Shown: positions 1-64,000 of the stretch, one piece after another
Position numbering within the stretch: position 1 is the stretch's first letter
How the letters are laid out: the number at the start of each line of letters is the position of its first letter
Virus record (IMG/VR): IMGVR_UViG_3300036795_000133
Coordinates: 50,085-114,084 of that record
Origin: a virus
Length of the DNA: 64,000 bases
Strand: one strand, 5' to 3'
Translations under genes and position numbers: made by a program
Notes under the pieces: generated by a model
Database searches by the model: none
What the model saw: only the letters and a program-made list of their open reading frames with translations
What the model was told of the DNA's origin: nothing

Positions 1-405
1 CCCAGCGAGCGGCGCGGCTTCCGGGGACATCACCTCTTTTTGCAGCCACTGGTAGAAGAGGGCGCGGGCCCGCGGCGGCACGGCGAGGATCTGTGACTTC
101 GAGGGCTTGTCGCCGCACAGGGCGGCGTAGATCTCGGCGGTGCGCTCAGCGGACTCGGTGAACTCCGCCGCCCCGTCCCCTGCGATGTCGCCGAGCGCCT
201 CCGCGACCTGCTGCGGGTCGTTCATGTCGACCTCGCCCGCGCGCCCCGCCTTGTCGCGGGCCTCCTGCAGCACCTGCCTCATAGCGGCGATGAACGCCCC
301 CACCTGCGCGTCGGTGGGTTCGGGGATGACCTCGTCGAAGTCGGCGTAGGGCCGGAGCTTGCACTCCAGCGCCTCCACGATGCCCGATGCATCGAACTGC
401 GGCAT
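1..405 (-). CDS. Tail assembly chaperone candidate, truncated at window edge
   Basis: Read by hand: ATG at 405 with RBS AGGAAGGA, MPQFDASGIVEALECKLRPYADFDEVIPEPTDAQVGAF...LFYQWLQKEVMSPEAAPLAG, open to base 1. Lies downstream of the major tail gene. Confidence 0.6.
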   Translation of the reverse strand, partial: MPQFDASGIVEALECKLRPYADFDEVIPEPTDAQVGAFIAAMRQVLQEARDKAGRAGEVDMNDPQQVAEALGDIAGDGAAEFTESAERTAEIYAALCGDKPSKSQILAVPPRARALFYQWLQKEVMSPEAAPLAG

Positions 406-448
406 CCGATGTCCTTCCTGCTAGCTGACGGCTAGCAGGCGGACGCCG

Positions 449-1123
449 CTAGCCAGGGGTTGAGGTGTTCTCCAGGCGGCGGAATCGCCGGTGGAGTGTC
501 GTGCGGTGGACTCCGGCCGCCAGAGCAAGCTCGGCGACGGGGCGACCACTGAGGTGGAGGCCGTGCAAGACGGCCACCGTCTCGTCGGAGAGCTTTGTGC
601 TGTCGCCGCGAAGCACGTTCTCGCGGTTGGTGACGGGCTCAAGGTGCGACAGGTAGTTGACGCAGTTGCGCATCGTGCAGCCGCGAGTCCTGACGTGGTC
701 AAGGTGCAGCCCCGGAGGAACGGGGCGCACGAACCTCTCGTATCCCCAGATGTGGGCCATGCCGACGGCCTCGCCGTCCCAGAAGTGCCCGTAGCCCTCA
801 TCGTTGACGGACCCAGTCCACGGCCAGCACTCGCCGTCTCCGCGGCGGTCGACGTAGAACCACCAGCGCGCTTCTTCCCCTTGCCCGCGGAGGCGCCGGA
901 GAGCCAGCGGCTCGCCGTTGCGGTCCTTGCGCTTGCGGTGCTTGTCGCACAAGCCGTTGGCGGCACGGGGATTGTCGCACCCGTCGATGGTGCAGGTGCG
1001 CTTCGGGCGGCCCGGTTTGCGCGATTCAAGCGGGTCGCCGTACTTGCGCCAGCGCCGGTAATGGCTGATGCAGAAACCCTTGCTGTAGTGAGGGTTTTCG
1101 CACTCTTGCACGGAGCATCCCAT
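449..1123 (-). CDS. Free-standing HNH endonuclease with two N-terminal Cys/His repeats and a C-terminal HTH
   Basis: ECWPWTG..NDEGYG, LHLDHV..C..RNCVN..HLEPVTNRENVLRG; repeats CSVQEC..KGFCISHY and CTIDGC..NGLCDKH. Confidence 0.9.
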   Translation of the reverse strand: MGCSVQECENPHYSKGFCISHYRRWRKYGDPLESRKPGRPKRTCTIDGCDNPRAANGLCDKHRKRKDRNGEPLALRRLRGQGEEARWWFYVDRRGDGECWPWTGSVNDEGYGHFWDGEAVGMAHIWGYERFVRPVPPGLHLDHVRTRGCTMRNCVNYLSHLEPVTNRENVLRGDSTKLSDETVAVLHGLHLSGRPVAELALAAGVHRTTLHRRFRRLENTSTPG

Positions 1124-1153
1124 GCAAGAGATTCTATCAAGTTTTTCATGGAC

Positions 1154-1756
1154 TTAACTGGTCGCCACGCTCGTCAAATATGTCCACGTAATGGAGTTGA
1201 ACGGGCACACAGAGTTAAGAGTGAGCGGGTAGACGCGCTGCTGCGCGGCCCTGCGGTAGGCGGTCTGCACCTGGCCGGCGGAGATCATGTTCGGCACCTG
1301 GAGGACGCCCGCGTACCCGAACGCGTTCTTGCCGACGATGGCCGCCGCGACGTTGGTGAAGTTCGTCGACAGGGTGAGCACCGACTTGCCGGGCTGCCCG
1401 GCCCCGGCGGCGGTGACGGCGATCGACCCCGCGTTGCCCCAGGCGAGGTTGACGTTGGCCAGCGTCTCCTCGGACATGTTGCAGGTGAACGTGAGGGTCG
1501 CCGTGGTGATCGCGACGCCGACCGGGGTCGGCTGCTCCTCGACCATGATGTTCTGCGTTGTCGGGGCGAAGGTGCTGGTCACTCCGTCGAGCAGCGCCCC
1601 GACGTACGCCCAGCCGAGGCCGGTCCAGGCGGAGCCGACGCCCAGGTTCGCGTCGGACGGGACCGAGGTCCCCACGGCGGCGGTGAACAGGATTCCCGTC
1701 CCGTAGATGACGTTCCCGGACGTGTAGCCCGGCGGGGAGTAAGTCAGGGTGGGCAT
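1154..1756 (-). CDS. Major tail protein
   Basis: 200 aa, beta-rich, GNVIYGTGILF..GWAYVGALLDGVTSTFAPTTQNIMVEEQPTPV. Position between tail terminator and chaperone. Confidence 0.8.
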   Translation of the reverse strand: MPTLTYSPPGYTSGNVIYGTGILFTAAVGTSVPSDANLGVGSAWTGLGWAYVGALLDGVTSTFAPTTQNIMVEEQPTPVGVAITTATLTFTCNMSEETLANVNLAWGNAGSIAVTAAGAGQPGKSVLTLSTNFTNVAAAIVGKNAFGYAGVLQVPNMISAGQVQTAYRRAAQQRVYPLTLNSVCPFNSITWTYLTSVATS

Positions 1757-1757
1757 A

Positions 1758-2090
1758 TCAGGAGGCCTCCTCGATCTTCACGCCCGCGTCGGCTGCCGCG
1801 GTCATCAGCGCTCCCACGGCGCGCTCGGGCACAGGTGCGGGGTCGTTGCCCACGGTGATGCCGCCGTGGGTGAAGGACGTGTGCGGCAGCAGGACGCGGA
1901 GCATCGTCTTGGCCCCGGCCGTCATCTCCGCCCGGATCTTCGCCAGCTCGTCCTCAAGCTCGGCTGCGCGCGAGGACAGGTCATGCGGTGCCGCGGTCGG
2001 CTGCGGCGGTGTAACTTCGGGGAAGTCCGGTGCCGGGGCCGCACCCGGCGCCGGGGCCTGGACCGGGCTCTCCGGCACGTCGGGCGTCAT
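1758..2090 (-). CDS. Hypothetical protein, Pro/Ala-rich N-terminus
   Basis: MTPDVPESPVQAP...; ATG at 2090 overlaps the upstream stop (ATGA coupling). Confidence 0.6.
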   Translation of the reverse strand: MTPDVPESPVQAPAPGAAPAPDFPEVTPPQPTAAPHDLSSRAAELEDELAKIRAEMTAGAKTMLRVLLPHTSFTHGGITVGNDPAPVPERAVGALMTAAADAGVKIEEAS

Positions 2091-2593
2091 CAGGGCACCT
2101 GCGGGGTGAGCTGGTAGAGGCGCACGGCCAGCGTGGTCGTGACGTTGAAGTCGATGCAGCAGTAGCCGACGCCGCTCGGTGACGTCGCGTTGATCTGCCC
2201 GCCCGGTGCCGCGCCGCCGTTGCCGGTGGCGAACTGCGCGCCGTCGGTCTGCGTGAACTGCTGCACCGACCACGGCCCCAGCCAGCCGACCCCGGTGGCG
2301 GGGATAGTCGTGGTGTACGTGCCGAACGGCTGCACCTGGCCGCCGGCCTTCTGGCCGATCAGGTGGTAGGCGGGCGTTGTCGTGGCGCCCGTCCACCAGA
2401 CCAGGATCAGGGTCCCGTTGTTGACGAACTGGACGCCCGACTGGGTGCCGGGCCACGCTGTCGCCCACCCGGTCCCGGTTCCCGCCGCGTCCACTCCGGC
2501 CACCGAGTACGCGCCGAACGTCGCGGAGGTGGCCGCCAGGGAGCTGGCGTTAAAGCTGACGGGTTGCATGGTGACCCGCGTGGTCGCTGTCAT
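2090..2593 (-). CDS. Putative virion structural protein
   Basis: 167 aa, Thr/Gly/Trp-rich beta protein coupled within the tail operon. Confidence 0.55.
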   Translation of the reverse strand: MTATTRVTMQPVSFNASSLAATSATFGAYSVAGVDAAGTGTGWATAWPGTQSGVQFVNNGTLILVWWTGATTTPAYHLIGQKAGGQVQPFGTYTTTIPATGVGWLGPWSVQQFTQTDGAQFATGNGGAAPGGQINATSPSGVGYCCIDFNVTTTLAVRLYQLTPQVP

Positions 2594-3028
2594 CTAGCCC
2601 GCTCCTGTCGTGAATATGTAGTTGCAGACCAGCTCGAAGCGCCGGTCGTTCGGGTCCAGGGGCAGCGCGGAGGGAGGGGGCCCGAGGCGCTGCACGTTGA
2701 GCACGTGGATCCCGTCGACCCGCACCGGGTGCGGGCCGTTGAGGATCGTCCAGTCCAGGAGCTGCGCCGCCGCCTCTGCGCCGAGCGGGTCGTCGGCGGA
2801 GCCCCTCAGCCGCGACTGGAACGACCAGGCATCCGCCGCGCCCTCGTCAGTGACGTAGCCGGGGCCGCCCGTCGGGGTGAGGAACACCGCCTGGTCGGGC
2901 TCGTTGAGGATCTCCGGGCCGGGGTAGAGCGGGTAGCCGCTTTCCTGCGTGCCGTCCCAGCCGGCGGTGGTCAGCCAGTCCATAACGAGCTGCGCGCGGG
3001 GGACGGTAATGAGGGCCGGGGTGGTCAT
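2594..3028 (-). CDS. Tail terminator / head-tail joining protein
   Basis: 144 aa, PDQAVFLTPTGGPG..WSFQSRLRG..DPNDRRFELVCNY; synteny. Confidence 0.7.
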   Translation of the reverse strand: MTTPALITVPRAQLVMDWLTTAGWDGTQESGYPLYPGPEILNEPDQAVFLTPTGGPGYVTDEGAADAWSFQSRLRGSADDPLGAEAAAQLLDWTILNGPHPVRVDGIHVLNVQRLGPPPSALPLDPNDRRFELVCNYIFTTGAG

Positions 3029-3571
3029 CCGCGCCTCCGGCCGCGCCAGCCTGAGCCGAGCGGGGGATGCCCTGCCTGGCCGCGCGGGTTATAGCGCCAG
3101 TACAGCCACCCCTTCAACCGGGCCGGCAGGAACGGGTACAGGAGCCGCGACTGGGCGCGGAGCTGCGCCTCCGTCAGCCTCTCGACCTCCGGTGGCCGGT
3201 CGTAGATGGTCGCCCCGCCGAGCGTGACGGACGGGTGCCCGGAGCGGCGCAGGTGGTTGAACTCCCACGGCGCGTGGAACTTCACCTGGTCGCTCAGGTT
3301 CTCCATTGACTGCGCCATAGCGGCACGGCCTCCGTCGGTCAGCACCGTCCGCGCGTAGAGCGTCAGGTACCTTGCGTATTGGGCAAAGAGAGGCTGCTCA
3401 AGGAATTTTGCTTGACCCCCGCGAGGATGCATGAGGTCGAGCCCTTCATGCTGGTAAGTAATGGGCATAGACCAGAATTAACTGGTCTACGATCAATCGG
3501 CCGGTCATGTCACCAGGCATGCCGGTCATCTTGCGCAGTTCGTCAATGCGCGCTTGAAACGTAGAAGCCAC
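3025..3571 (-). pseudogene. Head-tail connector gene split by a 4-nt duplication
   Basis: GTG at 3571 (RBS GGAAAGGAG) gives MASTFQARIDELRKMTG..VDQLILVYAHYLPA* ending at 3446. A second frame continues YQHEGLDLMHPRGGQAKFLEQPL. Removing one TTAC copy fuses the two frames. Confidence 0.7.
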
Positions 3572-3593
3572 GGGCACCACCTCCTTTCCCTGG

Positions 3594-4154
3594 TCAGCCC
3601 TGGTACAGGGGTCCGCCTGAGTCGGCCCAATTCATGCCCATGGGTGCCCACTGGCCGAGTGGCACGTCTGGTTCCAGCGTCCCTGTGCGAGGATCCAGCC
3701 TCGTATTGCTATTGGCGCCGGTGAAGATATTAGGAATGCGATTAATGACCGCGCCGCCCTCATTCACGCCCATCTCAGGGGCCGGGGCCACGTCGAGGAG
3801 GATGTCGCCGGTGCGGACCGCGTTGAGCATCTGCATCGCATTCGCGTAGGCGATATAAATGGGCGATTGGGGTTCTATAACTTTGTACTTGCCGTAGGTC
3901 TTGGCCGCCCAGAAGCAGGCGAGATCAAGGGTCAGGTCGTGGAGGATGGCGGGCGGCGTCGCCTGCGGGGTGGAGCTGTCGTAGACGTTGCCGGCAAACA
4001 CCGACACGCGGTTGCTCGCCGAGTACAGGGCAAGCTCAAGCTGCGCGTCGGTCAGCTGCGCCGCTGTGCCCGTGCCGGAGTCGGTGCCTGACATGACGTT
4101 CCGGAGGTCGGCTACCGAGGCGTAGAGGGTGCCGCTGGCGACGGGCGTGGTCAT
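3594..4154 (-). CDS. Head-to-tail adaptor (Mu gp36/DUF1320-like)
   Basis: YASVADLR..LELALYSASNRVSVF..PPAILHDLTLDLACFW..AYANAMQMLNAVRTGDILLD. Confidence 0.75.
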   Translation of the reverse strand: MTTPVASGTLYASVADLRNVMSGTDSGTGTAAQLTDAQLELALYSASNRVSVFAGNVYDSSTPQATPPAILHDLTLDLACFWAAKTYGKYKVIEPQSPIYIAYANAMQMLNAVRTGDILLDVAPAPEMGVNEGGAVINRIPNIFTGANSNTRLDPRTGTLEPDVPLGQWAPMGMNWADSGGPLYQG

Positions 4155-4414
4155 GCGCTCACCGCATTGACTGCGAGTGCCGCCGGGTCCAGTCCGGCAA
4201 GGAGGGTTAGCTGCTCATCCCGTGGCAGCGAGTCCCACTGCTCGGCAGACAGGGACAGGGCGGACAGGGTGTACGCGCGCACGGCCCTGACGCGGTCGCC
4301 CAGCCGCATGGTCGCCTTGCATGCCTCGCACGGGCCGGTGCGGCTGCACGTCTCATCGCCGCGCGCGCAAGGCGGGCAGTCGCAGCGCCCCGTGATCATC
4401 GCCAGAGTGCTCAC
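4151..4414 (-). CDS. Small Cys-rich hypothetical protein
   Basis: GTG at 4414, CDCPPC..C..C motifs, GTGA overlap. Confidence 0.5.
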   Translation of the reverse strand: MSTLAMITGRCDCPPCARGDETCSRTGPCEACKATMRLGDRVRAVRAYTLSALSLSAEQWDSLPRDEQLTLLAGLDPAALAVNAVSA

Positions 4415-4611
4415 GGCACCGCTCCGGAAAGCATCCAGGCGGCGAACGCGCCGAATCCCCACGACCACGCGGTGATGCCGCCGAGCGTGTCGCCCCCGGC
4501 TGCGAACGCCGCGAGCACGAAGAGGATCGCGCCGACGGTGAGCAGGATGCGGGACAGGGATAGCGGCGTGACGACAACGGGGCGCGGCTGCTGCTGGGAC
4601 GGGGCGGTCAC
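4411..4611 (-). CDS. Small two-TM membrane protein
   Basis: Two hydrophobic stretches in 66 aa. Confidence 0.6.
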   Translation of the reverse strand: MTAPSQQQPRPVVVTPLSLSRILLTVGAILFVLAAFAAGGDTLGGITAWSWGFGAFAAWMLSGAVP

Positions 4612-4925
4612 GCTTCACCGCCCTTGTCGTCGGTCTTCGGCGCGGCGGTCTTGGTGTCCGGTGCCTTCACCGGGGCGACGGGCTTGGGCGGGGCGGCCGG
4701 GGACTCCACCTGCTGCGGCTTCTCCGCCGGCGCTTCCTTCGCCTGCGGCTCTGCCGGCGGCAGCGCGGAGGTGGGGCCGAGCGGGACGAGCCGGTCGCGG
4801 CCGATGGCGGCTTCTAGCGCACCGCCCGGCGTCACGTCGATGGCCTGGCCGCGGGCTAGCCGCGTGGAAACCCCGTCCCACGTGAAGACGGTGTCCTGCG
4901 TGACGGTCCTCGGGTTCCCGGCCAT
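4608..4925 (-). CDS. Putative virion accessory protein
   Basis: MAGNPRTVTQDTVFTWDG..RGQAIDVTPGGALEAAIG; paralogous to 4937-5161. Confidence 0.6.
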   Translation of the reverse strand: MAGNPRTVTQDTVFTWDGVSTRLARGQAIDVTPGGALEAAIGRDRLVPLGPTSALPPAEPQAKEAPAEKPQQVESPAAPPKPVAPVKAPDTKTAAPKTDDKGGEA

Positions 4926-4936
4926 AAGTCGCCCCC

Positions 4937-5161
4937 TCAGTTGCTCTGCGCGGCGCGCGAGAGGTCGTCGCCTTGGCCGCGCGAGGCCACGGGGATGACG
5001 GCGGACAGGTTGGCGTTTCCGTAGGCGGCCTCGAGCGGCGAGCCGGGCTCGATGTCGACGACCGTCCCGTGGCGGGTGAACGTGGCCCGCTCCGCCCCGT
5101 TGGCGTGCGGATCCCACGTCACGGCGGTATCCGTGAGCACGCGGCGCGGGAACTGGCTCAA
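4937..5161 (-). CDS. Putative virion accessory protein
   Basis: TTG start overlapping upstream stop; RVLTDTAVTW..RHGTVVDIEPGSPLEAAYGNANL; ends in SN. Confidence 0.55.
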   Translation of the reverse strand: MSQFPRRVLTDTAVTWDPHANGAERATFTRHGTVVDIEPGSPLEAAYGNANLSAVIPVASRGQGDDLSRAAQSN

Positions 5162-5784
5162 TTCGAGATCCCCACGCCGAAGCCGCTGGATCCGGTTGCC
5201 GCGTGGACCGCGTAGGGAAGGGTGTTCAGCGGCGAGTACCCGTTCACGCCGGTGGGGGCGACGGTGTTGGCCGCCGCGTAGACGGGGGCGTCGGAGTGGG
5301 CCAGCACCAGGTCGATCGGGTCGAGCCACGTCCAGCACACGGTGCCGGTGTAGGTGACCGCCATGACCGACCCGGCGGGGAACGGGATGCCCTGCGAGTT
5401 CATCGTGGGCGCCTGGACGATGTTGGTCGTCAGCCCGTTGACCGTGATCGCGGAGACCGACCCGCCGCCGAGGAACACCACCGACAGGTCCCGGCCGGTG
5501 TTGTTGGTAGCGGGGACGGTGCTGGCGGGCAGCGCGATCGTGCACTCCGACCAGTACCAGACGGGGGTTGCGACGGTGTACTGCAGCGCGCAGGTGGCGC
5601 CCGCGGGGACCGTCATCATGAACGCTGTCGCTGAGGTGGCCACCGAGGCAGCGGACACCCAGTAGTTCGCCATCGTCGCGCCGTTCGCGCCGACGGACAC
5701 GTAGGCCGTGTTGGAGGTCGGGTTGGTCACGGTGTTGGTGAGCCCGGCGGAGGACGTTGCGGGGACGGCTGGCTGGATGATCAT
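5158..5784 (-). CDS. Putative head decoration/fibre protein
   Basis: 208 aa, Thr/Val-rich, two xTYT..WxW beta modules. Confidence 0.6.
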   Translation of the reverse strand: MIIQPAVPATSSAGLTNTVTNPTSNTAYVSVGANGATMANYWVSAASVATSATAFMMTVPAGATCALQYTVATPVWYWSECTIALPASTVPATNNTGRDLSVVFLGGGSVSAITVNGLTTNIVQAPTMNSQGIPFPAGSVMAVTYTGTVCWTWLDPIDLVLAHSDAPVYAAANTVAPTGVNGYSPLNTLPYAVHAATGSSGFGVGISN

Positions 5785-5793
5785 CCGGGTCTC

Positions 5794-6321
5794 CTAGTTG
5801 CTCAGGCCGTAGTGGGACACGTTGTCTTGGCCGTCGATCCACGCCCGCAGGTTCGAGCTGCCGCCGAGCGCCGCGTAGAGCTGGCCCGCAGTGTCGAGCC
5901 AGAGCGGCTGCCCGGCGAACCAGGTGAACTGCGGGATCGTCCCTGCCTGCCCTCCGGCGGGGGCTGTGGCGGACACGGCAACGGTCATGCTCGACGAACC
6001 GGAGTGCGGGAGCTGCGCGGTCGTCCACGTCCACGCCGGCGAGCCTGTGTAGGTGACCGCGATGGTGCCCCCGGTGAGGACGACAGCGGTTGCCGGGGAA
6101 GAGGTCGCGACGGTGCCGCCGTCGACCGTCACCAGCGTGACCGTGCCGCCGGTGACCGAGACCAGCACGGGGAGCGGGTTGCCGTTGGTCACCGCGGTTG
6201 TCGTCGCCGGGAACGCGGGCGTGACGACCGGGCTGTTCGCCTGGCCCTGGATGATCTCCGACCAGGTAGCAGGCCAGGGGATGGTCACGTTCGACGTGAG
6301 CACGTACCGGCCGAACGTCAT
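5794..6321 (-). CDS. Putative head decoration/fibre protein
   Basis: 175 aa, same beta module (GGTIAVTYTGSPAWTW). Confidence 0.6.
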   Translation of the reverse strand: MTFGRYVLTSNVTIPWPATWSEIIQGQANSPVVTPAFPATTTAVTNGNPLPVLVSVTGGTVTLVTVDGGTVATSSPATAVVLTGGTIAVTYTGSPAWTWTTAQLPHSGSSSMTVAVSATAPAGGQAGTIPQFTWFAGQPLWLDTAGQLYAALGGSSNLRAWIDGQDNVSHYGLSN

Positions 6322-6342
6322 GCGGTCACCTCCCCCTCGCTG

Positions 6343-6972
6343 CTAGTAGCTGGTTGCCGGGACTACCTGGACACTGGGATGCGTCGGGGCGACCTTGGCG
6401 ACGGTCACCAGCACGCCCGTGAGGTGAGTCGAGTTCAGGGCGTTCACCGGGACGCTCGTGCCGCCCGGGGTGCCGGTGACCACGACCACGTCGGAGGTTC
6501 CGGACGGGTCGACGATGAGCACCTGGTTCGCCGCGAACGCGGTACCGCCGGAGGCGAACGGCAGGGCTGTCCCGCCTGCGCTCACCCCGGAGCTGATGGC
6601 CGGCAGCGCCCACGTCCACGTCGGGGCGACCGAGTAGGTGATGCTGATCGTTCCGGCGACGGGAACGAGGTAGGTGGCCGCAGTGGTGCCCGCCTGGACG
6701 CCGTTGACGTAGACGAAGGTCAGCGTCCCGCCCGTGATAGTGACCGCAACGACCGTGCCCGTGGAGTTCGTGACCAGGTTCGTGGTCGCCGTCCCGGACG
6801 AGGGAACCGCGGGCGAGCTCACCGTGGCGGCGGTCAGCGAGAACTTCCACTCGCACCTGCCGCACCGGAACACCGTCCCGTTGAGGTCGACGAAGGGCGC
6901 AGAAAACCAGCAGCGGGGGCACCGTATTTGCGGTACCTCTACTGGCTGGACTGCCGCGCCGCTGCTAGGCAT
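6343..6972 (-). CDS. Putative virion protein, N-terminal zinc ribbon plus beta module
   Basis: CPRC..CGRC followed by GTISITYSVAPTWTW. Confidence 0.6.
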   Translation of the reverse strand: MPSSGAAVQPVEVPQIRCPRCWFSAPFVDLNGTVFRCGRCEWKFSLTAATVSSPAVPSSGTATTNLVTNSTGTVVAVTITGGTLTFVYVNGVQAGTTAATYLVPVAGTISITYSVAPTWTWALPAISSGVSAGGTALPFASGGTAFAANQVLIVDPSGTSDVVVVTGTPGGTSVPVNALNSTHLTGVLVTVAKVAPTHPSVQVVPATSY

Positions 6973-6974
6973 GG

Positions 6975-7538
6975 CTACCGTGCCCTCGCGCGGCTGCGGG
7001 ACGGGGGGAGGTCGACGGCGTCCGGCGCGGCGTCGCGGAGGTTGTCGGCCATCTCCTCCGGGCTCGCAGACATGGCGCCTTCGGTCTCCGGGGCGCGGCC
7101 GTCGTCGAGCACCTGAACGCGGGAGCTTCCCTCCGGGTCCGGGCGCGGGGCGTCGGAACCGGGCGGCGGCACAGCAGGCCGGAACAGACGGCCGGAGACG
7201 TGCCGGGGCAGCAGTCTTGGCGCTTCCCCGCGGGTACCGTCAGGACCGGATAGCTTGCGCACCACGTCGACCTGCCGGCCGTCGCGGTTGCCGTGCCGGT
7301 TGAACTGGCGGGCCTCCTCGTCGGTGAGGTAGACGGTGTCGCCGGCCATCACGAGGTCGCTGTTCCGGTCTTTGTCGCCGCGGCGGGGGACGGACAGGTT
7401 GATGAGGGCCAGGTACGGCTCGCCGATGCGTGAGGCCGGGCCGGTCCAGGCGTTCTCCCGGGTCATCAGGTCGCGGAGAACCCTTTTCTCGTCCTCGGTG
7501 AGCGGCCTGGCCTGCTCGTCGGCTGCGGCTTGCGCCAT
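6975..7538 (-). CDS. Hypothetical protein downstream of the capsid gene
   Basis: 187 aa ORF with RBS GGGAG in the head operon. Confidence 0.6.
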   Translation of the reverse strand: MAQAAADEQARPLTEDEKRVLRDLMTRENAWTGPASRIGEPYLALINLSVPRRGDKDRNSDLVMAGDTVYLTDEEARQFNRHGNRDGRQVDVVRKLSGPDGTRGEAPRLLPRHVSGRLFRPAVPPPGSDAPRPDPEGSSRVQVLDDGRAPETEGAMSASPEEMADNLRDAAPDAVDLPPSRSRARAR

Positions 7539-7569
7539 CCGTCACTCCCTGTGTTCGACTCTGTTTTCG

Positions 7570-8481
7570 TTAAACGCCGCTGAGCAGTGCGATTGCCAAC
7601 GGCTGGTCGAGCCCTACGGCACTTGATCGCTGTGTGTCACTACGCCAGACCTTTTTTGATTCTTCTCTATATAGAGGTCCGGCTATGAAGGGAAGCTCAT
7701 CGGCATAGAAGCCGGCCCGGTGCCGCTGCATGACGATCGCGTTACCTGCGGGCACCTGGCGCGAGACGAGCACGTCAAGGTTGAAGATCTTGTTCGGGAG
7801 AACCCCGGTGTACTGGAGGTTCTCCGAGGCGATGTCACCGATGTACGGCGCGGCGAAGGTGCTCGACTGCAGCAGCGTGTTCTTCGTCCCGTGGTTGATG
7901 ATCAGCGTGTCGGCTTCAAAGCCGAGCCACTGCGTCACGCCGGATGGGGAGACGATATTCGCGTTCTCAACCAGGTACACGGCCTGCGCGAGGTCCGACC
8001 GGGTCGTCGCCGAAGCCGACGCCCAGGGATTCGCGACGGCCAGCGTCTGAATTGACGCGTTGGCCACGACGGCGCTGTAGAACGCGGTGTTCCACGAGTA
8101 GACCATCGTGTTCTTGACCTGCAGCAGCTGCCGGGTCACGGGGTCGATGGCCTGCCGGCGCCGCATCTCGTCGCTGACCATGATCGCCATGGCTCGCTCG
8201 TGGCTGAACACGACCCGCGGCACGCCGATGGACGTCGGGACGACCGGGACCTCGCCGAACTCCGGCCGGATCTCCGGGAAGTCGTCGGCGTACAGCGGCG
8301 TGCTCTCCGAGTACCGCACGGCGCCGGAGGGAGCCGCCCCGCCCATCCGCAGGACGGAGTCCATGATGAACTCGTTCTGCGTGATGTCCAAAATCAAGGC
8401 GGGAATGACCAGCGGGTCCTTGAGGAGCTCGCTTACGGTAAGCCGCGGGGAATCGGAGTAACCCCGTGCGCCAGTGGGCAT
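7570..8481 (-). CDS. Major capsid protein
   Basis: 303 aa, LTVSELLKDP..EIRPEFGEVPV..DTLIINH..LDVLVSRQVPAGNAIVMQR..VGLDQPLA; follows protease/scaffold and decoration gene. Confidence 0.85.
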   Translation of the reverse strand: MPTGARGYSDSPRLTVSELLKDPLVIPALILDITQNEFIMDSVLRMGGAAPSGAVRYSESTPLYADDFPEIRPEFGEVPVVPTSIGVPRVVFSHERAMAIMVSDEMRRRQAIDPVTRQLLQVKNTMVYSWNTAFYSAVVANASIQTLAVANPWASASATTRSDLAQAVYLVENANIVSPSGVTQWLGFEADTLIINHGTKNTLLQSSTFAAPYIGDIASENLQYTGVLPNKIFNLDVLVSRQVPAGNAIVMQRHRAGFYADELPFIAGPLYREESKKVWRSDTQRSSAVGLDQPLAIALLSGV

Positions 8482-8493
8482 CTGCCGTTCCTC

Positions 8494-9048
8494 TCAGAGA
8501 ACCCGGGCCCGGCCCAGGAAGTAGACCGCCGAGCCCTGCCCGCCGATCTGCTGGGTGAGCATCGCGCTGGACACGCCGCCGGGGTTGGTGCAGCGGGCGA
8601 CGATGTTGTTGTAGGCCGGGGTGATCGTCGCGGAGGCGTTCTTCGGCGTCTGCCCGGCCCCCATCACGCACCCGGTGCAGTTCGCACCCGTGGCCGCGCC
8701 GACCACCAGCAGTTCCCCGGCGTTCGCCTGGCCGCCGTACCAGACCCAGATGTCCCAGCCGCCGGAGTAGACCGCCACGTAGTCCGTCAGGACGCTGATG
8801 TCGATCAGCGGCTGGCCGTAGCTGTTGGCCGCGCCGGTCTGGGTGAGGATCACGTTGGCGTCCGCGCCGGCGACGCCGACCACGTTGTTCGCCCCCGCTG
8901 AGGTGGTGCCGCCGACCGATACCTTCACGGTCAGGTCGGTGGTGCCCGCGGTCAGGGTGTCGGGCTCGACGAACTGGCCGCCGTAGACGAGCGCGGCGGT
9001 CTGGTAGTTCGCCGGGCCGCGGGTGTAGTGCGGCAGGACCGCGGTCAT
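8494..9048 (-). CDS. Capsid decoration/cement protein
   Basis: Between scaffold and capsid genes; VYGGQFVE..VVGVAGADA..GELLVVGA pattern. Confidence 0.65.
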   Translation of the reverse strand: MTAVLPHYTRGPANYQTAALVYGGQFVEPDTLTAGTTDLTVKVSVGGTTSAGANNVVGVAGADANVILTQTGAANSYGQPLIDISVLTDYVAVYSGGWDIWVWYGGQANAGELLVVGAATGANCTGCVMGAGQTPKNASATITPAYNNIVARCTNPGGVSSAMLTQQIGGQGSAVYFLGRARVL

Positions 9049-9079
9049 GGCGTCTCCTGGTTTCCGTTGCTCACGCGGG

Positions 9080-10438
9080 TCACTTGAGGCCCGTCATCGA
9101 CTTGAAATTGGTCACCAGGGCCTGGCGGGACTGCTCGGCCTCTTCCTGGCGCACGCCCTCGGGCTCGTCCATGCGGGTGCCGAGTTCGGTCCCGCCGAGG
9201 TCCCGCAGGCCGCCGAGCTCCGCCATCTCGGCCATGACCTTGCGGACCACCTGGCCCGCGTCGACGGACTTGCCGTTGGCCATCTCCACGACGTGGCCGG
9301 CGCCTTCCAGCAGCGGCCGGGCCAGGTCGGTCACGTACGGTGGGACGCCGAAGTTGTGGAAGAGGCGGTCCCGCTCGGCGAGGAAGTCCTGCTCCTTGAG
9401 CCGGGCCTGGATCATGGCCAGTTCCCGCTGCGTTTCCTCCGCGCGGGCGTTCGCCAGGTTGATCTCGAACGCGTACTCGTCGGCGGCTAGTCCTGCGGCC
9501 ACGGGCTCCCTCTCCTGCTCTGGCGCGTAGCCGGGATCGGCGGTCGCGCCTTCCTCGTCCTCGAGCAGTCCCGCGGCGCCCATCTCCTGCGCGGCGGCCA
9601 CGAGCTCGTCAAGCTCGGCGTCCGACAGTTCCCCGTCACCGCCTCCGTCGGGTGCGGTGAGCGCGTCAAGCTCGTCAGCGGTGAGCACCGACCCGCCCGC
9701 CGCGAGCGCGTCTAGGGTGTCGTCAGGCAGGTCCAGCAGCTTCGCGAGCCGCTCCCTCTGCTCGTCGGTCAGGTTGCCGAGGTCCGCCATGGCGGCGCCC
9801 CCTTCCGGGTCGGCGCCGGCGGTTTCGCTGGCGGTGTCCGTCTGCTTGGCGGCTGCTTTCGCGGCCCTGCGCTGTGCCTTCTCGGCTTTCCGCTGCTCTT
9901 TCGGCGTGGCCAGGTCCGTGAAGGATTCCGCCGTCAGGTCGAATACCTTGTCCGGTACCGGAGAGGCGGCCTCGATGGCTTCCCATGCGCCGAGGCCGGG
10001 AATCCGGGGGTCGAGGGTGCCGAGGACGTGCTGGACTGCGCGGCTGAAGAACTTGCCGTCGCTGCGCTGGTAGTCCTCTACGATCCGGGCGGAGACGCCG
10101 AGCCGCGGGTTGGCCGCGAGAACCTTCTCCCCGTCCTCGGTGAGCTGGGCTGTGATCCACAGGCCGTCGTCGCCGAGTTCCATCGCGGTGATCTCGCCGC
10201 GGGTGCGCTCGGGGTCATTTGTGTGCGTGTTCTGACTGTCGGCGAGCTGAAAGGGGACCTGGTCGTACGCGCGGTCCTTGAACGCGCTGACGAGGCGGCC
10301 GAGGTAGTCGCGGTCGAAGTGCAGCGTCCGGCCCTTGTATTCGACGTCTCCCACCGGCAGGACACGCTTGCGCCACAGCCTGTTGCCGAGCTCTACCGCC
10401 TCTCCGGCGGTGAACGGGGTCAGGACCGCGGCGGTCAT
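9080..10438 (-). CDS. Prohead protease-scaffold fusion (Mu gpI-like)
   Basis: WRKRVLPVG..VPFQLAD..NTHT..GEITAMEL..GLW..GVSARI..HVLGTLDPRIPGL; acidic, helical C-terminal half. Confidence 0.75.
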   Translation of the reverse strand: MTAAVLTPFTAGEAVELGNRLWRKRVLPVGDVEYKGRTLHFDRDYLGRLVSAFKDRAYDQVPFQLADSQNTHTNDPERTRGEITAMELGDDGLWITAQLTEDGEKVLAANPRLGVSARIVEDYQRSDGKFFSRAVQHVLGTLDPRIPGLGAWEAIEAASPVPDKVFDLTAESFTDLATPKEQRKAEKAQRRAAKAAAKQTDTASETAGADPEGGAAMADLGNLTDEQRERLAKLLDLPDDTLDALAAGGSVLTADELDALTAPDGGGDGELSDAELDELVAAAQEMGAAGLLEDEEGATADPGYAPEQEREPVAAGLAADEYAFEINLANARAEETQRELAMIQARLKEQDFLAERDRLFHNFGVPPYVTDLARPLLEGAGHVVEMANGKSVDAGQVVRKVMAEMAELGGLRDLGGTELGTRMDEPEGVRQEEAEQSRQALVTNFKSMTGLK

Positions 10439-10439
10439 C

Positions 10440-11540
10440 TCAGGCGGCTGCCTTGCCGAACTTGCCGGCGTTCTTCGCGAACGTCAGCGCCCTGGCCGGG
10501 CTGAACCCCTTCGCGATCAGCCGCTTGTACATCGCCTTCTGCGCCGGGTTCAGCGCCCCCGCGTAGTCCTTGTCGGTGTCACCGGAGGGGGAGGCGTCGT
10601 TGTCGCCGTCCTTGTCCGGGTCATACGTGCCCGCGGCCTTGGTCATCCGCGGCCCGCCGCCTGAGCTTGCGGTCGGCGTGGCGAACGCTGCGGAGCGGAC
10701 CGCGGGGATGCCGTACTCGGCCATCAGCGGGGTCTGCTGCGGCTCCTGCTGAAGGGGCGCGGCCTGCGGGCGGACAGCGCCGCCGATGGCCTTGTTCCAC
10801 GTCCCGACCGCTTCCATGAGGGCGGTGCGCTGGTGGTCGCGGGGTTCGAGGTCCCGGCCGTTGACGCTCGCGACCCACCGGCCGTCCTCGGTCTTGCGGA
10901 GGCTGGCGATCTGCGCTCCGCCGTTGCGGTGCTGGAGTACTGCTGTACCGTCACTGCCGCGCTTGACGAGGACGTCCATGGGGCCGTGGATGGGACGGCG
11001 GACCGTTCCGGTGGCGAGTTCGACTGCTCCGCGTGTGCCGTTGGCGAGGGCGTGGGCGGCACCGCCCTTGACCGTCAGGGGGACGCCCTTGCGGACTCCC
11101 CCGGTACCGGGTGCGGGGGTGCGGAGGTCTTCCGGCTTCGCCTGCAGGGCCGTGCCGGAGGCACCGAAGCGGCCAGCAGCGGCTACGTGGCCGCACTCCG
11201 GGCAGGTGAGCATGCGGCCCTGGTCGTCCTTCGCCCGCATGGCGAGGGAGACGGCGTCACCGGCGTTCGCGTGCTGGGAGCCGCCGGGGGCAGCCCATGA
11301 GTCCTTGAGCGCCTGCTGCTTGCCGAACTGCGGCGCGGTCTTGCGGAGCAGCTTCGCGACCTGGGCGCGCTTGGCGGGGTCCTTGACGCGGCCGATCGCG
11401 CGGCGGGCCTTGTCCCAGTACTCGCCGTCCGGGACGGGAAAGCTGCCGTCGGCGAGAGCGTGACCCTGCTTGGCTAGCGCTCGCCGCCCTGCGGCCCGCA
11501 TAGGCGCTGGCGTGGCAGTCAGATCCAGGGACGCCGACAC
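10440..11540 (-). CDS. Multi-domain head-associated protein
   Basis: GTG at 11540 after RBS GGAAAGG; RRALAKQGHALADGSFPV domain, CPEC zinc ribbon, segments separated by SLDLT/AVSLA/AVELA. Confidence 0.6.
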   Translation of the reverse strand: MSASLDLTATPAPMRAAGRRALAKQGHALADGSFPVPDGEYWDKARRAIGRVKDPAKRAQVAKLLRKTAPQFGKQQALKDSWAAPGGSQHANAGDAVSLAMRAKDDQGRMLTCPECGHVAAAGRFGASGTALQAKPEDLRTPAPGTGGVRKGVPLTVKGGAAHALANGTRGAVELATGTVRRPIHGPMDVLVKRGSDGTAVLQHRNGGAQIASLRKTEDGRWVASVNGRDLEPRDHQRTALMEAVGTWNKAIGGAVRPQAAPLQQEPQQTPLMAEYGIPAVRSAAFATPTASSGGGPRMTKAAGTYDPDKDGDNDASPSGDTDKDYAGALNPAQKAMYKRLIAKGFSPARALTFAKNAGKFGKAAA

Positions 11541-11579
11541 GAGACCTTTCCCGGACGGCGCGCCTGCTGTCTTGACGGC

Positions 11580-11640
11580 AGCATACAGGCAGGCAGCGGC
11601 TAAATGCACGTGCATCCGGCGCTTGCATCTGCACGTGCAC
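11580..11640 (-). promoter_or_regulatory. Putative late promoter with TGCACGTGCA/GTGCAGATGCAC motif and -10 TATGCT
   Basis: ATGCACGTGCAT at 11604-11615, TGCATCTGCACGTGCAC at 11624-11640; TATGCT on minus strand at 11580-11585. Confidence 0.55.
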
Positions 11641-11708
11641 GACTAGAATGCTGGGACAGGGCCGGGCACGGTCGGCGCGCCGCTTATCGGTGCCCGGCCC
11701 CGCCCTTC

Positions 11709-12479
11709 TCAGAACAGCGTCAACGGCGGCTCGGTCGTAACATCGGCGGGGACGAGTTCGTAGACCGCATCGAGAACCTTGACGACTTCTTCGTCCGCAT
11801 GACCGAAGATCCGGAACCACTCGGATATCCGGCTGTCTCGCTGCTCAAAGGCGGCCGCCCACCGGAACGCGAGCGTGGCCTGCATCCATGCCTCAGTGCG
11901 CAGGTCACCCGGCTGCCGCCAGATGCAGCGGCATCCGCCAGTGTCCCATCCGCGGCGCGCGGCCCTACGCCGCGCCATGCGCACGAAGATCGAGTCGATT
12001 GTCTCGGTGGTGAATCCGACCTTCAGTCCCTGTGCGACCGGGAACCAGATGGCGTACACGGACGGCTCGCCCTTCTGCGCGCGGCGGCGGGTTCGCGCCG
12101 CTTCCGCCCGGCGGTCCCGATCCCGGTATGCTGCTTCCGCCCGGCGGTCCCGGTACGTTTCGGCTTGCAGGCGCTGGTACTCGGTCCGACACCTTCCGGG
12201 ACGGTTGCACACTGGGAACTGGGATGCAGTTGGCTGACCGCATAGCGCGCAGCCATGAGCGGGACGGTCCCGAAATGCGCCTACCTGCCCGTCTCCTGCT
12301 AGACGCCTGCTTTCTTTCCGGCACTTCCCCGGCCGGTTGCACATAGGGAACTTGGACCTAGTTGGGAGGCCACAGATGGAGCAGGGATGCTCTGGACCGG
12401 CCCTATAACCTCTTAGCAAGGGGATCCTTCCGGTGAGATCGGAATGGGGTTCTCTAGGCCCGGTTCGGTGGTAGGACAC
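11709..12479 (-). CDS. Putative GIY-YIG (T5orf172/MUG113-like) endonuclease with two Cys4 repeats
   Basis: CSICG..MCNRPGKC and CALCG..VCNRPGRC, then SVYAIWF..GLKVGFTT. Confidence 0.55.
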   Translation of the reverse strand: MSYHRTGPREPHSDLTGRIPLLRGYRAGPEHPCSICGLPTRSKFPMCNRPGKCRKESRRLAGDGQVGAFRDRPAHGCALCGQPTASQFPVCNRPGRCRTEYQRLQAETYRDRRAEAAYRDRDRRAEAARTRRRAQKGEPSVYAIWFPVAQGLKVGFTTETIDSIFVRMARRRAARRGWDTGGCRCIWRQPGDLRTEAWMQATLAFRWAAAFEQRDSRISEWFRIFGHADEEVVKVLDAVYELVPADVTTEPPLTLF

Positions 12480-12588
12480 CGGCCGGGCCGCTATCGAATA
12501 TCTTAGCGGTTGCAGCTGACATTCTCAGTTGGAGCCGCGCTAGACATGTGCCCGGCCTCTCACATGCCCGTGCGGGATAATGGGGGGC

Positions 12589-13095
12589 ATGGATAACGGC
12601 GCGCAAACTACCTGTCACACTCGCGGCGAGACCCGCGTCCGCTGGCGCAAACGGGAAGACGGCCTGGAGGAGTGCGTCCAGTTCGTCCCCGGCTACAACT
12701 GCCCCGAGCCCGGCGGGCACGGCCACGGCGTGCACAGCATGGAGGTCCGCTGGTTCCTGCGCGGCCCGGACGGCGCGGTCGTGCTCTCAATGGCCACGGA
12801 CTTCGTCCCCGGCGAGCGCAGGCCCGGTCACGGCCTGTCTCCGAGCGGCCTGAACGAGAACTGGGCACACTACCCGAGTGGTTTCGGGCTCCAGTACCAC
12901 TCCCGCGCCCCGCGCTACGAGGGACATGACGCTGAGGACGGCTGCGATCTTCTCGGCGGCCCGTGCTACTGCGACATGTGGCTTAGCGGCGCGGATGAGC
13001 CCGTGAAGCGCTTCACCGGCGAGGGTGAGCAGGTCATCTGGGACGCGCTGGAAGAGGCGTACGCAAGCCTTGCGGCGGAGACCTCGCGCTCCTAG
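12589..13095 (+). CDS. Hypothetical protein, probably leaderless, opposite to the head operon
   Basis: GATAAT-7 nt-ATG; coherent 168 aa ORF. Confidence 0.55.
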   Translation: MDNGAQTTCHTRGETRVRWRKREDGLEECVQFVPGYNCPEPGGHGHGVHSMEVRWFLRGPDGAVVLSMATDFVPGERRPGHGLSPSGLNENWAHYPSGFGLQYHSRAPRYEGHDAEDGCDLLGGPCYCDMWLSGADEPVKRFTGEGEQVIWDALEEAYASLAAETSRS

Positions 13096-14324
13096 AGCAT
13101 CTGCCCGGTGATCGTGCCCTCGTTAGCCATCTGCGCGCTGACCGTGCCCTTCGAGTACCGCGCGTGCTGCTTCCCGCCGTCCCCGGCGTCCGCGGTGACC
13201 TCGTCCAGCCCGTTGAGCCACTTCGCCTCGGCCGGGTAGTTGTCGCGGAGGTGCTGCCTGAGCTTCCCCGCGTGCTCCACCGCCCCGCCGAGGTGCTTCT
13301 CCGCGTGATCGGCGTTAAAGCTCCACTCGGTGGTCCCGGTACCCTCCGTCAAGGCCTGGGCGTGCCGGCCGGCGTGGGCGAGCTCGTGCAGCGTCGTTTC
13401 GAGCAGGTGCGCTGTCGTGGCCGCCTTGGCGTCCTCGCTGACCGCCTTCGCCAGCCCGAGCACCTGCGCGCTGACTGTGCCGACGTTGGCCAGCCCTGCC
13501 GCATTGCCCCCGAGAGGGAACCGCACAGCCTCGTCATCGCCCCGGTGCACCGTCAGGTGAGTGAACGTGACCGGCGTTGCGGGCACCGGGGCGGGAAGGG
13601 CCTCACCGGGCTCCACGTACGACATGGTGACGTGCGGCTTCCAGTCTTTATGCTCGCTGGCGGACAGGTCTTCCAGGCTGCTGCGGAGCCGCTCCGCGCC
13701 GGGCAGCACGACGCCGGCCCACGCGGGCACCTTCCCGTCGCTGCCGTCTGACGGCGGGAAGGTGCCGATGCCGCCGACGGTTCCCGAGAGCGGGCCGGGC
13801 ATCGCCGCCGCTGCGGCCTTCGCCCGGTCGCACGCCTGCGCGAATGCCTTGTCGTCCACGTCCGGGCCGAGGTAGACAACCGTGACGTGGTGATCCTGTA
13901 CGCCACCCGGCACCGGGGTTACAGTCCCCTGCGGAAGGTCAAGGGAGATCATGCCCGACCGGGCGTTCAGCTCGTAGCCGCGCGCCAGCCCGACCGTCTC
14001 CGCTACCGCGTCAAGCTCGGCAGCCTCAGCCGGGTAATGGGCGCGGATGTTCGCGGCGAGGTCATGCCCGGCGCCGAGGGCGGACTTCAGGTGCCCGGCG
14101 AGCCGTTCCGCATGGTACTTCCGCAGGTCCCCGGAAGCGGAACGGGCAGCCTCCATCCGCTGGGATGCGTGGGAGAGCTTGTGGAGGATCTCGTCCAGGC
14201 GGTGCGCGGTGAAGATGGAGATCGCCGCGGGGTCGTCCGGGACGGGAAGGCCGGGGGCCTGCATCGCCTCCGGGTCGACCTTCACGCCTGCCGCGAGGTC
14301 AAGGGCCTGCTCTGTGATGGTCAC
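13092..14324 (-). CDS. 2H phosphoesterase domain flanked by two helical repeats
   Basis: Two HxT motifs (HHVTVVYLG, KPHVTMSY); repeats AHRLDEILHKLSHA..HYPAEA and AHLLETTLHELAHA..NYPAEA. Confidence 0.8.
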   Translation of the reverse strand: MTITEQALDLAAGVKVDPEAMQAPGLPVPDDPAAISIFTAHRLDEILHKLSHASQRMEAARSASGDLRKYHAERLAGHLKSALGAGHDLAANIRAHYPAEAAELDAVAETVGLARGYELNARSGMISLDLPQGTVTPVPGGVQDHHVTVVYLGPDVDDKAFAQACDRAKAAAAAMPGPLSGTVGGIGTFPPSDGSDGKVPAWAGVVLPGAERLRSSLEDLSASEHKDWKPHVTMSYVEPGEALPAPVPATPVTFTHLTVHRGDDEAVRFPLGGNAAGLANVGTVSAQVLGLAKAVSEDAKAATTAHLLETTLHELAHAGRHAQALTEGTGTTEWSFNADHAEKHLGGAVEHAGKLRQHLRDNYPAEAKWLNGLDEVTADAGDGGKQHARYSKGTVSAQMANEGTITGQML

Positions 14325-15030
14325 GTTCTGGCCTCCGCCTCGGTAACCGGCTCCCACTCCGGGTCAGAGACAAGCTTCTCAAGCCTGACGTTGCGGATGA
14401 ACTCCTTATCGGCGGCATCCCATGCCCGGAGCTGGTTGTACTGCTGCCACGGGTTGTCTGTCTCGTGGCCGGTGACCTCATGCCAGTCCTCGTCCGGTAT
14501 CTGCGAGTTCGGCACGGTCTGGGTGACGTTCTTGTACATCACCGGGTCCGCGTTGCAGTACTTGCGCAGCGCGCCCTGGCCTACGGTCTCGAACCGCACC
14601 CGGTAGATGTTCACCGCAGCGCCTTCCCGTTGCCCGTGCGGGCGGCAGGCAGTTCCCGTCCCGCGTTGTCCCAGTTGCGCCAGATGGTCATCAGCTCAGC
14701 CAGGCACTCCGCGTAGGTCGGCTTGGTGATGACCAGCATCCGCTGCATCGTCGTGGTGAGGTGCCAGCCGTCCGCCGTGTAACTGTGCTCGGCTGCGGCC
14801 ACCGCGAACGCCGATCCCTTCAGGTCCCTGCTCGCGTACAGCCGCTTCCCGGCCGGAACGTCAACGCGTAGCATGACCCACTCGGGGTCAAGCTCTCCGG
14901 CCTTGCGGGAGGTGGAGTTACCGCGCCTCTCGTCCCGCCGTCGCTCGGCGCGCTCAGACGCCTGCGCCCAGACCTCACGGACCTCCGGCAGGAGCGTGCT
15001 GTCGTCATACTGCTCGATCTCGCCGCTCAT
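14321..15030 (-). other. Two hypothetical proteins (14321-14614, 14611-15030)
   Basis: Coupled ORFs; TAGAGT-7 nt-ATG at 15030. Confidence 0.55.
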
Positions 15031-15046
15031 GACGGGCACTCTACCG

Positions 15047-17689
15047 TCACGGCAGTTTCGCGGCCTGCGCCGTCAGCGCCGAGGCTTGCGAGTTGTACCA
15101 GGTGATCCGCGTCTGCAGCTGCCCGATGGCGGTACGGAGCTGCGGGGCGCTCATCCCCGCCGCGGCCTTGGTCGCCTGAGCCTGAGCTTGCGTCACCTGG
15201 GCCTGCGTTGCGCCTGCTGAGAGCGCTGCGGTCGAGGCCTGCTGCGCGGCGGACGGTGCCGGGGCTGCCGCCTTGGTGGTTGACCCTGCCGTCGCCGCGG
15301 TCGTCGACCCGGTTTGCGCGGCCGTAGTCGCACCGGCCTGAGCCGCTGTCGTGCCCGTGCTGGCGGGCGCCGTGCTGGTCGCCGGGGTAGTGCTGGCGCC
15401 CACGGTGGCGGTCGTCCCCGCAGCCTGCACGGTGGTGGCCGCGGCGGTCGTCGCCGTCGTCGTGGAGCCCTTTTGCGCGGCGGTGGTCGACCCCGCTTGC
15501 GCTGCCGTCGTTGACCCGGCCTGCGACTTCGTCGTGTTCGACCCGTACAGGGCGTTGTACAGGGCCGAGTTCAGCGCGGCCACCTCAACGCCGAGCAGGG
15601 CCGCTCGCTGCCGGTAGGACCGCGCTGTGGCCAGGAGCCGTGCCTTCTCCGCCGCCTTCGACGGGGGCTGCGTGTACGGGGCCTTCCCGTTCTGCTGCCC
15701 CTGCTGAGGGCCCCCGGAAGAACCGCCGCCGCCTGCGGGCTGCCCCATCCCGGCCTTGTAGTTCTGGTCGTGGGTGACAACCGTCTGCCGGACCGGGCCG
15801 TTCTTCGTGTTGACCGTGCGCTGGTACGTCTTGACGTCGACCACGGCAAGGTCGACGACCGCCCCGAGGTCGTCCCAGGTGACGGAATGGCCGTGCGCTG
15901 CCCTTGCCCTCGCTGCCGCCTGCGCTTCCTGCCCCAGCGCCCCTGAGGCTGCCGCGCGGACCTCGGGGTGCACGTTGCCCTTGCCGCTTTCCCACCTGCG
16001 GAGCGCGCCCCAGGCGACCCGCGACGCGTCGGCCTTGCTCATGCCGCGCTTGTGCATGAGCGCCTGAACGATCTGCTCGAAGTAATCCGAGTGCTTGTTG
16101 TCCTTCACGTCGTAGAGCCCCGGTCCGCCGGGGACTCCGTACGGCGCGGGAGTCGCCTCCAGCATCGGGGTGCGGGCGGACAGTTCGGCGACGGCAGCGA
16201 CATCCTCCCACGTGACCGACGCGTAGAAGTCGCGGCGCCCAGCGCCCGCTTTCTTGCCCATCAGGTTCGCCTGGAAGTCCGCGGCAGTAGGACGCCCATT
16301 CTGATCCCACCATTCCTTCAGCTCGGAACTCGCGTACTTCCGCGCCCTGGACTCCGGGCCGGTGAACAGGGTCCACGGGTCGATGCCGGCCTTCTTCCCC
16401 TCGGGACTCAGCAGGTACCCGTTGGTGGCGGCCTCCGCGCTGACAATCCGCCGGCGGACCTCGTCCTTGAATGCGTCACGGGTGAGGGCGTCGAACCCGC
16501 CTCCCTTGTGGCCCTTGGCGCGCAGGTCCGCGATAACGGCCTGCTTCTGCATCGCCTCGGGGTTGGTGCCGTGAGCGTGCGCCCACGCGTCCTCAGGGTT
16601 CTCGCCCTCGTTCACGAGCCCCTGGTAGACGCGGTTGCGGTCCGCCTCGGACTTGGGGGTCTCCGCGTACAGGGCACGCAGCCGGGCGCTCTTGTCCTCT
16701 TCGTCGCGGCGGTCGAGCTCGTCTACAACGTTCTGGCTCCGCCGCGGGTTGTCGGCGTGCCGCCGCAGAGCCTTCGCAAGTTGCTCGTCAGTCATGCGCC
16801 GCCGCGCTTCCTCGCCGCGGGCGATCCACTCTTTCTGCCCCTGGATCCACTTCTCCTGCGGTATCCAGCCCCGCGGCTGCGAGACGGTCGGCACGTCCTC
16901 TTCCTCTTCGTCCGCAGCGGCCTTCGCGGCAGTCTGCCTGGCGGACGCCCCGACTACCTCGACTCGCGGTCCGTTCCTCGTCTGCACCGTACGCTTGTAC
17001 TGACGCACGTTCACCGTCGCCAGGTCGAGCACCGCGCAGATCTCGTCCCACGACCGGGCGAACTGCTTGCTTCCCCTCGGCTGCGGCGAGTCCGGGGATG
17101 CGACGTTCGGGTCCGGCTTGCCCGCGCTCGTTCTCGCCGGGGCGTTGAGCGCCTGGTCCCCCGGTGGCTGCCGGGCGGTCGGCTTCTGCGCGTTCGCCCC
17201 CGGCCCGTATCCCGCGTTCGGGTCACGCCGTGCCGGGGCGGTTGAGTCGTCACCGTAGGAGTCCCGGTTGATCGCCGCGTAGTTCCTCGCCGCCACGTCC
17301 GCGATGTCCTTGACCAGCAGCAGGTGCCGGTTGACGCCGTCCATCGCCTGCCGTGCGCCGATGTGCCCCTCGTCGTCGTGGATGCCGTGGCGCGTCACCT
17401 GCTGGGGCGTCAGGGCGAACATGGCGGCGCGCAGGTGCCTTTGCGCGCCTTCCTCGTTCCCGGCTTCCAGGGTCTTGGCAGCGTCCCTCAGATGCACGTG
17501 GACCGGCATGTCCGGGTGGCTTTGCTGTACCTGGACGGCGAGGGCGCGCATCGACCGTGCGGTTTCCTTGCGCATCGGGGCGAGCGGGACCGGGCGTGTG
17601 CGCGCCGGGGGCTTGGCTGCCTGCGTGACTGCTGCCTTCACCGGGACCGGGCCAGTCTTTGCCTGCGCCTTGACCGCTGTAGCCGTCAT
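15047..17689 (-). CDS. Large (about 880 aa) modular head-associated protein
   Basis: ATG at 17689; three (S/T)W(D/E)(D/E)xxAVx(D/E)L(A/S) linkers; AEAATNGYLL..LFTG..KYASSELKEWW domain; Thr/Ala-rich tail. Confidence 0.65.
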   Translation of the reverse strand: MTATAVKAQAKTGPVPVKAAVTQAAKPPARTRPVPLAPMRKETARSMRALAVQVQQSHPDMPVHVHLRDAAKTLEAGNEEGAQRHLRAAMFALTPQQVTRHGIHDDEGHIGARQAMDGVNRHLLLVKDIADVAARNYAAINRDSYGDDSTAPARRDPNAGYGPGANAQKPTARQPPGDQALNAPARTSAGKPDPNVASPDSPQPRGSKQFARSWDEICAVLDLATVNVRQYKRTVQTRNGPRVEVVGASARQTAAKAAADEEEEDVPTVSQPRGWIPQEKWIQGQKEWIARGEEARRRMTDEQLAKALRRHADNPRRSQNVVDELDRRDEEDKSARLRALYAETPKSEADRNRVYQGLVNEGENPEDAWAHAHGTNPEAMQKQAVIADLRAKGHKGGGFDALTRDAFKDEVRRRIVSAEAATNGYLLSPEGKKAGIDPWTLFTGPESRARKYASSELKEWWDQNGRPTAADFQANLMGKKAGAGRRDFYASVTWEDVAAVAELSARTPMLEATPAPYGVPGGPGLYDVKDNKHSDYFEQIVQALMHKRGMSKADASRVAWGALRRWESGKGNVHPEVRAAASGALGQEAQAAARARAAHGHSVTWDDLGAVVDLAVVDVKTYQRTVNTKNGPVRQTVVTHDQNYKAGMGQPAGGGGSSGGPQQGQQNGKAPYTQPPSKAAEKARLLATARSYRQRAALLGVEVAALNSALYNALYGSNTTKSQAGSTTAAQAGSTTAAQKGSTTTATTAAATTVQAAGTTATVGASTTPATSTAPASTGTTAAQAGATTAAQTGSTTAATAGSTTKAAAPAPSAAQQASTAALSAGATQAQVTQAQAQATKAAAGMSAPQLRTAIGQLQTRITWYNSQASALTAQAAKLP

Positions 17690-18256
17690 GCGAACCACAC
17701 CTTCACCGTCAGCCAGAGGGACAGCATGTTGTCGTGCGCCCGGCATGCCAGGGTCGAGCCTTCCGGGCCGTCGCCGCGCCGGACATGGCCCCGGTTGTCG
17801 AACCAGCAGAGCACGGCCAGAGGCCATGGCATGCACGTCATGGCTACTCCCAGCCGATTCCGGTCGGCGGCAGGTTCCCGGCGGAGACGGGGGCCATGCT
17901 GTCGTCTGCCAGGACGGGCTCAACGTGCTCCAGCGCCCCGCAATGCACTGGGACGCTCAGGCCGACCGGGTCTGAGCGGTAGACCTCCACGAGTGCCGTG
18001 CCCTCGTGAATGGCGAGGATCTTGCCGCTCAGCTTGACGAAGTCGCCCGGCTCGGGGTCTTTGATCACGGTCGCGCCTCCGTCTCGTAACCTTCGGCTTC
18101 GTCTGCCAGCTTGCGGAATTCGTTGGCCAGCCATAGCAGTTCCTCGCCGCCCGGCGCGGTACTGCCGCTGCGAACGCTCCGCTCAACGTGCTGCTTGTAC
18201 TCGTCCTCGAGCGCGCGGGACCGCCTGCGCAGCGCGGCGATGACCTGAGCGCTCAC
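17686..18256 (-). other. Three small hypothetical ORFs
   Basis: Coupled ORFs at about 17686-17841, 17844-18071 and 18065-18256. Confidence 0.4.
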
Positions 18257-18864
18257 GGCAGATTCCCCGACATTGTCGGCGGCTCGCCGTCGCACACGGC
18301 CGCAGCAGCGCGGCTGAGCCCGGTCACCGTCTTCTGGCCGGCAAGCCACTCGTAGCGGTACTTCACCTCGCGCGCGTCATCCAGCGCGTTGTGACTGCGG
18401 GTGCCGGGCATCGACGGCACCTGCTTCTCCCTGCCGGAACGCTCAAGTTCCTGCCGCAGGTCGTGCGTCCACATCGGGATGCCCTCGGGAAGGTCGATCA
18501 TGCGGCCCCATAGCTGGCAGAGGACGACATGGTCGTAAGCGCCCCAGTCGGCCCAGAGCTGCGGGTCCGGCGCGGCGAGGATGAACGCGCCGACCTCGGC
18601 CGCGATCTGGGCGCGCGGCTTCACGCACGCATCGGCGTAGTTGAACAGCCAGCGCTTCGGCATGTCGAAGATCCACGGGCCGTGCGCCTTCGGCAGTGAC
18701 GGGACGACGTTCTCCATCAGCCACGGGTTCTTGCGGATCCGCCGGATCGGCATGTCGCGGTTGACCGCGTAATACTCGCGGCCATCGTCCGCAACCAACC
18801 CGATCGAGATCAGCGCGATCGTGGACCCGTCCTCAAGGAATTCCGTGTCGTAATAGCATCGCAT
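18253..18864 (-). CDS. DEDDh 3'-5' exoribonuclease, RNase AS (Rv2179c)-like
   Basis: YYDTEFLEDGSTIALISIGLVADDGREYYAVN..LWADWGAYDHVVLCQLWG..HNALDDAR. Confidence 0.85.
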   Translation of the reverse strand: MRCYYDTEFLEDGSTIALISIGLVADDGREYYAVNRDMPIRRIRKNPWLMENVVPSLPKAHGPWIFDMPKRWLFNYADACVKPRAQIAAEVGAFILAAPDPQLWADWGAYDHVVLCQLWGRMIDLPEGIPMWTHDLRQELERSGREKQVPSMPGTRSHNALDDAREVKYRYEWLAGQKTVTGLSRAAAAVCDGEPPTMSGNLP

Positions 18865-19596
18865 TCAGGCAGCCCTCGCATATCTCGCGCCGATGCTCGG
18901 CAATAGCTTTCCCCCAGGCCAGGGCGCTACCGCTCTACATCTGCACGCCAAATGCACGGAACCTGGGAACCCGATATCCGGCATCGCGGTAGCGTAGAAA
19001 TTCCGGCCATTTGCGTTTTTACATTCCGGGCTCGTGCGGTTATCGAGAACCGCTTTCCACCCAAGGAGCGGCCCGTATTCCAGTGCTGCCATGTCGGTAC
19101 TCATCGCCGCCTGTGCCCGGCTCCACATCGCCTGCCGGTGCAGGAAGTAGAACCGCTGCTCCCGGGTGACCTGAGCATCCATCGCGGCCGTCACCGGCTC
19201 GCCCTTCGACCGCGCCTCCTGCGCCGCGTCCGCCACCCGCTTGCTCGCCGCCACCACGTACTGCGCCCGCCGTGCCGCGTTCATCCGCGACACCTCCTCC
19301 GACGCCGCCCCGATAGTCCCGGTGACGGGGGGCGGGTTCGGCATGACGATCCTGGACAGGACCATCAGCATCCCCAGCCAGAACAGCGCCGACAGGACGC
19401 CGAGCTTGAACCGGAGTTTCAGGGTGGCCACCACGGCAGCGGCGGACGCAGCGGTAAGCAACAGCCCGGCAAGGGGAAGCGCCATCGCGGCGAGGGCAGC
19501 GGGCACAGTCGCCGGGGGAACCGTCTTCGGCGGCGGAGGCCGGCGGGGCGGAGGCTGCTGCCTGGGCTGCTGCTGAGGCGGGAGCGGAGTCGTCAC
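18865..19596 (-). CDS. Head morphogenesis protein (Mu gpF/SPP1 gp7-like)
   Basis: LGWKAVLDNRTSPEC..NG..PG.VH..CRC. Confidence 0.75.
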   Translation of the reverse strand: MTTPLPPQQQPRQQPPPRRPPPPKTVPPATVPAALAAMALPLAGLLLTAASAAAVVATLKLRFKLGVLSALFWLGMLMVLSRIVMPNPPPVTGTIGAASEEVSRMNAARRAQYVVAASKRVADAAQEARSKGEPVTAAMDAQVTREQRFYFLHRQAMWSRAQAAMSTDMAALEYGPLLGWKAVLDNRTSPECKNANGRNFYATAMPDIGFPGSVHLACRCRAVAPWPGGKLLPSIGARYARAA

Positions 19597-19852
19597 AAGT
19601 CAGTCACCGACCCGATTACCCAGACGTTCGTGAGCGCGATCACCGCGTTCTCGGGTAGCGCCGGGACGCGCGTCTCCCCGGCCTGCCCGATGCCGCGGCC
19701 GTCTTCCCCGAAGATCGTCACCGGGGACGCGGCACCCTCGTACGGTCCCTCGACCTCCCAGGTGATGTTAACCGCGCCGCCGGACAGGCGTACGCCGGTC
19801 ACCGGGAAGCGCTCGCCGCCGAACACGACGTGGCCGATGCCGGTCGCGGTCA

Positions 19853-20419
19853 CTACGCCGCCACGTCCAGCGGTCCGCAGGTCCCGCAGGAGGCCGAGGC
19901 GACGTTGCCCACCGAGAGGTGCGGGCAGGAGAAGGTATGCGGGCGGCCGAGGGATGACCGGAGTGCCCGCGGCTCGCCTGCGCGGCCACTTCCCTCGATG
20001 ACGCCCTCGGGTCGCTGCACAGCAACCGGCAGGCTGCTGACGACTGCACTGCCTTCGCGCCGCCACGCGGGCGACCCGATACGCAGGCTGAGCACGCCGT
20101 GCCGCAAGAGCGCGGGCATCAGCGCCGCCGTCAGGCGCTCAAGGGCCTCAGCGGGGACCGGAACCGGCTCGTCCTCGCCCTCAACGGCGAGCTCGAAGAC
20201 CCGAGGCTCCGCGATCTCCCGGTCAACCAGACGCCTGATCCACGATCCCACGGTGACGCCCTCCCTGAACGCGCGCTCCTTGACGGCCTCGACGACCTCC
20301 GGCGCGAAGCGGACGCTCGTCATGCTGGCGAGGTTCTGCCCGGTGCGCTTGCGGCCGGGCCTAGCGGGCACCCGGTTCGTGGGGTCGGCGTAGAACTCGT
20401 ACGCCTCGCGGTCATCCAC
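19853..20419 (-). CDS. Ribbon-helix-helix (CopG/antitoxin-like) protein
   Basis: MTSVRFAPEVVEAVKERAFREGVTVGSWIRRLVDRE. Confidence 0.65.
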   Translation of the reverse strand: MDDREAYEFYADPTNRVPARPGRKRTGQNLASMTSVRFAPEVVEAVKERAFREGVTVGSWIRRLVDREIAEPRVFELAVEGEDEPVPVPAEALERLTAALMPALLRHGVLSLRIGSPAWRREGSAVVSSLPVAVQRPEGVIEGSGRAGEPRALRSSLGRPHTFSCPHLSVGNVASASCGTCGPLDVAA

Positions 20420-20719
20420 GGGCTATGCCGCCTTGGCTGCTTCCACAGGCGCCTCGCCCGGCAGCCGTCCCGCCTCCGCCGGGTCAATGCCCGCCTTCTC
20501 GCACAGCCGGGCAAGCATCTGGTTCCCCCGCTGGACCTGGTCCATCAGGTCATGGACCACGTCGAAGGTGGCGGTGTCAGTGATCACGGCTTCACCAGCT
20601 TTCCGTTAAGCAACCGGCCGTATCAGCACTATTGTGACGCCCCTGCGGTGTGCCGTGACCCAGGCGCGCCCGGACGGCGGCGTCAGGAGTGACCGCCGCC
20701 CGGGCTGCCCAGGTGCGGC

Positions 20720-21262
20720 TCAGGCTGCCGGGGCCGCGGGCGCCTGGTCCTCGGGAGTGCCCTCACCGATCACGAGGCTGGTCGCCGCCGAGGAAACGAC
20801 CGTGATCACGTCCGTCGCAGTCAGCGGCGGAGTGACGCTGTTGTCCGCCACGGTCACGGTCGCGGTGCCGTCGGTCCCCGCGACGCACAGGCACGAGTAG
20901 GAGTCAGCCGACGGGGTGAGGGCGAGGACGCCCGGGTTGTCGACGGACCAGGCGAGGGCGTCGGCCGTAACCGGCTGCGCCTTCGAATCGACCTCGGCGA
21001 CGGAAAGCGTGACCTGCTGGGTATCGGTGAGCTGCACTGTGTTTCCCTTCTTGTCTGTCGGCGTCCCCGGGCCTTCCGGGGCCGCCTGCTGGTAGGTGAG
21101 CGAATCAAAGGCGAGGACCATGACGGCGGGGCCCTCCAGCCACGCGTAGAAGACGTTCGCCATGGCCGTCACGTCCCCGGCCGCCGCGGCGGACAGGTTC
21201 CCGTCCACCGCCATCGCGTCGATAGCGAACCGCAGCGCGGTAACGCGGTTGTCAGCGGTCAC
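20720..21262 (-). CDS. Protein with a C-terminal Ig-like domain
   Basis: QLTDTQQVTLSV..LAWSVDNPGVLALTP..AGTDGTATVTV. Confidence 0.6.
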   Translation of the reverse strand: MTADNRVTALRFAIDAMAVDGNLSAAAAGDVTAMANVFYAWLEGPAVMVLAFDSLTYQQAAPEGPGTPTDKKGNTVQLTDTQQVTLSVAEVDSKAQPVTADALAWSVDNPGVLALTPSADSYSCLCVAGTDGTATVTVADNSVTPPLTATDVITVVSSAATSLVIGEGTPEDQAPAAPAA

Positions 21263-21326
21263 GGGACGCTCCCAGGCCCGCCCGCCCTGCCACAGTGCCC
21301 GGAGTCAAAGGTCATCGGGAACTGGT

Positions 21327-22487
21327 TCACTGGGCATCACCTCCCTCTTTTTGTGCGCCTTCCGGCGACAGCTCGCCCGGCTTCGCGTCCACGTCGTCCA
21401 CGAGCTCGACCCGCCACGCGGCGATCGTGACGGTAACGCCGGGCATCTCGCCCCGTCTCGGGTGGACTGTGTACCCGTCGACCGTCGCGAAGTCGAACGG
21501 CTCGCCGTCGATGTAGAGGCGGGATGCGGCGCCGGCGCCTTCCCGCACGACCCGGAGCGTCTTCGCGATCTTGTACGGGGTCACTGCGCGGCCCCCGTGC
21601 CCCGCCGCGCCCTGGCCCGGTGGGAGGGTGACGGCGCCGCGGCGGCCTTCGGGGCAGGCAACGGCCGCCATTCCGCCGCGACCGCCTCAAGGTAAGCGGC
21701 ACCTAGCGCCGCGGTAAGCTGCGCGTCCCTGCCCGCGAGGCCGCCCGCAGTCGCCGGGACAGGCTTCCCGTCCTCGTCCGTGACGTTCCACGAGATCAGC
21801 GAACGGCCGAGCGCCTCAGTCACGGACGCGGCATCCCGCATCATCCCCATCGGCGTGCGCCGCGCCGTGACCTCAAGGCCTGCGTACCTCGTGCCGGAGA
21901 AGTCCAGCTTGAGCGGTTCCCGGCCCGAGAGGAACGAGCCCGGCGCGAAAATGCTTGTGCTCACCGTCCTCCCGTCCTCTCGTCTCGCTCGGACTTGGCG
22001 AGCCTCCGCAGAAGCTCGTCGTTCTGGTCCATGAAAGCGGCCAGCTGTGCACGGAACCGAGGGTCAACCTCCCCGGCGAAGTCGTGACCGGCGTCGAACC
22101 GGGCGAAGACCGCGGCCGGGTCCTCGTCGTCCTCGTAGAAGCCCGCAGCTTCCTCCGGGGTCACCGTGAACTCTTCTCGCCCAGCATCCCGGACGCGTGC
22201 CACAGCCGCTCCGCCGCGCGGAACCGCTTGCGGTCAACCAGCCAGATAGCGGCGCCGTCGGCAGCGCGCGTCACGGCCAGCCGGGCGCGGACGCGGCGGG
22301 GCAGCGGAGTGCGCAGGCGCGGTTGCCTGTCCGCGACAGCACCGAGGGCCTCCGCGAACTGCTCAAGCTGGCGCTCCGGCAGGCGACCCGGCGGTATCAA
22401 CTGGTCGCCGGGGCTCAGGAAGGCGGGAACTGCGTCACTATCCCGGGTGCCTCGCAGGATCATCCCGCCGCGCGCGAAACGGGTCAC
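21327..22487 (-). other. Four small coupled ORFs downstream of portal; 21581-21964 is chaperone-like
   Basis: 21327-21584, 21581-21964 (SLISWNVTDEDGKPVP), 21961-22203, 22161-22487. Confidence 0.45.
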
Positions 22488-24051
22488 TTCCCCAGCCTCC
22501 CGTTCAGCCCGAGGGACGACGGTACCGGCGGAGGAGACGGTGCCCCGGTCGGCGGCGGGGGGATGTTCACGCCGCCCCGCGCCGCTGCCTGCTGCGCGAT
22601 CGCCGTCCCCGCCGACGCGAGACCCGACATGGCGCCCAGCGACCCCGCCACGTCCGGCGGCATCCCCGGCGGCGGGTTAGCCGTCATCTGCTCCGTCCGC
22701 TGCGAGATGGTGTCCTTCAGCGCCTTGTGGACCTGGTCGACGTCGAGCTGCAGGACGCTCGCCATCCGCTCCGTCAAAAGGTCTACGACGCCGATCGGGA
22801 TGTGAAGTGCGGGGGCCGCCACAATCTGCCCGAACAGGGTCATCAGGAGCTGCACCTGCTCGTCCTGGAGCGGGCCGAAGACCGCCTTCGGGAATGCGGC
22901 GCTGGCGCCGAAGTTGAGCATCACCAGGGGGCGGAGTACGTCATACGAGAGGGACTCGGCTATCTCCTTCGCCACCGCCTGGCGGGACTTGAGGAAGAAG
23001 TCGCTCTGGTCCTGAGACAACGCATAGGAACCCTTGCCTCCGGTGGCGACACCCGTCAGGCCGAGGAAGCCGGCGAGGACGGACATGATCTGCCAGTTCT
23101 CGAGGAAGTTCAGGCAGTCGGTGAAGAACGCGCCGGCGTCGGGGCTCTGGATCGACTCGAACATCTTCTGGCCCTCGATGGGGTGCGGGAGTCCCACGAT
23201 CCCGGACGCCTTGAGCTGAGAGATGTCGTCAGCGTTGCGAGTTGCCTCGGGCTGATCATTTCCGTACACAATCAAACGGGGCATTGACTGTGATTCCAAG
23301 AAATTCAACCACAAGTACAAGATTTTCAACTTCGTTTCGTACACCCAGTAAGCCGTTGACATCTCGCTGAGACCAGTCAGCGGCTCGCGGTGCTTGCCGT
23401 GGGTGTACACGTAGCTGCGGATCTTCGGAACATCTACGTAGCCGGGAACCTTCTGCTTGCTGCTCAGCATCAGGTTCCCGCCGAACAGCCACACCTGCTG
23501 GCGGAAGCCGTTCGGCTCCGCGGTCCGGTCGTTGTACCTCGCCTGGCAGGTGGCGGGCGGGCGGTAAGCGATCTTCCGGTAGATGACCTTGCCGTCTGCC
23601 TCGCGGATTCCCCAGACTTTCTCGAAGAAGGCTCTCTTAAAGATTTGCCCGGTACAAACCTGGCCGATCAGCTCAGTGACCGGCGTGGCCATGCCGCCGT
23701 CCGTATCGGGGGTCATCAAAACCGAGCGGCAGAACTCGGCCTCCCCGTTGTCGCCGAGCGACTTCTCGATGCTGAAGTCCGCCTGGCGGATAGGGAGGGT
23801 GAGGACGTTCTCAAGCGACGCGCAGACGCCGTCGCGAGACAACATCGTCGCCATGTCACGAGACGACCACTCTCCGTAGTCAAAGACATCCCCGGCGCCG
23901 TTGACTAGTAGTAGGCGAACAAACGCTGTCCGTAATCAAATTGCGTACCGATCTCGGCGCCCAGAAGCGCACTCCTGCCGCCAGGGCCCTTGGAGCCCTT
24001 CGGGGGGAGGTCGGGGAAGTCGATGATCTTCGCGGAGCGAGTGTCGACCAT
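22484..24051 (-). pseudogene. Portal protein (Mu gp29/DUF935-like), interrupted near its 5' end
   Basis: ATG at 24051 after RBS GGAGG gives 48 aa ending QRLFAYY* (TAG 23905-23907). Body continues in another frame (NGAGDVFDYGEW..RDMATMLSRDG..LTLPI) to 22484. Confidence 0.75.
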
Positions 24052-24084
24052 ACCCAAGCATCACCTCCCGCCCGCCGCTAGCTC

Positions 24085-24126
24085 GTGCATCTGCACGCGC
24101 GTCCGCAAGAGCTGGATGCACGTGCA
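24085..24126 (-). promoter_or_regulatory. Repeated regulatory motif upstream of portal
   Basis: GTGCATCTGCAC at 24085-24096 and ATGCACGTGCA at 24116-24126. Confidence 0.55.
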
Positions 24127-24218
24127 GCTGATGAGCCAACGATACAGGCGAGACGGGTGAGGGCATAGCGAAGGGCCAGGGACGCGCGTCCGTGGCCCTT
24201 CGCGCCGAAGCTGGGCGG

Positions 24219-24713
24219 TCAGGCTTCCCTGGCCTCCCTCTCCGCCCGCTCGCGCTCGCGCCGGCGCTGCTGCCCGGCCCTCATGTTCTCCAGCGCCTGC
24301 TCGTTACGCCAGCCAGTGCCCGCGGCATTCGTGTTGCCCTTCAGGCTGTCGCCGATCTGCTCGCGCTGCTCGGCAGGCATGGGGCCACGCGCCTCCGCTG
24401 CGGCCTTCTTCTGCTCGGACATCTTGGCGCGCGACTCCGGCGTGTGCCTGCGCCCGGTAGAGGCCGCCCGGATCTTCTCGATAGCTTCCGGCGTGTGCTT
24501 GTCATATCCGCCGTGGCACTTCTTGCACAGCGGGACGTAGTTCATGACGTCATCAGGGTCGGTGTCGTGAACGTGCGCCCAGTCATGGGCTTGCTTGTCG
24601 ATGCCGGCCCGGGTGCACTGGATGCACTTCCGGAGCTTCGCCTCGCCGCGCTCGGCGACGTTCCGCCGGTGGCGGCGCTGGTACTCCCTCTCCTCGTCTG
24701 GTGTCCTGGCCAT
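24219..24713 (-). CDS. HNH endonuclease with NUMOD3-like repeats
   Basis: CIQC..HDWAHVH..NYVPLCKKCHGGYD then HTPEAIEKIR, RRHTPESRAKMSE. Confidence 0.75.
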   Translation of the reverse strand: MARTPDEEREYQRRHRRNVAERGEAKLRKCIQCTRAGIDKQAHDWAHVHDTDPDDVMNYVPLCKKCHGGYDKHTPEAIEKIRAASTGRRHTPESRAKMSEQKKAAAEARGPMPAEQREQIGDSLKGNTNAAGTGWRNEQALENMRAGQQRRRERERAEREAREA

Positions 24714-25086
24714 CAGGCGTCATCCTCGAGGAGGGCGGTCGGGGTCAGGCTGACCGCCAACACTTTGCCGTCGTCCGGGCCGCCGAGGACGCTGACGAAC
24801 AGGGTCATGCAGTCGCGGAAGCTGCCTACGGCGCCTTCCCGGTTGAACCGCCCGTCCGCCTCGATCGCGTCCTCGATCAGGCCGAGCAGGTCGGCCATCG
24901 CCTGGACGTGCGCGGTACTGTCTTGCATGGTTCGTCTCCTAGTGCTCATAGGCGGCGGGCAAGTCCCTCGGGCGGTGCATCATCACCGTTCCGGGGGGCG
25001 TGAAAACCTTGCCCCTCGAACGCCAATTCTATCAGACTGTCACGTCTTAGCGCGTGCGGACACCGGACATCCGCTATCATTCGGTC

Positions 25087-27577
25087 ATGGATCGATGTCC
25101 GACATGCCACGGGCCGGTGCCGCCGCTGAAGACGTGCCCCGGCTGCGGGAATGAGTTCTACCGCACCGAGGCGGGCCGGTCGGATACCGAGTGCTGCTCG
25201 CAGCGGTGCGCGGCGCGGGTCCGCAAGCGCAGGCAGCGAAAGAGGGAGGCGGCGGCGGGATGACATGGGACATGAGCAGGCGAGACGGCCCGTTCTGCGA
25301 GGGATGCGAGGCTGTCCACGTAGCCGGCCGCGCCTGCCCCGGGTGCGGGACCAAGACGTGCCGCCGGTGCGGGTGGTGCTGCGAGCACGCGGACTGGACG
25401 GTGACGCCCGACCCGAGCGAGGACGCGCCCGTGGTGACCAGCAACCGGCGGAAGCAGCGGGAGGAGCGGTAATGCCGCAGCACGAGCTAACGAAGGACGG
25501 CGCCACCTGGTTCTGGTTCCCTGGCAAGGCGGAAGGGGACGAGCCGTTCGCCGGCTTCTGGGTGCCGAATATCCAGTGCGACGGCTACATCCCGGCCATT
25601 GACGGGATCGGCTTCAGCACCGAGGCGCAGTGCCAGGCGTGGATCGACGAGGCCGTGAAGGCAGCACCAGGCCAGCTGGCGGCAGTTGCCGCCCGTCCCG
25701 GCTACGGGCGCGGCGGGCAGACGCAGTCGCGGGCGGTGCACACGGCGGTGCAGGAGATCCTCGACCTGACCAGCCACGGCACGGACCTCGTCAAGAGCCA
25801 TGAGTTCTTCCGGGTGCTGCGCGACCTGTACCTGGCGGGAAAGGCGGCGGGATGACGGCGCGCGAGAACTGGGAGCGCGAGATAGCGCGGCTCTGGCCTG
25901 AGATCCTGCGCAGTCCTGCCGCCTACGCGGCAGTCGGCCTGGCAGAGCAGGTGTTCGCCGAGTACGACGCCGACCTGAAGGGAACGCGGGAGACGGTGAC
26001 AGACCTGGCGGAGAAGTGCCCTCTGCTCGCCAGCTCCGGGTCTAAGGTCAGCGTGCACGCGGGAACACGGGTCGACTGCCCTGTCTGCGGTTACGGTGAC
26101 ACGCCATGACAAGTCACGAGGAACCACTGCCGCCCATGCCGCCAGGATGGATGCCCGCTACCGAGGAGCAGGTGGCCGCCCTCCGCGAGGGCATCAACAG
26201 GGAGATGCTGCCGGTTGGCCTTGACCTTGCCTGGCTGGCCGTGAACGGTGCGCTCGCGGGGGTCGCGGAGATCATCGCCGAGCGGAGGCGGCAGGTTGAG
26301 CAGCAGGACGAGGTGCTCGGCAAGCCCAGTCTGCCTGACGCCGCCGAGGCGGAACTGTACTTCGGGGACTACGCCAAGGCCGCCGCGCTGCTCGCCGCCG
26401 AGATCGACAGGATGACGGCGGCCGAGGAGGAACAGCGATGACGTGGAGCCTGGACTTCGCCCGCGACCCGGCGCGCGTAGCCGCCCTGTCGGAGCCGTCG
26501 GCACTGCCCCGCTGGGACGGCATCGGGTCATCCGAGGGCATGGGAACCGAACCGCGCCTGGTGCGCGCAGGTGCCCGGTTCACCGGCGGGCCGGGCCGGG
26601 AACGGGAAGCGGCCGAGGCGTGGGCGTTCGAGATGAAGGCGTACTTCAAGCGGGGCGTCGGGGAGCAGCCCCAGGTCACCTACGCGAACGGCACCTACAC
26701 GGTTATCGGCCTGATCCAGACGACGCATCCCGGCGACCGTCCCCGCGCGGACGGGATCGTGTGGTTCACATGACCCGTGGGCAACCGTGAAGGCCGGGCG
26801 TGATTCCCAGGCCGGGCGCTGGCTCTGGCGCCACCTGCCGCACCGCCACCGCGGCGGAACCGGAGGTGCCAGCGTAACCCACCCGTTCTTCGAGCGGTTC
26901 CCTGATCCCCAGGCCTCGGTTCCCCGTTCCGTGAGCGGGCACCTTGCCTGGACGGCAGGAGACGCCGTAGCCGAGTGCGGTTCGGAAGCCGTAGTGACCG
27001 CGGACGGCGACCTTCACGCACTGCGCCCGGTTCACCTTGTCGCCGTGGACGACATGGCCTCGTTCGCGGTGGCCCTGGAACTGTCTCCGGAAGCGGCGGA
27101 GGCACTGGCCGCGCGCCTCGCGGACGCGGCCCGGGCGGTGCGGGAGCGCCTGTCGTGACCGCCGGCAGGGAATGCTGCGGCCTGCCGATGAGCACCCTGG
27201 ACATATTCGGCATCCGGCTTTACCGGTGCATGTACCGCGGTCATCACCCGCTGGTCTTCCGGAACCTGGGCACGGGCGAGGAACTCACCGAGAGCTACGA
27301 CGACGGCAGAGACGGCGGGCTGGAGTGGACGTCGCACTACGGCAGTGACAAGTGAGGGGGATTGGCGATGAGACTGGGCAAAGCGCGCCGGCGACCGCTG
27401 GAAGCACACGCGTGCCGCAGGTGCGGGGCAGAAGCAGGGCAGCCGTGCGTGACAGCATCCGGAAGGGCTGCGGACTGGCCGCATGCCGAGCGGTACAACG
27501 ACGCCGATAAGGCGGCCGGGCGGGTGCGCGCTCCGCTCATGGAGGGCGCGAGACTACCCTCTACCGCCAGCTCCTGA
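25087..27577 (+). other. Plus-strand island of about 9 small coupled ORFs between terminase and portal
   Basis: TATCAT-6 nt-ATG at 25087; ORFs overlap by ATGA/GTGA; the first two are Cys-rich. Confidence 0.55.
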
Positions 27578-29252
27578 CATTTCCCCGCACCGGCAGGTCC
27601 CGGTCATCGGCAGGAGCGAAGCCGTCGAGCCCGTCCAGTCCCCACGGGGCGTCCTCGGGGACATCGGCCGCGCGGCCCTGGATTTCGCGCATGCGGCGGT
27701 GGGCTTTCGTTTCCTCGGCCACGCCCATGTCGGCGAGGTCGGCTGAGCCGGCCCACTTCCGCACGCTGCCCGGTGAGGCGTCGCCGAGGTGCGGGACGAA
27801 GCTTTGCACCACGGCATCGCCGTCGTCCGTTGACCTGCCCAAACGCTTGTAAATGTCCTCTTTGCGCTCAACCTGGATCTTGCCGCCGGAGGTGACCTTC
27901 CACTGCGGTGCCGAAAGGTCGCCTAGGAGCATCTCGTCGTCCGGGAAGCAGATGTCCGGGTCGCTAGACGGGTCAAGCGCCTGCCTCATCGTCCACCACG
28001 CCTCACTCCGGCGGTTCGCGAAGCCGAACTCCCTTGTGCTGTCTTTTGCCTTGGACCCGCGGGAGGCGTTGAACGCCAGCACCTTCATGTGCAACTCCCG
28101 CAGCCGGTCAACCACGCCCGCACCGATACCGATCACGTCGACTACCGCGGTGTAGGAGTCGTCGGCCTCGAGGATGCCCTTCACGCGCCCGGTGGTCTGC
28201 ATCGTGTCTTCCTTCACCGACCGGCGCAGCTCGGTGATGACGGGGCCGTTGCGGAGGGCGAGGACGGTGCGGTCCTGGCCGGTGCGGGCCACATCCACCC
28301 CGACGACACGGGGCCTGCCCGCGTTCGGCCGCCCGGCCTCGTCCCAGGCGTGCCAGCGGGCTACCGCCGCCTCCGCCCACGCGAGCGGGATGACCGAGTC
28401 CTCGTCGCTGGCGTAGAACTCGCCCAGGACGCGGTTCTGGTAGATCGCCGACGCGGTACCCCACTGCCGGGCGCGCTGCTCCGCCCACTCTTCGGTGATG
28501 CGGCCCGCGTCCATGGCGTCGTCGAGCGTGACGTGGACCGGGTGCCAGTCCTCGTAGCCGGGGCGGCGGGTGCAGATGTCGTAGAAGCGGCCCTGCGGCT
28601 GGCCAGGCGTGGACAGCGCCAGGGCGAACGCCTCGGTGCCGCCCTCGCCGGAACTGGAGAACGCGCCCTCGCATGCGTCGAACGTGCCCGAGGGGATGGC
28701 CTTGGCCTCGTCGTATACGAACATCAGCGAGTCGGCGTGAGCGCCCTCGATCAGGGCCGCGTTAGCCGACGCGGCAGCGAAGGCGGCACCGTGGGCAAGC
28801 TTGAGGTTGATGTTCTGCAGCTCGTTGGCCCGGGAGAACGGGCGGCCGTCGCGGACCTTGTCCCAGCGGAGCTTCCCGGCCCACTTGTGGATCTCAGGCC
28901 AGGTGTATGCAGTCAACTGGTGCCATGACCCGGCGGTCGTGACGACTTTCCAGTCCACCCCGGCCGCGTCCCGCGTCAGGGCGAACCACAGGACGGCTAT
29001 CGCAGCCTGAGAACTTTTCCCCAATCCATGGGGGCCCCGGACGGCCTCGCGCTTGCGCTCCGGGAGCGAGCCGAGGATCTCTTCCTGGTAGACCGTCAGG
29101 CCGTCGCCGCTACCCCAGTCGATGCAGTCATGCGCGAATCCGACCGGGTCGTCGTAGTACCGGGTGATCCCGTGCTTGATCTTCGCAGCGCGGCGCTGGA
29201 GCTCCAGCAGGTACCGCAGGCGGTCAGGGGGTGCCTGAACCAGCGGGGTCAT
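27561..29252 (-). CDS. terL: Terminase large subunit
   Basis: Walker A RGPHGLGKSS, Walker B MFVYDEAKAI, coupling motif ALSTPG, nuclease VVGVDVARTGQDRTV and DDGDA. Confidence 0.95.
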   Translation of the reverse strand: MTPLVQAPPDRLRYLLELQRRAAKIKHGITRYYDDPVGFAHDCIDWGSGDGLTVYQEEILGSLPERKREAVRGPHGLGKSSQAAIAVLWFALTRDAAGVDWKVVTTAGSWHQLTAYTWPEIHKWAGKLRWDKVRDGRPFSRANELQNINLKLAHGAAFAAASANAALIEGAHADSLMFVYDEAKAIPSGTFDACEGAFSSSGEGGTEAFALALSTPGQPQGRFYDICTRRPGYEDWHPVHVTLDDAMDAGRITEEWAEQRARQWGTASAIYQNRVLGEFYASDEDSVIPLAWAEAAVARWHAWDEAGRPNAGRPRVVGVDVARTGQDRTVLALRNGPVITELRRSVKEDTMQTTGRVKGILEADDSYTAVVDVIGIGAGVVDRLRELHMKVLAFNASRGSKAKDSTREFGFANRRSEAWWTMRQALDPSSDPDICFPDDEMLLGDLSAPQWKVTSGGKIQVERKEDIYKRLGRSTDDGDAVVQSFVPHLGDASPGSVRKWAGSADLADMGVAEETKAHRRMREIQGRAADVPEDAPWGLDGLDGFAPADDRDLPVRGNVRSWR

Positions 29253-29808
29253 TGCGGGCCAGCTGGGACTCAAGGTCAGCAATCTGAGACTCGACCATGT
29301 CGGCCGTGATCACCTCGACGCGGGACTTGGCGGGGGCGTCGTAGCCGTGCATCCTGGCCCGCCGCTCGATCAGCCGCAGGATCGTGACGCTGTGCACCGC
29401 GATCGGCCCGTCGTCGAGGACGTCCTCGAACACCGGGATCGGGTTGCCGTCCGCGTCCAGCTTCTCGATGCCGTCCTCGTGGCGCTCCACCCCGGTGAAC
29501 CGGCGGACTACCCGGCCGTTGGAGACGGCGACGTGCTGCCGTTCCAGGGCTTCCCAGTTCTTCTCGATCAGCCGGTCGAGGCGCTCGAAGTCAATGCGCT
29601 TGGCCTGCTCCGCGCCGGGGGTGACGATCATCTCGTAGGCGCGGTCGATGGCCTCGCTGACCTTGCCGCGTGACGCGAACCCGAGCTCGGCGGCGATCCG
29701 CTCGTGGGTCCAGCCCTGCCCGTGGAGCTCAGCGGCGCGCATATCGCGGGCCGCCGATGCCGGGGTGCGGCGGAACTGGCCGTTGGCGCCGCGTGTTCCC
29801 CCGGTCAT
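29224..29808 (-). CDS. terS: Terminase small subunit
   Basis: N-terminal HTH (GWTHERIAAELGF), LIERRARMHGYDAP; directly upstream of terL. Confidence 0.8.
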   Translation of the reverse strand: MTGGTRGANGQFRRTPASAARDMRAAELHGQGWTHERIAAELGFASRGKVSEAIDRAYEMIVTPGAEQAKRIDFERLDRLIEKNWEALERQHVAVSNGRVVRRFTGVERHEDGIEKLDADGNPIPVFEDVLDDGPIAVHSVTILRLIERRARMHGYDAPAKSRVEVITADMVESQIADLESQLARNDPAGSGTP

Positions 29809-29843
29809 GGTGTTCCCCCGGTTAGGCTCGAACCCCGGGCCAT

Positions 29844-30164
29844 CTACATCTTCTCCCGCTTCAGCGTCTTGGGGGCACGGCGGACGGCAGCAGCAGGCTC
29901 CCCTTCTGCGCTGCCGTCCGCCGCTGGCTGCACCTCAGGGGGCGGTGCGGGTGCAGCCGGGGGGATGGACCTGGATGCGGCCAGCATGTCCGCGAGGGCG
30001 TCAAGGCCGGCATGCGTTGCCTCGGCCGAGGTTCTTGCGTCCCTGACGTCGATGCGGGTCGCCGCGGCCTGCTCGCGGAGGTGCGTGGCGTGCCCGGCGA
30101 GGGCTTCCTCAAGGCGGGCTACGGATGCCTCGATCTGGTTGAGCTGGTCGGTTCTGCGGCTCAC
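29844..30164 (-). CDS. Hypothetical coiled-coil protein
   Basis: 106 aa, coupled to its neighbours. Confidence 0.5.
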   Translation of the reverse strand: MSRRTDQLNQIEASVARLEEALAGHATHLREQAAATRIDVRDARTSAEATHAGLDALADMLAASRSIPPAAPAPPPEVQPAADGSAEGEPAAAVRRAPKTLKREKM

Positions 30165-30583
30165 TTGCTGTCCCCTTCAGGCGACGGAGTGACGGCCTGG
30201 CGGATGGCGGCGAGCTCGGCAAGCATCGTCATCTGCTGCTTCTGGAGGGTGAGGAGCTCCTCGCCCTGCTGCTTCAGGGCGTCGGTGTTGCCCTCGGTGT
30301 GCAGGGCGACTTCCCCGGCTATCCGGTCCCCGCGGTTCGCGGCGATCTGGAGGATGACGCCCTGGACGCTGGCGAGGAACGACAGGCCGAGGTTGAGGCG
30401 GAGCTCGCCGGGGTCGGTGACCAGGGTGATCCACAAGATGATGCCGATGATGATGGCGAACAGGAGCGTCCAGGTGCCGAAGATTGCTTTGAGGCCGTCC
30501 GCCGCGCGCTCGCCGAGGGTGAGGGCGCTGCCGCTGCGCACCGCAGGGTGCCTTGCCCACAGGTGGCCGCCTGGCTTCACCAT
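30161..30583 (-). CDS. DUF1003-like membrane protein
   Basis: TLGERAADGLKAIFGTW..LNLGLSFLASVQGVILQIAANR. Confidence 0.7.
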   Translation of the reverse strand: MVKPGGHLWARHPAVRSGSALTLGERAADGLKAIFGTWTLLFAIIIGIILWITLVTDPGELRLNLGLSFLASVQGVILQIAANRGDRIAGEVALHTEGNTDALKQQGEELLTLQKQQMTMLAELAAIRQAVTPSPEGDSK

Positions 30584-30596
30584 CGCCGCCGCCTTC

Positions 30597-31046
30597 TCAC
30601 AGCCACAACCCGGCTAGTCCGCACGCCGCGCCCGTGACGAGCAGCAGCCCGAACGTCTCCACGACGGCCAGAGCGCCCTTCTCCGGCCTCAGCCAGGAGA
30701 TAACCGCGGCCACGGCGGCGCAGAGCGCCAGGGCGGCAGTGAGGGCCGCTGATCCGCTGCTGAAGCTGTACGGGACGGCCGGGAGCGCGCAACCGGCTAG
30801 GCTCGCGATGCCGATGGCGACCGCCGGGAGCCAGCCTGAGCTTGAGTCGCTGATCCTCTGTCCGTTCGCCATGCTGAACAACTCGGCGATTCCACCGGAG
30901 AGCGCTGCGGCCCAGACGGCGTGCGCGGGCTGGTGACTGACGATCATGCCGGCGATGACGCCGAGAACGATCCCCAGGCCGTCGGCCGCGCCGAACGTGG
31001 CCACGCGCTTTAGGTCAGCGCGGGCAGTGACGGCGGCGGCGTTCAT
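30597..31046 (-). CDS. VIT1/CCC1-family transporter-like membrane protein
   Basis: ATFGAADGL..AALSGGIAELFSMANG..SLAGCALPAVPY; five hydrophobic segments. Confidence 0.7.
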   Translation of the reverse strand: MNAAAVTARADLKRVATFGAADGLGIVLGVIAGMIVSHQPAHAVWAAALSGGIAELFSMANGQRISDSSSGWLPAVAIGIASLAGCALPAVPYSFSSGSAALTAALALCAAVAAVISWLRPEKGALAVVETFGLLLVTGAACGLAGLWL

Positions 31047-31053
31047 GTCCCCT

Positions 31054-31081
31054 ATGATGCCGCATGCACGTGCATCTGCAC
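31054..31081 (-). promoter_or_regulatory. ATGCACGTGCATCTGCAC motif with -10-like CATCAT
   Basis: Full 18-mer at 31064-31081 between divergent genes. Confidence 0.55.
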
Positions 31082-31114
31082 ACGCACGCACCGCGCAGGT
31101 CAGGAGAGGAAGCG

Positions 31115-31324
31115 ATGACGCCGCACGAGATCGAGAACGCGTTCACCTACCACCCGCCGAAGGGCGACCAGGCACAGCGGTACGAGAAGATCAGGTACCA
31201 CGGCAAGACCTTCGCCCAGGTCATCGACGAGGAAGTACCAGACGGGCCGGAGAAGGACACTGCAGTCCTGCGGCTGCGCGAGGCGGTCATGTGGGCTAAC
31301 GCGGCTATCGCGTGCGGCGAGTGA
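31115..31324 (+). CDS. Nucleotide-sponge candidate (Acb4 / Acb2-Tad1 hairpin type)
   Basis: IENAFTYHPP..QRYEKIR..PDGPEKDTAVLRLREAVMWANAAIA; family recognised from recall. Confidence 0.6.
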   Translation: MTPHEIENAFTYHPPKGDQAQRYEKIRYHGKTFAQVIDEEVPDGPEKDTAVLRLREAVMWANAAIACGE

Positions 31325-31331
31325 CGCCCCG

Positions 31332-31673
31332 CTACTCGTCCTCGAGCGCCTCGCGGGCGCGGGTGATCCGGTCCTCAAGCCGCGCAAGCCTCGCCGACGC
31401 CTGCCCGTCCAGCTCCCCGGCTGTCATACCCGGCACCGCGGCGAGCAGGTCAGCGAGCGTCACGCCGAAGAGGCAGGCGAAGGCTGCGGCCTCGTTAAGG
31501 CGGAGCGGTCGCTGGCCTGCCTCGGTTTTCGCGATCGACGTCTGGTGGAAGTCGTACCCGTAGGCGTCCATGCGGCGTGCGGTTTCCTCCTGGGACCAGC
31601 GGCGGGCCTCCCGCAGCCTGCGCAGTTCCCGGCCCGCGGCCTCTTCCGGCGAGCACTGGTCAGTCGCCAGCAT
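31332..31673 (-). CDS. XRE-family HTH regulator
   Basis: LRRLREARRWSQEETARRM..QTSIAKTEAGQRPLRLNEA. Confidence 0.85.
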   Translation of the reverse strand: MLATDQCSPEEAAGRELRRLREARRWSQEETARRMDAYGYDFHQTSIAKTEAGQRPLRLNEAAAFACLFGVTLADLLAAVPGMTAGELDGQASARLARLEDRITRAREALEDE

Positions 31674-34600
31674 GGCTGCTCCAGTCGATCGGGCCGGGCG
31701 GCGTGATGCTGGCCTCGTCGTAAAGCTCCTGCGCGCGCAGCGGGTCAAGGACCGGCTCGCCGTTCAGCGCGGCCTCGCGCCTGTAGCAGTGCCAGCCGGT
31801 TACCCTCGGCAGCGGGTCGTTGACCTTGACCGCCGTGTAGTAGCTGGTGACCTGGAGGACGCCGTCGGGGAGAACGCGCGTCTCCACTTCGGTGAAGCTG
31901 CCGGGGGTTGAGAGCGTCCTGACGGTGCCCTCGATCTCCGCCTTCGCCTTCACTACCTCGCCTGCCGCTACCGGCCGGTAGTCCTCCCCGCCAGTGTCGT
32001 GCACCGCCCGGACGGACAGGCTGACCTCGGCTAGCGCGGCGTCGGCTGATGCCTGGTCGGCGAACGGGATACGGATCTCGGTGACCTTCTGAAACCTGTC
32101 CTCCTCGCCGATCCACAGGCGCGGCGGCTTCTTGAACTCGTCATCGATCAGCACGTCGAATACGCGGCCAAGGCGGATGACGATCTCGTGCGGTGCCATA
32201 ACGAGACCTCGATCGGCTCGGAGTAGGAAACTGGGTACTGCGCCGGGTAGCACTCCGGGTGCCCGCAGACACGTCGTTCCCCGTTCACCGGGGGCACTAC
32301 GTTCGGCGGTCTCGTCTCAGTCCAGGAATGCCCGCACGCGGACTGCACCCCGATCCGTATCTTCCGGCCTAGCGGCTCAGGCGCGGTCACGGGCGCCTAC
32401 TCCGCTGTCAGAGGTGCCGCCGTGAGTTTCCTGGCCCAGGCAGCCCTCTACGTGCACGGAGCACTCCCCGAAGTCCGCGTCGGGGAACGACGTGTTCCAG
32501 CCGAACGGCTCAAGGCCTGCGGCCGAGCGCATCTCGCTCACGATCCCCTGGAGCCTGCCGCCGAGGCCGATGGTCATTCTGTTGTGCTGTGAGACGTGCA
32601 AGATGTGGCGCGTCCAGCGGTCGACGTCGTTCTCCCAGTCGGGAGGCATCCGGTCAGCCATCAGTAGCCGCCCGCTTCCTGGTCGTACCGGATGACTGCG
32701 GGCCGGTCAGTACGCTGCGGCAGCCATGCCGTCGCGCTGGCGTCAACCGGCCCGGCCTCATCGTGGGCGCGCTCGTAGTCGGCGTCCCCCAGGTACCACA
32801 GGCGGCACCCCCGGTTGTCCTGGCGGAACACGATGCCGACGCGTTCCTCGAAGGTGAACCGGACACTCATGGCCCTGGGTGCGCCGCGGGGGTCGATGCG
32901 GTCAGCGGCGTACCGCAGCCTGCGGGCGATGAAGGCGCGGAGGCTCACCGTGGCCTCCTCAGCCCGCGGAACGGGCGCACGACTCTGCTGCCGTCAGCCC
33001 GCTCAACCAGCACGTTACGGGGGCCGCCGCCCGGCCCCCAGCGGGTGATCACCCGGACAGGCTCGCCGCGCTCAAGGTAGATGGTGCCGGTGATCAGGTC
33101 CGGCCGCCTGCCGTACATCCGCCGCTGCACGTCCTCGATCACGTCGTCGCCGGTCCTCTCACGGAGCCGCTTAGCGGCCGGGGTACCCAGGGACGAGGCT
33201 TCGATCAGGTCCCTGATGCGCTGCAGTCCCGGGTCGCTGTCGTCAGCCATCGCGCACCTCGGTTTCATGCCAGTACATGCGCTCATGGTCGGCCATCCCG
33301 TCCTGGAACGGCGCGGACTTCGGGCAGTCCGGCGCGTGGGGGCCTAGCTGGCGGGTACCGCAGCACTTGCGCGAGCCGTTGTCCTCTTCGCAGGCCTCGC
33401 GGGCACCGACCACGCCGGCCCACGTGCGGCCGGGCTCCACGTCCGGGCCCTGGGCATAGCCGTACGCACCCCCGCCCCCGGCGAAGCCCCCGCCGCCGCC
33501 AGGAGGCCACTCCCACCTGGTGATCGCGGCGCAGTCGGCGGGAATCACCCAGTGACCGTTCGGCTCGATCTCCGCCGACGCCTCGGTGCCATCCTTGCGC
33601 CGGTAGTGGATGATGCCCGCTGTAGTGCTCACCGTCTCCGTTCCTCTCTTGACGTCCGTCTCGGCTGGTTCCTCATGAGGCGCTCGAAGTGCACGGCGGG
33701 CTCGTACTGCCAGTCCTGCGGCAGCCTCGTCCCGCCGGAGCGCACGATGCAGTTGTCGAGTTGCGTGAACAGCCTGACCACCTCGTTCGCGTTGTCCTCG
33801 CTGCCTGCCAGCTCCCGCATCTTCTCAAGCGCGTCGTCTGGGTTGAAAGCCGCTAGCGGGTCGTCGTCAGCAGGCGGCCGACGTTCGAGTTGGATGAAGT
33901 CTCCGCGCTCCGCCGCCTCGCCGAAGGTGATCATGCGCCCGGTTTCCCCTGCCTGGTCCTCAGTCATCGCGCACGGTTCCCTCCGCTATCGGCCCGTCAT
34001 CGGCGGTGATCCGCCACTGCCCGCGTTCCATCCCTGGCACGACCACGACCGGGATCTGCGGCTTCGCAACGTCCTCGCCTGTCACTACCGCGAGGTGCGG
34101 CGTGAACTCGTCGCGCTCCGGCACGTACAGGTCGCGTAGCGGGGTCACCACCGAGGGATGGCACTCCAGGCGCATGCCGGCAGGCAAGGCCAGCGGCCAC
34201 AAGGAATCGCGGGCCGCCTGGTCGAGGCGCTCGGCCAGCGCGGTCGCGTCGGCGTCGCGCTGGCACCAGCCGGGGCACACCATCAGGAACGTCTTGCCGG
34301 GCACCGGGGAGCCGTGCGGGGCGTGCGCCTCGGGGTTGCCGCACAGGGGCTCACGCCTTCCCATCGGTGCCGCCCTCTCCCGGAAACCGGACCACCCCGG
34401 CGTCAAGCAGGTTGTCATCGAGGGAGAGCGAGGGGTCCCAGCAGATCAGGGTGCAGCCGTTCCTGTTCCCGCAGAACGCCTGGTCGCCGAAGGAGAATAG
34501 GGGCGGCTGGCCGCACAGGGGACAGCCGGGGGTCAGGGGCTCATCCATCAAGCTCACCGGGTCTGTCGACAATCCATGTGCAGTTCGGGTACATGCCGAT

Positions 34601-35411
34601 CGCCGACTCTTCCCAGCCGGTTGACTTACCGTCCGCGTCCACGTTCTCCAGCCGGGCCATCAGCGAGCCGTCGCAGTCCTGGTCGTATCCGGTCACCCGG
34701 AACACCATGGCCACGTAGGTGCCGACGGGGACGGGCTCTACCGGGTCGCGCCGGGGCGTCATGGCGCGGAGGCCGGGTACGGGCTCAAGCCGGAAGTTTT
34801 CCCTGGTGGAGACGTCAGGGACGCGCCGTATCGCCATGATCTGCCCCCTTGCCGCTCAGGTCTTCCCCGCCGTGCTCCACGCTCTCGGCGTTAGCTTCCT
34901 CGAACGTGTACCCGGCGTAGACCAGGCCCGCGTCGAGGTCGTCGAGCAGCCTGGCGGCATCCGCCCGCGCCTCCTGTACGGCCCACTTCACCCACCACTC
35001 GATGTACTGGTCGCGGGTCATGTCGGTGGCGATCCAGCGGTCAGTGCCCGTGCTAAACACGGCGTACAGGCCGTCAGGCTGCTTTATGACCGAGCGGCCC
35101 ATCAGTGCCCTGCCTCCTCTGCTTGCGTCTCCGTGACCCGCAGGAACTCGTCCCGCCTCATGAGCCGGAACCCGAACGTCACGGTGAACTGGAGCGGCGG
35201 GGGCGGCTCGATCACGCGCGGGTCGGGCGTAATCGGGAAGCCGCCGTAATTGATGTCGTCGCTGCCCGGCCAGTGCCCCTGCGGGTAGTCGCACAGCAGG
35301 CGGGCCGCGTCGGGCTCGCTGACCGTGTACTCGACCTTGCGGCCGTCCTTCAGGTGCAGCACCAGGGAAGCACTCTCTACCGGGCACTCCTCGCGGGGCC
35401 AGGTGAAAGGA

Positions 35412-35738
35412 TCACGTCGCACTGGCATCTCCTGTCGCGGGCTCGGCGTCTTCCGTCCACGTCACAGCCAGCACCGGGACGGGAGACAGGAGCTGGACGA
35501 TCCGGTCAAGGTCGTCAAACATCAGGCCGCGCGTGCCCGGCGGGTAGTAGGCGCGCTCCTGCCACTCGCCGACTGTCAGCGGCATCGGGATAGTCAGCCC
35601 CAGTTCCCTCGCCAGCCGCATGACCTGCCCGGCCCGGCGCGTGTCCGTGCAGACGATATAGGCACCCGCCTCGGCCGCGCGGCGGATAAGCTCCGTGGTC
35701 TTGCCGCCCGCCTGCCCGCGGACGATGATCTCCGTCAT
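35412..35738 (-). CDS. Small P-loop protein
   Basis: IIVRGQAGGKTTELIR..YIVC..GLMFDDLD in 108 aa. Confidence 0.55.
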   Translation of the reverse strand: MTEIIVRGQAGGKTTELIRRAAEAGAYIVCTDTRRAGQVMRLARELGLTIPMPLTVGEWQERAYYPPGTRGLMFDDLDRIVQLLSPVPVLAVTWTEDAEPATGDASAT

Positions 35739-38700
35739 GCGGCCTCCCTCCATCGTCGTAGCGCTAACCGGCACTGTCCGGATAGCTTCCCCCATCGTCA
35801 GTGACGGGCCGGCTCGCATGGCGGCCTCTAGGCAGTCAAGGACGGAGGGGCCGTTCCGGGTCACCTGCTCGCCGCTCACCATGCCGAGATCTCGATCTTG
35901 CCGGACACCCTGTCGCCTGGGCTCACAGGGTGACCGCCCACTACCCTCACGCCGTCGGGCACAAGGTAAAGCCACTCGGTGCCGTCCTCGCTGACGCCCG
36001 GCACCACCCTGTCCTCCGTTCCGTCGTCGCGCACGATGACGAGGTGAAGTCCTGTTCTCATGATGGCCCCGACGGCAAGCCTGTGCTGCATCTGCTTCTG
36101 CCGGATCGCCTCGTGGACCTTAGCCAGCTTCTCCTGCCATGCCTCGTGCTCGGCCTGCACGCGGCGGAAGTCGGCTACCTCGTCGTCGGTTAGCTCGGCG
36201 TTCGGCTCGAAGTCGTCGTCGTCTTCCCACTCCCGCAGGTCCTCGCGGAACATGACGGAGTAGAACGGGTACTTCTCGTACTCGCTGACGTTCACCTTCA
36301 CGGTCATGCGTCCTCCCACTCTCCCGCGATGATGCCGAGCATCCGGACTACCTTGGCGTCGCGCCCGCAGTCGCACGGCTTGCCCGCCCGCTCAGGGTCA
36401 GAGCAGCCCGAGCCGGGCGGACCTGTCGGGCCGCCGATCAGGCCCGCACCCTCCCGCGCCTGGGAGCAGGCGAAGAAGTATCCGTCGCCGTCCAGGTGCT
36501 CCTCGGCGAGGATCTCGGCTACGAGGTCACGGGTGGCCCTGGCAGCCTGAAGGCGGCGCTTGGGGTCGTTGCGGGCGATGTGATCGGCTACGGCAGTGCC
36601 GGGCGTGTCCGCGACTGCCAGGTCCGGCCCCCTGTTGCCGTGGACGACGGCCCGGAGGTCGTCACCGAGAACGCGCCACGGTCCGCGGCGCTTGCGGGCC
36701 GCCCGTTCGGCGACTGCCAGGTCCTCGGCTACGTGCTCGCCGATGACAGTGGCCAGCTCAGCTACGCGGGCAGTCAGGTCCGTGGTCACCAGAACCGCTT
36801 CCCTCCGCTGGCGACGAACGCCTCACCCCAGCAGCTATCGCACAGCCGCTGATCCGCTCTCCGCGTCCCGACGGTAGCCTCGTACGGCTTCCCGCACTCG
36901 CCGCAGGTGACCTGAACACGGGGCAGCCGGGCTTCCCTGCGTGCCCGTGCCCGTGCCTTCCGCGTCTCGTTCCGCTCCACCCACGGGCCGCCGGGTGACA
37001 TCCGGGCAGCACCGCACGGGCAGCGCTCCACGTAGTCCGGCCCGAACCGTCCCCGTGTCCGGGTGCGGCAGCGGTGCCACGGCAGCGGCAGGCGCGCGTC
37101 GTTCCACATGACGCCGCCCAGGGACTCGATGTAGTCGCCGTCGTTCTCGAAGGTGCGGACCCATTCCGCGCTCACGAGATCCCTTCCTTCCTGGCGAGGT
37201 ACTGCGCCCGCTGCTCCCCGTAGACCTTCTTCACCAGGGCGAGGTCCCAGCCTTCCACGGTCAGGTGCGCCTCTCCGGGGACCTCCTGCTGGTACGCCCG
37301 TCCCCAGCGGTGCTCAACGTGCTTCTCGTTCCCGTCGAAGTCGCGCAGGTCGCCGGCTTCGACGTACGGGTTCGCCTCCCGGTCGCTTTCGGGCTGGTCG
37401 CCGCGCCACATCAGCCGGTACCACGTCCGCACCTCAACAGGGCCGTCGTGAAGCTCAAGCTCCGTCACGTCCTCGCCGAGCTTGTATGATTCCGCGTCCT
37501 CTTCGCGGGCGAACGCGTGCAGGATCCGGAAGGACGAGTACTCGCCTGCCGTAGCCAGGTAGACCTTCACCGCTCGCCCCGTTCCGCGTTAGTGTCCCGG
37601 CCCTCGCACCGCTCGTGACCTGATCCGGTATGGATAAGGACGGTCACCGGGCGCTGGCCGCCGCCGAATACGAACTCGAACAGGTGCGACTCGTTGACCG
37701 GCAGGCCGCAGTGAACGCAGTCGCCTGCCGGAAAGAGCGTGAGCCCCCCGCGCCCGTTGCCCAGGACTTCGCGGATGAATGCCCGCTCGTCCTCGGTGCC
37801 GCCTTCAAGGTCGAACCCGCCGCTACTAGCGATGCGCTCAATGTCCGGGGTGGGGTCAAAGCCCCACTTCCGGCGGAACGCCTCAGCCGCCTGCTCAAAT
37901 TCGCTCACTGCTGATCGCTCTCTCCGGGGATAGTGACGCTGACGGACCCTGCACCCGTGCGGGTGCAGGCGGGGCAGATGCCGTGGAACCTGCCCGGCAC
38001 TTCCGGATCGGGAACCGAGGAAGGCTTCCCGTCGATGTCCCGCCACTCGTGGCCGCCGCTCATAGTCCCGCACAGCGGGCACGGCAGCCAGAAGAACCCT
38101 GCGAGCGAGGCGTAGGCCCGGTGCACCTGCCGCCAGCGTTCAGGTATGAGCAGGCCGATCCGGATCAGCGCGGTCGTGCTCATGCCAGCCTCAGCTCAAG
38201 GTCGGCGCGCTCGCAGAACTCCTCAAGGGAGATCACGCCGCCGTCTTGCTCGTCCGTCTCGAACTCGGCGACTCTCTCCGGGTTGCTGTCGAGCCATTCG
38301 CCGTCAGCTGTGCGCCTGATCTCAGCGGAGCCGAAGCTGTGACGGTAGCGGAGGTAGTACTGGGTGCCGTCCGCGCCCCACGCGTCCCACTGTGCCGGGC
38401 AGGCGAAGCAGGTCTGCTCTGCGCGGACGATTACCGGGCGGGCACTGGCCGGCCCTGCCTCCCCGATGATCTGCTCGAATTTCAGCCGCTCCAGCCGGGT
38501 GACGATAGCGTCCGTGCCGAAGCCGTCAGCGGTGATGTAGTTCACGAACTGCCGGATCTTCCGGCGGTCGGCGTCGTTCACGCACTCGGCTCCCTGTCTG
38601 CAAGGTGGGTGACGATAAGCGCGGGCGGCAACCCGGCAAGTGGCACGGTGACGGGCTCTGCAACGGCAAACCCGCCGGCCGCCGGGTCCCGGTGCCAGCG

Positions 38701-39419
38701 GCCCTCCCCGTTGCGCTCGTGCGCGTGCACGACAGCAAACGGGCCGTCGAGCACGTAGACCTCGAAGCGGCAGGCGTCGCGGTAGCAGGTGCCGAAGTTC
38801 TCCCGCATCCAGTCGTCCAGGGCCGTCAACTCGCCGGGGGTCCAGTCGCGCGACCAGTCCCGGGTGCAGCCGTCCCAGACGGCGAAGGGCTCAAGGTCCC
38901 CGTTGACAGCCAGGCCGGTGTCAGGCATTTACGTCTCCTCGTCGTCCAGGTGGGTGACGCCGGATATGATCCACCTCTGCATCTCGGCCCCGGTGATGGT
39001 CTTCCCGCTGGGCAGGGTGACCACGGCGTCAGGAGCGAAGTGCGCGCCTGCCATCATGCGGATCATCGCCGCGTCGTCCGGGGTGATCTCGTGAGCGTGC
39101 AGAGGTTCGGCTGCCTGCTCCCTTGGCCGCCCGCCGCATGTCGGTCGGCTGCAGCGCACGGCGGCATGGCCGCCCGTCTGTTCTGCGCACATCGGGCAGC
39201 AGGTGACGCAGAACTCCCGGCCCGGTTCGTTCAGCCGCGTGGCATGCTCGGGATGACCTGTCGGCCAGTCGGGTGCCTCGCGCCGCTTCCTACCACGCTC
39301 GACCTCATCCAGAAGCGCCATGGCTCCCGGTGACGTGACATGCGTGCGGGCATAGGCGATCAGGTCGTCTTCGCGGGGCGCTTCGGGCGGCGTTACCGGA
39401 CGCCGCGACGGCCAGAATC

Positions 39420-39914
39420 TCACCGAGACCTCCCCTCAAAGCGCTGCCGCACCTCGGCCAGTACGTCAGCGCCGTCACGGTTTCCGGCGGTGATGACGGA
39501 CAGATCCCGTTCAACTTTGTCCCAGGCGCTAGGGGCAGGAGCGGAAGCCTGGTCCTCAGACAGATGAGTGACGATCAGGGCATACCCGTCACGGCCTCCG
39601 GGCCTGCCGCCCTTGCCGACCGTGACCTCGACCGTGTCGGGCAGGTCGGCAGCCGCGTAGGACATTACGCTGAGCGTGCCGGGGTCGCCGGCGGATTCCG
39701 AACTACGGACACCAGTGAAGGACGCGGAGGCGTTCGGGTTGGGCACGTAGCCGATGTTCGAGTTTCCGCCGCCTTCGCCCCCGAAGGACTCGCCGCCGAA
39801 CTCCATGGCATTCCCGCCGTCGCCGCCTGCGAGCACGATGTCGACGCGAACGGCGTTCGGGGGCTTGACCCATGTGCCGCTGCTGGCGAAGTATTGAAGG
39901 TCGGGGTTGCTCAC
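39420..39914 (-). CDS. Stand-alone glycine-rich domain of the tail-fibre type
   Basis: FASSGTWVKPPNAVRVDIVLAGGDGG..VEVTVGKGG..DGYALIV. Confidence 0.6.
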   Translation of the reverse strand: MSNPDLQYFASSGTWVKPPNAVRVDIVLAGGDGGNAMEFGGESFGGEGGGNSNIGYVPNPNASASFTGVRSSESAGDPGTLSVMSYAAADLPDTVEVTVGKGGRPGGRDGYALIVTHLSEDQASAPAPSAWDKVERDLSVITAGNRDGADVLAEVRQRFEGRSR

Positions 39915-40095
39915 CGGGCTGCCGCCTCTCGTTCCGGCTCGTACTTGGTGACGTCCTCGACTGTCACGCGGGCCTTGTGCCCTGTCTGGCGGACGTGAGC
40001 GCGGACCTGCCCGCGCGTTGAGTCGGGATCGAACTCGGGGCACCTTTCGCACTCTGCGATACCCCGCATGCGGAGCCGGGATATGCGGACGCTAT

Positions 40096-41301
40096 TCACT
40101 TCGCCGCTTCCTCTCCCGTGATCCTCGCCAGCCACCCGGCGACAGCTTGCTCAAGCTCGTCCCTCGCGCCGCGACGAGCAGCCCGGCAGGGATTGCAGAA
40201 TAGGAGCTTCCCGCCGTTCCGCAAGCGGTGGACGACCGGCGCTCCGCACTTCACGCACTGCGTTCCCGCCTCTATTTCGTCTGCCCAGCCGCATTCCATG
40301 CCCGTGGGTCGCGCCGCGCCCAGGCAGGCGGGACACAGAAACGCCCATGTCCAGGTGGAGGTGCCTGCGCGCCGGATCATGGCCGGCTTGGCACCTGCCC
40401 CTTGGCAGTACTGGCAATGCTGGGCGGCTAGAGCCAGTTTGTATGCGGCACCCGGTACAGGCGTCCGCTTCCCGCTCCTCCTGGCGTACTCGCGGGCACG
40501 GGCGGCTTTATAGCGGCATGATGCCGAGCAGTAACTAGCGGGAGGAGGGCAATCAAGAGGTAGTTCGCCTTCGCAGTGCCCGCAGCGAGGGCCGGTTAGT
40601 CCGGTTTCCCGGCCGGACGCGGCATGCGGCAGCCAGCATTCGCCAGGAGCATTCTTGCCCTTGCTCTTGCTCATCCGGCATGAGATGCACAGCGTCTCGA
40701 ACCCGGCCGGGAAACCGTTCCTGATCAGCCACCCGTAGACGCCGTTCCTTGGGGGATCGATCACACCTAGGCTTCTAATCTGGAGTTTCTCCCAGCCTCC
40801 GCAGCAGGCGCACGTCTCGCCGTAATGCGCAAGCACCTTGGCTCTCTGCGTAGTCCGGCTTGCGAGGTCATTTACACGCGCCCTTGCGCGAATCTCATCG
40901 CCGTGTTTCTCGCGGTGCCGTTGCCTCTGGACACGCGGGCCTGGCCCTACGTATCGGCCCGTCAGGGGCCGGTCGCCCCACTCCCGGCGGGCGCGCTGTG
41001 CCTGCTCTCGCTTGACGATGCCCAGCCATGGCCAGAGGATATCCAGGGCGGCGTTGACGCGGTCGATGCCCAATACCCGCAACTCGTAGATGTTATTCCG
41101 GCCGTCCTGATACACGTAAGGACCGTAGATCGGGGCCTCGTAACCAATAGCCTCACGGAACCGGTAGAGCGGCTCGCGGTGGTTCTGCGAGATCGAGAGG
41201 ATAACGTAGTTGCCCATGAAGCAGGTTGACCCCTCGCCGTCGAAGAACCCGGCGGCCCAGGCCAGGGCCTCGCTCCTGGTGACGTGCTCGTAGCCGTTCA
41301 C
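40096..41301 (-). CDS. LAGLIDADG domain fused to a degenerate HNH and further Cys motifs
   Basis: LAWAAGFFDGEGS..LSISQN..WLGIVKREQA; HYGETCACCG..NGFPAGFETLCISCRMSK. Confidence 0.75.
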   Translation of the reverse strand: MNGYEHVTRSEALAWAAGFFDGEGSTCFMGNYVILSISQNHREPLYRFREAIGYEAPIYGPYVYQDGRNNIYELRVLGIDRVNAALDILWPWLGIVKREQAQRARREWGDRPLTGRYVGPGPRVQRQRHREKHGDEIRARARVNDLASRTTQRAKVLAHYGETCACCGGWEKLQIRSLGVIDPPRNGVYGWLIRNGFPAGFETLCISCRMSKSKGKNAPGECWLPHAASGRETGLTGPRCGHCEGELPLDCPPPASYCSASCRYKAARAREYARRSGKRTPVPGAAYKLALAAQHCQYCQGAGAKPAMIRRAGTSTWTWAFLCPACLGAARPTGMECGWADEIEAGTQCVKCGAPVVHRLRNGGKLLFCNPCRAARRGARDELEQAVAGWLARITGEEAAK

Positions 41302-41303
41302 GG

Positions 41304-41486
41304 TTAGTTGTTCTTCCTGGGCGCGTCGCTTCCAAGCCGCATGCGGGCACTATCGAGCGCCGCCACGAGTATGTCGTTCATGTTCGTACCCCGTTCGGCG
41401 GCGGCGACCTTGAGCCAGCGGTGCAGTTCCGGCGGGAGTCTCGCGAGGAACTTGACTCGCTTATCTTGCTCAGCGTGCTTAGCCAT
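41304..41486 (-). CDS. Arc-like ribbon-helix-helix protein, probably leaderless
   Basis: KFLARLPPELHRWLKVAAAERGTNMNDILVAAL; TATCAT-6 nt-ATG. Confidence 0.75.
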   Translation of the reverse strand: MAKHAEQDKRVKFLARLPPELHRWLKVAAAERGTNMNDILVAALDSARMRLGSDAPRKNN

Positions 41487-41593
41487 ATAAGCATGATACA
41501 CACCGGGGCGATAAGTGGCGAACCGAGTTCGCGTTCGGCGCGGGCGACGCGGCCTGTGGGCTAAAAGCGGCCTAGCGAGGCTAGGCTTACACT

Positions 41594-41857
41594 GTGGGAT
41601 CTCCCGTGCCGCCGGCACCCAACCGCCTGATGATCGCGCTGGTCGACGGCCTCAACCGCTCCGCCTGGAGCGGGCGGCTGCCAAACGTGAACACGGGCGA
41701 AGCGTTCTGGGCCCCCGCTCGTAACGCCGTCTCCCTTGTTGCCGCAGGACAGGCCGAGTACGCCCCGGACGGTACCGTCGCACCGCCTCCTGAGCCGCCG
41801 AACACGGTGCACGGGACTCCTGGCTTTGCGGCAGGGACTAGCAACAGCTCGCACTGA
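41594..41857 (+). CDS. Small hypothetical protein, possibly virion-associated
   Basis: C-terminus NTVHGTPGFAAGTSN resembles the end of 5158-5784. Confidence 0.45.
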   Translation: MGSPVPPAPNRLMIALVDGLNRSAWSGRLPNVNTGEAFWAPARNAVSLVAAGQAEYAPDGTVAPPPEPPNTVHGTPGFAAGTSNSSH

Positions 41858-42100
41858 GGCACGCAGCCCTGCAGTGACCCCGTCAGGTGAAGTGCGCCAC
41901 TAGTGCGATGACCGCCCAGACGACGACGCCGAGCAGGCCAAGGCCGAGCAGGGCGCAGAACACGAACCAGGCCGCGAAGCCCTTCCCCCAGCGGCGCAGG
42001 TCCGGGCCGCCGTTACCGAGCTCATGCGCCGGAATCCTACTTGATCCCAGGGATGGCGACCGAGGCAGACACGGCACCGGAATTCCTGTGCATACGCCTC

Positions 42101-42130
42101 GTGCAGATGCACGTGCATCGGGCCTATGCT
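42101..42130 (+). promoter_or_regulatory. Putative late promoter of the lysis operon
   Basis: GTGCAGATGCACGTGCAT at 42101-42118, then TATGCT at 42125-42130. Confidence 0.6.
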
Positions 42131-42177
42131 GTGCTCATCGACGTGCTGTTCCCCCGCGCCTCACAAGGAGCCCAGCC

Positions 42178-42522
42178 ATGGCGGATGTAACCGCGACGCC
42201 CGACGGAGGCGCGTCAATCACGATCAGCGCGCAGGAGACAGCGGGACTGAAGGCACTCGCCGCGGTGCACCTGCCCATCCTGGCCAAGATCCGGGCGTGG
42301 TTCAGCGCCGACATTGCCCCCGAGCTAGGCGAGGCGGAGGCCTTCCTCAAGTCCCTGGCATCCAACCCGCCCGAGGGCTCGACCCTGACCGTGAGCGCAG
42401 GCCAGGTGCAGGCGCTGCGGGGGCTGCTCGCCGCGCACATCCCGGACTTCAACGCGGTGCTCGCCGTCGTCGAGTCCCCGGTTGTCAGGGATCTCCTGAC
42501 GTTCGCGAAGGCTCTCCTTTGA
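42178..42522 (+). CDS. Hypothetical protein with an internal repeat
   Basis: RBS AAGGAG; SITISAQETAGLKALAAVHLP repeated as TLTVSAGQVQALRGLLAAHIP. Confidence 0.6.
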   Translation: MADVTATPDGGASITISAQETAGLKALAAVHLPILAKIRAWFSADIAPELGEAEAFLKSLASNPPEGSTLTVSAGQVQALRGLLAAHIPDFNAVLAVVESPVVRDLLTFAKALL

Positions 42523-42781
42523 TCCGCACCCGCCGCCGCAGTGCCCTGCCGGAGGACCCGCGGGCAGGCGAGAGGCTAGACCGGGCTGTCGCGGTACTGC
42601 GGAGGTACCAGCGGGCCGGGGCCGTCGAGGTACCCGTCGCAGACGTGCTGGAGATGCTCGGCGCCGGTCCGGGAGCGGCTCCTGCGGCAGAGGCGCCGGC
42701 CCGTGACCCGCGCGCCGACCCGCTGACAGGCACCATGTGGGCAGGGCCGCCGGGAAGCGCGCCGCCGGGAAGCGAGGCGGG

Positions 42782-43897
42782 ATGAAGTTCCCCGGCATCT
42801 TCAGCCGGCTCGGCGCGAGCCGGGGCAACATGCTCGTCATCGGCACCGGGTACGGCATCTACGCGCTTTCCCTGCTGCTCCAGGGCGAGCGGTGGTCCCG
42901 GACCCCGGCGTACCACAACCTTCTCGCGATCATGCCCGCGTGGGGCTGGGGCGCGGCCTTCGGCGCCGTGGCGGCCCTCCTGCTCGCCGCCCTCGGCTTC
43001 TACGGGAACCGCGCGCTGTCCGTCGCCGCCCTCACCGCCGCGGCGGCCATCACCGTCCCCTGGACCCTGGCGTTCCTCGTCCGGTGGCTGACCAACAACT
43101 CCACCACCCCGGAAACCTGGGTGTCGTGGGCCGTCAACGCCTACCTGCTGGCCAGATCCGCTGTCCTGCTCGACTACCGGGAGGTGCTGGTCCCGTCCCG
43201 CCGCCGCCAGGACGGCGACGGTGCCTGACGCGGTTTCCCTCACCGAGCTTGTCTCCGTCCTGGGCGGCATCGCGGCCACCTGCGTTGTCCCCTTCGCCCT
43301 CGCCAGGCGCCGGTCGGCCGACAACCAGGCCGCGACCGCGGTCCGCAACTGGGCCGAGCTCAACGAGGCGCTGCAGGCGGAAATCCGCCGGGTCACCAGG
43401 GAGCTTGAGCGGCAGCGCACCGACTACCAGTCCCAGCTCAACGACCTGCGGGGAGATTACCAGTCTCAGCTCGACGGGGCCCGCCGGAGGATCACCGAGC
43501 TGGAAGCCGAGGTCGCCGCCCTGCAGCGGGCACTGCGGGGGGCGGGACCTTGACCGGCGGCGGGCTGCTGCTGCTGATGCTGCTCGTCTCCTGGACGTCG
43601 CTGGTGCTCCAGGCGGCGGCGGCACTCCACCTGTGGCTACAGCGGGCCTCCAGTACCGCCGAGAGGCTCGCCGGGCACGGCTACGTCCGCACCGCCGCCT
43701 GCCGGGTCCTGGCCGCCGCCGTCTACTCTGCCGTGGCGCTGCTGGCCGTGGCCGGCGTCCGCATACCGGGTGCGGGGACGCTCGGCCCGGAGGCCCTTGT
43801 CGTATTCACGGCGGTCCAGGGGATCTGGCTCGCCAACTCGGCGCTGGACATCAGGGTCCGGAGCAGGCTCGCACAGGAGGAGGAAAGCGAGAAATGA
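42782..43897 (+). other. Three membrane-protein genes, holin candidates (42782-43228, 43221-43553, 43550-43897)
   Basis: Multi-TM proteins and a TM plus coiled-coil protein directly upstream of the endolysin. Confidence 0.6.
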
Positions 43898-43916
43898 TCA
43901 CCTTCGGGAGGTGCAC

Positions 43917-44669
43917 GTGACACTCAGCATGCCGGACTCTATTTACCCGGCGAACATGCCGAAGGGATACGGCCAGTACCTCGCCTACGTTGACGGTGAG
44001 CGATCCAAGGACGCCGATGCCGTCCGGTCCATGTTCGCCGGGGCGCGCATCCTCACCCTTACCGTGCTCGGCGGGAACGCCGTCGCCGACGGGTGCGACA
44101 TGGAACCCGGCGACCTCTCGCCCGCGTCGGCCGCGGCGTGGCTGCACGGGCGGATCCGGGCAGGGCAGGTGCGGCCGGTACTGTACGCGAGCCGCGACAA
44201 CGTGCCCGGGGTACTCAGCGCCATGGCCGGGCTCGGCGTCTCACGGCAGCAGGTACGGATCCTGTCGGCCCACTACGACGGCGAGCATGTCTGCTCGCCC
44301 CGGGCGTGCGGCTGGATGCTGACCGCGGACGGCACGCAATGGAGTGACAGTTTCCCAGGCGTCGGCGGGTCCAGGATTGACATGTCCCTGCTCGCCGACG
44401 ACTTCTTCTCTACCGGCTCTACCAGTCCTACCCAACTCAACTGGACGGAGACGATTGTGCAGCAGCTACCTGAGCTCAGGCAGGGCGCGACCGGGACGGC
44501 CGTGCGCACCGTCCAGGGCCTGTGCGCGGCGCGAGGCCATGCGGTGACCGTGGACGGCTCGTTCGGCCCGGCGACTCTAGCCGCGGTCAAGGCCGCTCAG
44601 GCAGCGGGGCGGGTGACCCAGGACGGCGTAGTCGGCCCTGTGACCTGGGGTGTCCTGCTCGGCGTCTAG
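43917..44669 (+). CDS. Endolysin: GH25/DUF1906-like barrel plus peptidoglycan-binding domain
   Basis: YLAYVDG..DGCDMEPGD..RPVLYAS..DGTQW..IDMSLL; LRQGATGTAVRTVQG..VDGSFGPAT..QDGVVGPVTW. Confidence 0.8.
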   Translation: MTLSMPDSIYPANMPKGYGQYLAYVDGERSKDADAVRSMFAGARILTLTVLGGNAVADGCDMEPGDLSPASAAAWLHGRIRAGQVRPVLYASRDNVPGVLSAMAGLGVSRQQVRILSAHYDGEHVCSPRACGWMLTADGTQWSDSFPGVGGSRIDMSLLADDFFSTGSTSPTQLNWTETIVQQLPELRQGATGTAVRTVQGLCAARGHAVTVDGSFGPATLAAVKAAQAAGRVTQDGVVGPVTWGVLLGV

Positions 44670-44690
44670 GGAAGAGAAAGAAGACCAGTC

Positions 44691-45854
44691 ATGGGCGTAA
44701 GCCTTTCGCTCAGCCTCAGCCCGGCCTCAGGCGTCTTGCCGGGGCAGGTGGTAACGGCGGTCTACACGGTCTCGGGAGACAACCCGGTCCCCGCCGCGAC
44801 CGTCGCCACGACTAGCGGCGAGGTCACGGTCGGCGGGACTGAGTACGAGGAGGTCACCACGATCTCGTCGCTCTCCGTCCCTGCTGCGCCGGTGACTTAC
44901 TCGACTCCAGTGTGCAGCGGGCTCAGATTCGCCCAGACAGGCCAGCCGAACACCTTCACTGCCGTGGCCGGGGCCAGTTTCGGGAGCGTGGTGTCGGGAT
45001 CCGTCATCGTCAAGGGAACAACCTACTCCGCGACCGCCACCCTCTCGGCGGGGACGCCTGTAACGCCTCCGCCGTCCGGAACGGTCCCGTACCCGGCTGC
45101 CCTGGCGACGGGACACACGCTGCTTAACCAGTACCTGCCCGCCGACCTGTACTCGTGGCGCTTCATGCCGGGCACGGCTAGCACTCCAGTCACCAACGGA
45201 TCTGGCGTGACCGAGAACCCGAATAGCCCCCGCAACGTCTCCGTCACCACCGACGGCGGCCTCAGCGTCCTGAAGCTCGCGGTCACCAGCACCGCCGATT
45301 GCGGTGTCATCCAGTCGCCGGGCACGTACCCGACCTCGAGCGGCGTTATCGAGGCCCTGGTCAAGTTCTCCGGGTTCACGAACGCGAGCGGTCACTTCTT
45401 CAGTGCGTGGAGCTCATTCTGGTTGTACGGGGCCGATTGGCCGGCTGGGGGTGAGGTTGACGCCGTGGAAACCCAGTACGGCAACAGCTTCGTCTCCTAC
45501 CACTACGGGTCCGGGAGCAGCAGCGAAGCCACGACCGATCCGTGGATCTACCCGGCCAAGACGGTTCAGCTTCAGCCGAAGAACAGCACGACCGCCCCGG
45601 CTGCGCCGAACATCGTTCCTGACCAGTGGACTCACGTCACGCTCGCGTTCGGCAAGGACGCAGCGGGCGACTTCAAGTGCGACGTGTACTACGAGGGCAC
45701 GCTGTACTGCACGATCGCCGGCCCGTTCGTCACAGGGCAGCCGATGCTCGTGACGGCGGGCACCAGCTTCGGGGGTGCCGTACTCGGATCCGCTCAGACG
45801 CCTTACGACCAGCCTGGCAACGTCGCGATCCAGTACATCCGGGTGTTCAGTTAG
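44691..45854 (+). CDS. GH16 glycoside hydrolase with N-terminal beta domain
   Basis: WSSFWLYGADWPAGGEVDAVE (ExDxxE catalytic motif), IQYIRVF terminus. Confidence 0.85.
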   Translation: MGVSLSLSLSPASGVLPGQVVTAVYTVSGDNPVPAATVATTSGEVTVGGTEYEEVTTISSLSVPAAPVTYSTPVCSGLRFAQTGQPNTFTAVAGASFGSVVSGSVIVKGTTYSATATLSAGTPVTPPPSGTVPYPAALATGHTLLNQYLPADLYSWRFMPGTASTPVTNGSGVTENPNSPRNVSVTTDGGLSVLKLAVTSTADCGVIQSPGTYPTSSGVIEALVKFSGFTNASGHFFSAWSSFWLYGADWPAGGEVDAVETQYGNSFVSYHYGSGSSSEATTDPWIYPAKTVQLQPKNSTTAPAAPNIVPDQWTHVTLAFGKDAAGDFKCDVYYEGTLYCTIAGPFVTGQPMLVTAGTSFGGAVLGSAQTPYDQPGNVAIQYIRVFS

Positions 45855-45870
45855 CACGGCAGGCGCTTAG

Positions 45871-45918
45871 CAACGCGAGAGCCCGGCTCCCCTCCTTCGG
45901 GGCCGGGCTCTCGCGTTG
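45871..45918. terminator. Hairpin between convergent operons
   Basis: 17-bp perfect stem CAACGCGAGAGCCCGGC / GCCGGGCTCTCGCGTTG. Confidence 0.8.
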
Positions 45919-46118
45919 CGCGGGGTTTCAGGGCCGGCGCGACCGGGGCGCGGAAGTCTCCGCGTGCCAGCGGCGGCGGAGGTCCTTCGGGGGGACGGTA
46001 AGGCTCGCCTGGAAGCACAGGTAGGCCGAGCCCGCGATGAGCGCGGCGACGATGGCGCCTCCGATGATGGCGAACAGCATCCGGGATTCCTTCCGTAAAC
46101 GATCTTGATGTTCCGCCC

Positions 46119-46448
46119 CGGTCCGCGTCGCTCAGGAGCGGTCTTCGCCCCGGTCCCCGCTGGCGGTCCCGGTCCGGTCCTCAGGGCGGTCCGCCTCATC
46201 CTCGGCGGGGCGGTCCGGACCCAGGCGGCGGCGCAGCTTGCGGCCGTAGCCCTCGCTGACGCCCAGTTGGCGCGCGAGTTCCGCGCCGCTCATTGTCAGG
46301 TCCGTGGCCAGCAGCTTCAGTGCGCGCGCCTCAAGTTCAACGTCGTCCTCGGGAGCAGTCTCGGTGCTGGACCGGGGGGCGGTCCCGGGCCGCGCAGGAG
46401 CGGTCCTGGACCGCCGCGCGGGACCGCCCAGCTTCCGCTCTAGGACCG
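46119..46448. repeat. Cluster of CGGTCC/GGACCG repeats
   Basis: CGGTCC at 46119, 46151, 46164, 46170, 46175, 46187, 46211, with more copies in both orientations at 46369-46448. Confidence 0.55.
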
Positions 46449-47079
46449 CCGTCTTCGCGGCTGCCTTCTCCGCATCGGACCGGGCAATGGCGAGGGCCTC
46501 CGCAGCGTCCGCGAGAGCCTGGTCGCGCGCCTCAATCTCGGTGCCTGCCCGCGCCCGCAGGTCGCTCATCGCGGCCTGGTGCGCGGCGTTATCACGTTCC
46601 CGCGAGGACCGCTCCGCGTCCGCCGCGGCGAGCAGTTCCGCCTCCCTCCGCGCGACCGCGGCAACGGCCTGCGCGGCGGACGGCCCGTTCATGATGAAGT
46701 ACGCGGCAAGCAGTTCCGCCCCGTCGAGGAGCGCGCCGAACAGCAGCGAGAAGTGCGGCGGGGCGGCAGCCAGGACCACGTCCCCGGTGGCGCTCGCTGA
46801 CAGGAACATCGCGGCGCCCATGATCAGGTACGCCCCGGCCTTCGCGGGCCAGGGCGCGTCCCGCCACTCGGCGACGATCTCCAGGACGAGTACCGCGATC
46901 AGGAGCGGCGCGACCCCGTACAGCACGGCCAGTTCCCAGGGCATGTGGCCGAACTTGACCGAGTGGTAAACCTGGAACGCCATGGTGGTGCTGCCCATGA
47001 CGACGGTGACGATCCACGCTGAGGTCCGGGCACGGCGCAGCGGGGCGCCTGCGGCTTCATCTGATCCCATGTCGGACAT
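46132..47079 (-). CDS. Spd-like (DUF2637-type) membrane protein with coiled coil and C-terminal HTH
   Basis: Four TM segments, then a coiled coil, then DLTMSGAELARQLGVSEGYGRKLRR. Confidence 0.7.
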   Translation of the reverse strand: MSDMGSDEAAGAPLRRARTSAWIVTVVMGSTTMAFQVYHSVKFGHMPWELAVLYGVAPLLIAVLVLEIVAEWRDAPWPAKAGAYLIMGAAMFLSASATGDVVLAAAPPHFSLLFGALLDGAELLAAYFIMNGPSAAQAVAAVARREAELLAAADAERSSRERDNAAHQAAMSDLRARAGTEIEARDQALADAAEALAIARSDAEKAAAKTAVLERKLGGPARRSRTAPARPGTAPRSSTETAPEDDVELEARALKLLATDLTMSGAELARQLGVSEGYGRKLRRRLGPDRPAEDEADRPEDRTGTASGDRGEDRS

Positions 47080-47161
47080 CGTGACGCCTTCCTTGATCGT
47101 TCTCAGGGATTCGGGGCGACCGCCCGGCCCGGGGTAGCCGGGCGGTCGCGTTCTGGGGGGT

Positions 47162-47488
47162 TCAGGCGGCGGCAGGGTCGGAGAACTCCGCCTCGAGCGC
47201 GGCCCGCTGGTTGGCACCGAGGCCGCGCAGCCTGCGCGCCTGGTCGATGCCGAGGCGGGCCATGATCTGCCTCGCGCGGACCTTGCCGACACCGGGCATC
47301 GCCTCGAGGACCGCGGTGACCTTCATCTTTCCGATGGTGTCGTTCCCGCCCGCCTGGGCGAGGACCGCGGGCAGGGTTGTCGTGCCGTTCTTCAGGCAGG
47401 CCTTCGTGCCTGCGCGGGCAGAACGGGCCGCCTTCGCCTTCTCGAGGGAGGCGGCCCGCTGCTCGGGGGTCATGGGTGGTAGTGGCAT
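47162..47488 (-). CDS. mihF: Actinobacterial integration host factor (mIHF/sIHF)
   Basis: LPPMTPEQRAASLEKAKAAR..IGKMKVTAVLEAMPGVGKVRARQIMARLGI..RRLRGLGANQRAALEAEF. Confidence 0.92.
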   Translation of the reverse strand: MPLPPMTPEQRAASLEKAKAARSARAGTKACLKNGTTTLPAVLAQAGGNDTIGKMKVTAVLEAMPGVGKVRARQIMARLGIDQARRLRGLGANQRAALEAEFSDPAAA

Positions 47489-47536
47489 TGGTTCCTCCTG
47501 TTTGAACTGCGATTCATCACTGTGAGTAGTTGTTTT

Positions 47537-47670
47537 CTTGAGCGGGAAGGGGCGCTCAAGCTTGAGTGGGGTCTTGAGCGTGGCTTGAGCGGATCCTTTG
47601 AGTGCCGCTTAAGCTTCGTCGCCCCTACGCGCGGGCGGGCGCGCGCGGGCGCGCGCGAGGCCCGCTCAAG
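47537..47670. repeat. 8-bp repeat cluster (CTTGAGYG), candidate clt locus
   Basis: CTTGAGCG at 47537, 47573, 47584; CTTGAGTG 47561; TTTGAGTG 47597; inverted CGCTCAAG at 47553, 47663; CGCTTAAG 47606. Confidence 0.7.
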
Positions 47671-47681
47671 GATGGCACTCG

Positions 47682-49781
47682 TCACTGAGTGTCGCCTTCC
47701 CCCGGGGGAGGGGTCAGCATCCAGCGAGCGGCGGCCCGTTCGCCGACGACGTAGGCGGCGCCCTTGCCGCGCAGGTTCTCCAGCCAGGTCCGGGCCGTCC
47801 ACTTCTTCACGTCGAACCTCGTCGCGACCGCGCTGATCGTCGTGCCCCCCTCGAGCATCTCCAGCAGCGGGCCGAGAGCCTCGCCGGGCACCTGCGCCGC
47901 CTCGCCGACCTGCCGCCACCCCTCAGCCGTGAGCGCCGCCAGTGCCTCCGGGTCCGCCTGAGGGGGAGCGGGCCTCGCCCGGCCCTCCTCGATCGTCCTG
48001 CGCGCGGTGCCGAGCTTCGCGGCGAGGGCGTCGAGCCGCCCCCGTTCCCTGTCGTCCATTTCCGTCTCCCACCTCTGGAGGGGGTCTTCGCCCTCGAGCA
48101 CGGTTCCCTTCGCCGCGGGGACAGCCGTCTCCGTGCCGTCACCCGGTTCCTGCGCCGGCACGGCGGACGGGCCCGCGGTCATACCCGGCCCGCCGTCCGT
48201 CTCCGCCGGGTTCTCGCCTTGGCCGCGCGCCCACCTGGCGAACACCTCGTCCTTCAGCAGAGCCTCGTAAGCCTCGCCGAGGTACTCCGCGCAGGCACCG
48301 GAAATCTCCGGCTGGGCGAAGGCGCGCTCCTGGGCGAGCTGCTCCACGAAGGCACCGTGCCCGGCCGCGTTCGGGTGGAAGACCCATGTCCGGCCGACCT
48401 GCAGGCCGCCGCCGAGTCGCTCGACCTTCCACACGCCCGGCTTGCCCTCGCCGTAAGTGGACATGTCAGGGCCGGCGAGGCTGCCCGCGTGGCGGGCCTC
48501 GTTCGAGTTCTGAACCAGGCCGGTGCAGCGCACGTTGTCCTGGGACCGGGCCTTGGGGTCGGTGTACTCGCGGGTGTTCCGCTGGCCGAGGTGCACGTAG
48601 CCGACGCCGTGCGAGCGGCCCTTGGTGACGATCGTGGCGATGTCCTCCCGCAGGGGCCCCAGCGCGCTGTCGCTCTCGTCGTTGAAGATGATGATCGCCG
48701 GGTGCGCGGGCGAGGGGGCGTACTGGCCGCGCTTGAAGTTCTTCGTCCGCCACTCGATGACAGCGGCGATAACCTTCAGGACAGCCGCGGCGCGAGACTT
48801 CTGAGCCGGGCCGTAGGCGGTCAGCCAGCAGGCCGGACCCCAGCTCTCCACGTCCTCATGGCCCTTGACGGACAGGTTGAGGTGCACCGCCAGGGCGTCG
48901 TCGCAGGCGGTCACGTGCTCGAAGAGGTCGTCCTCCAGAACGCCTTTGCCTCCCCCGGAATTCGCGGTGACGCTGACGCGCCTGGCGCCGTTCTCGTCGT
49001 ACAGGGGGACGGTCAGCGGGTCGCCGGTCTCCGGGTCCTGGCCGATAACCGCCTCGTCGAGGATGCTACGGGCCTCCGGCAGCCGGATCTCCGGCTCCTC
49101 GCACACGAGCGGGTGCAGGAGCACGCCGGCCCACGGGTCGATGCGGCGGACGGAGATCCGGATCCGCCCGGCGAGGTGGTGGCCCATCACCCGGACACGG
49201 GACAGGGGAAGGTTCTCCGCCTCCGCGATTACCTCCTCGAGGGCACGGCCGACAAAATGGGACGCGCGCTTGCCGGTGCCCTTGGTGCTGACCGTGTAAA
49301 GCTCGCCGAGGCGCGTCTGCCGGAACTCGAGCAGGTGACTGCCGCCGAGGTGCCAGTTACGGGAGCGGCCGAGCCAGTCCGCGCGGGCGTCGCGCCACTC
49401 GCGGGCGGCGGTGACGGCGTCGTGCCTGTGCGCGGCCCTGGACGCGGCGAAGGCGAAGACAACCCAGGCGGCGGTCAGGGGAACAGCGGGCCACCAGGCA
49501 AGCGGGCCGAAGCGGTCAGCGGCGGTCAGCCAGGCGCCGCCGATCAGGACCCACCACGGCAGCGAGTCTGCGACGCCGTCCCGCCGTCCCGCGGTACCCC
49601 ACGCGAGGGCGACGGCCAGGGCGGTGGCGCCCCCGAGGGGGAGCACCGCGTGGACGCCGGCGAGCCGCATGACCTCAGCGGCCGTCCACGTCACCGCGGC
49701 GGCGGGCAGCACGGCGGATGCCAGGCGCTCCGCCGGGGCACGGCGCAGGTCCGGCACCTCCGTGCCCCAGTCGCCGTTCAC
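47682..49781 (-). CDS. TraB-like FtsK/SpoIIIE DNA translocase
   Basis: N-terminal TM segments; IGQDPETGDPL, Walker A-like ANSGGGKG, IIIFNDESD, IVTKGRSHGV..GQR; C-terminal winged HTH. Confidence 0.8.
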   Translation of the reverse strand: MNGDWGTEVPDLRRAPAERLASAVLPAAAVTWTAAEVMRLAGVHAVLPLGGATALAVALAWGTAGRRDGVADSLPWWVLIGGAWLTAADRFGPLAWWPAVPLTAAWVVFAFAASRAAHRHDAVTAAREWRDARADWLGRSRNWHLGGSHLLEFRQTRLGELYTVSTKGTGKRASHFVGRALEEVIAEAENLPLSRVRVMGHHLAGRIRISVRRIDPWAGVLLHPLVCEEPEIRLPEARSILDEAVIGQDPETGDPLTVPLYDENGARRVSVTANSGGGKGVLEDDLFEHVTACDDALAVHLNLSVKGHEDVESWGPACWLTAYGPAQKSRAAAVLKVIAAVIEWRTKNFKRGQYAPSPAHPAIIIFNDESDSALGPLREDIATIVTKGRSHGVGYVHLGQRNTREYTDPKARSQDNVRCTGLVQNSNEARHAGSLAGPDMSTYGEGKPGVWKVERLGGGLQVGRTWVFHPNAAGHGAFVEQLAQERAFAQPEISGACAEYLGEAYEALLKDEVFARWARGQGENPAETDGGPGMTAGPSAVPAQEPGDGTETAVPAAKGTVLEGEDPLQRWETEMDDRERGRLDALAAKLGTARRTIEEGRARPAPPQADPEALAALTAEGWRQVGEAAQVPGEALGPLLEMLEGGTTISAVATRFDVKKWTARTWLENLRGKGAAYVVGERAAARWMLTPPPGEGDTQ

Positions 49782-50701
49782 GCCGCCTGCCCGCCCTGCG
49801 GCGCGCCGCCGTCGCCGAACCAGAAGCGGTTGGCGGGCAGGGGGGCGCCGTCGGCCGCCTCGCGGAGGTCGTCGTGGATCAGGTGGTACCGCTTGCTGAC
49901 CTGCGCCGCATGGGAGGCCAGCTCGGCGATGTCGTCGGCGAACTCGTAGTGGGCGGCGACGTAGGCCGGGTGGAGGCCCGCGCCGCCCTCGCCCAGGTTC
50001 TCCGTGCGGGCCATGACCGCCTCAGCCCAGGTGAGGATCCCGGCGGCCTCCCCGTCCATGTGCTCGCACAGGTCGTCTTCGTTCTCCGGGTCGAACTCCG
50101 CCGCCTCGCCCGCCACGGCCGCCCACGTCCGGGGAACGATGACCCCAGCCGCCTCGAGAGCCACCGCCACGTCGGCGGGGGCGGGGGCGTCGCCGAGCGC
50201 CGGGTCAGCGTGGATGGACGGAACGCCGGGGACCGAGCGGCGCCACGGGGGGACGCCGGGGGTGGCGCGAACGGGCCGGGGGGCGGTGCCCGGTGCGGCG
50301 GGCGGCAGGGGCTCGCGGCGCATGAGGCCTGCGAGCTCGCGCACGCCTTCGCGGGCATTCCGCAGGGCGTCCCGCACCTGGTCGCATAGCAGCGAAAGGA
50401 TCAGGCGCGTCGCCCCGGCCTTCCCGAACTTAGGGTTCCTGGCAGCATGCCGCCACACAGACCAGCACCGCACGCCCACAACCGCCAGCGGTCCCGCCAG
50501 CAGAGACGCGTCAACCAGTACCGGCAGAACGCCGAGCACGGTCAGCGGGACCATCGCAGCGGAGATAAGGATCAGCAGGCCAGTCCAGCTGCGCGCGTCC
50601 CGCCACCCGCCCGTCCGGGCCATCTGGGCGATACCCAGGATGATGACGCCCGAGAAGAAGGCGAAGGCCCCCCACATGGCAAGGGTGAGAATCGTTCCCA
50701 T
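49778..50701 (-). CDS. Membrane protein coupled to the traB-like gene
   Basis: Three TM segments plus an acidic helical C-domain; GTGA overlap. Confidence 0.6.
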   Translation of the reverse strand: MGTILTLAMWGAFAFFSGVIILGIAQMARTGGWRDARSWTGLLILISAAMVPLTVLGVLPVLVDASLLAGPLAVVGVRCWSVWRHAARNPKFGKAGATRLILSLLCDQVRDALRNAREGVRELAGLMRREPLPPAAPGTAPRPVRATPGVPPWRRSVPGVPSIHADPALGDAPAPADVAVALEAAGVIVPRTWAAVAGEAAEFDPENEDDLCEHMDGEAAGILTWAEAVMARTENLGEGGAGLHPAYVAAHYEFADDIAELASHAAQVSKRYHLIHDDLREAADGAPLPANRFWFGDGGAPQGGQAA

Positions 50702-50702
50702 G

Positions 50703-51230
50703 TCAGCACACCTCTCCGTAACCGTTGCCGCTCCACGTCAGCAACTCGCCTGTGAAGCTAGAACCGCAGATACCCGCGCCGGAGCGGAGCGCCGCAACGA
50801 TGAGCGGGTAGCCGCCGAGCAGCGTCGCGACGGTCGCCTGCACTCCCTCGGCGGCTGACGGGTAACTCCGGACCCCGGCACCGTTGAACACCGATGCGCC
50901 GGGCGCAGGCTCAGTGGTGTCGAGGGGGTTGTTCGCCGCGACGGGCGGCCACGGGGTCTCGTGCCGCACCCATGCCTCCGCTGATCCGACGTTCGCTGCC
51001 GTGACGGGGGCACCGAGGCCGGCGAAGACCGCAGACATGAACGCCGTCTCGCTTCCCCCGGTCACGGCTGTAACGTGCGCGGGCCGCGCCTTCGCGTGCG
51101 CGGAGGTGACGGCGTGCGCCCCGGCCGAAACTGCCAGGACCGTGCCCAGGGCGAGGCCGGCAACTGCGCCCGCGTCGCTGCGGCGCCTGTACGGGGAGCG
51201 GTAGCGGCGGGTGCCGCGGAACGCGGTCAT
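50703..51230 (-). CDS. Secreted lysozyme/transglycosylase-like protein
   Basis: Signal/anchor, then AWVRHE..NNPLDTT..GVRSYPSAAEGVQATVATL. Confidence 0.6.
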   Translation of the reverse strand: MTAFRGTRRYRSPYRRRSDAGAVAGLALGTVLAVSAGAHAVTSAHAKARPAHVTAVTGGSETAFMSAVFAGLGAPVTAANVGSAEAWVRHETPWPPVAANNPLDTTEPAPGASVFNGAGVRSYPSAAEGVQATVATLLGGYPLIVAALRSGAGICGSSFTGELLTWSGNGYGEVC

Positions 51231-51444
51231 CAGCGCCACCTGTTCCTGCCGAATATGCCGATGATCAGGTAGGCGGCGGGTATGCCGATGATCGTGACGG
51301 CGAACGCGGTGACGGGGCTGGCCGGCAGGATCCGGTGGCCGCCGGAGATGAGGCCTGTGGTGACGCCGGCGACGCTGATGCGCCACATGACGATCCCGAG
51401 GGCGACCGCGAGGACGGTGACGGTAGTCCGCTCTTTCACGAGGC

Positions 51445-52041
51445 TTACGCCCCCTTCCGGCTAGGTGCAGGGTCGGTGAAGCCGACGACAGCATTCAGCC
51501 CGGTGCGGGGGGAGGCTGCAGGTCCGTAGCCTTCCTGCCGGACGTACGTGCCCGCACCGAAGGCGTCGATCATCGTGTGCCTTGCCGGGTCGGCGACGAT
51601 CCCCACGTGCCCCGGTGCCGTGGGGGTGCCGTCGGACCCGGCGAAGAACACAAGGTCGCCCGCGACCGGGCTGGTGACGTGCCGCTCGCTGGCCCACTGC
51701 TGCTGCGAGGTCCGCTCGATCGAGATGCCGTCCGCCGCGTACGCCTCCATCGCCAGGCCCGAGCAGTCCATGCCCGCGTCGCTCGTCCCGCCCCAGAGGT
51801 AGGGCACCTTGCCGACCTTGGAGCGGGCGAAGGCGACCACGGCGGAGGCGGCGGCGTTTGCTGTAGCCGGGGCAGTGCCGTGGTGAGCGTGGTGGGTGAC
51901 TGCCTTCGTCCCGGCGCCCGCCCCGGCAAGCAGGACCGCACCCGCGATCACGACCGGGAGCACACCGCTGCCGTCCTTGCGGAACTTGTACGGATAACGG
52001 ATCCGGTAGCGGCGCGGGAGCGGGTAGCGGTAGGCGGTCAT
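51445..52041 (-). CDS. NlpC/P60 peptidoglycan endopeptidase with membrane anchor
   Basis: VPYLWGGT..DCSGL..GDLVFF..GHVGIV. Confidence 0.92.
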   Translation of the reverse strand: MTAYRYPLPRRYRIRYPYKFRKDGSGVLPVVIAGAVLLAGAGAGTKAVTHHAHHGTAPATANAAASAVVAFARSKVGKVPYLWGGTSDAGMDCSGLAMEAYAADGISIERTSQQQWASERHVTSPVAGDLVFFAGSDGTPTAPGHVGIVADPARHTMIDAFGAGTYVRQEGYGPAASPRTGLNAVVGFTDPAPSRKGA

Positions 52042-53569
52042 CGGCGGTACCTCCGGCCTTTCCGGCTCACCGCGCGCCGCTCCGGCCCGCTCGTCAGGTG
52101 CCACGTCCCGCAGGCGCACGGGTACGACCTGAGCCCCGTAGCCGCTGTCGCGCCCGCCTCCTGCTCCGTGCTGAACCCCCGCTTCCACGGGGTAAGGCAT
52201 TCGGACCTCCCCGCCGTCCGGGGATCCCGGTTCTGCTGCCGCAGCCTCTGGTGACGCCCCCGCGCGGTCATCACGCGTTCCTCTCGTTGCGCATCCGCCG
52301 CCAGCCGGAAACGAGTAGGCAGAGGGTGTAGATAGCGGCGACGACGGTGAACAGCGCGACCGCGTTGCCCGTGGGCGCTGCGGCGACCTGCGCGTAGTCG
52401 CCGGGCAGGTCGCGGGTCAGGTGCAGCGGCGTAGCCGGGCCGATCGACAGGGTCGCCGTCCACGACCACACGGCGGTCACGGCCAGAGACAGGACTGTGC
52501 CTGCGGTCAGGGCGGCCCGGGTAGTCATCAGGACCTCCGTCGTGCGTGCGCTGGACGCAGGGCGTCGGCAATCAGTTCTCCCGGGTAGCCGATGGCGGCG
52601 AGGCGGCGCGACTCGGCGTCCTGCGCCTGCATTGCGCGGATCAGGGCGCGCTCGGCTTTCGGGTCGGGGTGCCCGGTGCGCTCGATGATGGCGTGCGCCC
52701 TGGCCCCGAGGCGCCAGTAGGCGTCAGCCAGTCCGCGCAGCTTCTTGTACGGATCCCGGGCGGTCATCAGGACCGCCCCTGCCGTTCGCGCCAAGCGCGC
52801 TCGGTACGGTCGAGGCGGTAGCTGTACGTCCCGGTGGCACGCTTGCGCTCAACCCGGCACCAGATCTCGCAGGCGGCGATGAACGCCAGGAAGGCAACGC
52901 CAGTGGCGCCGAGGCCCGCCCAGTTCCGCGTGTCCGCGAAGTGCAGGCCGAACGCGAGGACCATGATGCCCGTCACTACGCCGAGCGGGAGGCCGACGAC
53001 TGCCGGGTGCCGCGAGGCGAGCCCGGGGGCGCGCTTCACCGCCCGCTCCCGAACGGGTAGCCGCTGGCGCGCGGCGCTGGCTTCGGCTTGCTTGCGCCCC
53101 AGGTGCGCAGCAGCAGCACGACGGTCAGCAGGGTCAGCACGGCAAGGGCGCCGTACAGCTCCATCGTGCTGTGCTGGTGCGCCCGCGTCTCGCGGTGCCA
53201 GGTCCTGATGATCCCCGGGAGGCGCTTCCCGAAGTAGATGTCGGCCGCGACGACTGCCGTGACGAAGAGGTGCTTCACGTGCTTCAAGGTTTTCCTCCGG
53301 TGATGACGGGGCGCGGTCGGGTGACCTGGCCCGCTGGTGCGGCTCCCGGGGGGCGCCGCCGTTGCAGTTGAACGGCCGCCCTGCATCTGCCTGCGGATCC
53401 TCGCGGCCTCCCGCGTGACGTGCGCCAGCTCCCTCTCGACCCCGGCCCGGTCGTAGTGGGCGGTGTAGCGGTCGGGGCGCATCACGCCGCTTGGGTAGCT
53501 GAGCGCTTCCCGCATCAGCCCGGCGCGCTCCTCCAGGCCTGCCAGCCGGTGCTCCTCTGCGCGGCTCAT
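52038..53569 (-). other. Small ORFs including several membrane proteins
   Basis: 52038-52271 (Cys/His motif), 52271-52528, 52528-52767, 52767-53039, 53036-53569; 51230-51439 is similar. Confidence 0.5.
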
Positions 53570-54003
53570 GCGACTCGCTCCGCCAGGGCGGCGCGCACTC
53601 TCTCGCCGCGTTTGCGCAGCAGTACAAGGTGGCGTTCGTGCGCCCGCTGCTTCCGGTCCTGGCGCCGGAAGTACAACTCGGCCGCCTCGGCGAGGATCAC
53701 GGCAACCGGGCGCACGGGGACGCGCTCGCGCTCCTCGCCCAGTTCCCTCTCCGAGAGCCCCGCCCAGGTGCCGTGCAGTTCCGGCTCGGCGAGAGCGTGC
53801 CGCAGGCAGTCGGCTCTCACAGGGCAGCCCAGGCAGACGCGGCGCGCCTGGTCGGTCGCCTCAGCGGCACCGTCGCCCTCGGCGAAGAACAGCTCAGGGT
53901 CCGTGTACTGGCAGTCGGCGAGCCGCGTCCAGTCCCAGGGCGTCTCCGGTTCCAGCAGGGGGACGGCCGCGCCGGGGCTCCAGGCGACAGCGCGGGCGCT
54001 CAT
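53566..54003 (-). CDS. WhiB-family Fe-S transcription factor
   Basis: ADCQYTDPELFF..CLGCPVRADCLRHAL..GTWAGLSERE. Confidence 0.9.
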   Translation of the reverse strand: MSARAVAWSPGAAVPLLEPETPWDWTRLADCQYTDPELFFAEGDGAAEATDQARRVCLGCPVRADCLRHALAEPELHGTWAGLSERELGEERERVPVRPVAVILAEAAELYFRRQDRKQRAHERHLVLLRKRGERVRAALAERVA

Positions 54004-54269
54004 GCCGCACCGCTCGTCAGGCTCGGGAGCGCGGCGTTCCGCTCGTCGGGGGTCGTCCCGCCCCAGACACCCCACGCCTGGCGGGTGGAGACGGCGTAGT
54101 CGCGGCACGGGCGGCGGACCGGGCAGGTGCCACAGGTCGCTATCGCGGTGGCGGCCTGCGCCTCGTACGCGTCGGTACCGGGCGCGGCGAGCGGGAAGAA
54201 GTCGTCGCCCGGCAGGTCAAGGCAGGCGGCGCGGTCCTGCCACCCGAGTGCGGTCGCTGAGGCGCTCAC
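54000..54269 (-). CDS. WhiB-family Fe-S transcription factor
   Basis: WQDRAAC..FFP..CGTCPVRRPCRDYA..GVWGGTTPDER. Confidence 0.92.
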   Translation of the reverse strand: MSASATALGWQDRAACLDLPGDDFFPLAAPGTDAYEAQAATAIATCGTCPVRRPCRDYAVSTRQAWGVWGGTTPDERNAALPSLTSGAA

Positions 54270-55819
54270 GACACACCCACCAGGGCGCGCCACTTGCGGT
54301 TCGCCTTCTGCATGGCACCGCGCCCGCTGAAGGTCTCGACGAACTTCCCTGTGACACAGTCGTAGACCCCGTAGGACCCGCCGCCGAGGGGCGACACCGC
54401 GTACCGCGCCATCAGCCGGTCTTGTTCCGACCCGCGCCGCGCATCGCCCTTGCGTCCGGTCATGGCTGAACCTCCGGCGGGTACATCTGGTGGGAGCGCT
54501 GGTCAACCGGGCAGGTGCCCCGAGCCCCTCCGCCGGGAAACGGCACCAGGATCGCGTCAGAGTGTTCCGGGCAGTAACAGGCAGGGGCCGGGCGGACCGG
54601 GGTCAGGAGGGCGGTCATGGCGTGGCCTCCGCACAGTCGGGCCTCCCGCGCAGGGGCGCAGGGCTGAGCGTCGCGACCGGGCAGGGCGCGGAGGGCGACG
54701 GGCTGAACATCGTGGGCACGTAGACCGCGGGCTGCGAGTGCCCGTGGCGGACCACGAGGATGACGGCTGCGATCACGAGGCCGATGGCGAGCCCTATCGC
54801 GGCACCGCGGATCAGGTCGGCGGCGGCGGTCATGACGAGATCTCCGCGTAGTTGAGGCAGTGGACGTAGACGCGCGCGATGGGCCGGCTACTGCCGGTTC
54901 CGCTTACGGTCCCGGTCCCGGTGATCTCAAGCTGGGCGTCCGGACCGTAGAACTCCGCCGCCTTCAGCAGGGCAGCGGACCGCATCTCGCTGATGCTGTC
55001 GCCGCGGACTGTGGCGTCGAAGAAGTCCGGGCCCTCGGTGCGGCGCGCGCCGATCTCGTCCAGCGCGGCGTGAAGGCCGGCGGCGAACGAGGTGGAGCGC
55101 CTGTCCTGCCCCCAGCCGTTGGCGAGGTCACGGAGCACCCGGTAGTCGGACTGGGCGAGGGAGGAGGTCATGCCGTCACCTCGGATACCCGGCTCGCGGC
55201 GGCGAGGATGACGCCGAGCGCCTCAGCCTCCGGGCTGCCGATGGGGAACGCCTCGGATGTGGCGAGGGACGCCTCAAGCAGCGTCGTCTCGGCGCGGTCC
55301 GCGTCACCCGACTCGGCGAGCAGGACGGCCAGCGAGGTGAGGTTGAGGGCGTCGTACAGGGCCGGGGGATTCACGACCGCTCCCCGGCGGTGCGCTGGGC
55401 GGGGACGGGAGCCCCGTCGAGGTCGAGGAGGAAACGGCACTTCGCCTGCGTCAGCCCCTTGTCCTCAAGGTCGGCCATCGCCCCGGCTAGCTCGGTGAGG
55501 AGCATGTCCCCTTCGACCGCGTCGGCGCGGATGTCGGCGGAGGTGATGCCCTCCGCGATGCAGTGCATGGCGAACTTCCGCGCCGACCCGGGGAGCTTGA
55601 AGCCGGCACGGACATGGGACTGGTAAGTGGCTGCGGCTGGGAGGTCGGCTACTGTGGTCACGGACTTTCTCCAATTCCGGTTGGGATGGTCCGGGCCGTC
55701 GCGGCGTGAGATGTCGCGGCGGCCATTTGCGTTCTCGGGGACCGGCGGCGGGAGCAGTCACAGGACTGCCCGGCCCAGAGGACCTTCCCGCAGTTGGTGC
55801 AGACCCTGGTCTGGTTCAT
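54266..55819 (-). other. Six or seven small coupled hypothetical ORFs
   Basis: 54266, 54615, 54830, 55168, 55371, 55658 with 4-nt overlaps. Confidence 0.5.
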
Positions 55820-56022
55820 GCCGCTGCTTCTGCCTCAAGCGCTTCGCCGGCGGCCTGTCCGTTCCCGAGACGGGAGGCCAGTTCGTCGGCGGGCGGTAGC
55901 GCCTGGTCGAGGAGACCGTCAAGCACATGGCTCAGCGGCTGGCCCTTGAGCAGGGCCAGCATGCGCAACCGGAGGTCAACCGGACGTGTGATCCGGCTGG
56001 ACAGCGGCACGTCACACGCCAT
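55816..56022 (-). CDS. Ribbon-helix-helix-like first gene of the leftward operon
   Basis: LSSRITRPVDLRLRMLALLKGQPLSHVLDGLLDQAL. Confidence 0.6.
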   Translation of the reverse strand: MACDVPLSSRITRPVDLRLRMLALLKGQPLSHVLDGLLDQALPPADELASRLGNGQAAGEALEAEAAA

Positions 56023-56133
56023 GAATTCGGTCCTTCCAGCGGTCTTGATTACTGCATTGCAGACAACATAAGCACAACTCATGTATATATGTCAAGGCAC
56101 GCGGAACCCCTGGTGAGGGACACGCCGGACCGG

Positions 56134-56158
56134 TCTAGTTGACCTGTACTTACCTAGA
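56134..56158. promoter_or_regulatory. Imperfect palindrome, candidate GntR operator
   Basis: TCTAGTTGA-N7-TTACCTAGA in the divergent intergenic region; -10 TAGGCT at 56174. Confidence 0.45.
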
Positions 56159-56185
56159 TCACTTGCCGCCCTCTAGGCTGTGTAC

Positions 56186-56527
56186 ATGGCAGGTGAGGAC
56201 TCCTGGAAGTACGAGCGCATAGCAGGCGACTTGCGCGGCGGCATCAGGAGCGGCAAGTACGCGCCGGGCTCGCGCCTGCCGTCCAAGAGCAAACTCGCAG
56301 CGCGGTACGACGTATCCGACGGCCCTGTAAACGAGGCGCTGAAGGTGTTGCGCGGCGAAGGGCTGATCGAGACCCGGCAGGGCAGCGGGATCTTCGTCTG
56401 CGACCCGCTGCCGGAAGTGGCGCTGTCGGAGTACGAGACTGTGATGGGGCGTATCGACGGCCTGGCCGAGGAGGTCAGGCAGCTACGCGGGGAAGTGGCA
56501 GCGCTGAGGCAGGCGAGGGGGGCGTGA
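56186..56527 (+). CDS. GntR-family repressor (KorSA/KorA-like)
   Basis: YERIAGDLRGGIRSG.Y.PG.RLPS...LAARYDVS..PVNEALKVLRGEGLIETRQGSGIFV; divergent from the transfer operon. Confidence 0.88.
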   Translation: MAGEDSWKYERIAGDLRGGIRSGKYAPGSRLPSKSKLAARYDVSDGPVNEALKVLRGEGLIETRQGSGIFVCDPLPEVALSEYETVMGRIDGLAEEVRQLRGEVAALRQARGA

Positions 56528-56754
56528 GCATGGCGACCTCTCGCGCCAGCTCCCGGATCTCGGCCGCCAGGCTGTCCAGCCGAATACGGACTTCTGCCCG
56601 CTGCACGGCGGTCATGGGAATCATCGAGCGCGCTGCCATGAGGGCAGCGTAGGCGCGAGGACCGCGCTCTGCCGGCATCAGACCGGCGGCACTGCTGGCG
56701 TCATTAGGGCGTCACGAGGCATCATTCCGGTACCCGTGCTGTTACGGTTAGCCC

Positions 56755-57477
56755 ATGGCCGTGAACACTGCTTTGCGCACGGCGCGCGTGCGCGCCCACA
56801 TGAGCCAGATGGACCTCGCCCGGCGGATACAGGAAGTTGGCTTCATGACGGGAGACCCGAACGGCTGCAGCCGCGAGATGGTGCAGCGCTGGGAATCTGG
56901 CCGGACGATCCGGCCGCAGCCCCGGTACCTGCTCGCGCTGGAGAACGTCTTCGGGCAGCCCGCCGCAAGCCTGGGCTTCGCCGACGTCGACCTCGGCGTC
57001 GACCGCGGGCAGGCCGTTGCTGACGCGGGACTGGACAGGGCACTCCCACTTCCCGACCCCGCCGCCCAGTACGGCGAACTGACCGGCGTCTGGCTGTCTG
57101 CCTACGACTACTACAGCAGCAGCCGTGACCAGACATTCTCGGGCAAGCACCACGTTATGCTCCTGCAGCGCGGCGCTCGGCTAATGGTGCGTTCCCTTCC
57201 GGCGTCCTCGTCGCGAATGTCAATGGACCTGTCCGTCAACGGTCAGGTTGTCACGGGGACCTGGACGGAGGAGACGCGAACCGACGGGTACTACCGCGGC
57301 GCGCTTTACTACGGGGCAATCCAGATGCTCGTAGAGCCCACCGGCCGCAGGATCGCCGGCAAGTGGGTCGGCTTCGGCCGGGACATGACCGTCAACACCG
57401 AGGCGTGGCGGCTGACCCTCGTCGATTCAGAGGTAGACGAGGCCGCTGTCGAGCGGTGGAACCGGGAGCCGGAGTGA
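56755..57477 (+). CDS. XRE HTH regulator with C-terminal beta-barrel domain
   Basis: LRTARVRAHMSQMDLAR..VQRWESGR; ELTGVWLSAY..TGTWTE..GAIQML..GKWVGF. Confidence 0.75.
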   Translation: MAVNTALRTARVRAHMSQMDLARRIQEVGFMTGDPNGCSREMVQRWESGRTIRPQPRYLLALENVFGQPAASLGFADVDLGVDRGQAVADAGLDRALPLPDPAAQYGELTGVWLSAYDYYSSSRDQTFSGKHHVMLLQRGARLMVRSLPASSSRMSMDLSVNGQVVTGTWTEETRTDGYYRGALYYGAIQMLVEPTGRRIAGKWVGFGRDMTVNTEAWRLTLVDSEVDEAAVERWNREPE

Positions 57478-57519
57478 CGGGCTCGCCGAACTCAAGGTGG
57501 CAGAAACAGGAGATCAGTC

Positions 57520-58567
57520 ATGAGCGACGCCAGCCAAGAGTGCCGGGCACCGGGTGCGGTGGCGCCCGAGCCGCTGACGCCGGCAGCAGCGGCGCATGCC
57601 TATCAGGCCGTGTTCGCCGCCATCGCGTACGGAAAGAACCGGGTAGCCGCGCTAGTTCTGCGCGACCTTGAGCCTGAGCACCTCACTGAACTAGCCGTAA
57701 TCTGCGGGGACGTTCAGATTATGGTGGAGGCCGAGCAGCGGCGGCGAGCGGAACTGGAGGGGTCAGGATCATGAGCGATGTCCGCGCATTCGCGCGCCAG
57801 CCAGACGGAACCGAAACCGACATCACCGAGGGCATGCAGGCGCTCTACGACCTGGTACTCAACAGCATGGACTGGGGCAGCGGCTTCCTGACCGCAGAGG
57901 ACGCTCGCCCGGTCGCCCTGCTCGCCCGCACGCTGGGCTTCGAGCAGGCCGAGGAAGCCGAGCGGTACCTGCGCGACCAGGAGCACAGCAAGCAGCAGCA
58001 GGAGTTTCTCAGCGCCCGCCTCGAGGCGCGCCAGCACATTAACGGCCGCGTACCGCACGACCACGTGTTCTCGACAGCCGGCCGCTGCATGTGGTCCGGC
58101 TGCCGGGAACTCGGCGAGATGGACCCGCTGTGAGCGACTTCTACGACCGCCACGGCCGGCCGATTGAGATGCTGGAATGGGCGGCGAAAATCGAGGACCG
58201 CGAATACAGCGTCGTGGCGCACCACTGGGTACGCGGGTGGATGGTCTCCACGGTGTGGCTCGGCCTTGATCACGGTTTCGGCATGTCCCATGCGCCGCTG
58301 ATCTTCGAGACGATGATCTTCGCGCCGAAGGACGTCACCATCGGCCGGGAAGACTGGGAAGACGGCGACGACGCCGCGGGCACGATGGCCAGCCTGCATG
58401 AGTACCAGGAGCGCTACGCCACCGAGGACGCCGCGCAGGCCGGGCATGACCGGGCGCTCGCTGCCATGGTGAACCAGCTCGGCGGGGAAGCCGCCATGGA
58501 TGTCATTTCCGCCGCGCAGTTCAGCGACCCGGCCGAGGTGCCCGACGACGCCTCCGGGATTGGGTAG
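57520..58567 (+). other. Three phage-type hypothetical ORFs
   Basis: 57520-57774, 57771-58133, 58130-58567 (VSTVWLGLDH..PLIFETMIF). Confidence 0.6.
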
Positions 58568-58587
58568 CGGCGAGGCCCTGCAGCGTC

Positions 58588-58863
58588 TTAGATCGCGCTG
58601 AACAGGCTGCTGAACGCGCTTATATCCACGGACACCCCTGATGCCGCCCCGGAAGCGATCCTCCCCGCCTGCCCCGGGTCATGGACCGCGAGCAGGAGCC
58701 AGAACATAAGCGGGAGCAGCACCCACGCGATCAGCCGGAGTGCCGCCCCGCCTTTCCCGTGAGTCGATATCCACCAGATGCCGATGACGGCGATCGCAAC
58801 GCCGACGCCGTCAGCTGTGTGGCCGGGTACAGCGCTAGCCGCGGCAAGAGCGATCGGGTGCAC
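58588..58863 (-). CDS. Small membrane protein
   Basis: GTG at 58863; two or three hydrophobic segments. Confidence 0.5.
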   Translation of the reverse strand: MHPIALAAASAVPGHTADGVGVAIAVIGIWWISTHGKGGAALRLIAWVLLPLMFWLLLAVHDPGQAGRIASGAASGVSVDISAFSSLFSAI

Positions 58864-58894
58864 TTCTCTGATGCTCCCCGAAGCGCCGGGGAAG

Positions 58895-59275
58895 TCAAGC
58901 GTTATCGGACTTGTAAGCGCTCGCCGCCTGCCCGCACTCGGCATTCAGCTGCTGAAGGTCCGCGCTTACCTTCGCGAGGTCCGCCGGGGCGGCACCGAGC
59001 GCGCTGAATCCCGCTGTCCCGCTTGCGGGGTCGTTCGCGGACTGCTCGTCTGCTGCGTAAGCCGTCTCGTCCTTCACCAGGCTCCCGACTGGGGCACCGG
59101 AGTTTTCGAGGTCGAGGAGCGCGGCCACGTACGCGGCCCGGGTCACGTGCGCGTGGAATGCGGTCACCAGCGGCGAGCACCACGCGTGCGGGTAGCTTGG
59201 CGCGGAACTGCACGCGGCGAGGCACGCGACAGCAAGGGCGGCGGCGCCGGTGACGGCAAGCAGGCGTTTGCGCAT
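58895..59275 (-). CDS. Lipoprotein
   Basis: MRKRLLAVTGAAALAVACLAAC lipobox. Confidence 0.75.
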   Translation of the reverse strand: MRKRLLAVTGAAALAVACLAACSSAPSYPHAWCSPLVTAFHAHVTRAAYVAALLDLENSGAPVGSLVKDETAYAADEQSANDPASGTAGFSALGAAPADLAKVSADLQQLNAECGQAASAYKSDNA

Positions 59276-59472
59276 GTCCCGGTCCTCTCCGGTGCGGTTG
59301 ACAAAGCCTAGACGCGGGAAGCGGCCCGCTGGTTTACAAGAGGGCGTCCAGAAACGCTCGCGTGCGCAATTTCGCGCATCCGCGGCCATGTTCGTGCAGC
59401 CGCGGCTTAGTTCGCGCACGACTGTCCAGCCGCTAGCCTTTCCCTGTCACTGCTGCCGCGCGAGAGGATCCC

Positions 59473-60321
59473 GTGATGCCTGAGCTGAGAGCGCGCACGA
59501 TCCCCGTTGAGGGTCCTGCCGCGGTGTGGGATCCGGCGAACCCGGGGAAGTTCGCCGCCCTGGCCGGCTCCCAGCTCGTCGCGGTCAGGGGCGACATTGC
59601 CGTGATCCGGACGCAGGGCGGGGACGAGGTGACCGTTCACCCGGGGTGGGTGGTTATCGTCCCTGACGGCAGCGGGCCCGGGGAGGCGGTTTTCACCACC
59701 CCGGAGCGCGTCGAGATCCTGCCCGCATGACATAAAGGGCGGAATGTCGGTGCCCGCGCGTAGCGTGGCCGCATGAGCTACCTGCCGCTCACGCGATCCG
59801 GGGCGTTCGAGGACTTCCCGTTCGCCGAGGGCACTGACACGCTGTTCCCTGAGCTTCCGCCTGCCGGGTCGAGGCCGGTCGAGGTGACGGTCACTGTTCC
59901 GGACGGAGACTCGCGGCGCTGCGTGATGGATATCGTCGCGGCTGAGGACGATGCGCCGCAGGCCTTCGCCACCGCGTTCGGGGCATGCCGGGGCGTTAAG
60001 GACTTCGAGATAACCGCACGGTGGTTCACGGGCTGAAGCGGGCGCGCTGCCCTACAGGGCGGGCGAGCGTGTCACGACGGTACTCGCGCCGGGGGGAAGC
60101 GCTGTCGCCTCGCCCGCCCTGTCTCCGTCCCTCTCTGCCGGCCTGCCTGCCGGCGGAGGGGGTGCTGCCGCGTCTACGAGCGCGAACACGGCGAGGATTT
60201 TCTGGTCGAGTCGCAGGTCGGGGTGGACCAGGACGTGGCGGATGTCCCTGATGAGGCCGGTGAGCGCCTTGGCGAGGGCGTCCGGCGTCTGGGTCTCAAA
60301 CCACGTGTACGACTCAAGCAT
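59473..60321. other. Three small hypothetical ORFs (59473-59730 +, 59773-60036 +, 60052-60321 -)
   Basis: The latter two have TAnnnT-6/7 nt-ATG leaderless starts. Confidence 0.5.
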
Positions 60322-60426
60322 GTTTCATACCGTAACCGAATGACTACAGAGTGCGCTATAGGGCAGACGGGGTGATTCGGGCAGCGCAAAGCTCACTGCA
60401 GTTTGCGGTGGCGATGCCGAGGCCCC

Positions 60427-60475
60427 GAAAAAGACTCAGCGCGGCCCACCGGATATCCGTCCGGCTGCCGCGCTG
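60427..60475 (-). terminator. Intrinsic terminator
   Basis: CAGCGCGGC..CCGGA/TCCGG..GCCGCGCTG stem followed by AGTCTTTTT on the minus strand. Confidence 0.65.
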
Positions 60476-61042
60476 TTCAGGCCCAGAGAGCCTTAGCCTG
60501 TTGTCCGTGCAGGGGTGTCGGTGTCCAGCCTGTACCGGGGAGTACCGCCCCGGATGTCGAGCGCCCTGCCTTACCGCTGATCTGACGGACTAGCCGAAGT
60601 CTATCGCGGCACGAGTAGCCGCGCGAGCGTGTCGAGCTCGGCCCCCAGCGCCTTCGCATCCGCCTCGCCGAGCTTCCCCGCCTGAGCCAGCCGCAAGCGC
60701 TCCCGGATATCTGCCGTTCCCATGACAGCCACCGCCGCCGCGCCGACCCGGGCAAGCGGGTACAGCAACGCTGCGGGCACGGAATCCACGGGAGGGGGCT
60801 CCTGGCGGGCGGGACGGGGAGTACGCGAGTGCGTCAGTAACAGCCTATCGGGCGGCTAGCTCGTCCGCCGCGTGCTGCATAGCGGCGCTCGGGTGCGTAA
60901 TTGCACGTGCAATCGCACAGAATGGCGCGCTTGCGGACATTGCCGCCGGTCACGGGCCATTACGCCTGACAACGACTAGACCCCGCAGCGTAATGTGGAA
61001 GGTGCTGACGCTTTCACTACTACGAAGCGGGGTCGTCTTGTC

Positions 61043-62248
61043 ATGCACGATATCACCATAGGCAGCCGTCTCAGAGCCGCCAGGCGCGAGCGGGGACTAA
61101 CCCAGGAACGGCTCGCCGAGCGGTCCGGGGTCAGCGTCGAGCTCGTCAGCGCACTGGAGCGGGGCAAGCGGGAGACCGCCCGCATCACCAGCCTCACCGA
61201 CCTGGCGAACGCCCTGGGAGTAACCGTTTCCGACCTGCTTGGCCGCCGCGAGCGATTGCAGCAGGACAACGCCGAGGGTGTTCTCGCGGTCCGCGACACG
61301 CTCTTGTCCGTCGCCGACCTGCCCGGCATCGACCTGGCGGACGACAGCGGGGAGCCGACGCCGCTGCCCGCCCTGGAGTTCGCCATCCGCCGCGGCTGGG
61401 ACCTGTACTGGGACGGGCGGCTAGCGGGGCTCGCGTCGATGCTGCCGGGCCTGATCGGGGAGGCCAGGATCACCCGCAGGGAAGGCGGCCCGCGGGCATC
61501 CGGGCCGCTCGCCCAGGCGTACCAGCTCGCCGCGGACCTGATGATCCACGCCGGGCACGACGACCTCGCCATGCTGGCCGCCGAGCGGGCGCTGACGGCG
61601 GCGGCGAACGGCGGTGACGAGCTCCAGCACGCGACCCTCGCGGGGACCGTGTCGTGGGTGCTGCTGCACCAGGGGCGCACCGCCGACGCGGAACGGGTCG
61701 CCGCTGCTGCTGCGGGACTGGCCGAGCCGCGCACGCGGGACATCTCCCCGGAGCACGTGACGGTGTACGGGTCGCTGCTGCTGTCGGCCGCCGCGCCCGC
61801 CGCCACTGCGAGCCGGGGGTCCGACGTGGAGACGTACATCGGGCTGGCCCGGTCGGCTGCGGCGCGGTGGGAGAAGGACCGGCACGACTACTGGACGAGC
61901 TTCGGCCCGACCCAGGTCGCCATGCAGGACACCTACACGTCCGCCGTCCTCGGGCGCCCCGGGCGGGCGCTGCGGGCCGCGCGGGAGGTGCGGCGGGAGA
62001 ACCTGCTCCCGATCTCGTGGGGCGCCCACCACCTCGACCGGGCGCAGGCGCTGGCGATGAACGGGAAACCCGGCAGCGACGGGAAGGCGGCGCAGGCGCT
62101 GGCAGTCGCGCACGGGGTGAGCCCAGAGTGGTTCAGGCACCAGGGTCTCGCTCGGAGCCTGACGCGCGAGCTCGCCAGCCGCAAGGCCCGGCTCGGGGAG
62201 CCGCTGAACACCCTGATGGCGAGTCTCGGGGTGCCGGATGAGGCGTGA
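61043..62248 (+). CDS. Large XRE-family regulator (HTH plus helical repeat domain)
   Basis: IGSRLRAARRERGLTQERLAERSGVSVELVSALERGKR; FGPTQVAM motif. Confidence 0.85.
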   Translation: MHDITIGSRLRAARRERGLTQERLAERSGVSVELVSALERGKRETARITSLTDLANALGVTVSDLLGRRERLQQDNAEGVLAVRDTLLSVADLPGIDLADDSGEPTPLPALEFAIRRGWDLYWDGRLAGLASMLPGLIGEARITRREGGPRASGPLAQAYQLAADLMIHAGHDDLAMLAAERALTAAANGGDELQHATLAGTVSWVLLHQGRTADAERVAAAAAGLAEPRTRDISPEHVTVYGSLLLSAAAPAATASRGSDVETYIGLARSAAARWEKDRHDYWTSFGPTQVAMQDTYTSAVLGRPGRALRAAREVRRENLLPISWGAHHLDRAQALAMNGKPGSDGKAAQALAVAHGVSPEWFRHQGLARSLTRELASRKARLGEPLNTLMASLGVPDEA

Positions 62249-62404
62249 CGCCAGTCCGTACGCCGCGTACGAGATTAGGTCCGGCCCGCGCAATCTGCCC
62301 GCATCGCCTGAGCCTCAGACAGGCGGCAGTGACCTGCCTGAACTCCCCGAACTCGTACGCCCTGTACCTGGTAAGGCGGTATTCAGGTGGATAGCGTCGC
62401 GCAC

Positions 62405-63326
62405 ATGGGAGGCGACACTGAGGCAGCGCTGCAGCCTGACGCAACCGGTACAGCCGTGAAGCAGGCACTAGAGGCGCTCCGGCTGGAGTGGGGCAACTTC
62501 TACCTCGTCGGCCACGACGACGAGCACGGGTGGTTCGCCTCGCGTCACGGCCGGGTCGGCGGCCTCCTCGAGGGGACCGGCCCGGACGAGCTCCGGGCGG
62601 CGATCGCCGCGGACTACGGCCCGGCGCGGTCATGAGCGGGAGCGGCGAGAGACAGGCGGTCGCCGGGACGCGGCCGGAGCGTGCGGCGCGGGAGGCCGCG
62701 GGATGATCGCCTGGGAGTGGAAGGCCGGGGCATCGTCCGGGCTCACCGCCGAGCGCCGTCACGCCCGCCGTCACGCGGCGGCGCGGATCCGGTCCGGCGA
62801 GGCTGACGGCGCGGTCCTGCAGAAGATCATCGTCATTACCGGGGTCGCGTCGGTCCTCGGGGACTACATGCCTGTCACCGGGACGCGGTCCGAAGGGCGC
62901 CGGGACGGTCACGGAATCGTGTGGGACGAGGGGGCGCAGAGATGACACCGGGTGACGCGCTCCGCCGCCGGCGCCGCGCCCTGGCCCTGACCGGGGAGCA
63001 GCTCGCCGCCGCCCTCGGCTGCTCCAGGGCTGCCCTCAGCCACGCGGAGACCGGGCGCCGCAGCCCGCCCCGCCCGTGGTGGTCGCTCGCTGACGGGATG
63101 CTCGGCGCAGGCGGAAGGCTGCTGCGCCTTTACGACGCCGGGCCGGAACCTGGCCCGGTATGGCCAGCGTGGGGAGAATGAGATCATGAGTGACTGCAAG
63201 AGTTTCGCCAACGGCAACGGGAACAGTCACGCGAACGGGAACGTGCTGCCTGCCTGGCTGAGGCTGAACCGGGAGTTCCGCGAGGTGTACGAGGCACGGT
63301 ACTGCTTCTGGACGGTCCAGGCCTGA
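62405..63326 (+). other. Small ORFs including an XRE HTH (62942-63181) and a 46-aa ORF (63186-63326)
   Basis: LRRRRRALALTGEQLAAALGCSRAALSHAETGRR; TAGCGT-7 nt-ATG at 62405. Confidence 0.55.
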
Positions 63327-63343
63327 ACGGCGTCATCCCCCCG

Positions 63344-64000
63344 ATGCCCCCCCCGGACCCGCTCCCGTTCAGGCCCCGCCGCACCGCCCGGGTGTTGTGC
63401 GCCCTCGCCGGCGGGATCCACGTCACGCCGGCGGACAAGGCGGACGCCGCGGCGATAGAAGCCGCCTACCCGGGCACCGGGGACCAGGTCCGTGCCCTCC
63501 GCACGCTGCACGCCCGCGCCGTGACGTGGGCCGTGTGCGGGCAGGGGGTGCGCGGGGTCGTCATCGCGGCGGCGGGGTTCCCGTGCGACCCCGACCCGCA
63601 CGAGCAGGCGCTTACCATGCTGCCGGGTACCCGGGTCGTTCTCGCCGACCCGGACGACGAGGCGGCGCTCATCAACGAGGCGGTCCTGGGCCGGGACCCG
63701 CGGGTCACCGCCGTCCGGGCACGGACGCTGGACGTGTCCGGGCTCCTGCGCTGCCCTGCCGTCCAGGCGCTGCCCCGGCCCCTGCTGCTGCTCCTGCCGT
63801 TCGTTCCCTCCCTGTGGCCGCCGGATACCGCCGCGGCGGCCCTCGCGGAGTACGCCCGGCTGCTGCCTTCCGGGTCGCTGCTGGCCCTGTCCCTGTGGGT
63901 GCCGGACGGGGGGCCTGCCGGGGAGGAGTTCACGGCGCTGTGGCGGCAGCACGCCGGGCCGCTCTGCGGGCACACGCCGGCGGACGTGGCCGGGTGGCTG
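63344..64000 (+). CDS. Actinomycete SAM-dependent methyltransferase (Methyltransf_19-like), truncated
   Basis: Read by hand: TARVLCALAGGIHVTPADKADAAAIEAAYP..ARAVTW..GFPCDPDPHE..RVVLADPD..LPSGSLLALS; open to the window end. Confidence 0.65.
   Translation, partial: MPPPDPLPFRPRRTARVLCALAGGIHVTPADKADAAAIEAAYPGTGDQVRALRTLHARAVTWAVCGQGVRGVVIAAAGFPCDPDPHEQALTMLPGTRVVLADPDDEAALINEAVLGRDPRVTAVRARTLDVSGLLRCPAVQALPRPLLLLLPFVPSLWPPDTAAAALAEYARLLPSGSLLALSLWVPDGGPAGEEFTALWRQHAGPLCGHTPADVAGWL

Follow-up and report, generated by a model that had tools for sequence, protein, structure and literature searches.

AT-rich, fast-diverging patches in the virion genes of a high-GC phage lie mostly at or beside insertion hot spots for HNH genes and inteins

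The window analysed here is a 64-kb stretch covering positions 50085-114084 of a complete 124,995-bp metagenome virus record with terminal repeats. The phage genome (about 125 kb, 69% GC) was taken as that of a high-GC soil actinomycete phage, and within the window the virion genes are carried on the minus strand. G or C is found at about 90% of third codon positions, TTG accounts for 108 of 2,720 leucine codons genome-wide, and TTA is the rarest codon with 3 in-frame occurrences outside gaps in 33,634 codons. A preliminary description of this DNA had reported abrupt patches of AT-rich third positions within conserved virion genes. Clustering was tested by permuting codons among same-amino-acid positions within each gene and scoring 20-codon windows with a third-position GC content (GC3) of 0.55 or less. 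Genome-wide, 371 low-GC3 windows were observed as compared to 70±21 expected by synonymous shuffling, and the within-gene shuffle gave p<=0.004 for 8 of 162 genes, and clustering of AT-ending codons was accordingly significant. Relatives were drawn from about 200 related contigs, all 65-74% GC. Against these contigs the patches were local identity minima whose sequences differed among lineages, and most lay at or beside insertion hot spots for HNH genes or inteins. Judged from these alignments, the clusters of AT-ending codons are lineage-specific and not due to protein constraint. The locations are collected in Table 1. The patches proposed earlier were recovered at most sites; the dip in the tail gene was mild and one of the two terminase regions had no GC3 dip.

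Table 1. Patches and neighbouring genes in the window, with the spans proposed in the preliminary description.
Feature	Position	Strand	Span proposed earlier	Remark
Free-standing HNH homing endonuclease gene	449-1123	-		phrog_3593 HNH endonuclease, E=1.6e-34
Major tail gene 3' end (gene 1154-1756)	1160-1245	-	about 1130-1245	mild GC3 dip
Head-tail connector 5' part (gene 3571->3025)	3358-3571	-	3400-3900	AT3-rich, holds two TTA-led inserts
Head-tail adaptor 3' part (gene 3594-4154)	3594-3883	-	3400-3900	low GC3 at 3684-3749 and 3824-3883
Major capsid gene (MCP), last ~40 codons (gene 7570-8481)	7600-7725	-	7560-7700	low GC3, fast divergence
Exoribonuclease-like gene abutting gpF	18253-18864	-		Pfam Rv2179c-like, E=1.6e-9; PHROG RNase H, E=5.9e-54
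Mu-F-like minor head gene (gpF) 3' third (gene 18865-19596)	18865-19092	-	18860-19100	AT3-rich
Mid-portal patch, codons ~176-209	23228-23330	-	23250-23350	AT3-rich, five TTG codons
Portal 5' piece (ATG at 24051, 48 codons), 8-nt gap and start of portal body	23860-24051	-	23880-23945	AT3-rich core
HNH/NUMOD3 homing endonuclease gene	24219-24713	-		PHROG HNH and homing endonuclease matches; Pfam NUMOD3
Terminase (TerL) region	27830-28100	-	27830-28100	not a third-position patch
TerL Walker-A (P-loop) patch, codons 81-96	28995-29042	-	28900-29030	reads CAT GGA TTG GGG AAA AGT TCT

The strongest patch was found at the 3' end of the MCP gene, where GC3 reached a minimum of 0.25 (p=0.002, within-gene shuffle). 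GC3 at this end was 0.33 as compared to a mean of 0.79 in relatives; over the patch it was 0.43 as compared to 0.49-1.00 in 80 relatives, with the remainder of the gene at 0.77-0.99. Nucleotide identity to relatives was 0.65-0.8 in the patch and 0.82-0.90 elsewhere, and identity to the closest relative, c5105, was 0.63 in the patch versus 0.9+ elsewhere. GC to AT changes affected 16 of 33 sites inside the patch and 21 of 266 outside. Mosaic blocks in the gene, identical runs of 36-47 nt, are suggestive at most. An HNH gene of 1.5-1.6 kb lies immediately past the MCP stop codon in 5 of the 80 relatives, and no homing endonuclease gene (HEG) follows the MCP gene in this phage.

The mid-portal patch had a GC3 of 0.47-0.60 as compared to 0.89-0.91 in 79 relatives (p=0.008), and the portal string with five TTG codons that had been quoted earlier was exact. 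No insertion polymorphism was seen near this patch among the 79 relatives. The low-GC3 stretch at the 5' core of the portal (~23860-23960) contains a coding gap of 8 nt, TAGTCAAC, at 23900-23907 after TAC TAC, and both portal patches were identity minima (0.46-0.61) in comparisons with four relatives. A third proposed portal patch, at 23620-23670, showed some dip that was mild (GC3 0.60-0.73 versus 0.83-0.85). The HNH/NUMOD3 gene precedes the portal 5' piece at a distance of 167 nt. The 5' two-thirds of this gene was 83-99% identical to that of relative L069 while the portals of the pair were 60-68% identical, an alignment indicating that the HNH/NUMOD3 gene has moved horizontally. The tract of high identity stops inside the HNH gene, short of the portal. 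Portal-adjacent homologs of this gene were found only in loci with portal gaps.

In the connector, the low-GC3 stretch at 3358-3468 (GC3 0.45, p=0.004) holds a coding gap of 4 nt, TTAC, at 3454-3457, preceded by TAC and identified by frameshift-aware alignment to relatives. The second connector insert is in frame, 9 nt long (3473-3481), and forms a 9-bp hairpin (-19.3 kcal/mol, z=-2.2). The final ~40 codons of the adjoining adaptor are unrelated to the counterpart in c5105, and identity to c5105 was 0.35-0.5 over 3546-3716 as compared to 0.7-0.9 deeper in. In c5105 an HNH-AP2 gene is inserted between adaptor and connector, just upstream of the connector. At the tail gene 3' end, GC3 was 0.73-0.80 as compared to 0.94-0.97 in 46 relatives (p=0.018), and a deeper GC dip at 1020-1160 corresponded to the spacer and the AT-rich 5' end of the inserted HNH gene. 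This HNH gene separates the major tail gene from the conserved gene that follows. In c5105 the gene is absent, with 14 nt in place of window positions 428-1159; an HNH gene at this location was seen in this phage only, and 8 relatives carry other inserts there of 0.77-3.2 kb.

The 3' third of gpF had a GC3 of 0.63 as compared to 0.94 mid-gene and 0.79-0.93 in most relatives, and 19 of 47 sites in the patch had changed from GC to AT as compared to 9 of 78 elsewhere. The gpF dip was present as proposed, but the codon shuffle within this gene did not give p<=0.05. The gene beside it is not recognisable as a homing-type nuclease, and no homolog was found in the interval from gpF to the next gene of any relative, making this insertion specific to this genome. 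In TerL the P-loop patch was slightly offset from the proposed span, with a GC3 of 0.53-0.67 versus 0.84-0.91. Three relatives (L015, L017 and L018) carry a DnaB-type mini-intein at this site (PDB match E=9e-38) that is class-3-like, follows GLGK and is without an endonuclease domain, and two others (L008 and L069) carry 7-nt TTA gaps there. In this phage TerL lacks an intein and shows just the recoded site. The other TerL region, at 27830-28100, had GC3 of 0.73-0.87 as compared to 0.80-0.88 in relatives, and its lower GC was in codon positions 1 and 2. The tape measure gene of this genome does carry an intein (junction AAWAHEM|C), and GC3 was 0.3-0.6 over the last 40 codons before the junction.

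Both breaks in reading frame, portal and connector, fall inside patches as the preliminary description had stated. It had called them frameshift scars; on the alignments the better reading is that of coding gaps led by TTA or a stop, such as have been proposed for the phiHau3 terminase. Gaps were 4-15 nt long and occurred at about 7 sites within 30 codons. Of 37 portal gap alleles, 34 start with TTA or a stop codon (null 3%), and in 29 the take-off and landing codons agree at two or more positions (null 17%). Segments between two frame-breaking gaps differed at codon positions 1, 2 and 3 by 42, 36 and 200 changes, with 169 synonymous and 43 nonsynonymous codon differences, a pattern indicating that the gap-flanked segments are under purifying selection. 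Ribosomes would probably have to skip the TTA- or stop-led insertions. Portal core GC3 was 0.64 in gap alleles versus 0.88 in gap-free alleles (24 versus 35 alleles, p=7e-9 with kinship ignored, as in the other allele comparisons), and the gap-bearing portals form mostly one clade.

We lean towards the view that the patches are alleles of homing sites which attack by nucleases has diversified, in the manner of T4 MobA/gene 60. In this family of actinomycete phages selfish nucleases would colonise the virion module, the HNH genes standing free between conserved genes and the inteins lying within such genes, and would recognise and cut genomes lacking them within 50-200 bp of conserved gene beside the insertion hot spot. 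Recurrent attack would diversify the stretches next to the hot spots, possibly by gene conversion with nuclease-bearing genomes as donors, by selection of cleavage-resistant variants that keep the protein, or by error-prone break repair. With about 90% G or C at third positions almost any protein-preserving change lowers GC3, and the expected footprint is an AT-rich, fast-diverging patch. Insertions of 4-15 nt led by TTA or a stop could break the target by a second route on the same alleles, probably tolerated by a ribosome hop from the take-off codon to the matching landing codon. Of the three origins offered earlier (alleles shaped by homing endonucleases, CRISPR escape and C-to-T mutagenesis), the first is partly supported and is the one best supported by the comparative data, namely the variable presence of HNH genes and inteins at or beside most patches, the identity minima and the near-identical HNH gene shared across divergent portals. 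However, no clean co-conversion tract was seen in comparisons with relatives, and HEG-plus alleles of the close MCP clade (patch GC3 0.54-0.69) were no more AT-rich than its HEG-minus alleles (0.49-0.97). Alleles left by, or resistant to, nucleases fit these data; the immune allele of a HEG carrier is a more specific claim than they establish.

The T4 MobA/gene 60 cassette consists of an HNH homing endonuclease, a diverged homology region and a 50-nt translational bypass insert, and the insert prevents self-cleavage (bioRxiv 10.1101/2022.08.31.505936). Here too an HNH gene lies beside an essential gene, the adjacent stretch is diverged, and there is a presumably untranslated insert, led by a stop or hungry codon, whose take-off and landing codons match. 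Unlike in T4, the gaps are 4-15 nt and not 50, are spread over some seven sites and 37 alleles, occur in the portal, connector and terminase of actinomycete phages and have no homology to the T4 cassette, and we infer both immunity and bypassing. In the terminase of Streptomyces phage phiHau3, 7-10 nt non-coding UUA-led blocks have been described. The conserved protein is regained once the block is taken out, UUA can be replaced by a stop codon, StrepC.1 and S. catenulae prophages also have gaps, and only 3 of 100 terminase genes have known gaps (PMC10732093). The word 'homing' is absent from that paper. Both cases involve short UUA-led non-coding blocks in an essential conserved virion gene of a high-GC actinomycete phage, but the gaps here are in the portal, connector and TerL P-loop, are highly polymorphic and lie in AT3-rich patches at nuclease or intein insertion hot spots. 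The T-even free-standing homing endonucleases (seg, mob) and the ICP1 nuclease genes at exchange boundaries (PMC2790892, PMC2330249 and PMC10448857) likewise vary in presence between conserved genes with locally diverged, exchanged flanks; the present case differs from them in its compositional footprint, a GC3 collapse against a high-GC background, and in the pairing of this footprint with coding gaps, neither of which was found in a limited search of the literature. Phage terminase and DnaB intein homing sites are matched by the TerL P-loop mini-intein of relatives, the tape-measure intein and the AT3-rich extein flanks, but differ in that TerL of this phage is intein-free and the relatives' mini-intein has no endonuclease domain.

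The patches could instead be functional contexts for recoding or translation speed, in which clustered rare A/T-ending codons and AU-rich mRNA near hop sites slow ribosomes or keep the mRNA unstructured. Such contexts would enable bypassing, or expression timed through a bldA-like tRNA, and the nucleases would be bystanders. The AT3-rich portal alleles are indeed those with gaps, AU-richness and hungry codons are among the listed features of T4-type bypass cassettes, UUA is tied to host growth stage in the phiHau3 model, and no tRNA genes were found in this phage's own genome. We nevertheless consider this unlikely, as the MCP, mid-portal, gpF and TerL patches of this phage have no gap, the patches diverge fast and are not conserved, and GC3 at these places is 0.9-1.0 in many relatives whose genes are arranged alike.

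Slightly less probable is mutagenesis by local break repair with no selection for immunity, in which repeated double-strand breaks followed by error-prone synthesis or end joining expose the universal GC to AT mutation bias and leave small duplications. Actinobacteria possess Ku/LigD end joining. GC to AT changes were found on both strands with transversions included, and the 4-nt gaps repeat adjoining sequence in tandem (connector, TTAC TTAC; L002 and L014, TTAT TTAT), with an imperfect 8-nt tandem duplication in L024, as expected from fill-in and ligation of staggered cuts. However, nearly all surviving insertions follow the decoding grammar (TTA or stop plus matched landing codon), implying strong selection on what persists. 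This process overlaps with diversification by nuclease attack and does not exclude it.

Ordinary mosaic recombination, with short imports from distant lower-GC3 phages or along with neighbouring accessory genes and unrelated to nucleases, appears improbable. It would explain the distinct mid-portal signature ESQSMPRLI shared by this phage, L002 and L003 (as against ENMALQRLV), the gpF patch adjoining a gene inserted only in this phage and the lower GC of inserted than of core genes. Against this, the ~200 sampled high-GC relatives yielded no donor whose patches match, and patches recur at the same gene ends across many lineages, their sequences differing. If the patches covered protospacers or sites attacked by host CRISPR or restriction systems, escape would likewise diversify sequence while preserving protein, but this reading predicts neither the placement at HNH and intein hot spots nor the co-occurrence of TTA-led gaps and is very improbable. 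Least credible are embedded promoters or ribosome-binding regions, given that some patches precede the next gene's start but no sigma-70-like site or shared repeat occurs within any patch, the AT-richness is missing from relatives that share the gene order and as much as 190 nt can separate a patch from the next start codon, and, equally, localised C-to-T deamination, as several C>T changes (TTG, AAT, GAT) are present but the MCP patch substitutions (C>T 5, G>A 5, C>A 4, G>T 2) are without strand bias and about 40% are transversions.

The window corresponds to positions 50085-114084 of a virus record that is complete (124,995 bp, with direct terminal repeats); the GC content is 69%. Genes between window position 1 and ~39,000 lie on the minus strand and were identified using PHROG and Pfam searches. 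A 25-kb megablast query matched nothing among GenBank phages, which include no close relative. The major capsid protein (MCP) was 35-40% identical to actinophage capsids, and ~200 related contigs were found in IMG/VR, all with a GC content of 65-74%. Metagenome-assembled genomes binned with these relatives were Actinospica, Streptosporangiaceae and Kineosporiaceae. No tRNA genes were detected in tRNA scans of the window or of the whole 125-kb genome, ruling out phage-encoded tRNAs for rare codons.

Genes and low-GC3 patches of the virion gene region (GC3, share of G or C at third codon positions)
Feature	Window positions	Strand	Basis or remark
Major tail	1154-1756	minus	PHROG/Pfam
Connector and adaptor genes	2594-4154	minus	PHROG/Pfam
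MCP	7570-8481	minus	PHROG/Pfam
Mu-F-like minor head (gpF)	18865-19596	minus	PHROG/Pfam
Portal	22484-23854 and upstream piece	minus	PHROG/Pfam
HNH/NUMOD3 endonuclease	24219-24713	minus	PHROG/Pfam
Large terminase (TerL)	27561-29282	minus	PHROG/Pfam
Connector patch	3358-3468	minus	clear low GC3
Adaptor patches	3684-3749, 3824-3883	minus	clear low GC3
MCP patch	7600-7725	minus	minimum GC3 0.25
gpF patch	18865-19092	minus	clear low GC3
Mid-portal patch	23228-23330	minus	clear low GC3; five-TTG run
Portal 5' core patch	portal 5' end	minus	clear low GC3
TerL P-loop patch	28995-29042	minus	clear low GC3

The preliminary description had reported, by eye, short patches of AT-ending codons inside conserved virion genes. 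Genuine genes in this genome carry G or C at ~85-95% of third positions. As the null, codons were permuted among positions encoding the same amino acid, gene by gene, and twenty-codon windows with a GC3 of 0.55 or less were counted. There were 371 such windows genome-wide as compared to 70 ± 21 expected, and 8 of 162 genes reached p ≤ 0.004, so the clustering exceeds what within-gene synonymous permutation produces. The patches claimed for the MCP, connector and adaptor genes, gpF, both parts of the portal and the TerL P-loop were confirmed, and the portal string with five TTG codons had been quoted exactly. Two other proposed patches fared less well. At the 3' end of the tail gene the fall in GC3 was mild (0.73-0.80, p=0.018), and the deeper dip at 1020-1160 combined a spacer with the 5' end of a gene inserted there. 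The dip at 27830-28100 in TerL was not a third-position effect. On these counts the preliminary description was confirmed in part. Low GC3 in ORFs 421-1149, 1758-2468 and 4937-6034 and in the first ~90 codons of 15047-17923 was a wrong-frame artefact and these were dropped. A further significant low-GC3 patch (p=0.004) was observed at 32194-32253, the 5' end of gene 31660-32253.

The patches were also the places where related phages differed most. At the protein level the MCP shows 88-97% identity across 80 relatives, and among these GC3 ranged from 0.43 (the window allele) to 1.00 in codons 258-292 and from 0.77 to 0.99 in the remaining gene. Nucleotide identity to the window MCP was 0.65-0.8 within the patch vs 0.82-0.90 outside it. 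When the window MCP was compared to that of the closest related contig (c5105; 97% protein identity), nucleotide identity dropped from >0.9 to 0.63 precisely at the patch, which was AT-rich in both phages with unlike sequences. At strict thresholds no MCP pairs combined near-identical bodies with unlike patches, or the converse. Local identity fell likewise at the connector/adaptor junction and at both portal patches (four comparisons). As the identity minima held unlike AT-rich sequences in different lineages, the patches are fast-diverging and lineage-specific and not a conserved signal.

Nuclease genes were found at or beside many of these sites and varied in presence between collinear relatives at four intergenic positions (post-MCP, post-tail, adaptor/connector and pre-portal). 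The gene at 449-1123, after the tail gene, matched the HNH family phrog_3593 (E=1.6e-34). It was lacking in c5105 as well as in most relatives, and at this site eight others carried unlike inserts. Five of the 80 relatives had a 1.5-1.6 kb gene straight after the MCP stop codon encoding a Cys-cluster and HNH protein, and the post-MCP inserts of three related loci (L124, L118 and L125) matched Pfam HNH/HNH_5 above cut-off. In thirteen relatives (including L110-L116, L091, L136, L154, L146 and L152) the same post-MCP site held 250-390 nt extra before the next gene, which may be remnants or small genes. In c5105 an HNH-AP2 gene separated adaptor and connector, where the window has its largest low-GC region. 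The gpF patch adjoined a gene for an Rv2179c-like 3'-5' exoribonuclease (18253-18864; PHROG 'RNase H') located between gpF and the gene for a 958-aa head protein and missing in every relative covering the interval.

The endonuclease gene located 167 nt upstream of the portal had both NUMOD3 and HNH PHROG matches. Its 5' two-thirds (24400-24950) was 83-99% identical to that of the related locus L069, whereas the portals were 60-68% identical, indicating that the gene had moved between diverged phages. Its 3' part (24193-24400) could not be aligned to L069; it looks as if the C-terminal part, presumably the DNA-binding domain, had been swapped while the catalytic core stayed conserved.

Inteins marked two further sites. 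In-frame inserts of ~145 aa were present in the TerL P-loop of L015, L017 and L018. The L015 insert follows GLGK and ends THN|S; it had no Pfam match, and a PDB sequence search matched it to DnaB mini-intein chains 6rix and 6bs8 (E=9e-38). The P-loop occurred in three states among relatives: GC-rich and interrupted by an intein, AT-rich without interruption (the window and L043), or carrying a TTA-led gap (L008 and L069). In the tape-measure gene of this genome, GC3 was 0.3-0.6 over the 40 extein codons that immediately precede the intein junction AAWAHEM|C.

These data lead us to favor, with modest confidence, diversification of homing sites through nuclease attack as the origin of the patches; immunity selection, co-conversion or mutagenic repair could each be the step that changes the sequence. 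The preliminary description had proposed, as one option, immune alleles co-converted by homing endonucleases, and this reading was supported in part. The HNH and intein insertion polymorphisms at patches and the transfer of the HNH gene support a role for homing, and divergence was highest at gene ends adjoining insertion sites. Identical blocks of 36-47 nt were shared between the window MCP and those of L097, L118 and L117. The co-conversion part held up less well, as the window and L069 shared no tract extending out of the HNH gene into the portal, and within a close clade MCP alleles with and without the nuclease gene were equally AT-rich. Homing also leaves unexplained the mid-portal patch, the only one that lacks an insertion polymorphism nearby.

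The two 'frameshift scars' of the preliminary description, in the portal and connector, fit into a large set of short coding gaps, which were found in portal, TerL and connector genes using frameshift-aware protein-to-DNA alignment. From an ATG at 24051 the window portal reads 48 codons ending in TAC TAC, followed by 8 nt, TAGTCAAC (23900-23907), after which the conserved GAGDVFDYGEW... resumes in another frame. The connector reads TAC|TTAC|CAG with its gap at 3454-3457, and also contains an in-frame TTA ATT CTG (3473-3481) closing a 9-bp hairpin. This 9-nt insert hairpin had a z-score of -2.2, and the portal gap was without unusual structure (z=+0.8). Among portals, 37 of 80 loci carried one to three inserts of 4-15 nt at approximately seven sites inside 30 codons, and skipping the inserts restored the canonical protein in every case. 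Beyond the portal, gaps were present in TerL (L008 and L069) and in the connector (the window, L091 and L169); L008 TerL reads GGA|TTAAGGA|CTG, and the L069 terminase and L091 and L169 connectors followed the same grammar. Identical gap alleles recurred across samples (L013/L015/L017/L018 and L071/L072/L075/L081), so the frame breaks are not assembly artefacts.

The gaps were strongly patterned. TTA or a stop codon stood at the gap start in 34 of 37 distinct portal alleles (null 3%), and the last three inserted bases matched the preceding codon at two or more of three positions in 29 (null 17%). The codon before the gap (take-off) and that at its end (landing) were synonymous in 14 of the 37 alleles and identical in 8. 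The window portal pair (TAC to AAC) matched at only two of three positions and the window connector pair (TAC to TAC) exactly. Elsewhere in the whole record in-frame TTA accounted for 3 of 33,634 codons, each among the first five of its predicted gene. Segments lying between two frame-breaking inserts differed between alleles at 42/36/200 sites in codon positions 1/2/3, with 169 synonymous and 43 nonsynonymous codon differences, and several of them had no possible start codon. Judged from these differences, such segments must be decoded in the canonical frame. Tandem duplications of 4 nt among the inserts would be compatible with fill-in of staggered cuts. A genome-wide GC3-periodicity scan for more TTA-led gaps returned mostly wrong-frame noise and missed the known gap sites because they sit in low-GC3 patches. 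A candidate TTA-led gap of 11 nt, TCG|TTATGGCACCG|CAC, was seen at ~32201 in gene 31660-32253.

GC3 of the portal core was 0.64 in gap-bearing and 0.88 in gap-free alleles (24 vs 35 distinct alleles, p=7e-9, a value not corrected for phylogeny), and the contrast held after subtracting the GC3 of the downstream gene body. Such an association would be expected were the AT-rich context a functional recoding signal, and the lineage-specific sequences of the patches are unlike what a conserved signal would leave; we consider this explanation unlikely.

The direction of change bears on the other alternatives. At synonymous third positions of the MCP, compared with the relatives' consensus, GC to AT changes had occurred at 16 of 33 patch sites vs 21 of 266 sites elsewhere. 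Beyond the patches C<->G swaps predominated, and portal and gpF behaved in the same way. This direction fits any process altering GC3-saturated sequence. Mutagenic repair acting by itself would be one such process, and we give it slightly less weight than a recoding signal. Mosaicism independent of nucleases is slightly more doubtful again. Escape from CRISPR or restriction, the former also raised in the preliminary description, would likewise diversify sequence while preserving the protein and is considered very improbable. Least credible are deamination and promoters: the MCP patch changes were a mix of C>T (5), G>A (5), C>A (4) and G>T (2), which rules out strand-specific C-to-T deamination as the main cause and does not support the localised C-to-T mutagenesis suggested earlier, and neither a sigma-70-like site nor a shared repeat was found within the patches. 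A DGR-like mechanism was dropped as the changes were not adenine-specific; neither a reverse transcriptase nor a template repeat was encountered in searches aimed at other features.

In 2013, UUA-led gaps of 7-10 nt were put forward for the terminase of phiHau3, and mass spectrometry of the E. coli product, made with UAA in place of UUA, supported their bypassing; such gaps were reported in 3 of 100 terminase genes, and the word 'homing' is absent from that paper (PMC10732093). The gaps described here resemble them in that removal of the block restores the protein, UUA or a stop usually follows the take-off codon and the landing codon is mostly matched. In T4 a single mobile element combines mobA, which encodes an HNH nuclease, with a region of diverged homology and the 50-nt bypass insert of gene 60; the insert blocks self-cleavage. 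Bypass cassettes are AU-rich and open with a stop or hungry codon, and their landing codons match the take-off codons (bioRxiv 10.1101/2022.08.31.505936). The window locus has the same architecture as MobA/gene 60, though in unrelated genes, and unlike in T4 the gaps are much shorter and far more polymorphic. Homing-type nuclease ORFs, site polymorphism and horizontal transfer of the nuclease gene are shared with T4 seg/mob cassettes. The compositional footprint is a new variation on known homing-endonuclease biology. That the gaps are linked to sites where nuclease genes and inteins insert suggests that they originate in disruption of the target site, which has been demonstrated for T4 MobA.

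If the homing explanation is true, a local collapse of GC3 in the genome of a high-GC phage would be a cheap, sequence-only marker of homing-nuclease action that would help metagenomic phage annotation and account for mosaic boundaries. The gaps had earlier been reported from three terminase genes only and the present set greatly extends the phenomenon, the hot spots providing dozens of naturally occurring alleles in which an essential gene carries a very short coding gap. The link to nuclease sites makes the question of why coding gaps exist testable at the bench, and gap-bearing portals and connectors will be annotated as broken genes. A broader proposal, which we hold only tentatively and think rather less probable than homing-site diversification itself, is that actinomycete phages widely share a single immunity strategy against homing nucleases, with AT-rich recoding as one arm and micro-gaps led by TTA or a stop as the other. 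Portal, connector and terminase would then routinely be made by short hops over hungry TTA or stop codons, T4 MobA/gene 60 would exemplify a general rule, and virion production might need a host supply of bldA-type tRNA.

Three further observations were made in the window. A repeated motif with the core GTGCATCTGCAC (plus strand) occurs at 11612-11638, 24074-24100 and 31059-31085, just upstream of minus-strand gene starts including that of the portal 5' piece and without overlapping the AT-rich patches, and is a candidate phage promoter or operator. Codon periodicity was absent and GC was lower (0.58-0.65) in the ~480 bp at 12120-12600, flanked by divergent genes (~11709-12479 minus and 12580-13095 plus), which may be a regulatory or non-coding region. 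Gene 19853-20419 is upstream of gpF in the window (18865-20419 compared); in L004 and L008 its homolog is found on the downstream side of gpF, a local difference in gene order.

Follow-up and report, generated by a model that had tools for sequence, protein, structure and literature searches.

Can a tailed phage carry the DNA-transfer apparatus of Streptomyces plasmids? The question was raised by a 64-kb stretch of viral DNA (hereafter the window), for which a preliminary description had proposed a phage-conjugative hybrid where a TraB/Spd-type operon adjoins phage genes. The observation itself was confirmed and the hybrid interpretation is supported, while the step from having the kit to spreading by conjugation is one that we infer. 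We consider it rather probable that the operon is resident in the phage and passed on vertically as a DNA-transfer and spread module of the kind found in Streptomyces plasmids and AICEs, and that it moves phage DNA between cells. Because it carries the dsDNA-pump kit of filamentous actinomycete plasmids, the phage may also spread without virus particles, and infection or lysogeny would then extend by this route besides spread by particles. The features are collected in Table 1.

Table 1. Features of the transfer module and its phage context, in window coordinates.
Feature	Position	Strand	Support
Context: major head protein	7570..8481	-	phrog_1650, E 1e-67; G001 96% identical
Context: portal protein	22484..23854	-	phrog_113, E 2e-35
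Context: terminase large subunit	27561..29282	-	phrog_2, E 2e-34
Context: endolysin candidate, convergent lysis operon	43770..44669	+	PHROG endolysin families; PG_binding_1
Bidirectional terminator-like hairpin, lysis operon/transfer operon (convergent)	45870..45919		Read from sequence
Last gene of operon, 50 aa, one TM helix	45928..46080	-	Conserved in G002
Spd-like protein, 315 aa from internal ATG	46132..47079	-	AF2 model, pLDDT 75
mIHF-like nucleoid/DNA-bending protein	47162..47488	-	PF22525 H2TH_5, E 6.4e-31
clt-like CTTGAGYG array	47537..47670		Both orientations; ends 12 bp from traB stop
TraB-like dsDNA translocase, 699 aa	47682..49781	-	AF2 model, pLDDT 81
307-aa membrane protein, translationally coupled to traB	49778..50701	-	BLASTP vs L026:8744-9910, E 5e-12
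Anchored 176-aa protein	50703..51233	-	Domain fused to NlpC/P60 in relatives
NlpC/P60 peptidoglycan endopeptidase	51445..52200	-	PF00877, E 2.4e-16
Two small coupled genes, 85 aa (TM helix) and 88 aa	52271..52794	-	ORF calls
177-aa protein, C-terminal TM segment	53036..53569	-	ORF call
WhiB-like transcription factor	53566..54108	-	PF02467, E 2e-19
Four small overlapping ORFs, 65/52/72/113 aa	54266..55171	-	72-aa product: one TM helix
First genes of operon, 96 aa and 68 aa	55371..56022	-	Without family match
AT-rich divergent control region, operon/GntR gene	56023..56179		Sequence
GntR-family repressor, Kor/TraR position	56180..56527	+	PF00392, E 1.4e-19

The window is part of a complete, circularly assembled 125-kb temperate tailed phage genome from a soil metagenome; the phage is known from metagenome alone. 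An identical 127 bp is found at both contig ends (direct terminal repeats according to IMG/VR), and CheckV completeness was 100%. The genome encodes head, portal, terminase and tape-measure-size genes, an RDF-like gene and a tyrosine integrase, the last located about 70 kb away from the transfer module and outside the window; ParA and ParB were not found in the 125 kb. The terminase large subunit is 57.6% identical to that of Streptomyces phage TurkishDelight. The host may belong to a genus other than Streptomyces. That the phage/module join is an assembly chimera, joining a phage to an AICE or plasmid of the same soil sample, is extremely improbable and already contradicted. The contig does come from a single short-read soil metagenome and contigs from Logan, an independent assembler, do break inside the module (46655-46684), but two Logan contigs (17.4 and 14.1 kb) span 45.9 kb and 56.5 kb with zero differences and an even depth of 81-98, and the same junctions were present in three other contigs, independently assembled from other samples. 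In addition, the phage palindrome TGCACGTGCA, a 10-mer whose recurrence at 60901 had been pointed out earlier, has eight copies in the genome against 0.18 expected, with copies on either side of the module. These results bear out the claim of a single replicon.

The leftward operon (45928-56022) comprises 17 ORFs whose GC3 bias is that of actinomycetes. Many are joined by 4-bp start/stop overlaps, and together with the divergent GntR gene the operon accounts for the 10-kb arrangement described previously, located here to 45,928-56,527. Small membrane proteins had been noted, and hydrophobic TM-like segments were found in 9 of the 17 products. The hairpin shared with the lysis operon lies between the stops of a rightward gene (44691-45854) and the last gene of the leftward operon; it is present as described, except that its perfect stem measures 18 bp rather than 17 (arms 45870-45887 and 45902-45919). 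Neither a direct repeat of at least 12 bp nor an integrase was found at the module junctions, in agreement with the preliminary description, and none delimits 46-57 kb as a separate AICE. No Nudix (Pif-like) gene was found in the window.

The AF2 model of the TraB-like protein combines TM helices at the N terminus with a beta-rich domain, a motor of FtsK type and the C-terminal winged HTH that had been predicted, and the sequence carries Walker A (GGGKGV), Walker B (DESD) and the conserved GQR. No match was obtained with Pfam (including FtsK_SpoIIIE), PHROG or NCBIfam models. Foldseek against the PDB matched the model to the FtsK motor 6t8g (E 6e-12), TcpA and EccC, while in the Swiss-Prot AFDB the best full-length match was pIJ101 Tra (P22409, E 4e-17, residues 9-698), with pSAM2 TraSA at rank 4; TM-scores to Tra and FtsK were low (0.34-0.45), with identities of 13-16%. 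A grouping with non-conjugative FtsK proteins was not seen, as pIJ101 Tra outranks FtsK and the chromosomal relatives reside in AICE-like elements. With tblastn only two weak matches were found, both on Streptomyces megaplasmids, and a phage collection gave none.

These properties also bear on an alternative that we regard as unlikely, namely that the phage-borne module is real but performs no intercellular transfer of phage DNA. On this view the FtsK-like protein, together with its membrane partners, would have a different function, such as manipulation of host septation or sporulation, segregation of the genome into compartments or spores, or superinfection exclusion, the motor perhaps being catalytically weakened. 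In keeping with this, there is no FtsK_SpoIIIE match, and the Walker A motif (GKG here) lacks the Mg-binding Ser/Thr after the lysine, so ATPase activity is not assured; about half of 110 family sequences share this lack (GKG 48, GKD 6, GKA 1). The lysine, Walker B DE and GQR are nevertheless invariant in 110 of 110 sequences, and the GKD variants have a matching Asp-to-Asn change in Walker B, a compensation that would argue for a maintained active site. One homologue also contains a LAGLIDADG-type insertion (PF14528), another point against this alternative, as inteins usually reside in important genes.

The array directly beyond the traB-like gene tells further against a non-transfer role. 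It holds six exact copies of CTTGAGYG, or seven to eight when one-mismatch variants are counted, and thus half of the 12 matches in the window, where 4.3 would be expected; it was also the top-scoring 8-mer cluster in the 22-kb neighborhood. A locus-specific repeated motif directly follows the traB-like stop codon in all seven homologous loci (more weakly in locus L038), a conservation of position which fits clt-type docking on the element's own DNA. Similar recognition helices go with similar 8-mers, the window and the related phages G001 and L005 all having the core TTGAG. TraB binds 8-bp repeats within clt, and the array, adjoining the stop of a TraB-like gene, appears from its sequence to resemble such a site.

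The company kept by the ATPase, which includes a wall hydrolase and a GntR repressor besides the protein of Spd/DUF2637 type, likewise counts against a role other than transfer. In its AF2 model the Spd-like protein has the expected architecture, combining four TM helices with a long coiled coil and an HTH at the C terminus; AFDB clusters gave matches to DUF2637 proteins and 'Protein spdB', distant homologues carry PF10935, and in L038 the DUF2637 protein encoded downstream of traB is matched by the HTH (E 4e-9). The product is probably a divergent DUF2637/SpdB-type protein, a label that rests on architecture and transitive homology because Spd proteins have no defining sequence signature. The mIHF and divergent GntR genes were also as described, the former occurring at the corresponding position in phage L005, the latter with counterparts in L005, L025 and L026. 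Of two proposed wall hydrolases, the NlpC/P60 enzyme stood (N-terminal signal anchor, start likely at 52041); the 176-aa product had no hydrolase family match and was not borne out as the second, being the C-terminal domain of the relatives' NlpC/P60 gene encoded here as a separate gene. The 85-aa gene is kept in G001 and G002, and the AT-rich region before the GntR gene presumably holds a putative Kor operator and promoters. A WhiB developmental regulator lies within the operon, in an equivalent relative place in the AICE-like L026 and phage L005, and it lends some weight to a developmental role: in the literature, the FtsK-like genes often found in Streptomyces phages have been tied to host development instead, and they and the WhiB-like genes of phages are treated as mimics of factors of host development (10.1101/2024.02.16.580700; PMC13587820).

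A search for related phages with traB in the same position was positive, the module being found at the equivalent site in related phages of 124-137 kb and in one structurally different phage. G001 (124.5 kb, complete) is collinear with the window's genome, the position of the module included, and its TraB-like protein is 50% identical against 96% for the major head protein; L005 (126.8 kb) has the same synteny, and G002 combines another terminase, portal and tail set with the same module. The ATPase has 111 homologues, many on 97-137 kb contigs. We conclude that the module is inherited with the phage genome and is not an inserted element. It is quite improbable that it represents a decayed AICE or plasmid fragment taken up by an ancestral phage as passive cargo. 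This reading would agree with its GC content (71.9% versus 68.8% for the genome, exceeding all but one of 115 10-kb windows tested), with the same GC-rich module in G001 and G002, with the absence of int, xis and rep within the module, and with the rearranged NlpC/P60 gene. It is opposed by every ORF being open with coding GC3 bias, by retention at one site while the TraB-like proteins of module-bearing phages diverged to 45-70% identity, by the presence of the module in a phage with different structural genes, by a phage-associated clade of roughly 85-100 sequences with conserved motifs, and by 8-mer arrays that change along with the protein.

The nearest non-phage relatives of the pump (32-39% identical) are chromosomal and belong to AICE-like elements of Streptosporangiales (Microbispora sp. 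H10670, L026; Planobispora, Planomonospora, Streptosporangium, Nonomuraea). Their occurrence beside int, xis and rep is a further point against a non-transfer role. The unit order is Nudix, GntR, p388, TraB, p175, Prim-Pol, Xis, Int, and the p388-TraB-p175 triad is kept in 10 chromosomal loci. The phage module has in common with them the upstream partner gene of traB (the C-terminal domain of the 307-aa protein), the GntR/WhiB layout and the 8-mer array past the stop codon. The elements differ in their size of about 15 kb, in having Nudix, Prim-Pol, Xis and Int genes of their own and in lacking virion genes. Their ATPases have a canonical GKT motif and fall into a single clade, separate from that of the large contigs (SH-aLRT 98).

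Under the transfer interpretation, the divergent Kor/TraR-type GntR repressor would hold the operon off. On derepression the TraB-like protein, whose model shows the FtsK fold, would use its N-terminal helices to enter the membrane and would form an FtsK-type ring, and its C-terminal winged helix would dock on the array downstream of its own gene, the proposed target being the CTTGAGCG repeats. The motor could then pump the double-stranded phage genome into a neighboring hyphal compartment or contacting mycelium, with the DUF2637/SpdB-like pore-type protein, other small membrane proteins, NlpC/P60 and mIHF aiding septal-wall passage and DNA bending.

The TraB-clt-Spd-TraR(Kor) system of pSVH1, pIJ101 and pSAM2 (PMC4447253, PMC2440964), in which Spd proteins and TraB form a spreading complex and KorSA is a GntR-family repressor (PMC2440964), has a similar membrane-anchored FtsK-fold pump with C-terminal wHTH, an 8-bp repeat array adjoining the 3' end of the pump gene, a four-TM Spd-type protein with coiled coil, and a translationally coupled operon of small membrane proteins with a divergent GntR repressor. 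Compared with classical TraB, the phage ATPase has no detectable sequence similarity and no PF01580 match, its Walker A is GKG, the repeats occur in both orientations, the operon includes mIHF, WhiB and NlpC/P60 genes, and the carrier is a 125-kb tailed phage rather than a plasmid or AICE. The FtsK gamma domain/KOPS system shares the motor fold and a C-terminal wHTH reading 8-bp motifs, whereas the phage pump is a mobile-element gene without the long linker, and its motifs lie together in a single array instead of being scattered over a chromosome. The Streptomyces plasmid-phage pZL12/phiZL12 (Zhong et al. 2010), as cited in PMC3583192, PMC4487206 and PMC7157519, is likewise a single replicon with virions and a locus for conjugal transfer, made up of a major tra gene and its two neighbors; according to these citing accounts it is a ParAB plasmid-prophage of 90 kb that has been called a singleton, whereas the window's phage has a tyrosine integrase, no ParA/ParB and many metagenomic relatives. 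Other actinophage precedents are single conjugation-type or FtsK-type genes, namely SpdB2 homologues in phiC31 and VWB and FtsK-like genes in Streptomyces phages Mandalore, Naboo, Jaresh and AndoPrime. In contrast, the window's phage has pump, docking repeats, Spd-type protein, wall hydrolase and Kor-type repressor together, conserved as a block.

The 10-kb leftward operon and the divergent GntR gene which faces it were compared with the TraB/clt/Spd/Kor kit. As the preliminary description had claimed for a phage-borne TraB/Spd/GntR module, the block agreed with that kit in fold, architecture and context, but failed to match it by sequence models. We are highly confident of the anatomy of this phage-borne transfer module, but its spread without virions is only a plausible inference.

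The DNA is that of a large temperate tailed actinophage, known from one soil metagenome only. The window covers bases 50,085-114,084 of a virus record in IMG/VR. The full record is a single sequence of 124,995 bp (G+C 69%) with ends identical to each other over 127 bp, a signature of circular assembly; these ends are classed as direct terminal repeats by IMG/VR and the record is rated 100% complete by CheckV. The gene map, drawn from the strong GC3 bias, placed terminase, portal, major head protein, tail, lysis and integrase genes all on one closed replicon. By terminase, the nearest isolated phage is Streptomyces phage TurkishDelight (57.6% identity). With respect to the host, the genome contained no tRNA genes, no isolate carried a close copy, and the sequence was found in one soil-metagenome run only. 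A phage-plasmid of the ParAB type was ruled out by the absence from the genome of ParA and ParB partition genes (PF02195, PF13614).

Two other explanations of the joined phage and module were considered. An AICE carries its own integrase and excisionase, attP, rep and bounding att repeats, and none of these was found for the block; an AICE also has a Nudix (Pif-like) immunity gene beside GntR, and no Nudix gene was found in the window, while one is present in the related phage locus L005 and in L026, the AICE-like locus of Microbispora sp. H10670. No int, xis or rep gene was found between 45.9 and 58.6 kb and the junctions shared no repeat of at least 12 bp, in agreement with the first reading, which had seen neither att repeats nor an integrase there. 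Because of this, a separate AICE at 46-57 kb was ruled out. The second explanation, an assembly chimera of phage and module, was ruled out by the same junctions in related contigs and by Logan contigs, the product of another assembler from the same source run, of which one of 17.4 kb crossed 45.9 kb and one of 14.1 kb crossed 56.5 kb, at depths of 81-98. The phage palindrome TGCACGTGCA was present on both sides of the module, as had been noted, with eight copies in the 125-kb genome versus 0.18 expected. Its copies lie mostly at gene boundaries, with none inside the transfer module, and it is probably the operator of a phage regulator.

In related phages traB was found at the same position. 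The genome G001 (124.5 kb, complete) was collinear and had the module in the corresponding place; the head proteins of the two genomes were 96% identical and their pumps, the TraB-like ATPases, 50%. L005 (126.8 kb) had the same order of GntR, WhiB, NlpC/P60, TraB partner gene, TraB, mIHF, Spd-like gene and convergent lysin. In the phage locus L025 (135 kb) the module adjoins lysin and terminase, and in the genome G002 (132 kb) the terminase, portal and tape measure were different and the module was the same. The module is the GC-richest 10 kb of the genome (71.9% vs 68.8%), with the same offset observed in G001 and G002.

Features of the phage genome and its transfer module (window coordinates unless stated otherwise)
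Feature	Position	Remarks
Major head protein	7570-8481	
TGCACGTGCA palindrome	11605, 11630, 24117, 31065, 42108, 60902	copies in the window
PHROG 'RNA ligase'-like protein	13092-14357	among head genes
Portal	22484-23854	
50-aa ORF	23905-24057	directly upstream of the portal gene
Large terminase	27561-29282	
Head-morphogenesis protein		within window
Endolysin candidate	43770-44669	
Hairpin	45870-45919	
Leftward operon	45928-56022	
Spd-like protein	46132-47079	
CTTGAGYG array	47537-47670	six copies
TraB-like ATPase (pump)	47682-49781 (-)	699 aa
Walker A variation	48940-48960	also noted in homologues P0047, P0051, P0054, P0055, P0065, P0066
Second wall-hydrolase candidate	50703-51233	
Split NlpC/P60 region	50703-52200	two genes
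GntR gene	56180-56527	PF00392
Tape-measure-size ORF		outside window; 2129 aa, tape-measure identity inferred from this ORF alone
Further tail-size genes		outside window
Tyrosine integrase	genome 22,948-24,420	outside window
RDF-like Gp3 gene		outside window
RtcB and RlaP-type RNA-repair genes	L001:18282-19481 and L002:54-854 (genome 18.3-20.9 kb)	side by side, early region
TnpB (OrfB_IS605/Cas12f-like) gene	L004:1831-2955 (genome 114830-115954)	just right of window; distant copies in G001 and G002

The leftward operon comprises 17 open reading frames and converges with the lysis operon at the hairpin described earlier, which has a perfect stem of 18 bp rather than 17 bp. Family models matched mIHF, which had been named in the preliminary description, as well as NlpC/P60 and WhiB, and the small membrane proteins were borne out by TM-like segments in 9 of the 17 products. 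The divergent GntR gene supplies the Kor/TraR feature; no operator could be named in the operon/GntR control region. With respect to the two wall hydrolases that had been proposed, NlpC/P60 stood by family model and the second candidate was not confirmed, its gene being the C-terminal domain of the relatives' NlpC/P60 gene, here detached. In relatives this gene is a single ORF of ~330 aa, and here it is two genes in different frames, both halves of which begin with a similar MTAxR... signal anchor; the split resembles a gene fission in which the leader was duplicated. The first operon gene resembled a ribbon-helix-helix protein by eye but had no family match.

The pump had no match in Pfam, PHROGs, NCBIfam or PDB sequences, and the FtsK_SpoIIIE model PF01580 did not recognize its motor. 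The module had no megablast match in the phage or plasmid collections, and tblastn of the ATPase returned no phage records and two weak matches to Streptomyces megaplasmids. Since sequence family searches of the ATPase gave nothing, fold comparison was needed. In the AlphaFold model (pLDDT 81), N-terminal helices (residues 14-118) are followed by a beta-rich domain and a RecA-type core, and a winged helix (wHTH at 633-689) lies at the C-terminal end, an arrangement consistent with an N-terminal membrane anchor and a C-terminal winged HTH. Foldseek against the PDB placed the FtsK motor first (E 6e-12), followed by the conjugative coupling protein TcpA and then EccC, while in the Swiss-Prot AFDB set pIJ101 Tra ranked first (E 4e-17, aligned over residues 9-698) and pSAM2 TraSA fourth, among FtsK proteins. 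By fold only, the model points to an FtsK/SpoIIIE-type motor domain.

The pump has 111 homologues, and alignment revealed invariant GK, DE and GQR motifs. The pump has GGGKGV as Walker A, versus the canonical GxxGxGK[S/T], with Walker B DE and GQR intact. Across 110 sequences Walker A read GKG in the pump and 47 relatives, GK[S/T] in 55, GKD in six and GKA in one, and all six GKD variants also had N-E in place of D-E in Walker B. This pairing resembles a compensatory exchange of the Mg-binding carboxylate. The paired Walker A and Walker B changes suggest selection acting on the active site; ATPase activity is not assured. The family extends TraB-type pumps to sequences missed by current family models, and some of its members have a P-loop that lacks the customary Ser/Thr.

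The 64-kb window has 12 copies of the 8-mer CTTGAGYG, and the array which holds half of these ends 12 bp from the traB stop. Including one-mismatch variants, the array has 7 or 8 copies in both orientations and is the strongest 8-mer cluster of the 22-kb neighbourhood. Homologous loci carried their own repeated motifs at the same place after the traB-like stop: CACTCAAG x4 in G001, AACTCAAA x3 in L005, GGAAACGT x3 in G002, AACGTGCG x5-7 in L025, ATC[AG]CCTC x6 in the Microbispora AICE-like locus, GAATCGTCCC x5-6 in the homologous locus L039, and a weaker TTCACGG set in another, L038. The core TTGAG was common to proteins with near-identical recognition helices. The array pattern is that described for clt and TraB (PMC4447253). 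Clustered 8-bp repeats of clt type are present near traB at a conserved position, and TraB is predicted to bind them. The Microbispora element has a second, stronger array (TCTCCGCA x8, L026:15860-16100) after its Prim-Pol/532-aa genes, which probably represents replication iterons or attP arm sites.

The Spd-like protein was modelled with four TM helices, a ~100-residue helix and a three-helix HTH, the architecture which had been read from its sequence. Its fold matched DUF2637 proteins and the entry 'Protein spdB' in AFDB clusters, PF10935 was found in distant homologues, and its HTH matched a DUF2637 protein downstream of traB in L038. The model is consistent with Spd/SpdB2, integral membrane proteins that have a coiled coil and some four TM helices and whose genes adjoin traB.

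Eleven loci with pump homologues were found in genome contigs, of which nine belong to named Streptosporangiales isolates and the other two lie on contigs of an uncultured Actinomycetota MAG; among named isolates, pump homologues were found only in Streptosporangiales chromosomes. The gene order of the Streptosporangiales loci is Nudix, GntR, p388, TraB, p175, Prim-Pol, Xis, Int (p388 and p175 being the genes which flank TraB), and the order Nudix-GntR-TraB-Prim-Pol-Xis-Int is an AICE layout (PMC2440964). A C-terminal domain is common to p388 and the phage gene upstream of traB. In the pump tree, chromosomal sequences formed one clade (SH-aLRT 98), with large-contig sequences opposite it except for one 97-kb phage-like contig.

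Phages of filamentous bacteria meet a host that is partitioned by cross-walls. Tentatively, and with rather less than even confidence, we propose that a large uncultured clade of 97-137 kb soil actinophages are true dual-mode elements, in which a divergent third TraB-like pump lineage, shared with Streptosporangiales AICEs and built on a non-canonical GKG P-loop, would dock on a clt array of the phage's own genome and drive the phage DNA, while replicating or once excised, across septal cross-walls and hyphal contacts. If so, a single infection or lysogen could convert an entire mycelium or an adjacent colony particle-free, and a built-in plasmid-type DNA pump would move the phage genome without adsorption, capsids or lysis. 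Such spread would alter the understanding of gene flow and of the spread of lysogens in soil actinomycetes, as well as of host range. It would also assign a definite function, open to experiment, to the FtsK-like genes that are frequently reported from actinophages, Streptomyces phages among them (10.1101/2024.02.16.580700, PMC13587820). These genes are a precedent, as are the SpdB2 homologues of phiC31 and VWB (PMC4447253) and the tra locus of the plasmid-phage pZL12, as other papers describe it (PMC3583192, PMC4487206, PMC7157519). Each pump comes with its own readable 8-mer array for docking, and the family thereby supplies ready-made pairs for the study of protein-DNA specificity.

Further observations were made on the structural genes. 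The 50-aa ORF beside the portal gene is also a separate ORF in G001 (74% identity), and because it is kept separate there the two-piece portal layout is probably native. The large terminases of G001 (L009/L010, G001:48026-50815) and G002 (L022:6460-9531) contain inserts of ~1 kb or more which sit in one open frame, giving ORFs of 941 and 1023 aa, and these inserts look like inteins. A LAGLIDADG domain (PF14528) was observed in the TraB-like homologue P0048 (1102 aa).

Follow-up and report, generated by a model that had tools for sequence, protein, structure and literature searches.

The cluster of short repeats at the 3' end of a membrane-anchored, FtsK/Tra-type translocase gene in a tailed phage genome is, judging from sequence comparison, probably the cognate cis-acting docking site of this double-stranded DNA pump. 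The translocase's own C-terminal tail represents the most economical candidate for the reader of the repeats, because the repeat word co-varies with the winged helix of this tail and because TraB and TraA of Streptomyces plasmids with their clt loci provide a precedent. New here are the translocase family, its words and the joint switch of wing and word.

Genome and gene neighbourhood

The repeats were found in virus record IMGVR_UViG_3300036795_000133, the full genome of which comprises 124,995 bp. Positions 50,085 to 114,084 of this record constitute the analysed stretch of 64,000 nt (hereafter the window), to which all coordinates refer unless a locus is named. Genes for a Mu-type portal protein and a capsid protein are present in the window. 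The carrier is a tailed phage and neither a plasmid nor an AICE; it differs from AICEs and conjugative plasmids, i.e. plasmids or integrative elements without virion genes, in that virion genes are present. Its host would be a high-GC soil actinomycete.

The translocase gene (47682..49781, minus strand; 699-aa protein P0001) belongs to a leftward operon, which also holds genes for WhiB, small membrane proteins, an NlpC/P60 hydrolase, a 307-aa membrane protein, an actinobacterial-type integration host factor and a membrane/coiled-coil/HTH protein. This operon is faced by the divergent gene for a short GntR-type regulator (56180..56527, plus strand), an arrangement as in korA/tra of pIJ101. The gene for the 307-aa membrane protein (49778..50701, minus strand), the stop of which overlaps the translocase start, is located directly upstream of the translocase gene in 26 related loci. 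On the other side, a 315-aa protein with membrane, coiled-coil and C-terminal HTH parts (46132..47079, minus strand; likely start ATG at 47079) is the conserved downstream partner of the translocase, and across the related loci these three genes travel together. The gene for the integration host factor (mIHF/sIHF, 108 aa; 47162..47488, minus strand; NF041260 4e-37, PF22525) has a strong AGGAGG ribosome site at 47491-47500. It was detected in only four loci at slightly differing positions (the window, L007:6345-6665, L008:7254-7559 and L013:6981-7289) and is an optional passenger of the module. The overall context fits that of tra regions, because a divergent GntR regulator is present as in pIJ101, membrane proteins are encoded on both sides and a wall hydrolase is included.

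Two further sequence features were observed in this neighbourhood. The region between the GntR gene and the leftward operon is AT-rich at 56040-56110 and contains several short palindromes (tgcattgca, catgtatatatg); it likely serves as promoter and operator region for divergent transcription. GGACCG/CGGTCC occurs about 17 times, in both orientations, at 46119-46560, within and just past the 3' part of the gene for the 315-aa protein, where it may reflect low complexity of the coding sequence or else form a second binding array.

Repeat cluster downstream of the translocase gene

Direct reading and pattern search confirmed the description given in the initial annotation, namely eight 8-mers of the type CTTGAG(C/T)G within 134 bp (47537..47670), five of them direct and three inverted. 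Copies 1 (47537..47544), 4 (47573..47580) and 5 (47584..47591) on the plus strand read exactly CTTGAGCG, as do the inverted copies 2 (47553..47560) and 8 (47663..47670) on the minus strand, the latter being nearest to the translocase stop. Copy 3 (CTTGAGTG; 47561..47568, plus strand) is an exact match to CTTGAGYG and forms with copy 2 the 16-bp near-palindrome CGCTCAAGCTTGAGTG. Copies 6 (TTTGAGTG; 47597..47604, plus strand) and 7 (CTTAAGCG, inverted; 47606..47613, minus strand) are one-mismatch variants. The direct copies are spaced 24, 12, 11 and 13 bp. Overall, the cluster takes up the intergenic space of 193 bp that separates the translocase stop codon (47682-47684) from the mIHF start: an 11-bp gap separates the stop from copy 8, the copies span 11-145 bp past the stop, and copy 1 sits 49 bp from the start of the mIHF gene.

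Copies 7 and 8 are separated by a GC-rich spacer with a central element (47616..47662), the gene-sense strand of which reads ...GCGCGTAGGGGCGACGAA and which matches the "CCC-TATA-GG / TAGGGG" core dividing the two copy groups in nearly all relatives. The core itself (CCC-TATA-GG / GCGTAGGGG) is located at 47616-47632, and its position is kept in L001-L017. Inspected by eye, it fits neither a -10 box nor a hairpin consistently.

A comparison of 8-mer frequencies with the rest of the genome, proposed as a check together with the initial annotation, singled out this site. Five of the 14 exact CTTGAGCG copies in the 124,995-bp genome lie inside the cluster, and neither a second CTTGAGCG cluster nor a KOPS-like genome-wide enrichment was found in this genome. 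Nine copies are located outside the cluster, with about 4.7 expected from base composition. When one mismatch is allowed, the cluster contains 7 of the 164 matches in the genome (about 0.18 expected per 134 bp). Exact CTTGAGYG occurs 12 times in the window as compared to 4.3 ± 1.8 times in shuffled sequences, and half of these occurrences (6/12) fall within the 134 bp. When the most repeated 8-mer was determined for each 134 bp across the genome, the cluster shared the first rank with five exact copies. The cluster is a genuine feature without a counterpart in the genome, and its copy number far exceeds that expected by chance.

The sole other 8-mer cluster of comparable density in the genome is located about 46.6 kb before the window start (G000:C1:3396-3490). 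Here, GAAGGGTC(CGGG) occurs five times, once in inverted orientation, and a long stretch rich in AT comes immediately after; the site is a candidate for an origin or another protein-binding array.

Translocase and its winged-helix tail

The ORF of P0001 has coding-type GC3. The protein yielded no match in Pfam, NCBIfam or PHROG, PF01580 (FtsK_SpoIIIE) is absent from the precomputed annotations of its family members, and tblastn searches with P0001 retrieved nothing from PLSDB plasmids and nothing from GenBank phages. Its approximately 110 homologues are nearly all unnamed metagenome proteins. Tra of pIJ101, which served as control, matches PF01580 (9e-10) and a C-terminal MarR_2/MarR-type HTH. 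Detection of PF01580 by sequence is the operational criterion for Tra proteins of AICEs (PMC3429521), and by such a Pfam match P0001 would not be recognized as a Tra/TraB-type translocase. With no match to Pfam FtsK_SpoIIIE, PLSDB plasmids or GenBank phages, the name "traB" chosen in the initial annotation is overstated.

An AlphaFold2 model of P0001 built on 35 homologues (pLDDT 80.6) comprises four N-terminal helices, a large α/β domain and a C-terminal domain of three helices and a hairpin. Foldseek searches with this model identified TcpA of pCW3 (6o1x, E 6e-12) as best match for the motor; TcpA and the FtsK motor (E ~1e-11, TM 0.6-0.67 on target) were followed by EccC/EssC and HerA. The best PDB match of the family profile is FtsK (E 1e-3). 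An hhalign comparison of this profile with pIJ101 Tra extended over 274 columns including Walker A and Walker B (95.4% probability, E 2e-8), and the nearest named clusters in the ESM Atlas are actinobacterial proteins with FtsK_SpoIIIE plus MarR/IclR-HTH. P0001 thus combines an FtsK-type motor fold with remote homology to a bona fide Tra protein. A Kyte-Doolittle hydropathy above 1.4 at residues ~40-65 and 93-118 indicates an N-terminal membrane anchor; TraA of pWTY27 likewise has two TM segments (PMC3583192). Because of the fold matches, the profile alignment with pIJ101 Tra, the Atlas neighbours and the winged-helix tail, P0001 is regarded as a distant relative of the Tra/TraB translocases that escapes Pfam but is built from the same three parts.

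Walker A of P0001 reads GGGKG (residues 276-280; window 48942-48956) and Walker B IIIFNDESD (residues 363-371), of which DESD is invariant in the family, as are Q400 and R401. The P-loop variant GKG is found in the nearest clade (14 of 35 aligned homologues, plus L007 and L009) and GKD in 3/35; GK[TS] is kept in more distant homologues, and the rest of the motor is strongly conserved. Since GKG lacks the Mg-binding Ser/Thr of Walker A, the motor may be altered in this clade, and the earlier statement that the transfer module looks intact is accordingly uncertain. One homologue, P0046 (1102 aa), exceeds P0001 in length by about 400 residues; the precomputed annotation of this homologue lists PF14528 (LAGLIDADG_3), suggesting that an intein or a homing endonuclease is inserted in this pump gene.

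The C-terminal winged helix, which is the proposed reader of the 8-mers, is encoded at 47685..47876 (minus strand) and contains helix 3 KWTARTWLENLR and the wing GERAAARW. Residues ~636-692 were modelled with a pLDDT of 87-97 as three helices and a β hairpin, i.e. as a wHTH. Fold searches with the isolated domain yielded MarR/ArsR/SmtB repressors, generic wHTH proteins, as best matches. FtsK γ was not among the best structural matches of the isolated tail, by which a relationship is neither supported nor excluded. Helix 3 (W[TVI]ART[YW]LE.LR) is invariant across four word classes sharing nnnGnG[CT]G.

Conserved cluster and variable words

The comparison was based on 36 related loci, originating from one genome, five IMG/VR contigs and thirty metagenome contigs. 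As in the window, a cluster of short repeats is located directly past the translocase stop in about 20 relatives, nearly all of those with readable downstream DNA. The clusters have a common scaffold, consisting of two tandem copies, the central CCC-TATA-GG / TAGGGG core, 2-4 further copies, direct or inverted, and the RBS of the gene that follows. About eight different words occupy this scaffold across the family: [CT]TTGAGCG (as CTTGAGCG in the window and L007, as TTTGAGCG in L004/5, L015 and L017/18), AACGTGCG (L003, L008, L009, L010 and L022), AATG[CA]GTG (L002, L012 and L013), GGCCAATT (L023 and L035), TT(T)ACAAG (L032 and L036), GATTGTCCG (L033), ATGGGTCGAT (L001) and ATGAGCCGAT (L006).

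Across these sequences the repeat word tracks the wHTH and not the motor. L003 and L002 share 89% identity in the motor, have only 64% in the wHTH and differ in their words; L004 and L015 (motor 54%, wHTH 84%) as well as L002 and L013 (motor 68%, wHTH 86%) each have the same word. In their DNA, L003 and L002 agree to about 90% on either side of a block reaching from about -190 to +110 around the stop, within which identity drops to 52-68%. This block covers the wHTH-coding end together with the repeats and includes no further gene. Furthermore, the wing switches between GE[KR]xxARW and GxGRxx[RQ]W together with a switch of the word between TTGAGCG and ACGTGCG on two backbones (window versus L008, L004 versus L010), while helices 1-3 are unchanged. 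In the former pair, helices 1-3 agree almost letter for letter, whereas the wing reads GERAAARW in the window and GKGRGAQW in L008, and the word CTTGAGCG and AACGTGCG, respectively. Since the wHTH-coding end and the repeats are physically adjacent, the co-variation could partly be due to hitch-hiking within one recombination block. Position and wHTH co-variation nevertheless speak for the part of the initial annotation according to which the 8-mers are the recognition word of the adjacent, TraB-like translocase.

Two viral relatives (G5 and G3) were analysed over their whole length, one being a 70.7-kb record with terminal repeats, the other a 62-kb provirus. Both possess terminase, portal, protease, capsid and tape-measure genes. 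Because their structural genes are unrelated to those of the window phage, the module moves among different phages. In these two tailed phages, the word is essentially confined to the post-translocase site (4/4 and 4/6 exact copies). The terminase of G5 had no match in the Streptosporangium genome holding L001.

Comparison with known systems

In Streptomyces Tra/clt systems as well as in the phage module, a single membrane-anchored FtsK-like motor with C-terminal wHTH is accompanied by 7-9-bp direct and inverted repeats at or just past the tra 3' end (PMC3583192, PMC4447253). The clt of pWTY27 encompasses the last 16 bp of traA plus 159 bp and contains 7-bp direct and inverted repeats footprinted by TraA, and pJV1 possesses nine 9-bp repeats plus inverted repeats (PMC3583192, PMC4447253); according to the accounts given in the same two articles, TraB of pSVH1 uses its wHTH to read repeats of 8 bp. 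The divergent GntR regulator is likewise shared, as are membrane proteins on the flanks, and pIJ101 has the same GntR/tra/spd layout. Unlike these plasmid systems, the module described here is carried by a 125-kb tailed phage, uses new words, has GKG as Walker A of its clade and possesses a conserved scaffold with a central TATA/TAGGGG core. Its translocase family is moreover invisible to Pfam FtsK_SpoIIIE and without match in PLSDB or GenBank phages. Specificity apparently resides partly in the wing, whereas for TraB of pSVH1 helix α3 is reported in work cited in PMC3583192.

FtsK γ/KOPS and SpoIIIE/SRS resemble the present system in the FtsK-type motor fold and the 8-bp word, as well as in the C-terminal winged helix, the predicted reader here. 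KOPS and SRS, however, are chromosome-wide, strand-skewed and direction-steering, whereas the word here is confined to one cluster and is not over-represented and strand-skewed across the replicon; a further difference is the above-mentioned ranking of FtsK γ in the fold search with the tail. TcpA, the FtsK-like coupling protein of Clostridium perfringens pCW3 and best Foldseek match to the motor, differs in that it works in a multi-protein Tcp conjugation apparatus, no genes of which were found among the neighbours searched here. A phage genome also carrying a tra gene is that of pZL12, a plasmid-phage from Streptomyces (Zhong et al. 2010), the transfer of which needs this gene according to the citations in PMC3583192 and PMC4487206. 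P0001 had no tblastn match in the plasmid and phage collections, which need not include pZL12. FtsK-like genes have been noted but left unexplained in cultured Streptomyces phages (PMC13587820, PMC11536984).

Alternative functions of the cluster

The repeats might instead be transcription-control sites for the genes downstream of the translocase, bound by its wHTH or by another repressor and without any role in translocation; in this case, they would merely represent an ordinary regulatory array. Such a function would agree with the location of the cluster directly before the RBS of the following gene in every locus, with the palindromic copy pairs (three of the eight copies are inverted, forming near-palindromes), with the resemblance of the tail wHTH to MarR/ArsR repressors and with the conserved central element between the copy groups, as if these flanked a promoter. 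It is nonetheless considered unlikely. A promoter and terminator scan of 47100-48000 revealed neither a sigma-70-like promoter nor a terminator, and the central core, inspected by eye, lacks the conserved final T of actinobacterial -10 boxes. In addition, the predicted reader domain is attached to a motor in the membrane, the majority of the copies repeat directly with a spacing of about one helical turn, and the cluster stays at the translocase 3' end even though the downstream gene varies (mIHF, a 200-aa protein or an inserted ORF). Known clt sites likewise contain a mixture of direct and inverted repeats (PMC3583192). Pairing of the inverted copies in a structured RNA leader or terminator is the least credible reading and hardly to be expected. 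The intergenic transcript does fold more stably than shuffled sequences (z = -3.1), but the reading was rejected since most copies (5/8) are direct repeats that cannot pair mutually; within each locus it is moreover the word sequence that is conserved and not the pairing, no terminator-like site was found, and Rfam yielded only chance-level matches.

Binding of the repeats by another protein of the module, i.e. mIHF, the downstream membrane-HTH protein or the GntR regulator, is suggested by the short distance of 49 bp between cluster and mIHF gene and by the two further HTH proteins encoded in the operon region, yet appears improbable. mIHF, named as a possible binder already in the initial annotation, was rejected on the basis of gene presence and absence, as the cluster is nearly universal and most relatives keep it without an mIHF gene. 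The membrane-HTH protein was dismissed as well, since its HTH fails to track the word: it is nearly identical in L007, L003 and L002 with three different words and differs between L015 on the one hand and L004 and L017 on the other despite one common word. Copies of CTTGAGCG are absent from the GntR-operon intergenic region (pattern search), and the L002/L003 divergence block ends at wHTH and repeats without including any other gene. Replication-origin iterons or a partition centromere, which would likewise display short repeats in both orientations in one cluster per genome and could make use of the comparatively AT-rich stretch adjoining the cluster (47501-47536), are even a little harder to reconcile with the data. 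The neighbouring genes searched contain no match to a replication initiator, ParA or ParB. In phage G5 the primase-helicase gene is about 42 kb away, the more origin-like array of five GAAGGGTC copies beside a long AT-rich stretch is located elsewhere in the genome, and cluster and translocase gene always occur together in phage genomes that are otherwise unrelated.

Proposed function as docking site

If the cluster serves as docking site, the C-terminal winged helices of a presumably hexameric pump would bind the CTTGAGCG copies, with the invariant helix 3 reading the portion G-x-G-[CT]-G common to the words, and wing plus helix 2 reading the variable 5' half. The bound cluster would identify the phage genome as the DNA which the pump has to load, a role played by clt for TraB/TraA in Streptomyces plasmids. 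By analogy, mIHF may help to bend the docking site; the clt of pIJ101 lies in curved DNA according to work cited in PMC3583192. The least certain step concerns the purpose, which would likely be the transport of phage or prophage DNA independently of virions, be it through hyphal cross-walls, from one mycelium to another or into the compartments of spores. We know of no obvious need of a phage for conjugation, which counts against the docking-site reading.

Provided that the pump reads the repeats, a full set of plasmid-style address label and pump is present in the window phage and in at least two unrelated tailed phages, and viruses of mycelial bacteria would have a second, particle-free route of spread. 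The family represents a natural series of wHTH/word pairs. The two joint switches of wing and word with unchanged helices render the recognition code of FtsK/TraB-type tails directly testable by wing swaps, and the family could supply orthogonal pairs of pump and site for moving DNA in actinomycetes.

Mobility of the module

A broader and considerably more speculative notion is that tailed phages of filamentous actinomycetes move their genomes without virions between hyphal compartments, mycelia or spores by means of a plasmid-type single-protein pump and a private docking site. wHTH and array would then form an exchangeable cassette with at least eight words, diversified against cross-mobilisation by competitors and possibly driven by homing endonucleases.

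In L008, the gene for a 211-aa GIY-YIG endonuclease (L008:6364-6999, plus strand; PF01541, 1.6e-7) is located between the translocase stop (6085) and the AACGTGCG cluster (~7035-7140). The C-terminus of this protein contains a second wHTH with 38-49% identity to the translocase tails and with the wing GERRLARW of the other specificity class. The gene may encode a homing endonuclease with a captured DNA-binding domain of the pump, and thus a possible driver of cassette exchange.

In the Streptosporangium element, the module is followed by genes for a NUDIX protein (L048:9843-10565, Streptosporangium sp. G11), DpdA and DNA polymerase A, and in L035 the GntR regulator (1516-1818 region) is fused to a NUDIX domain. 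These NUDIX domains recall Pif of the AICE pSAM2, a NUDIX protein which inhibits transfer.
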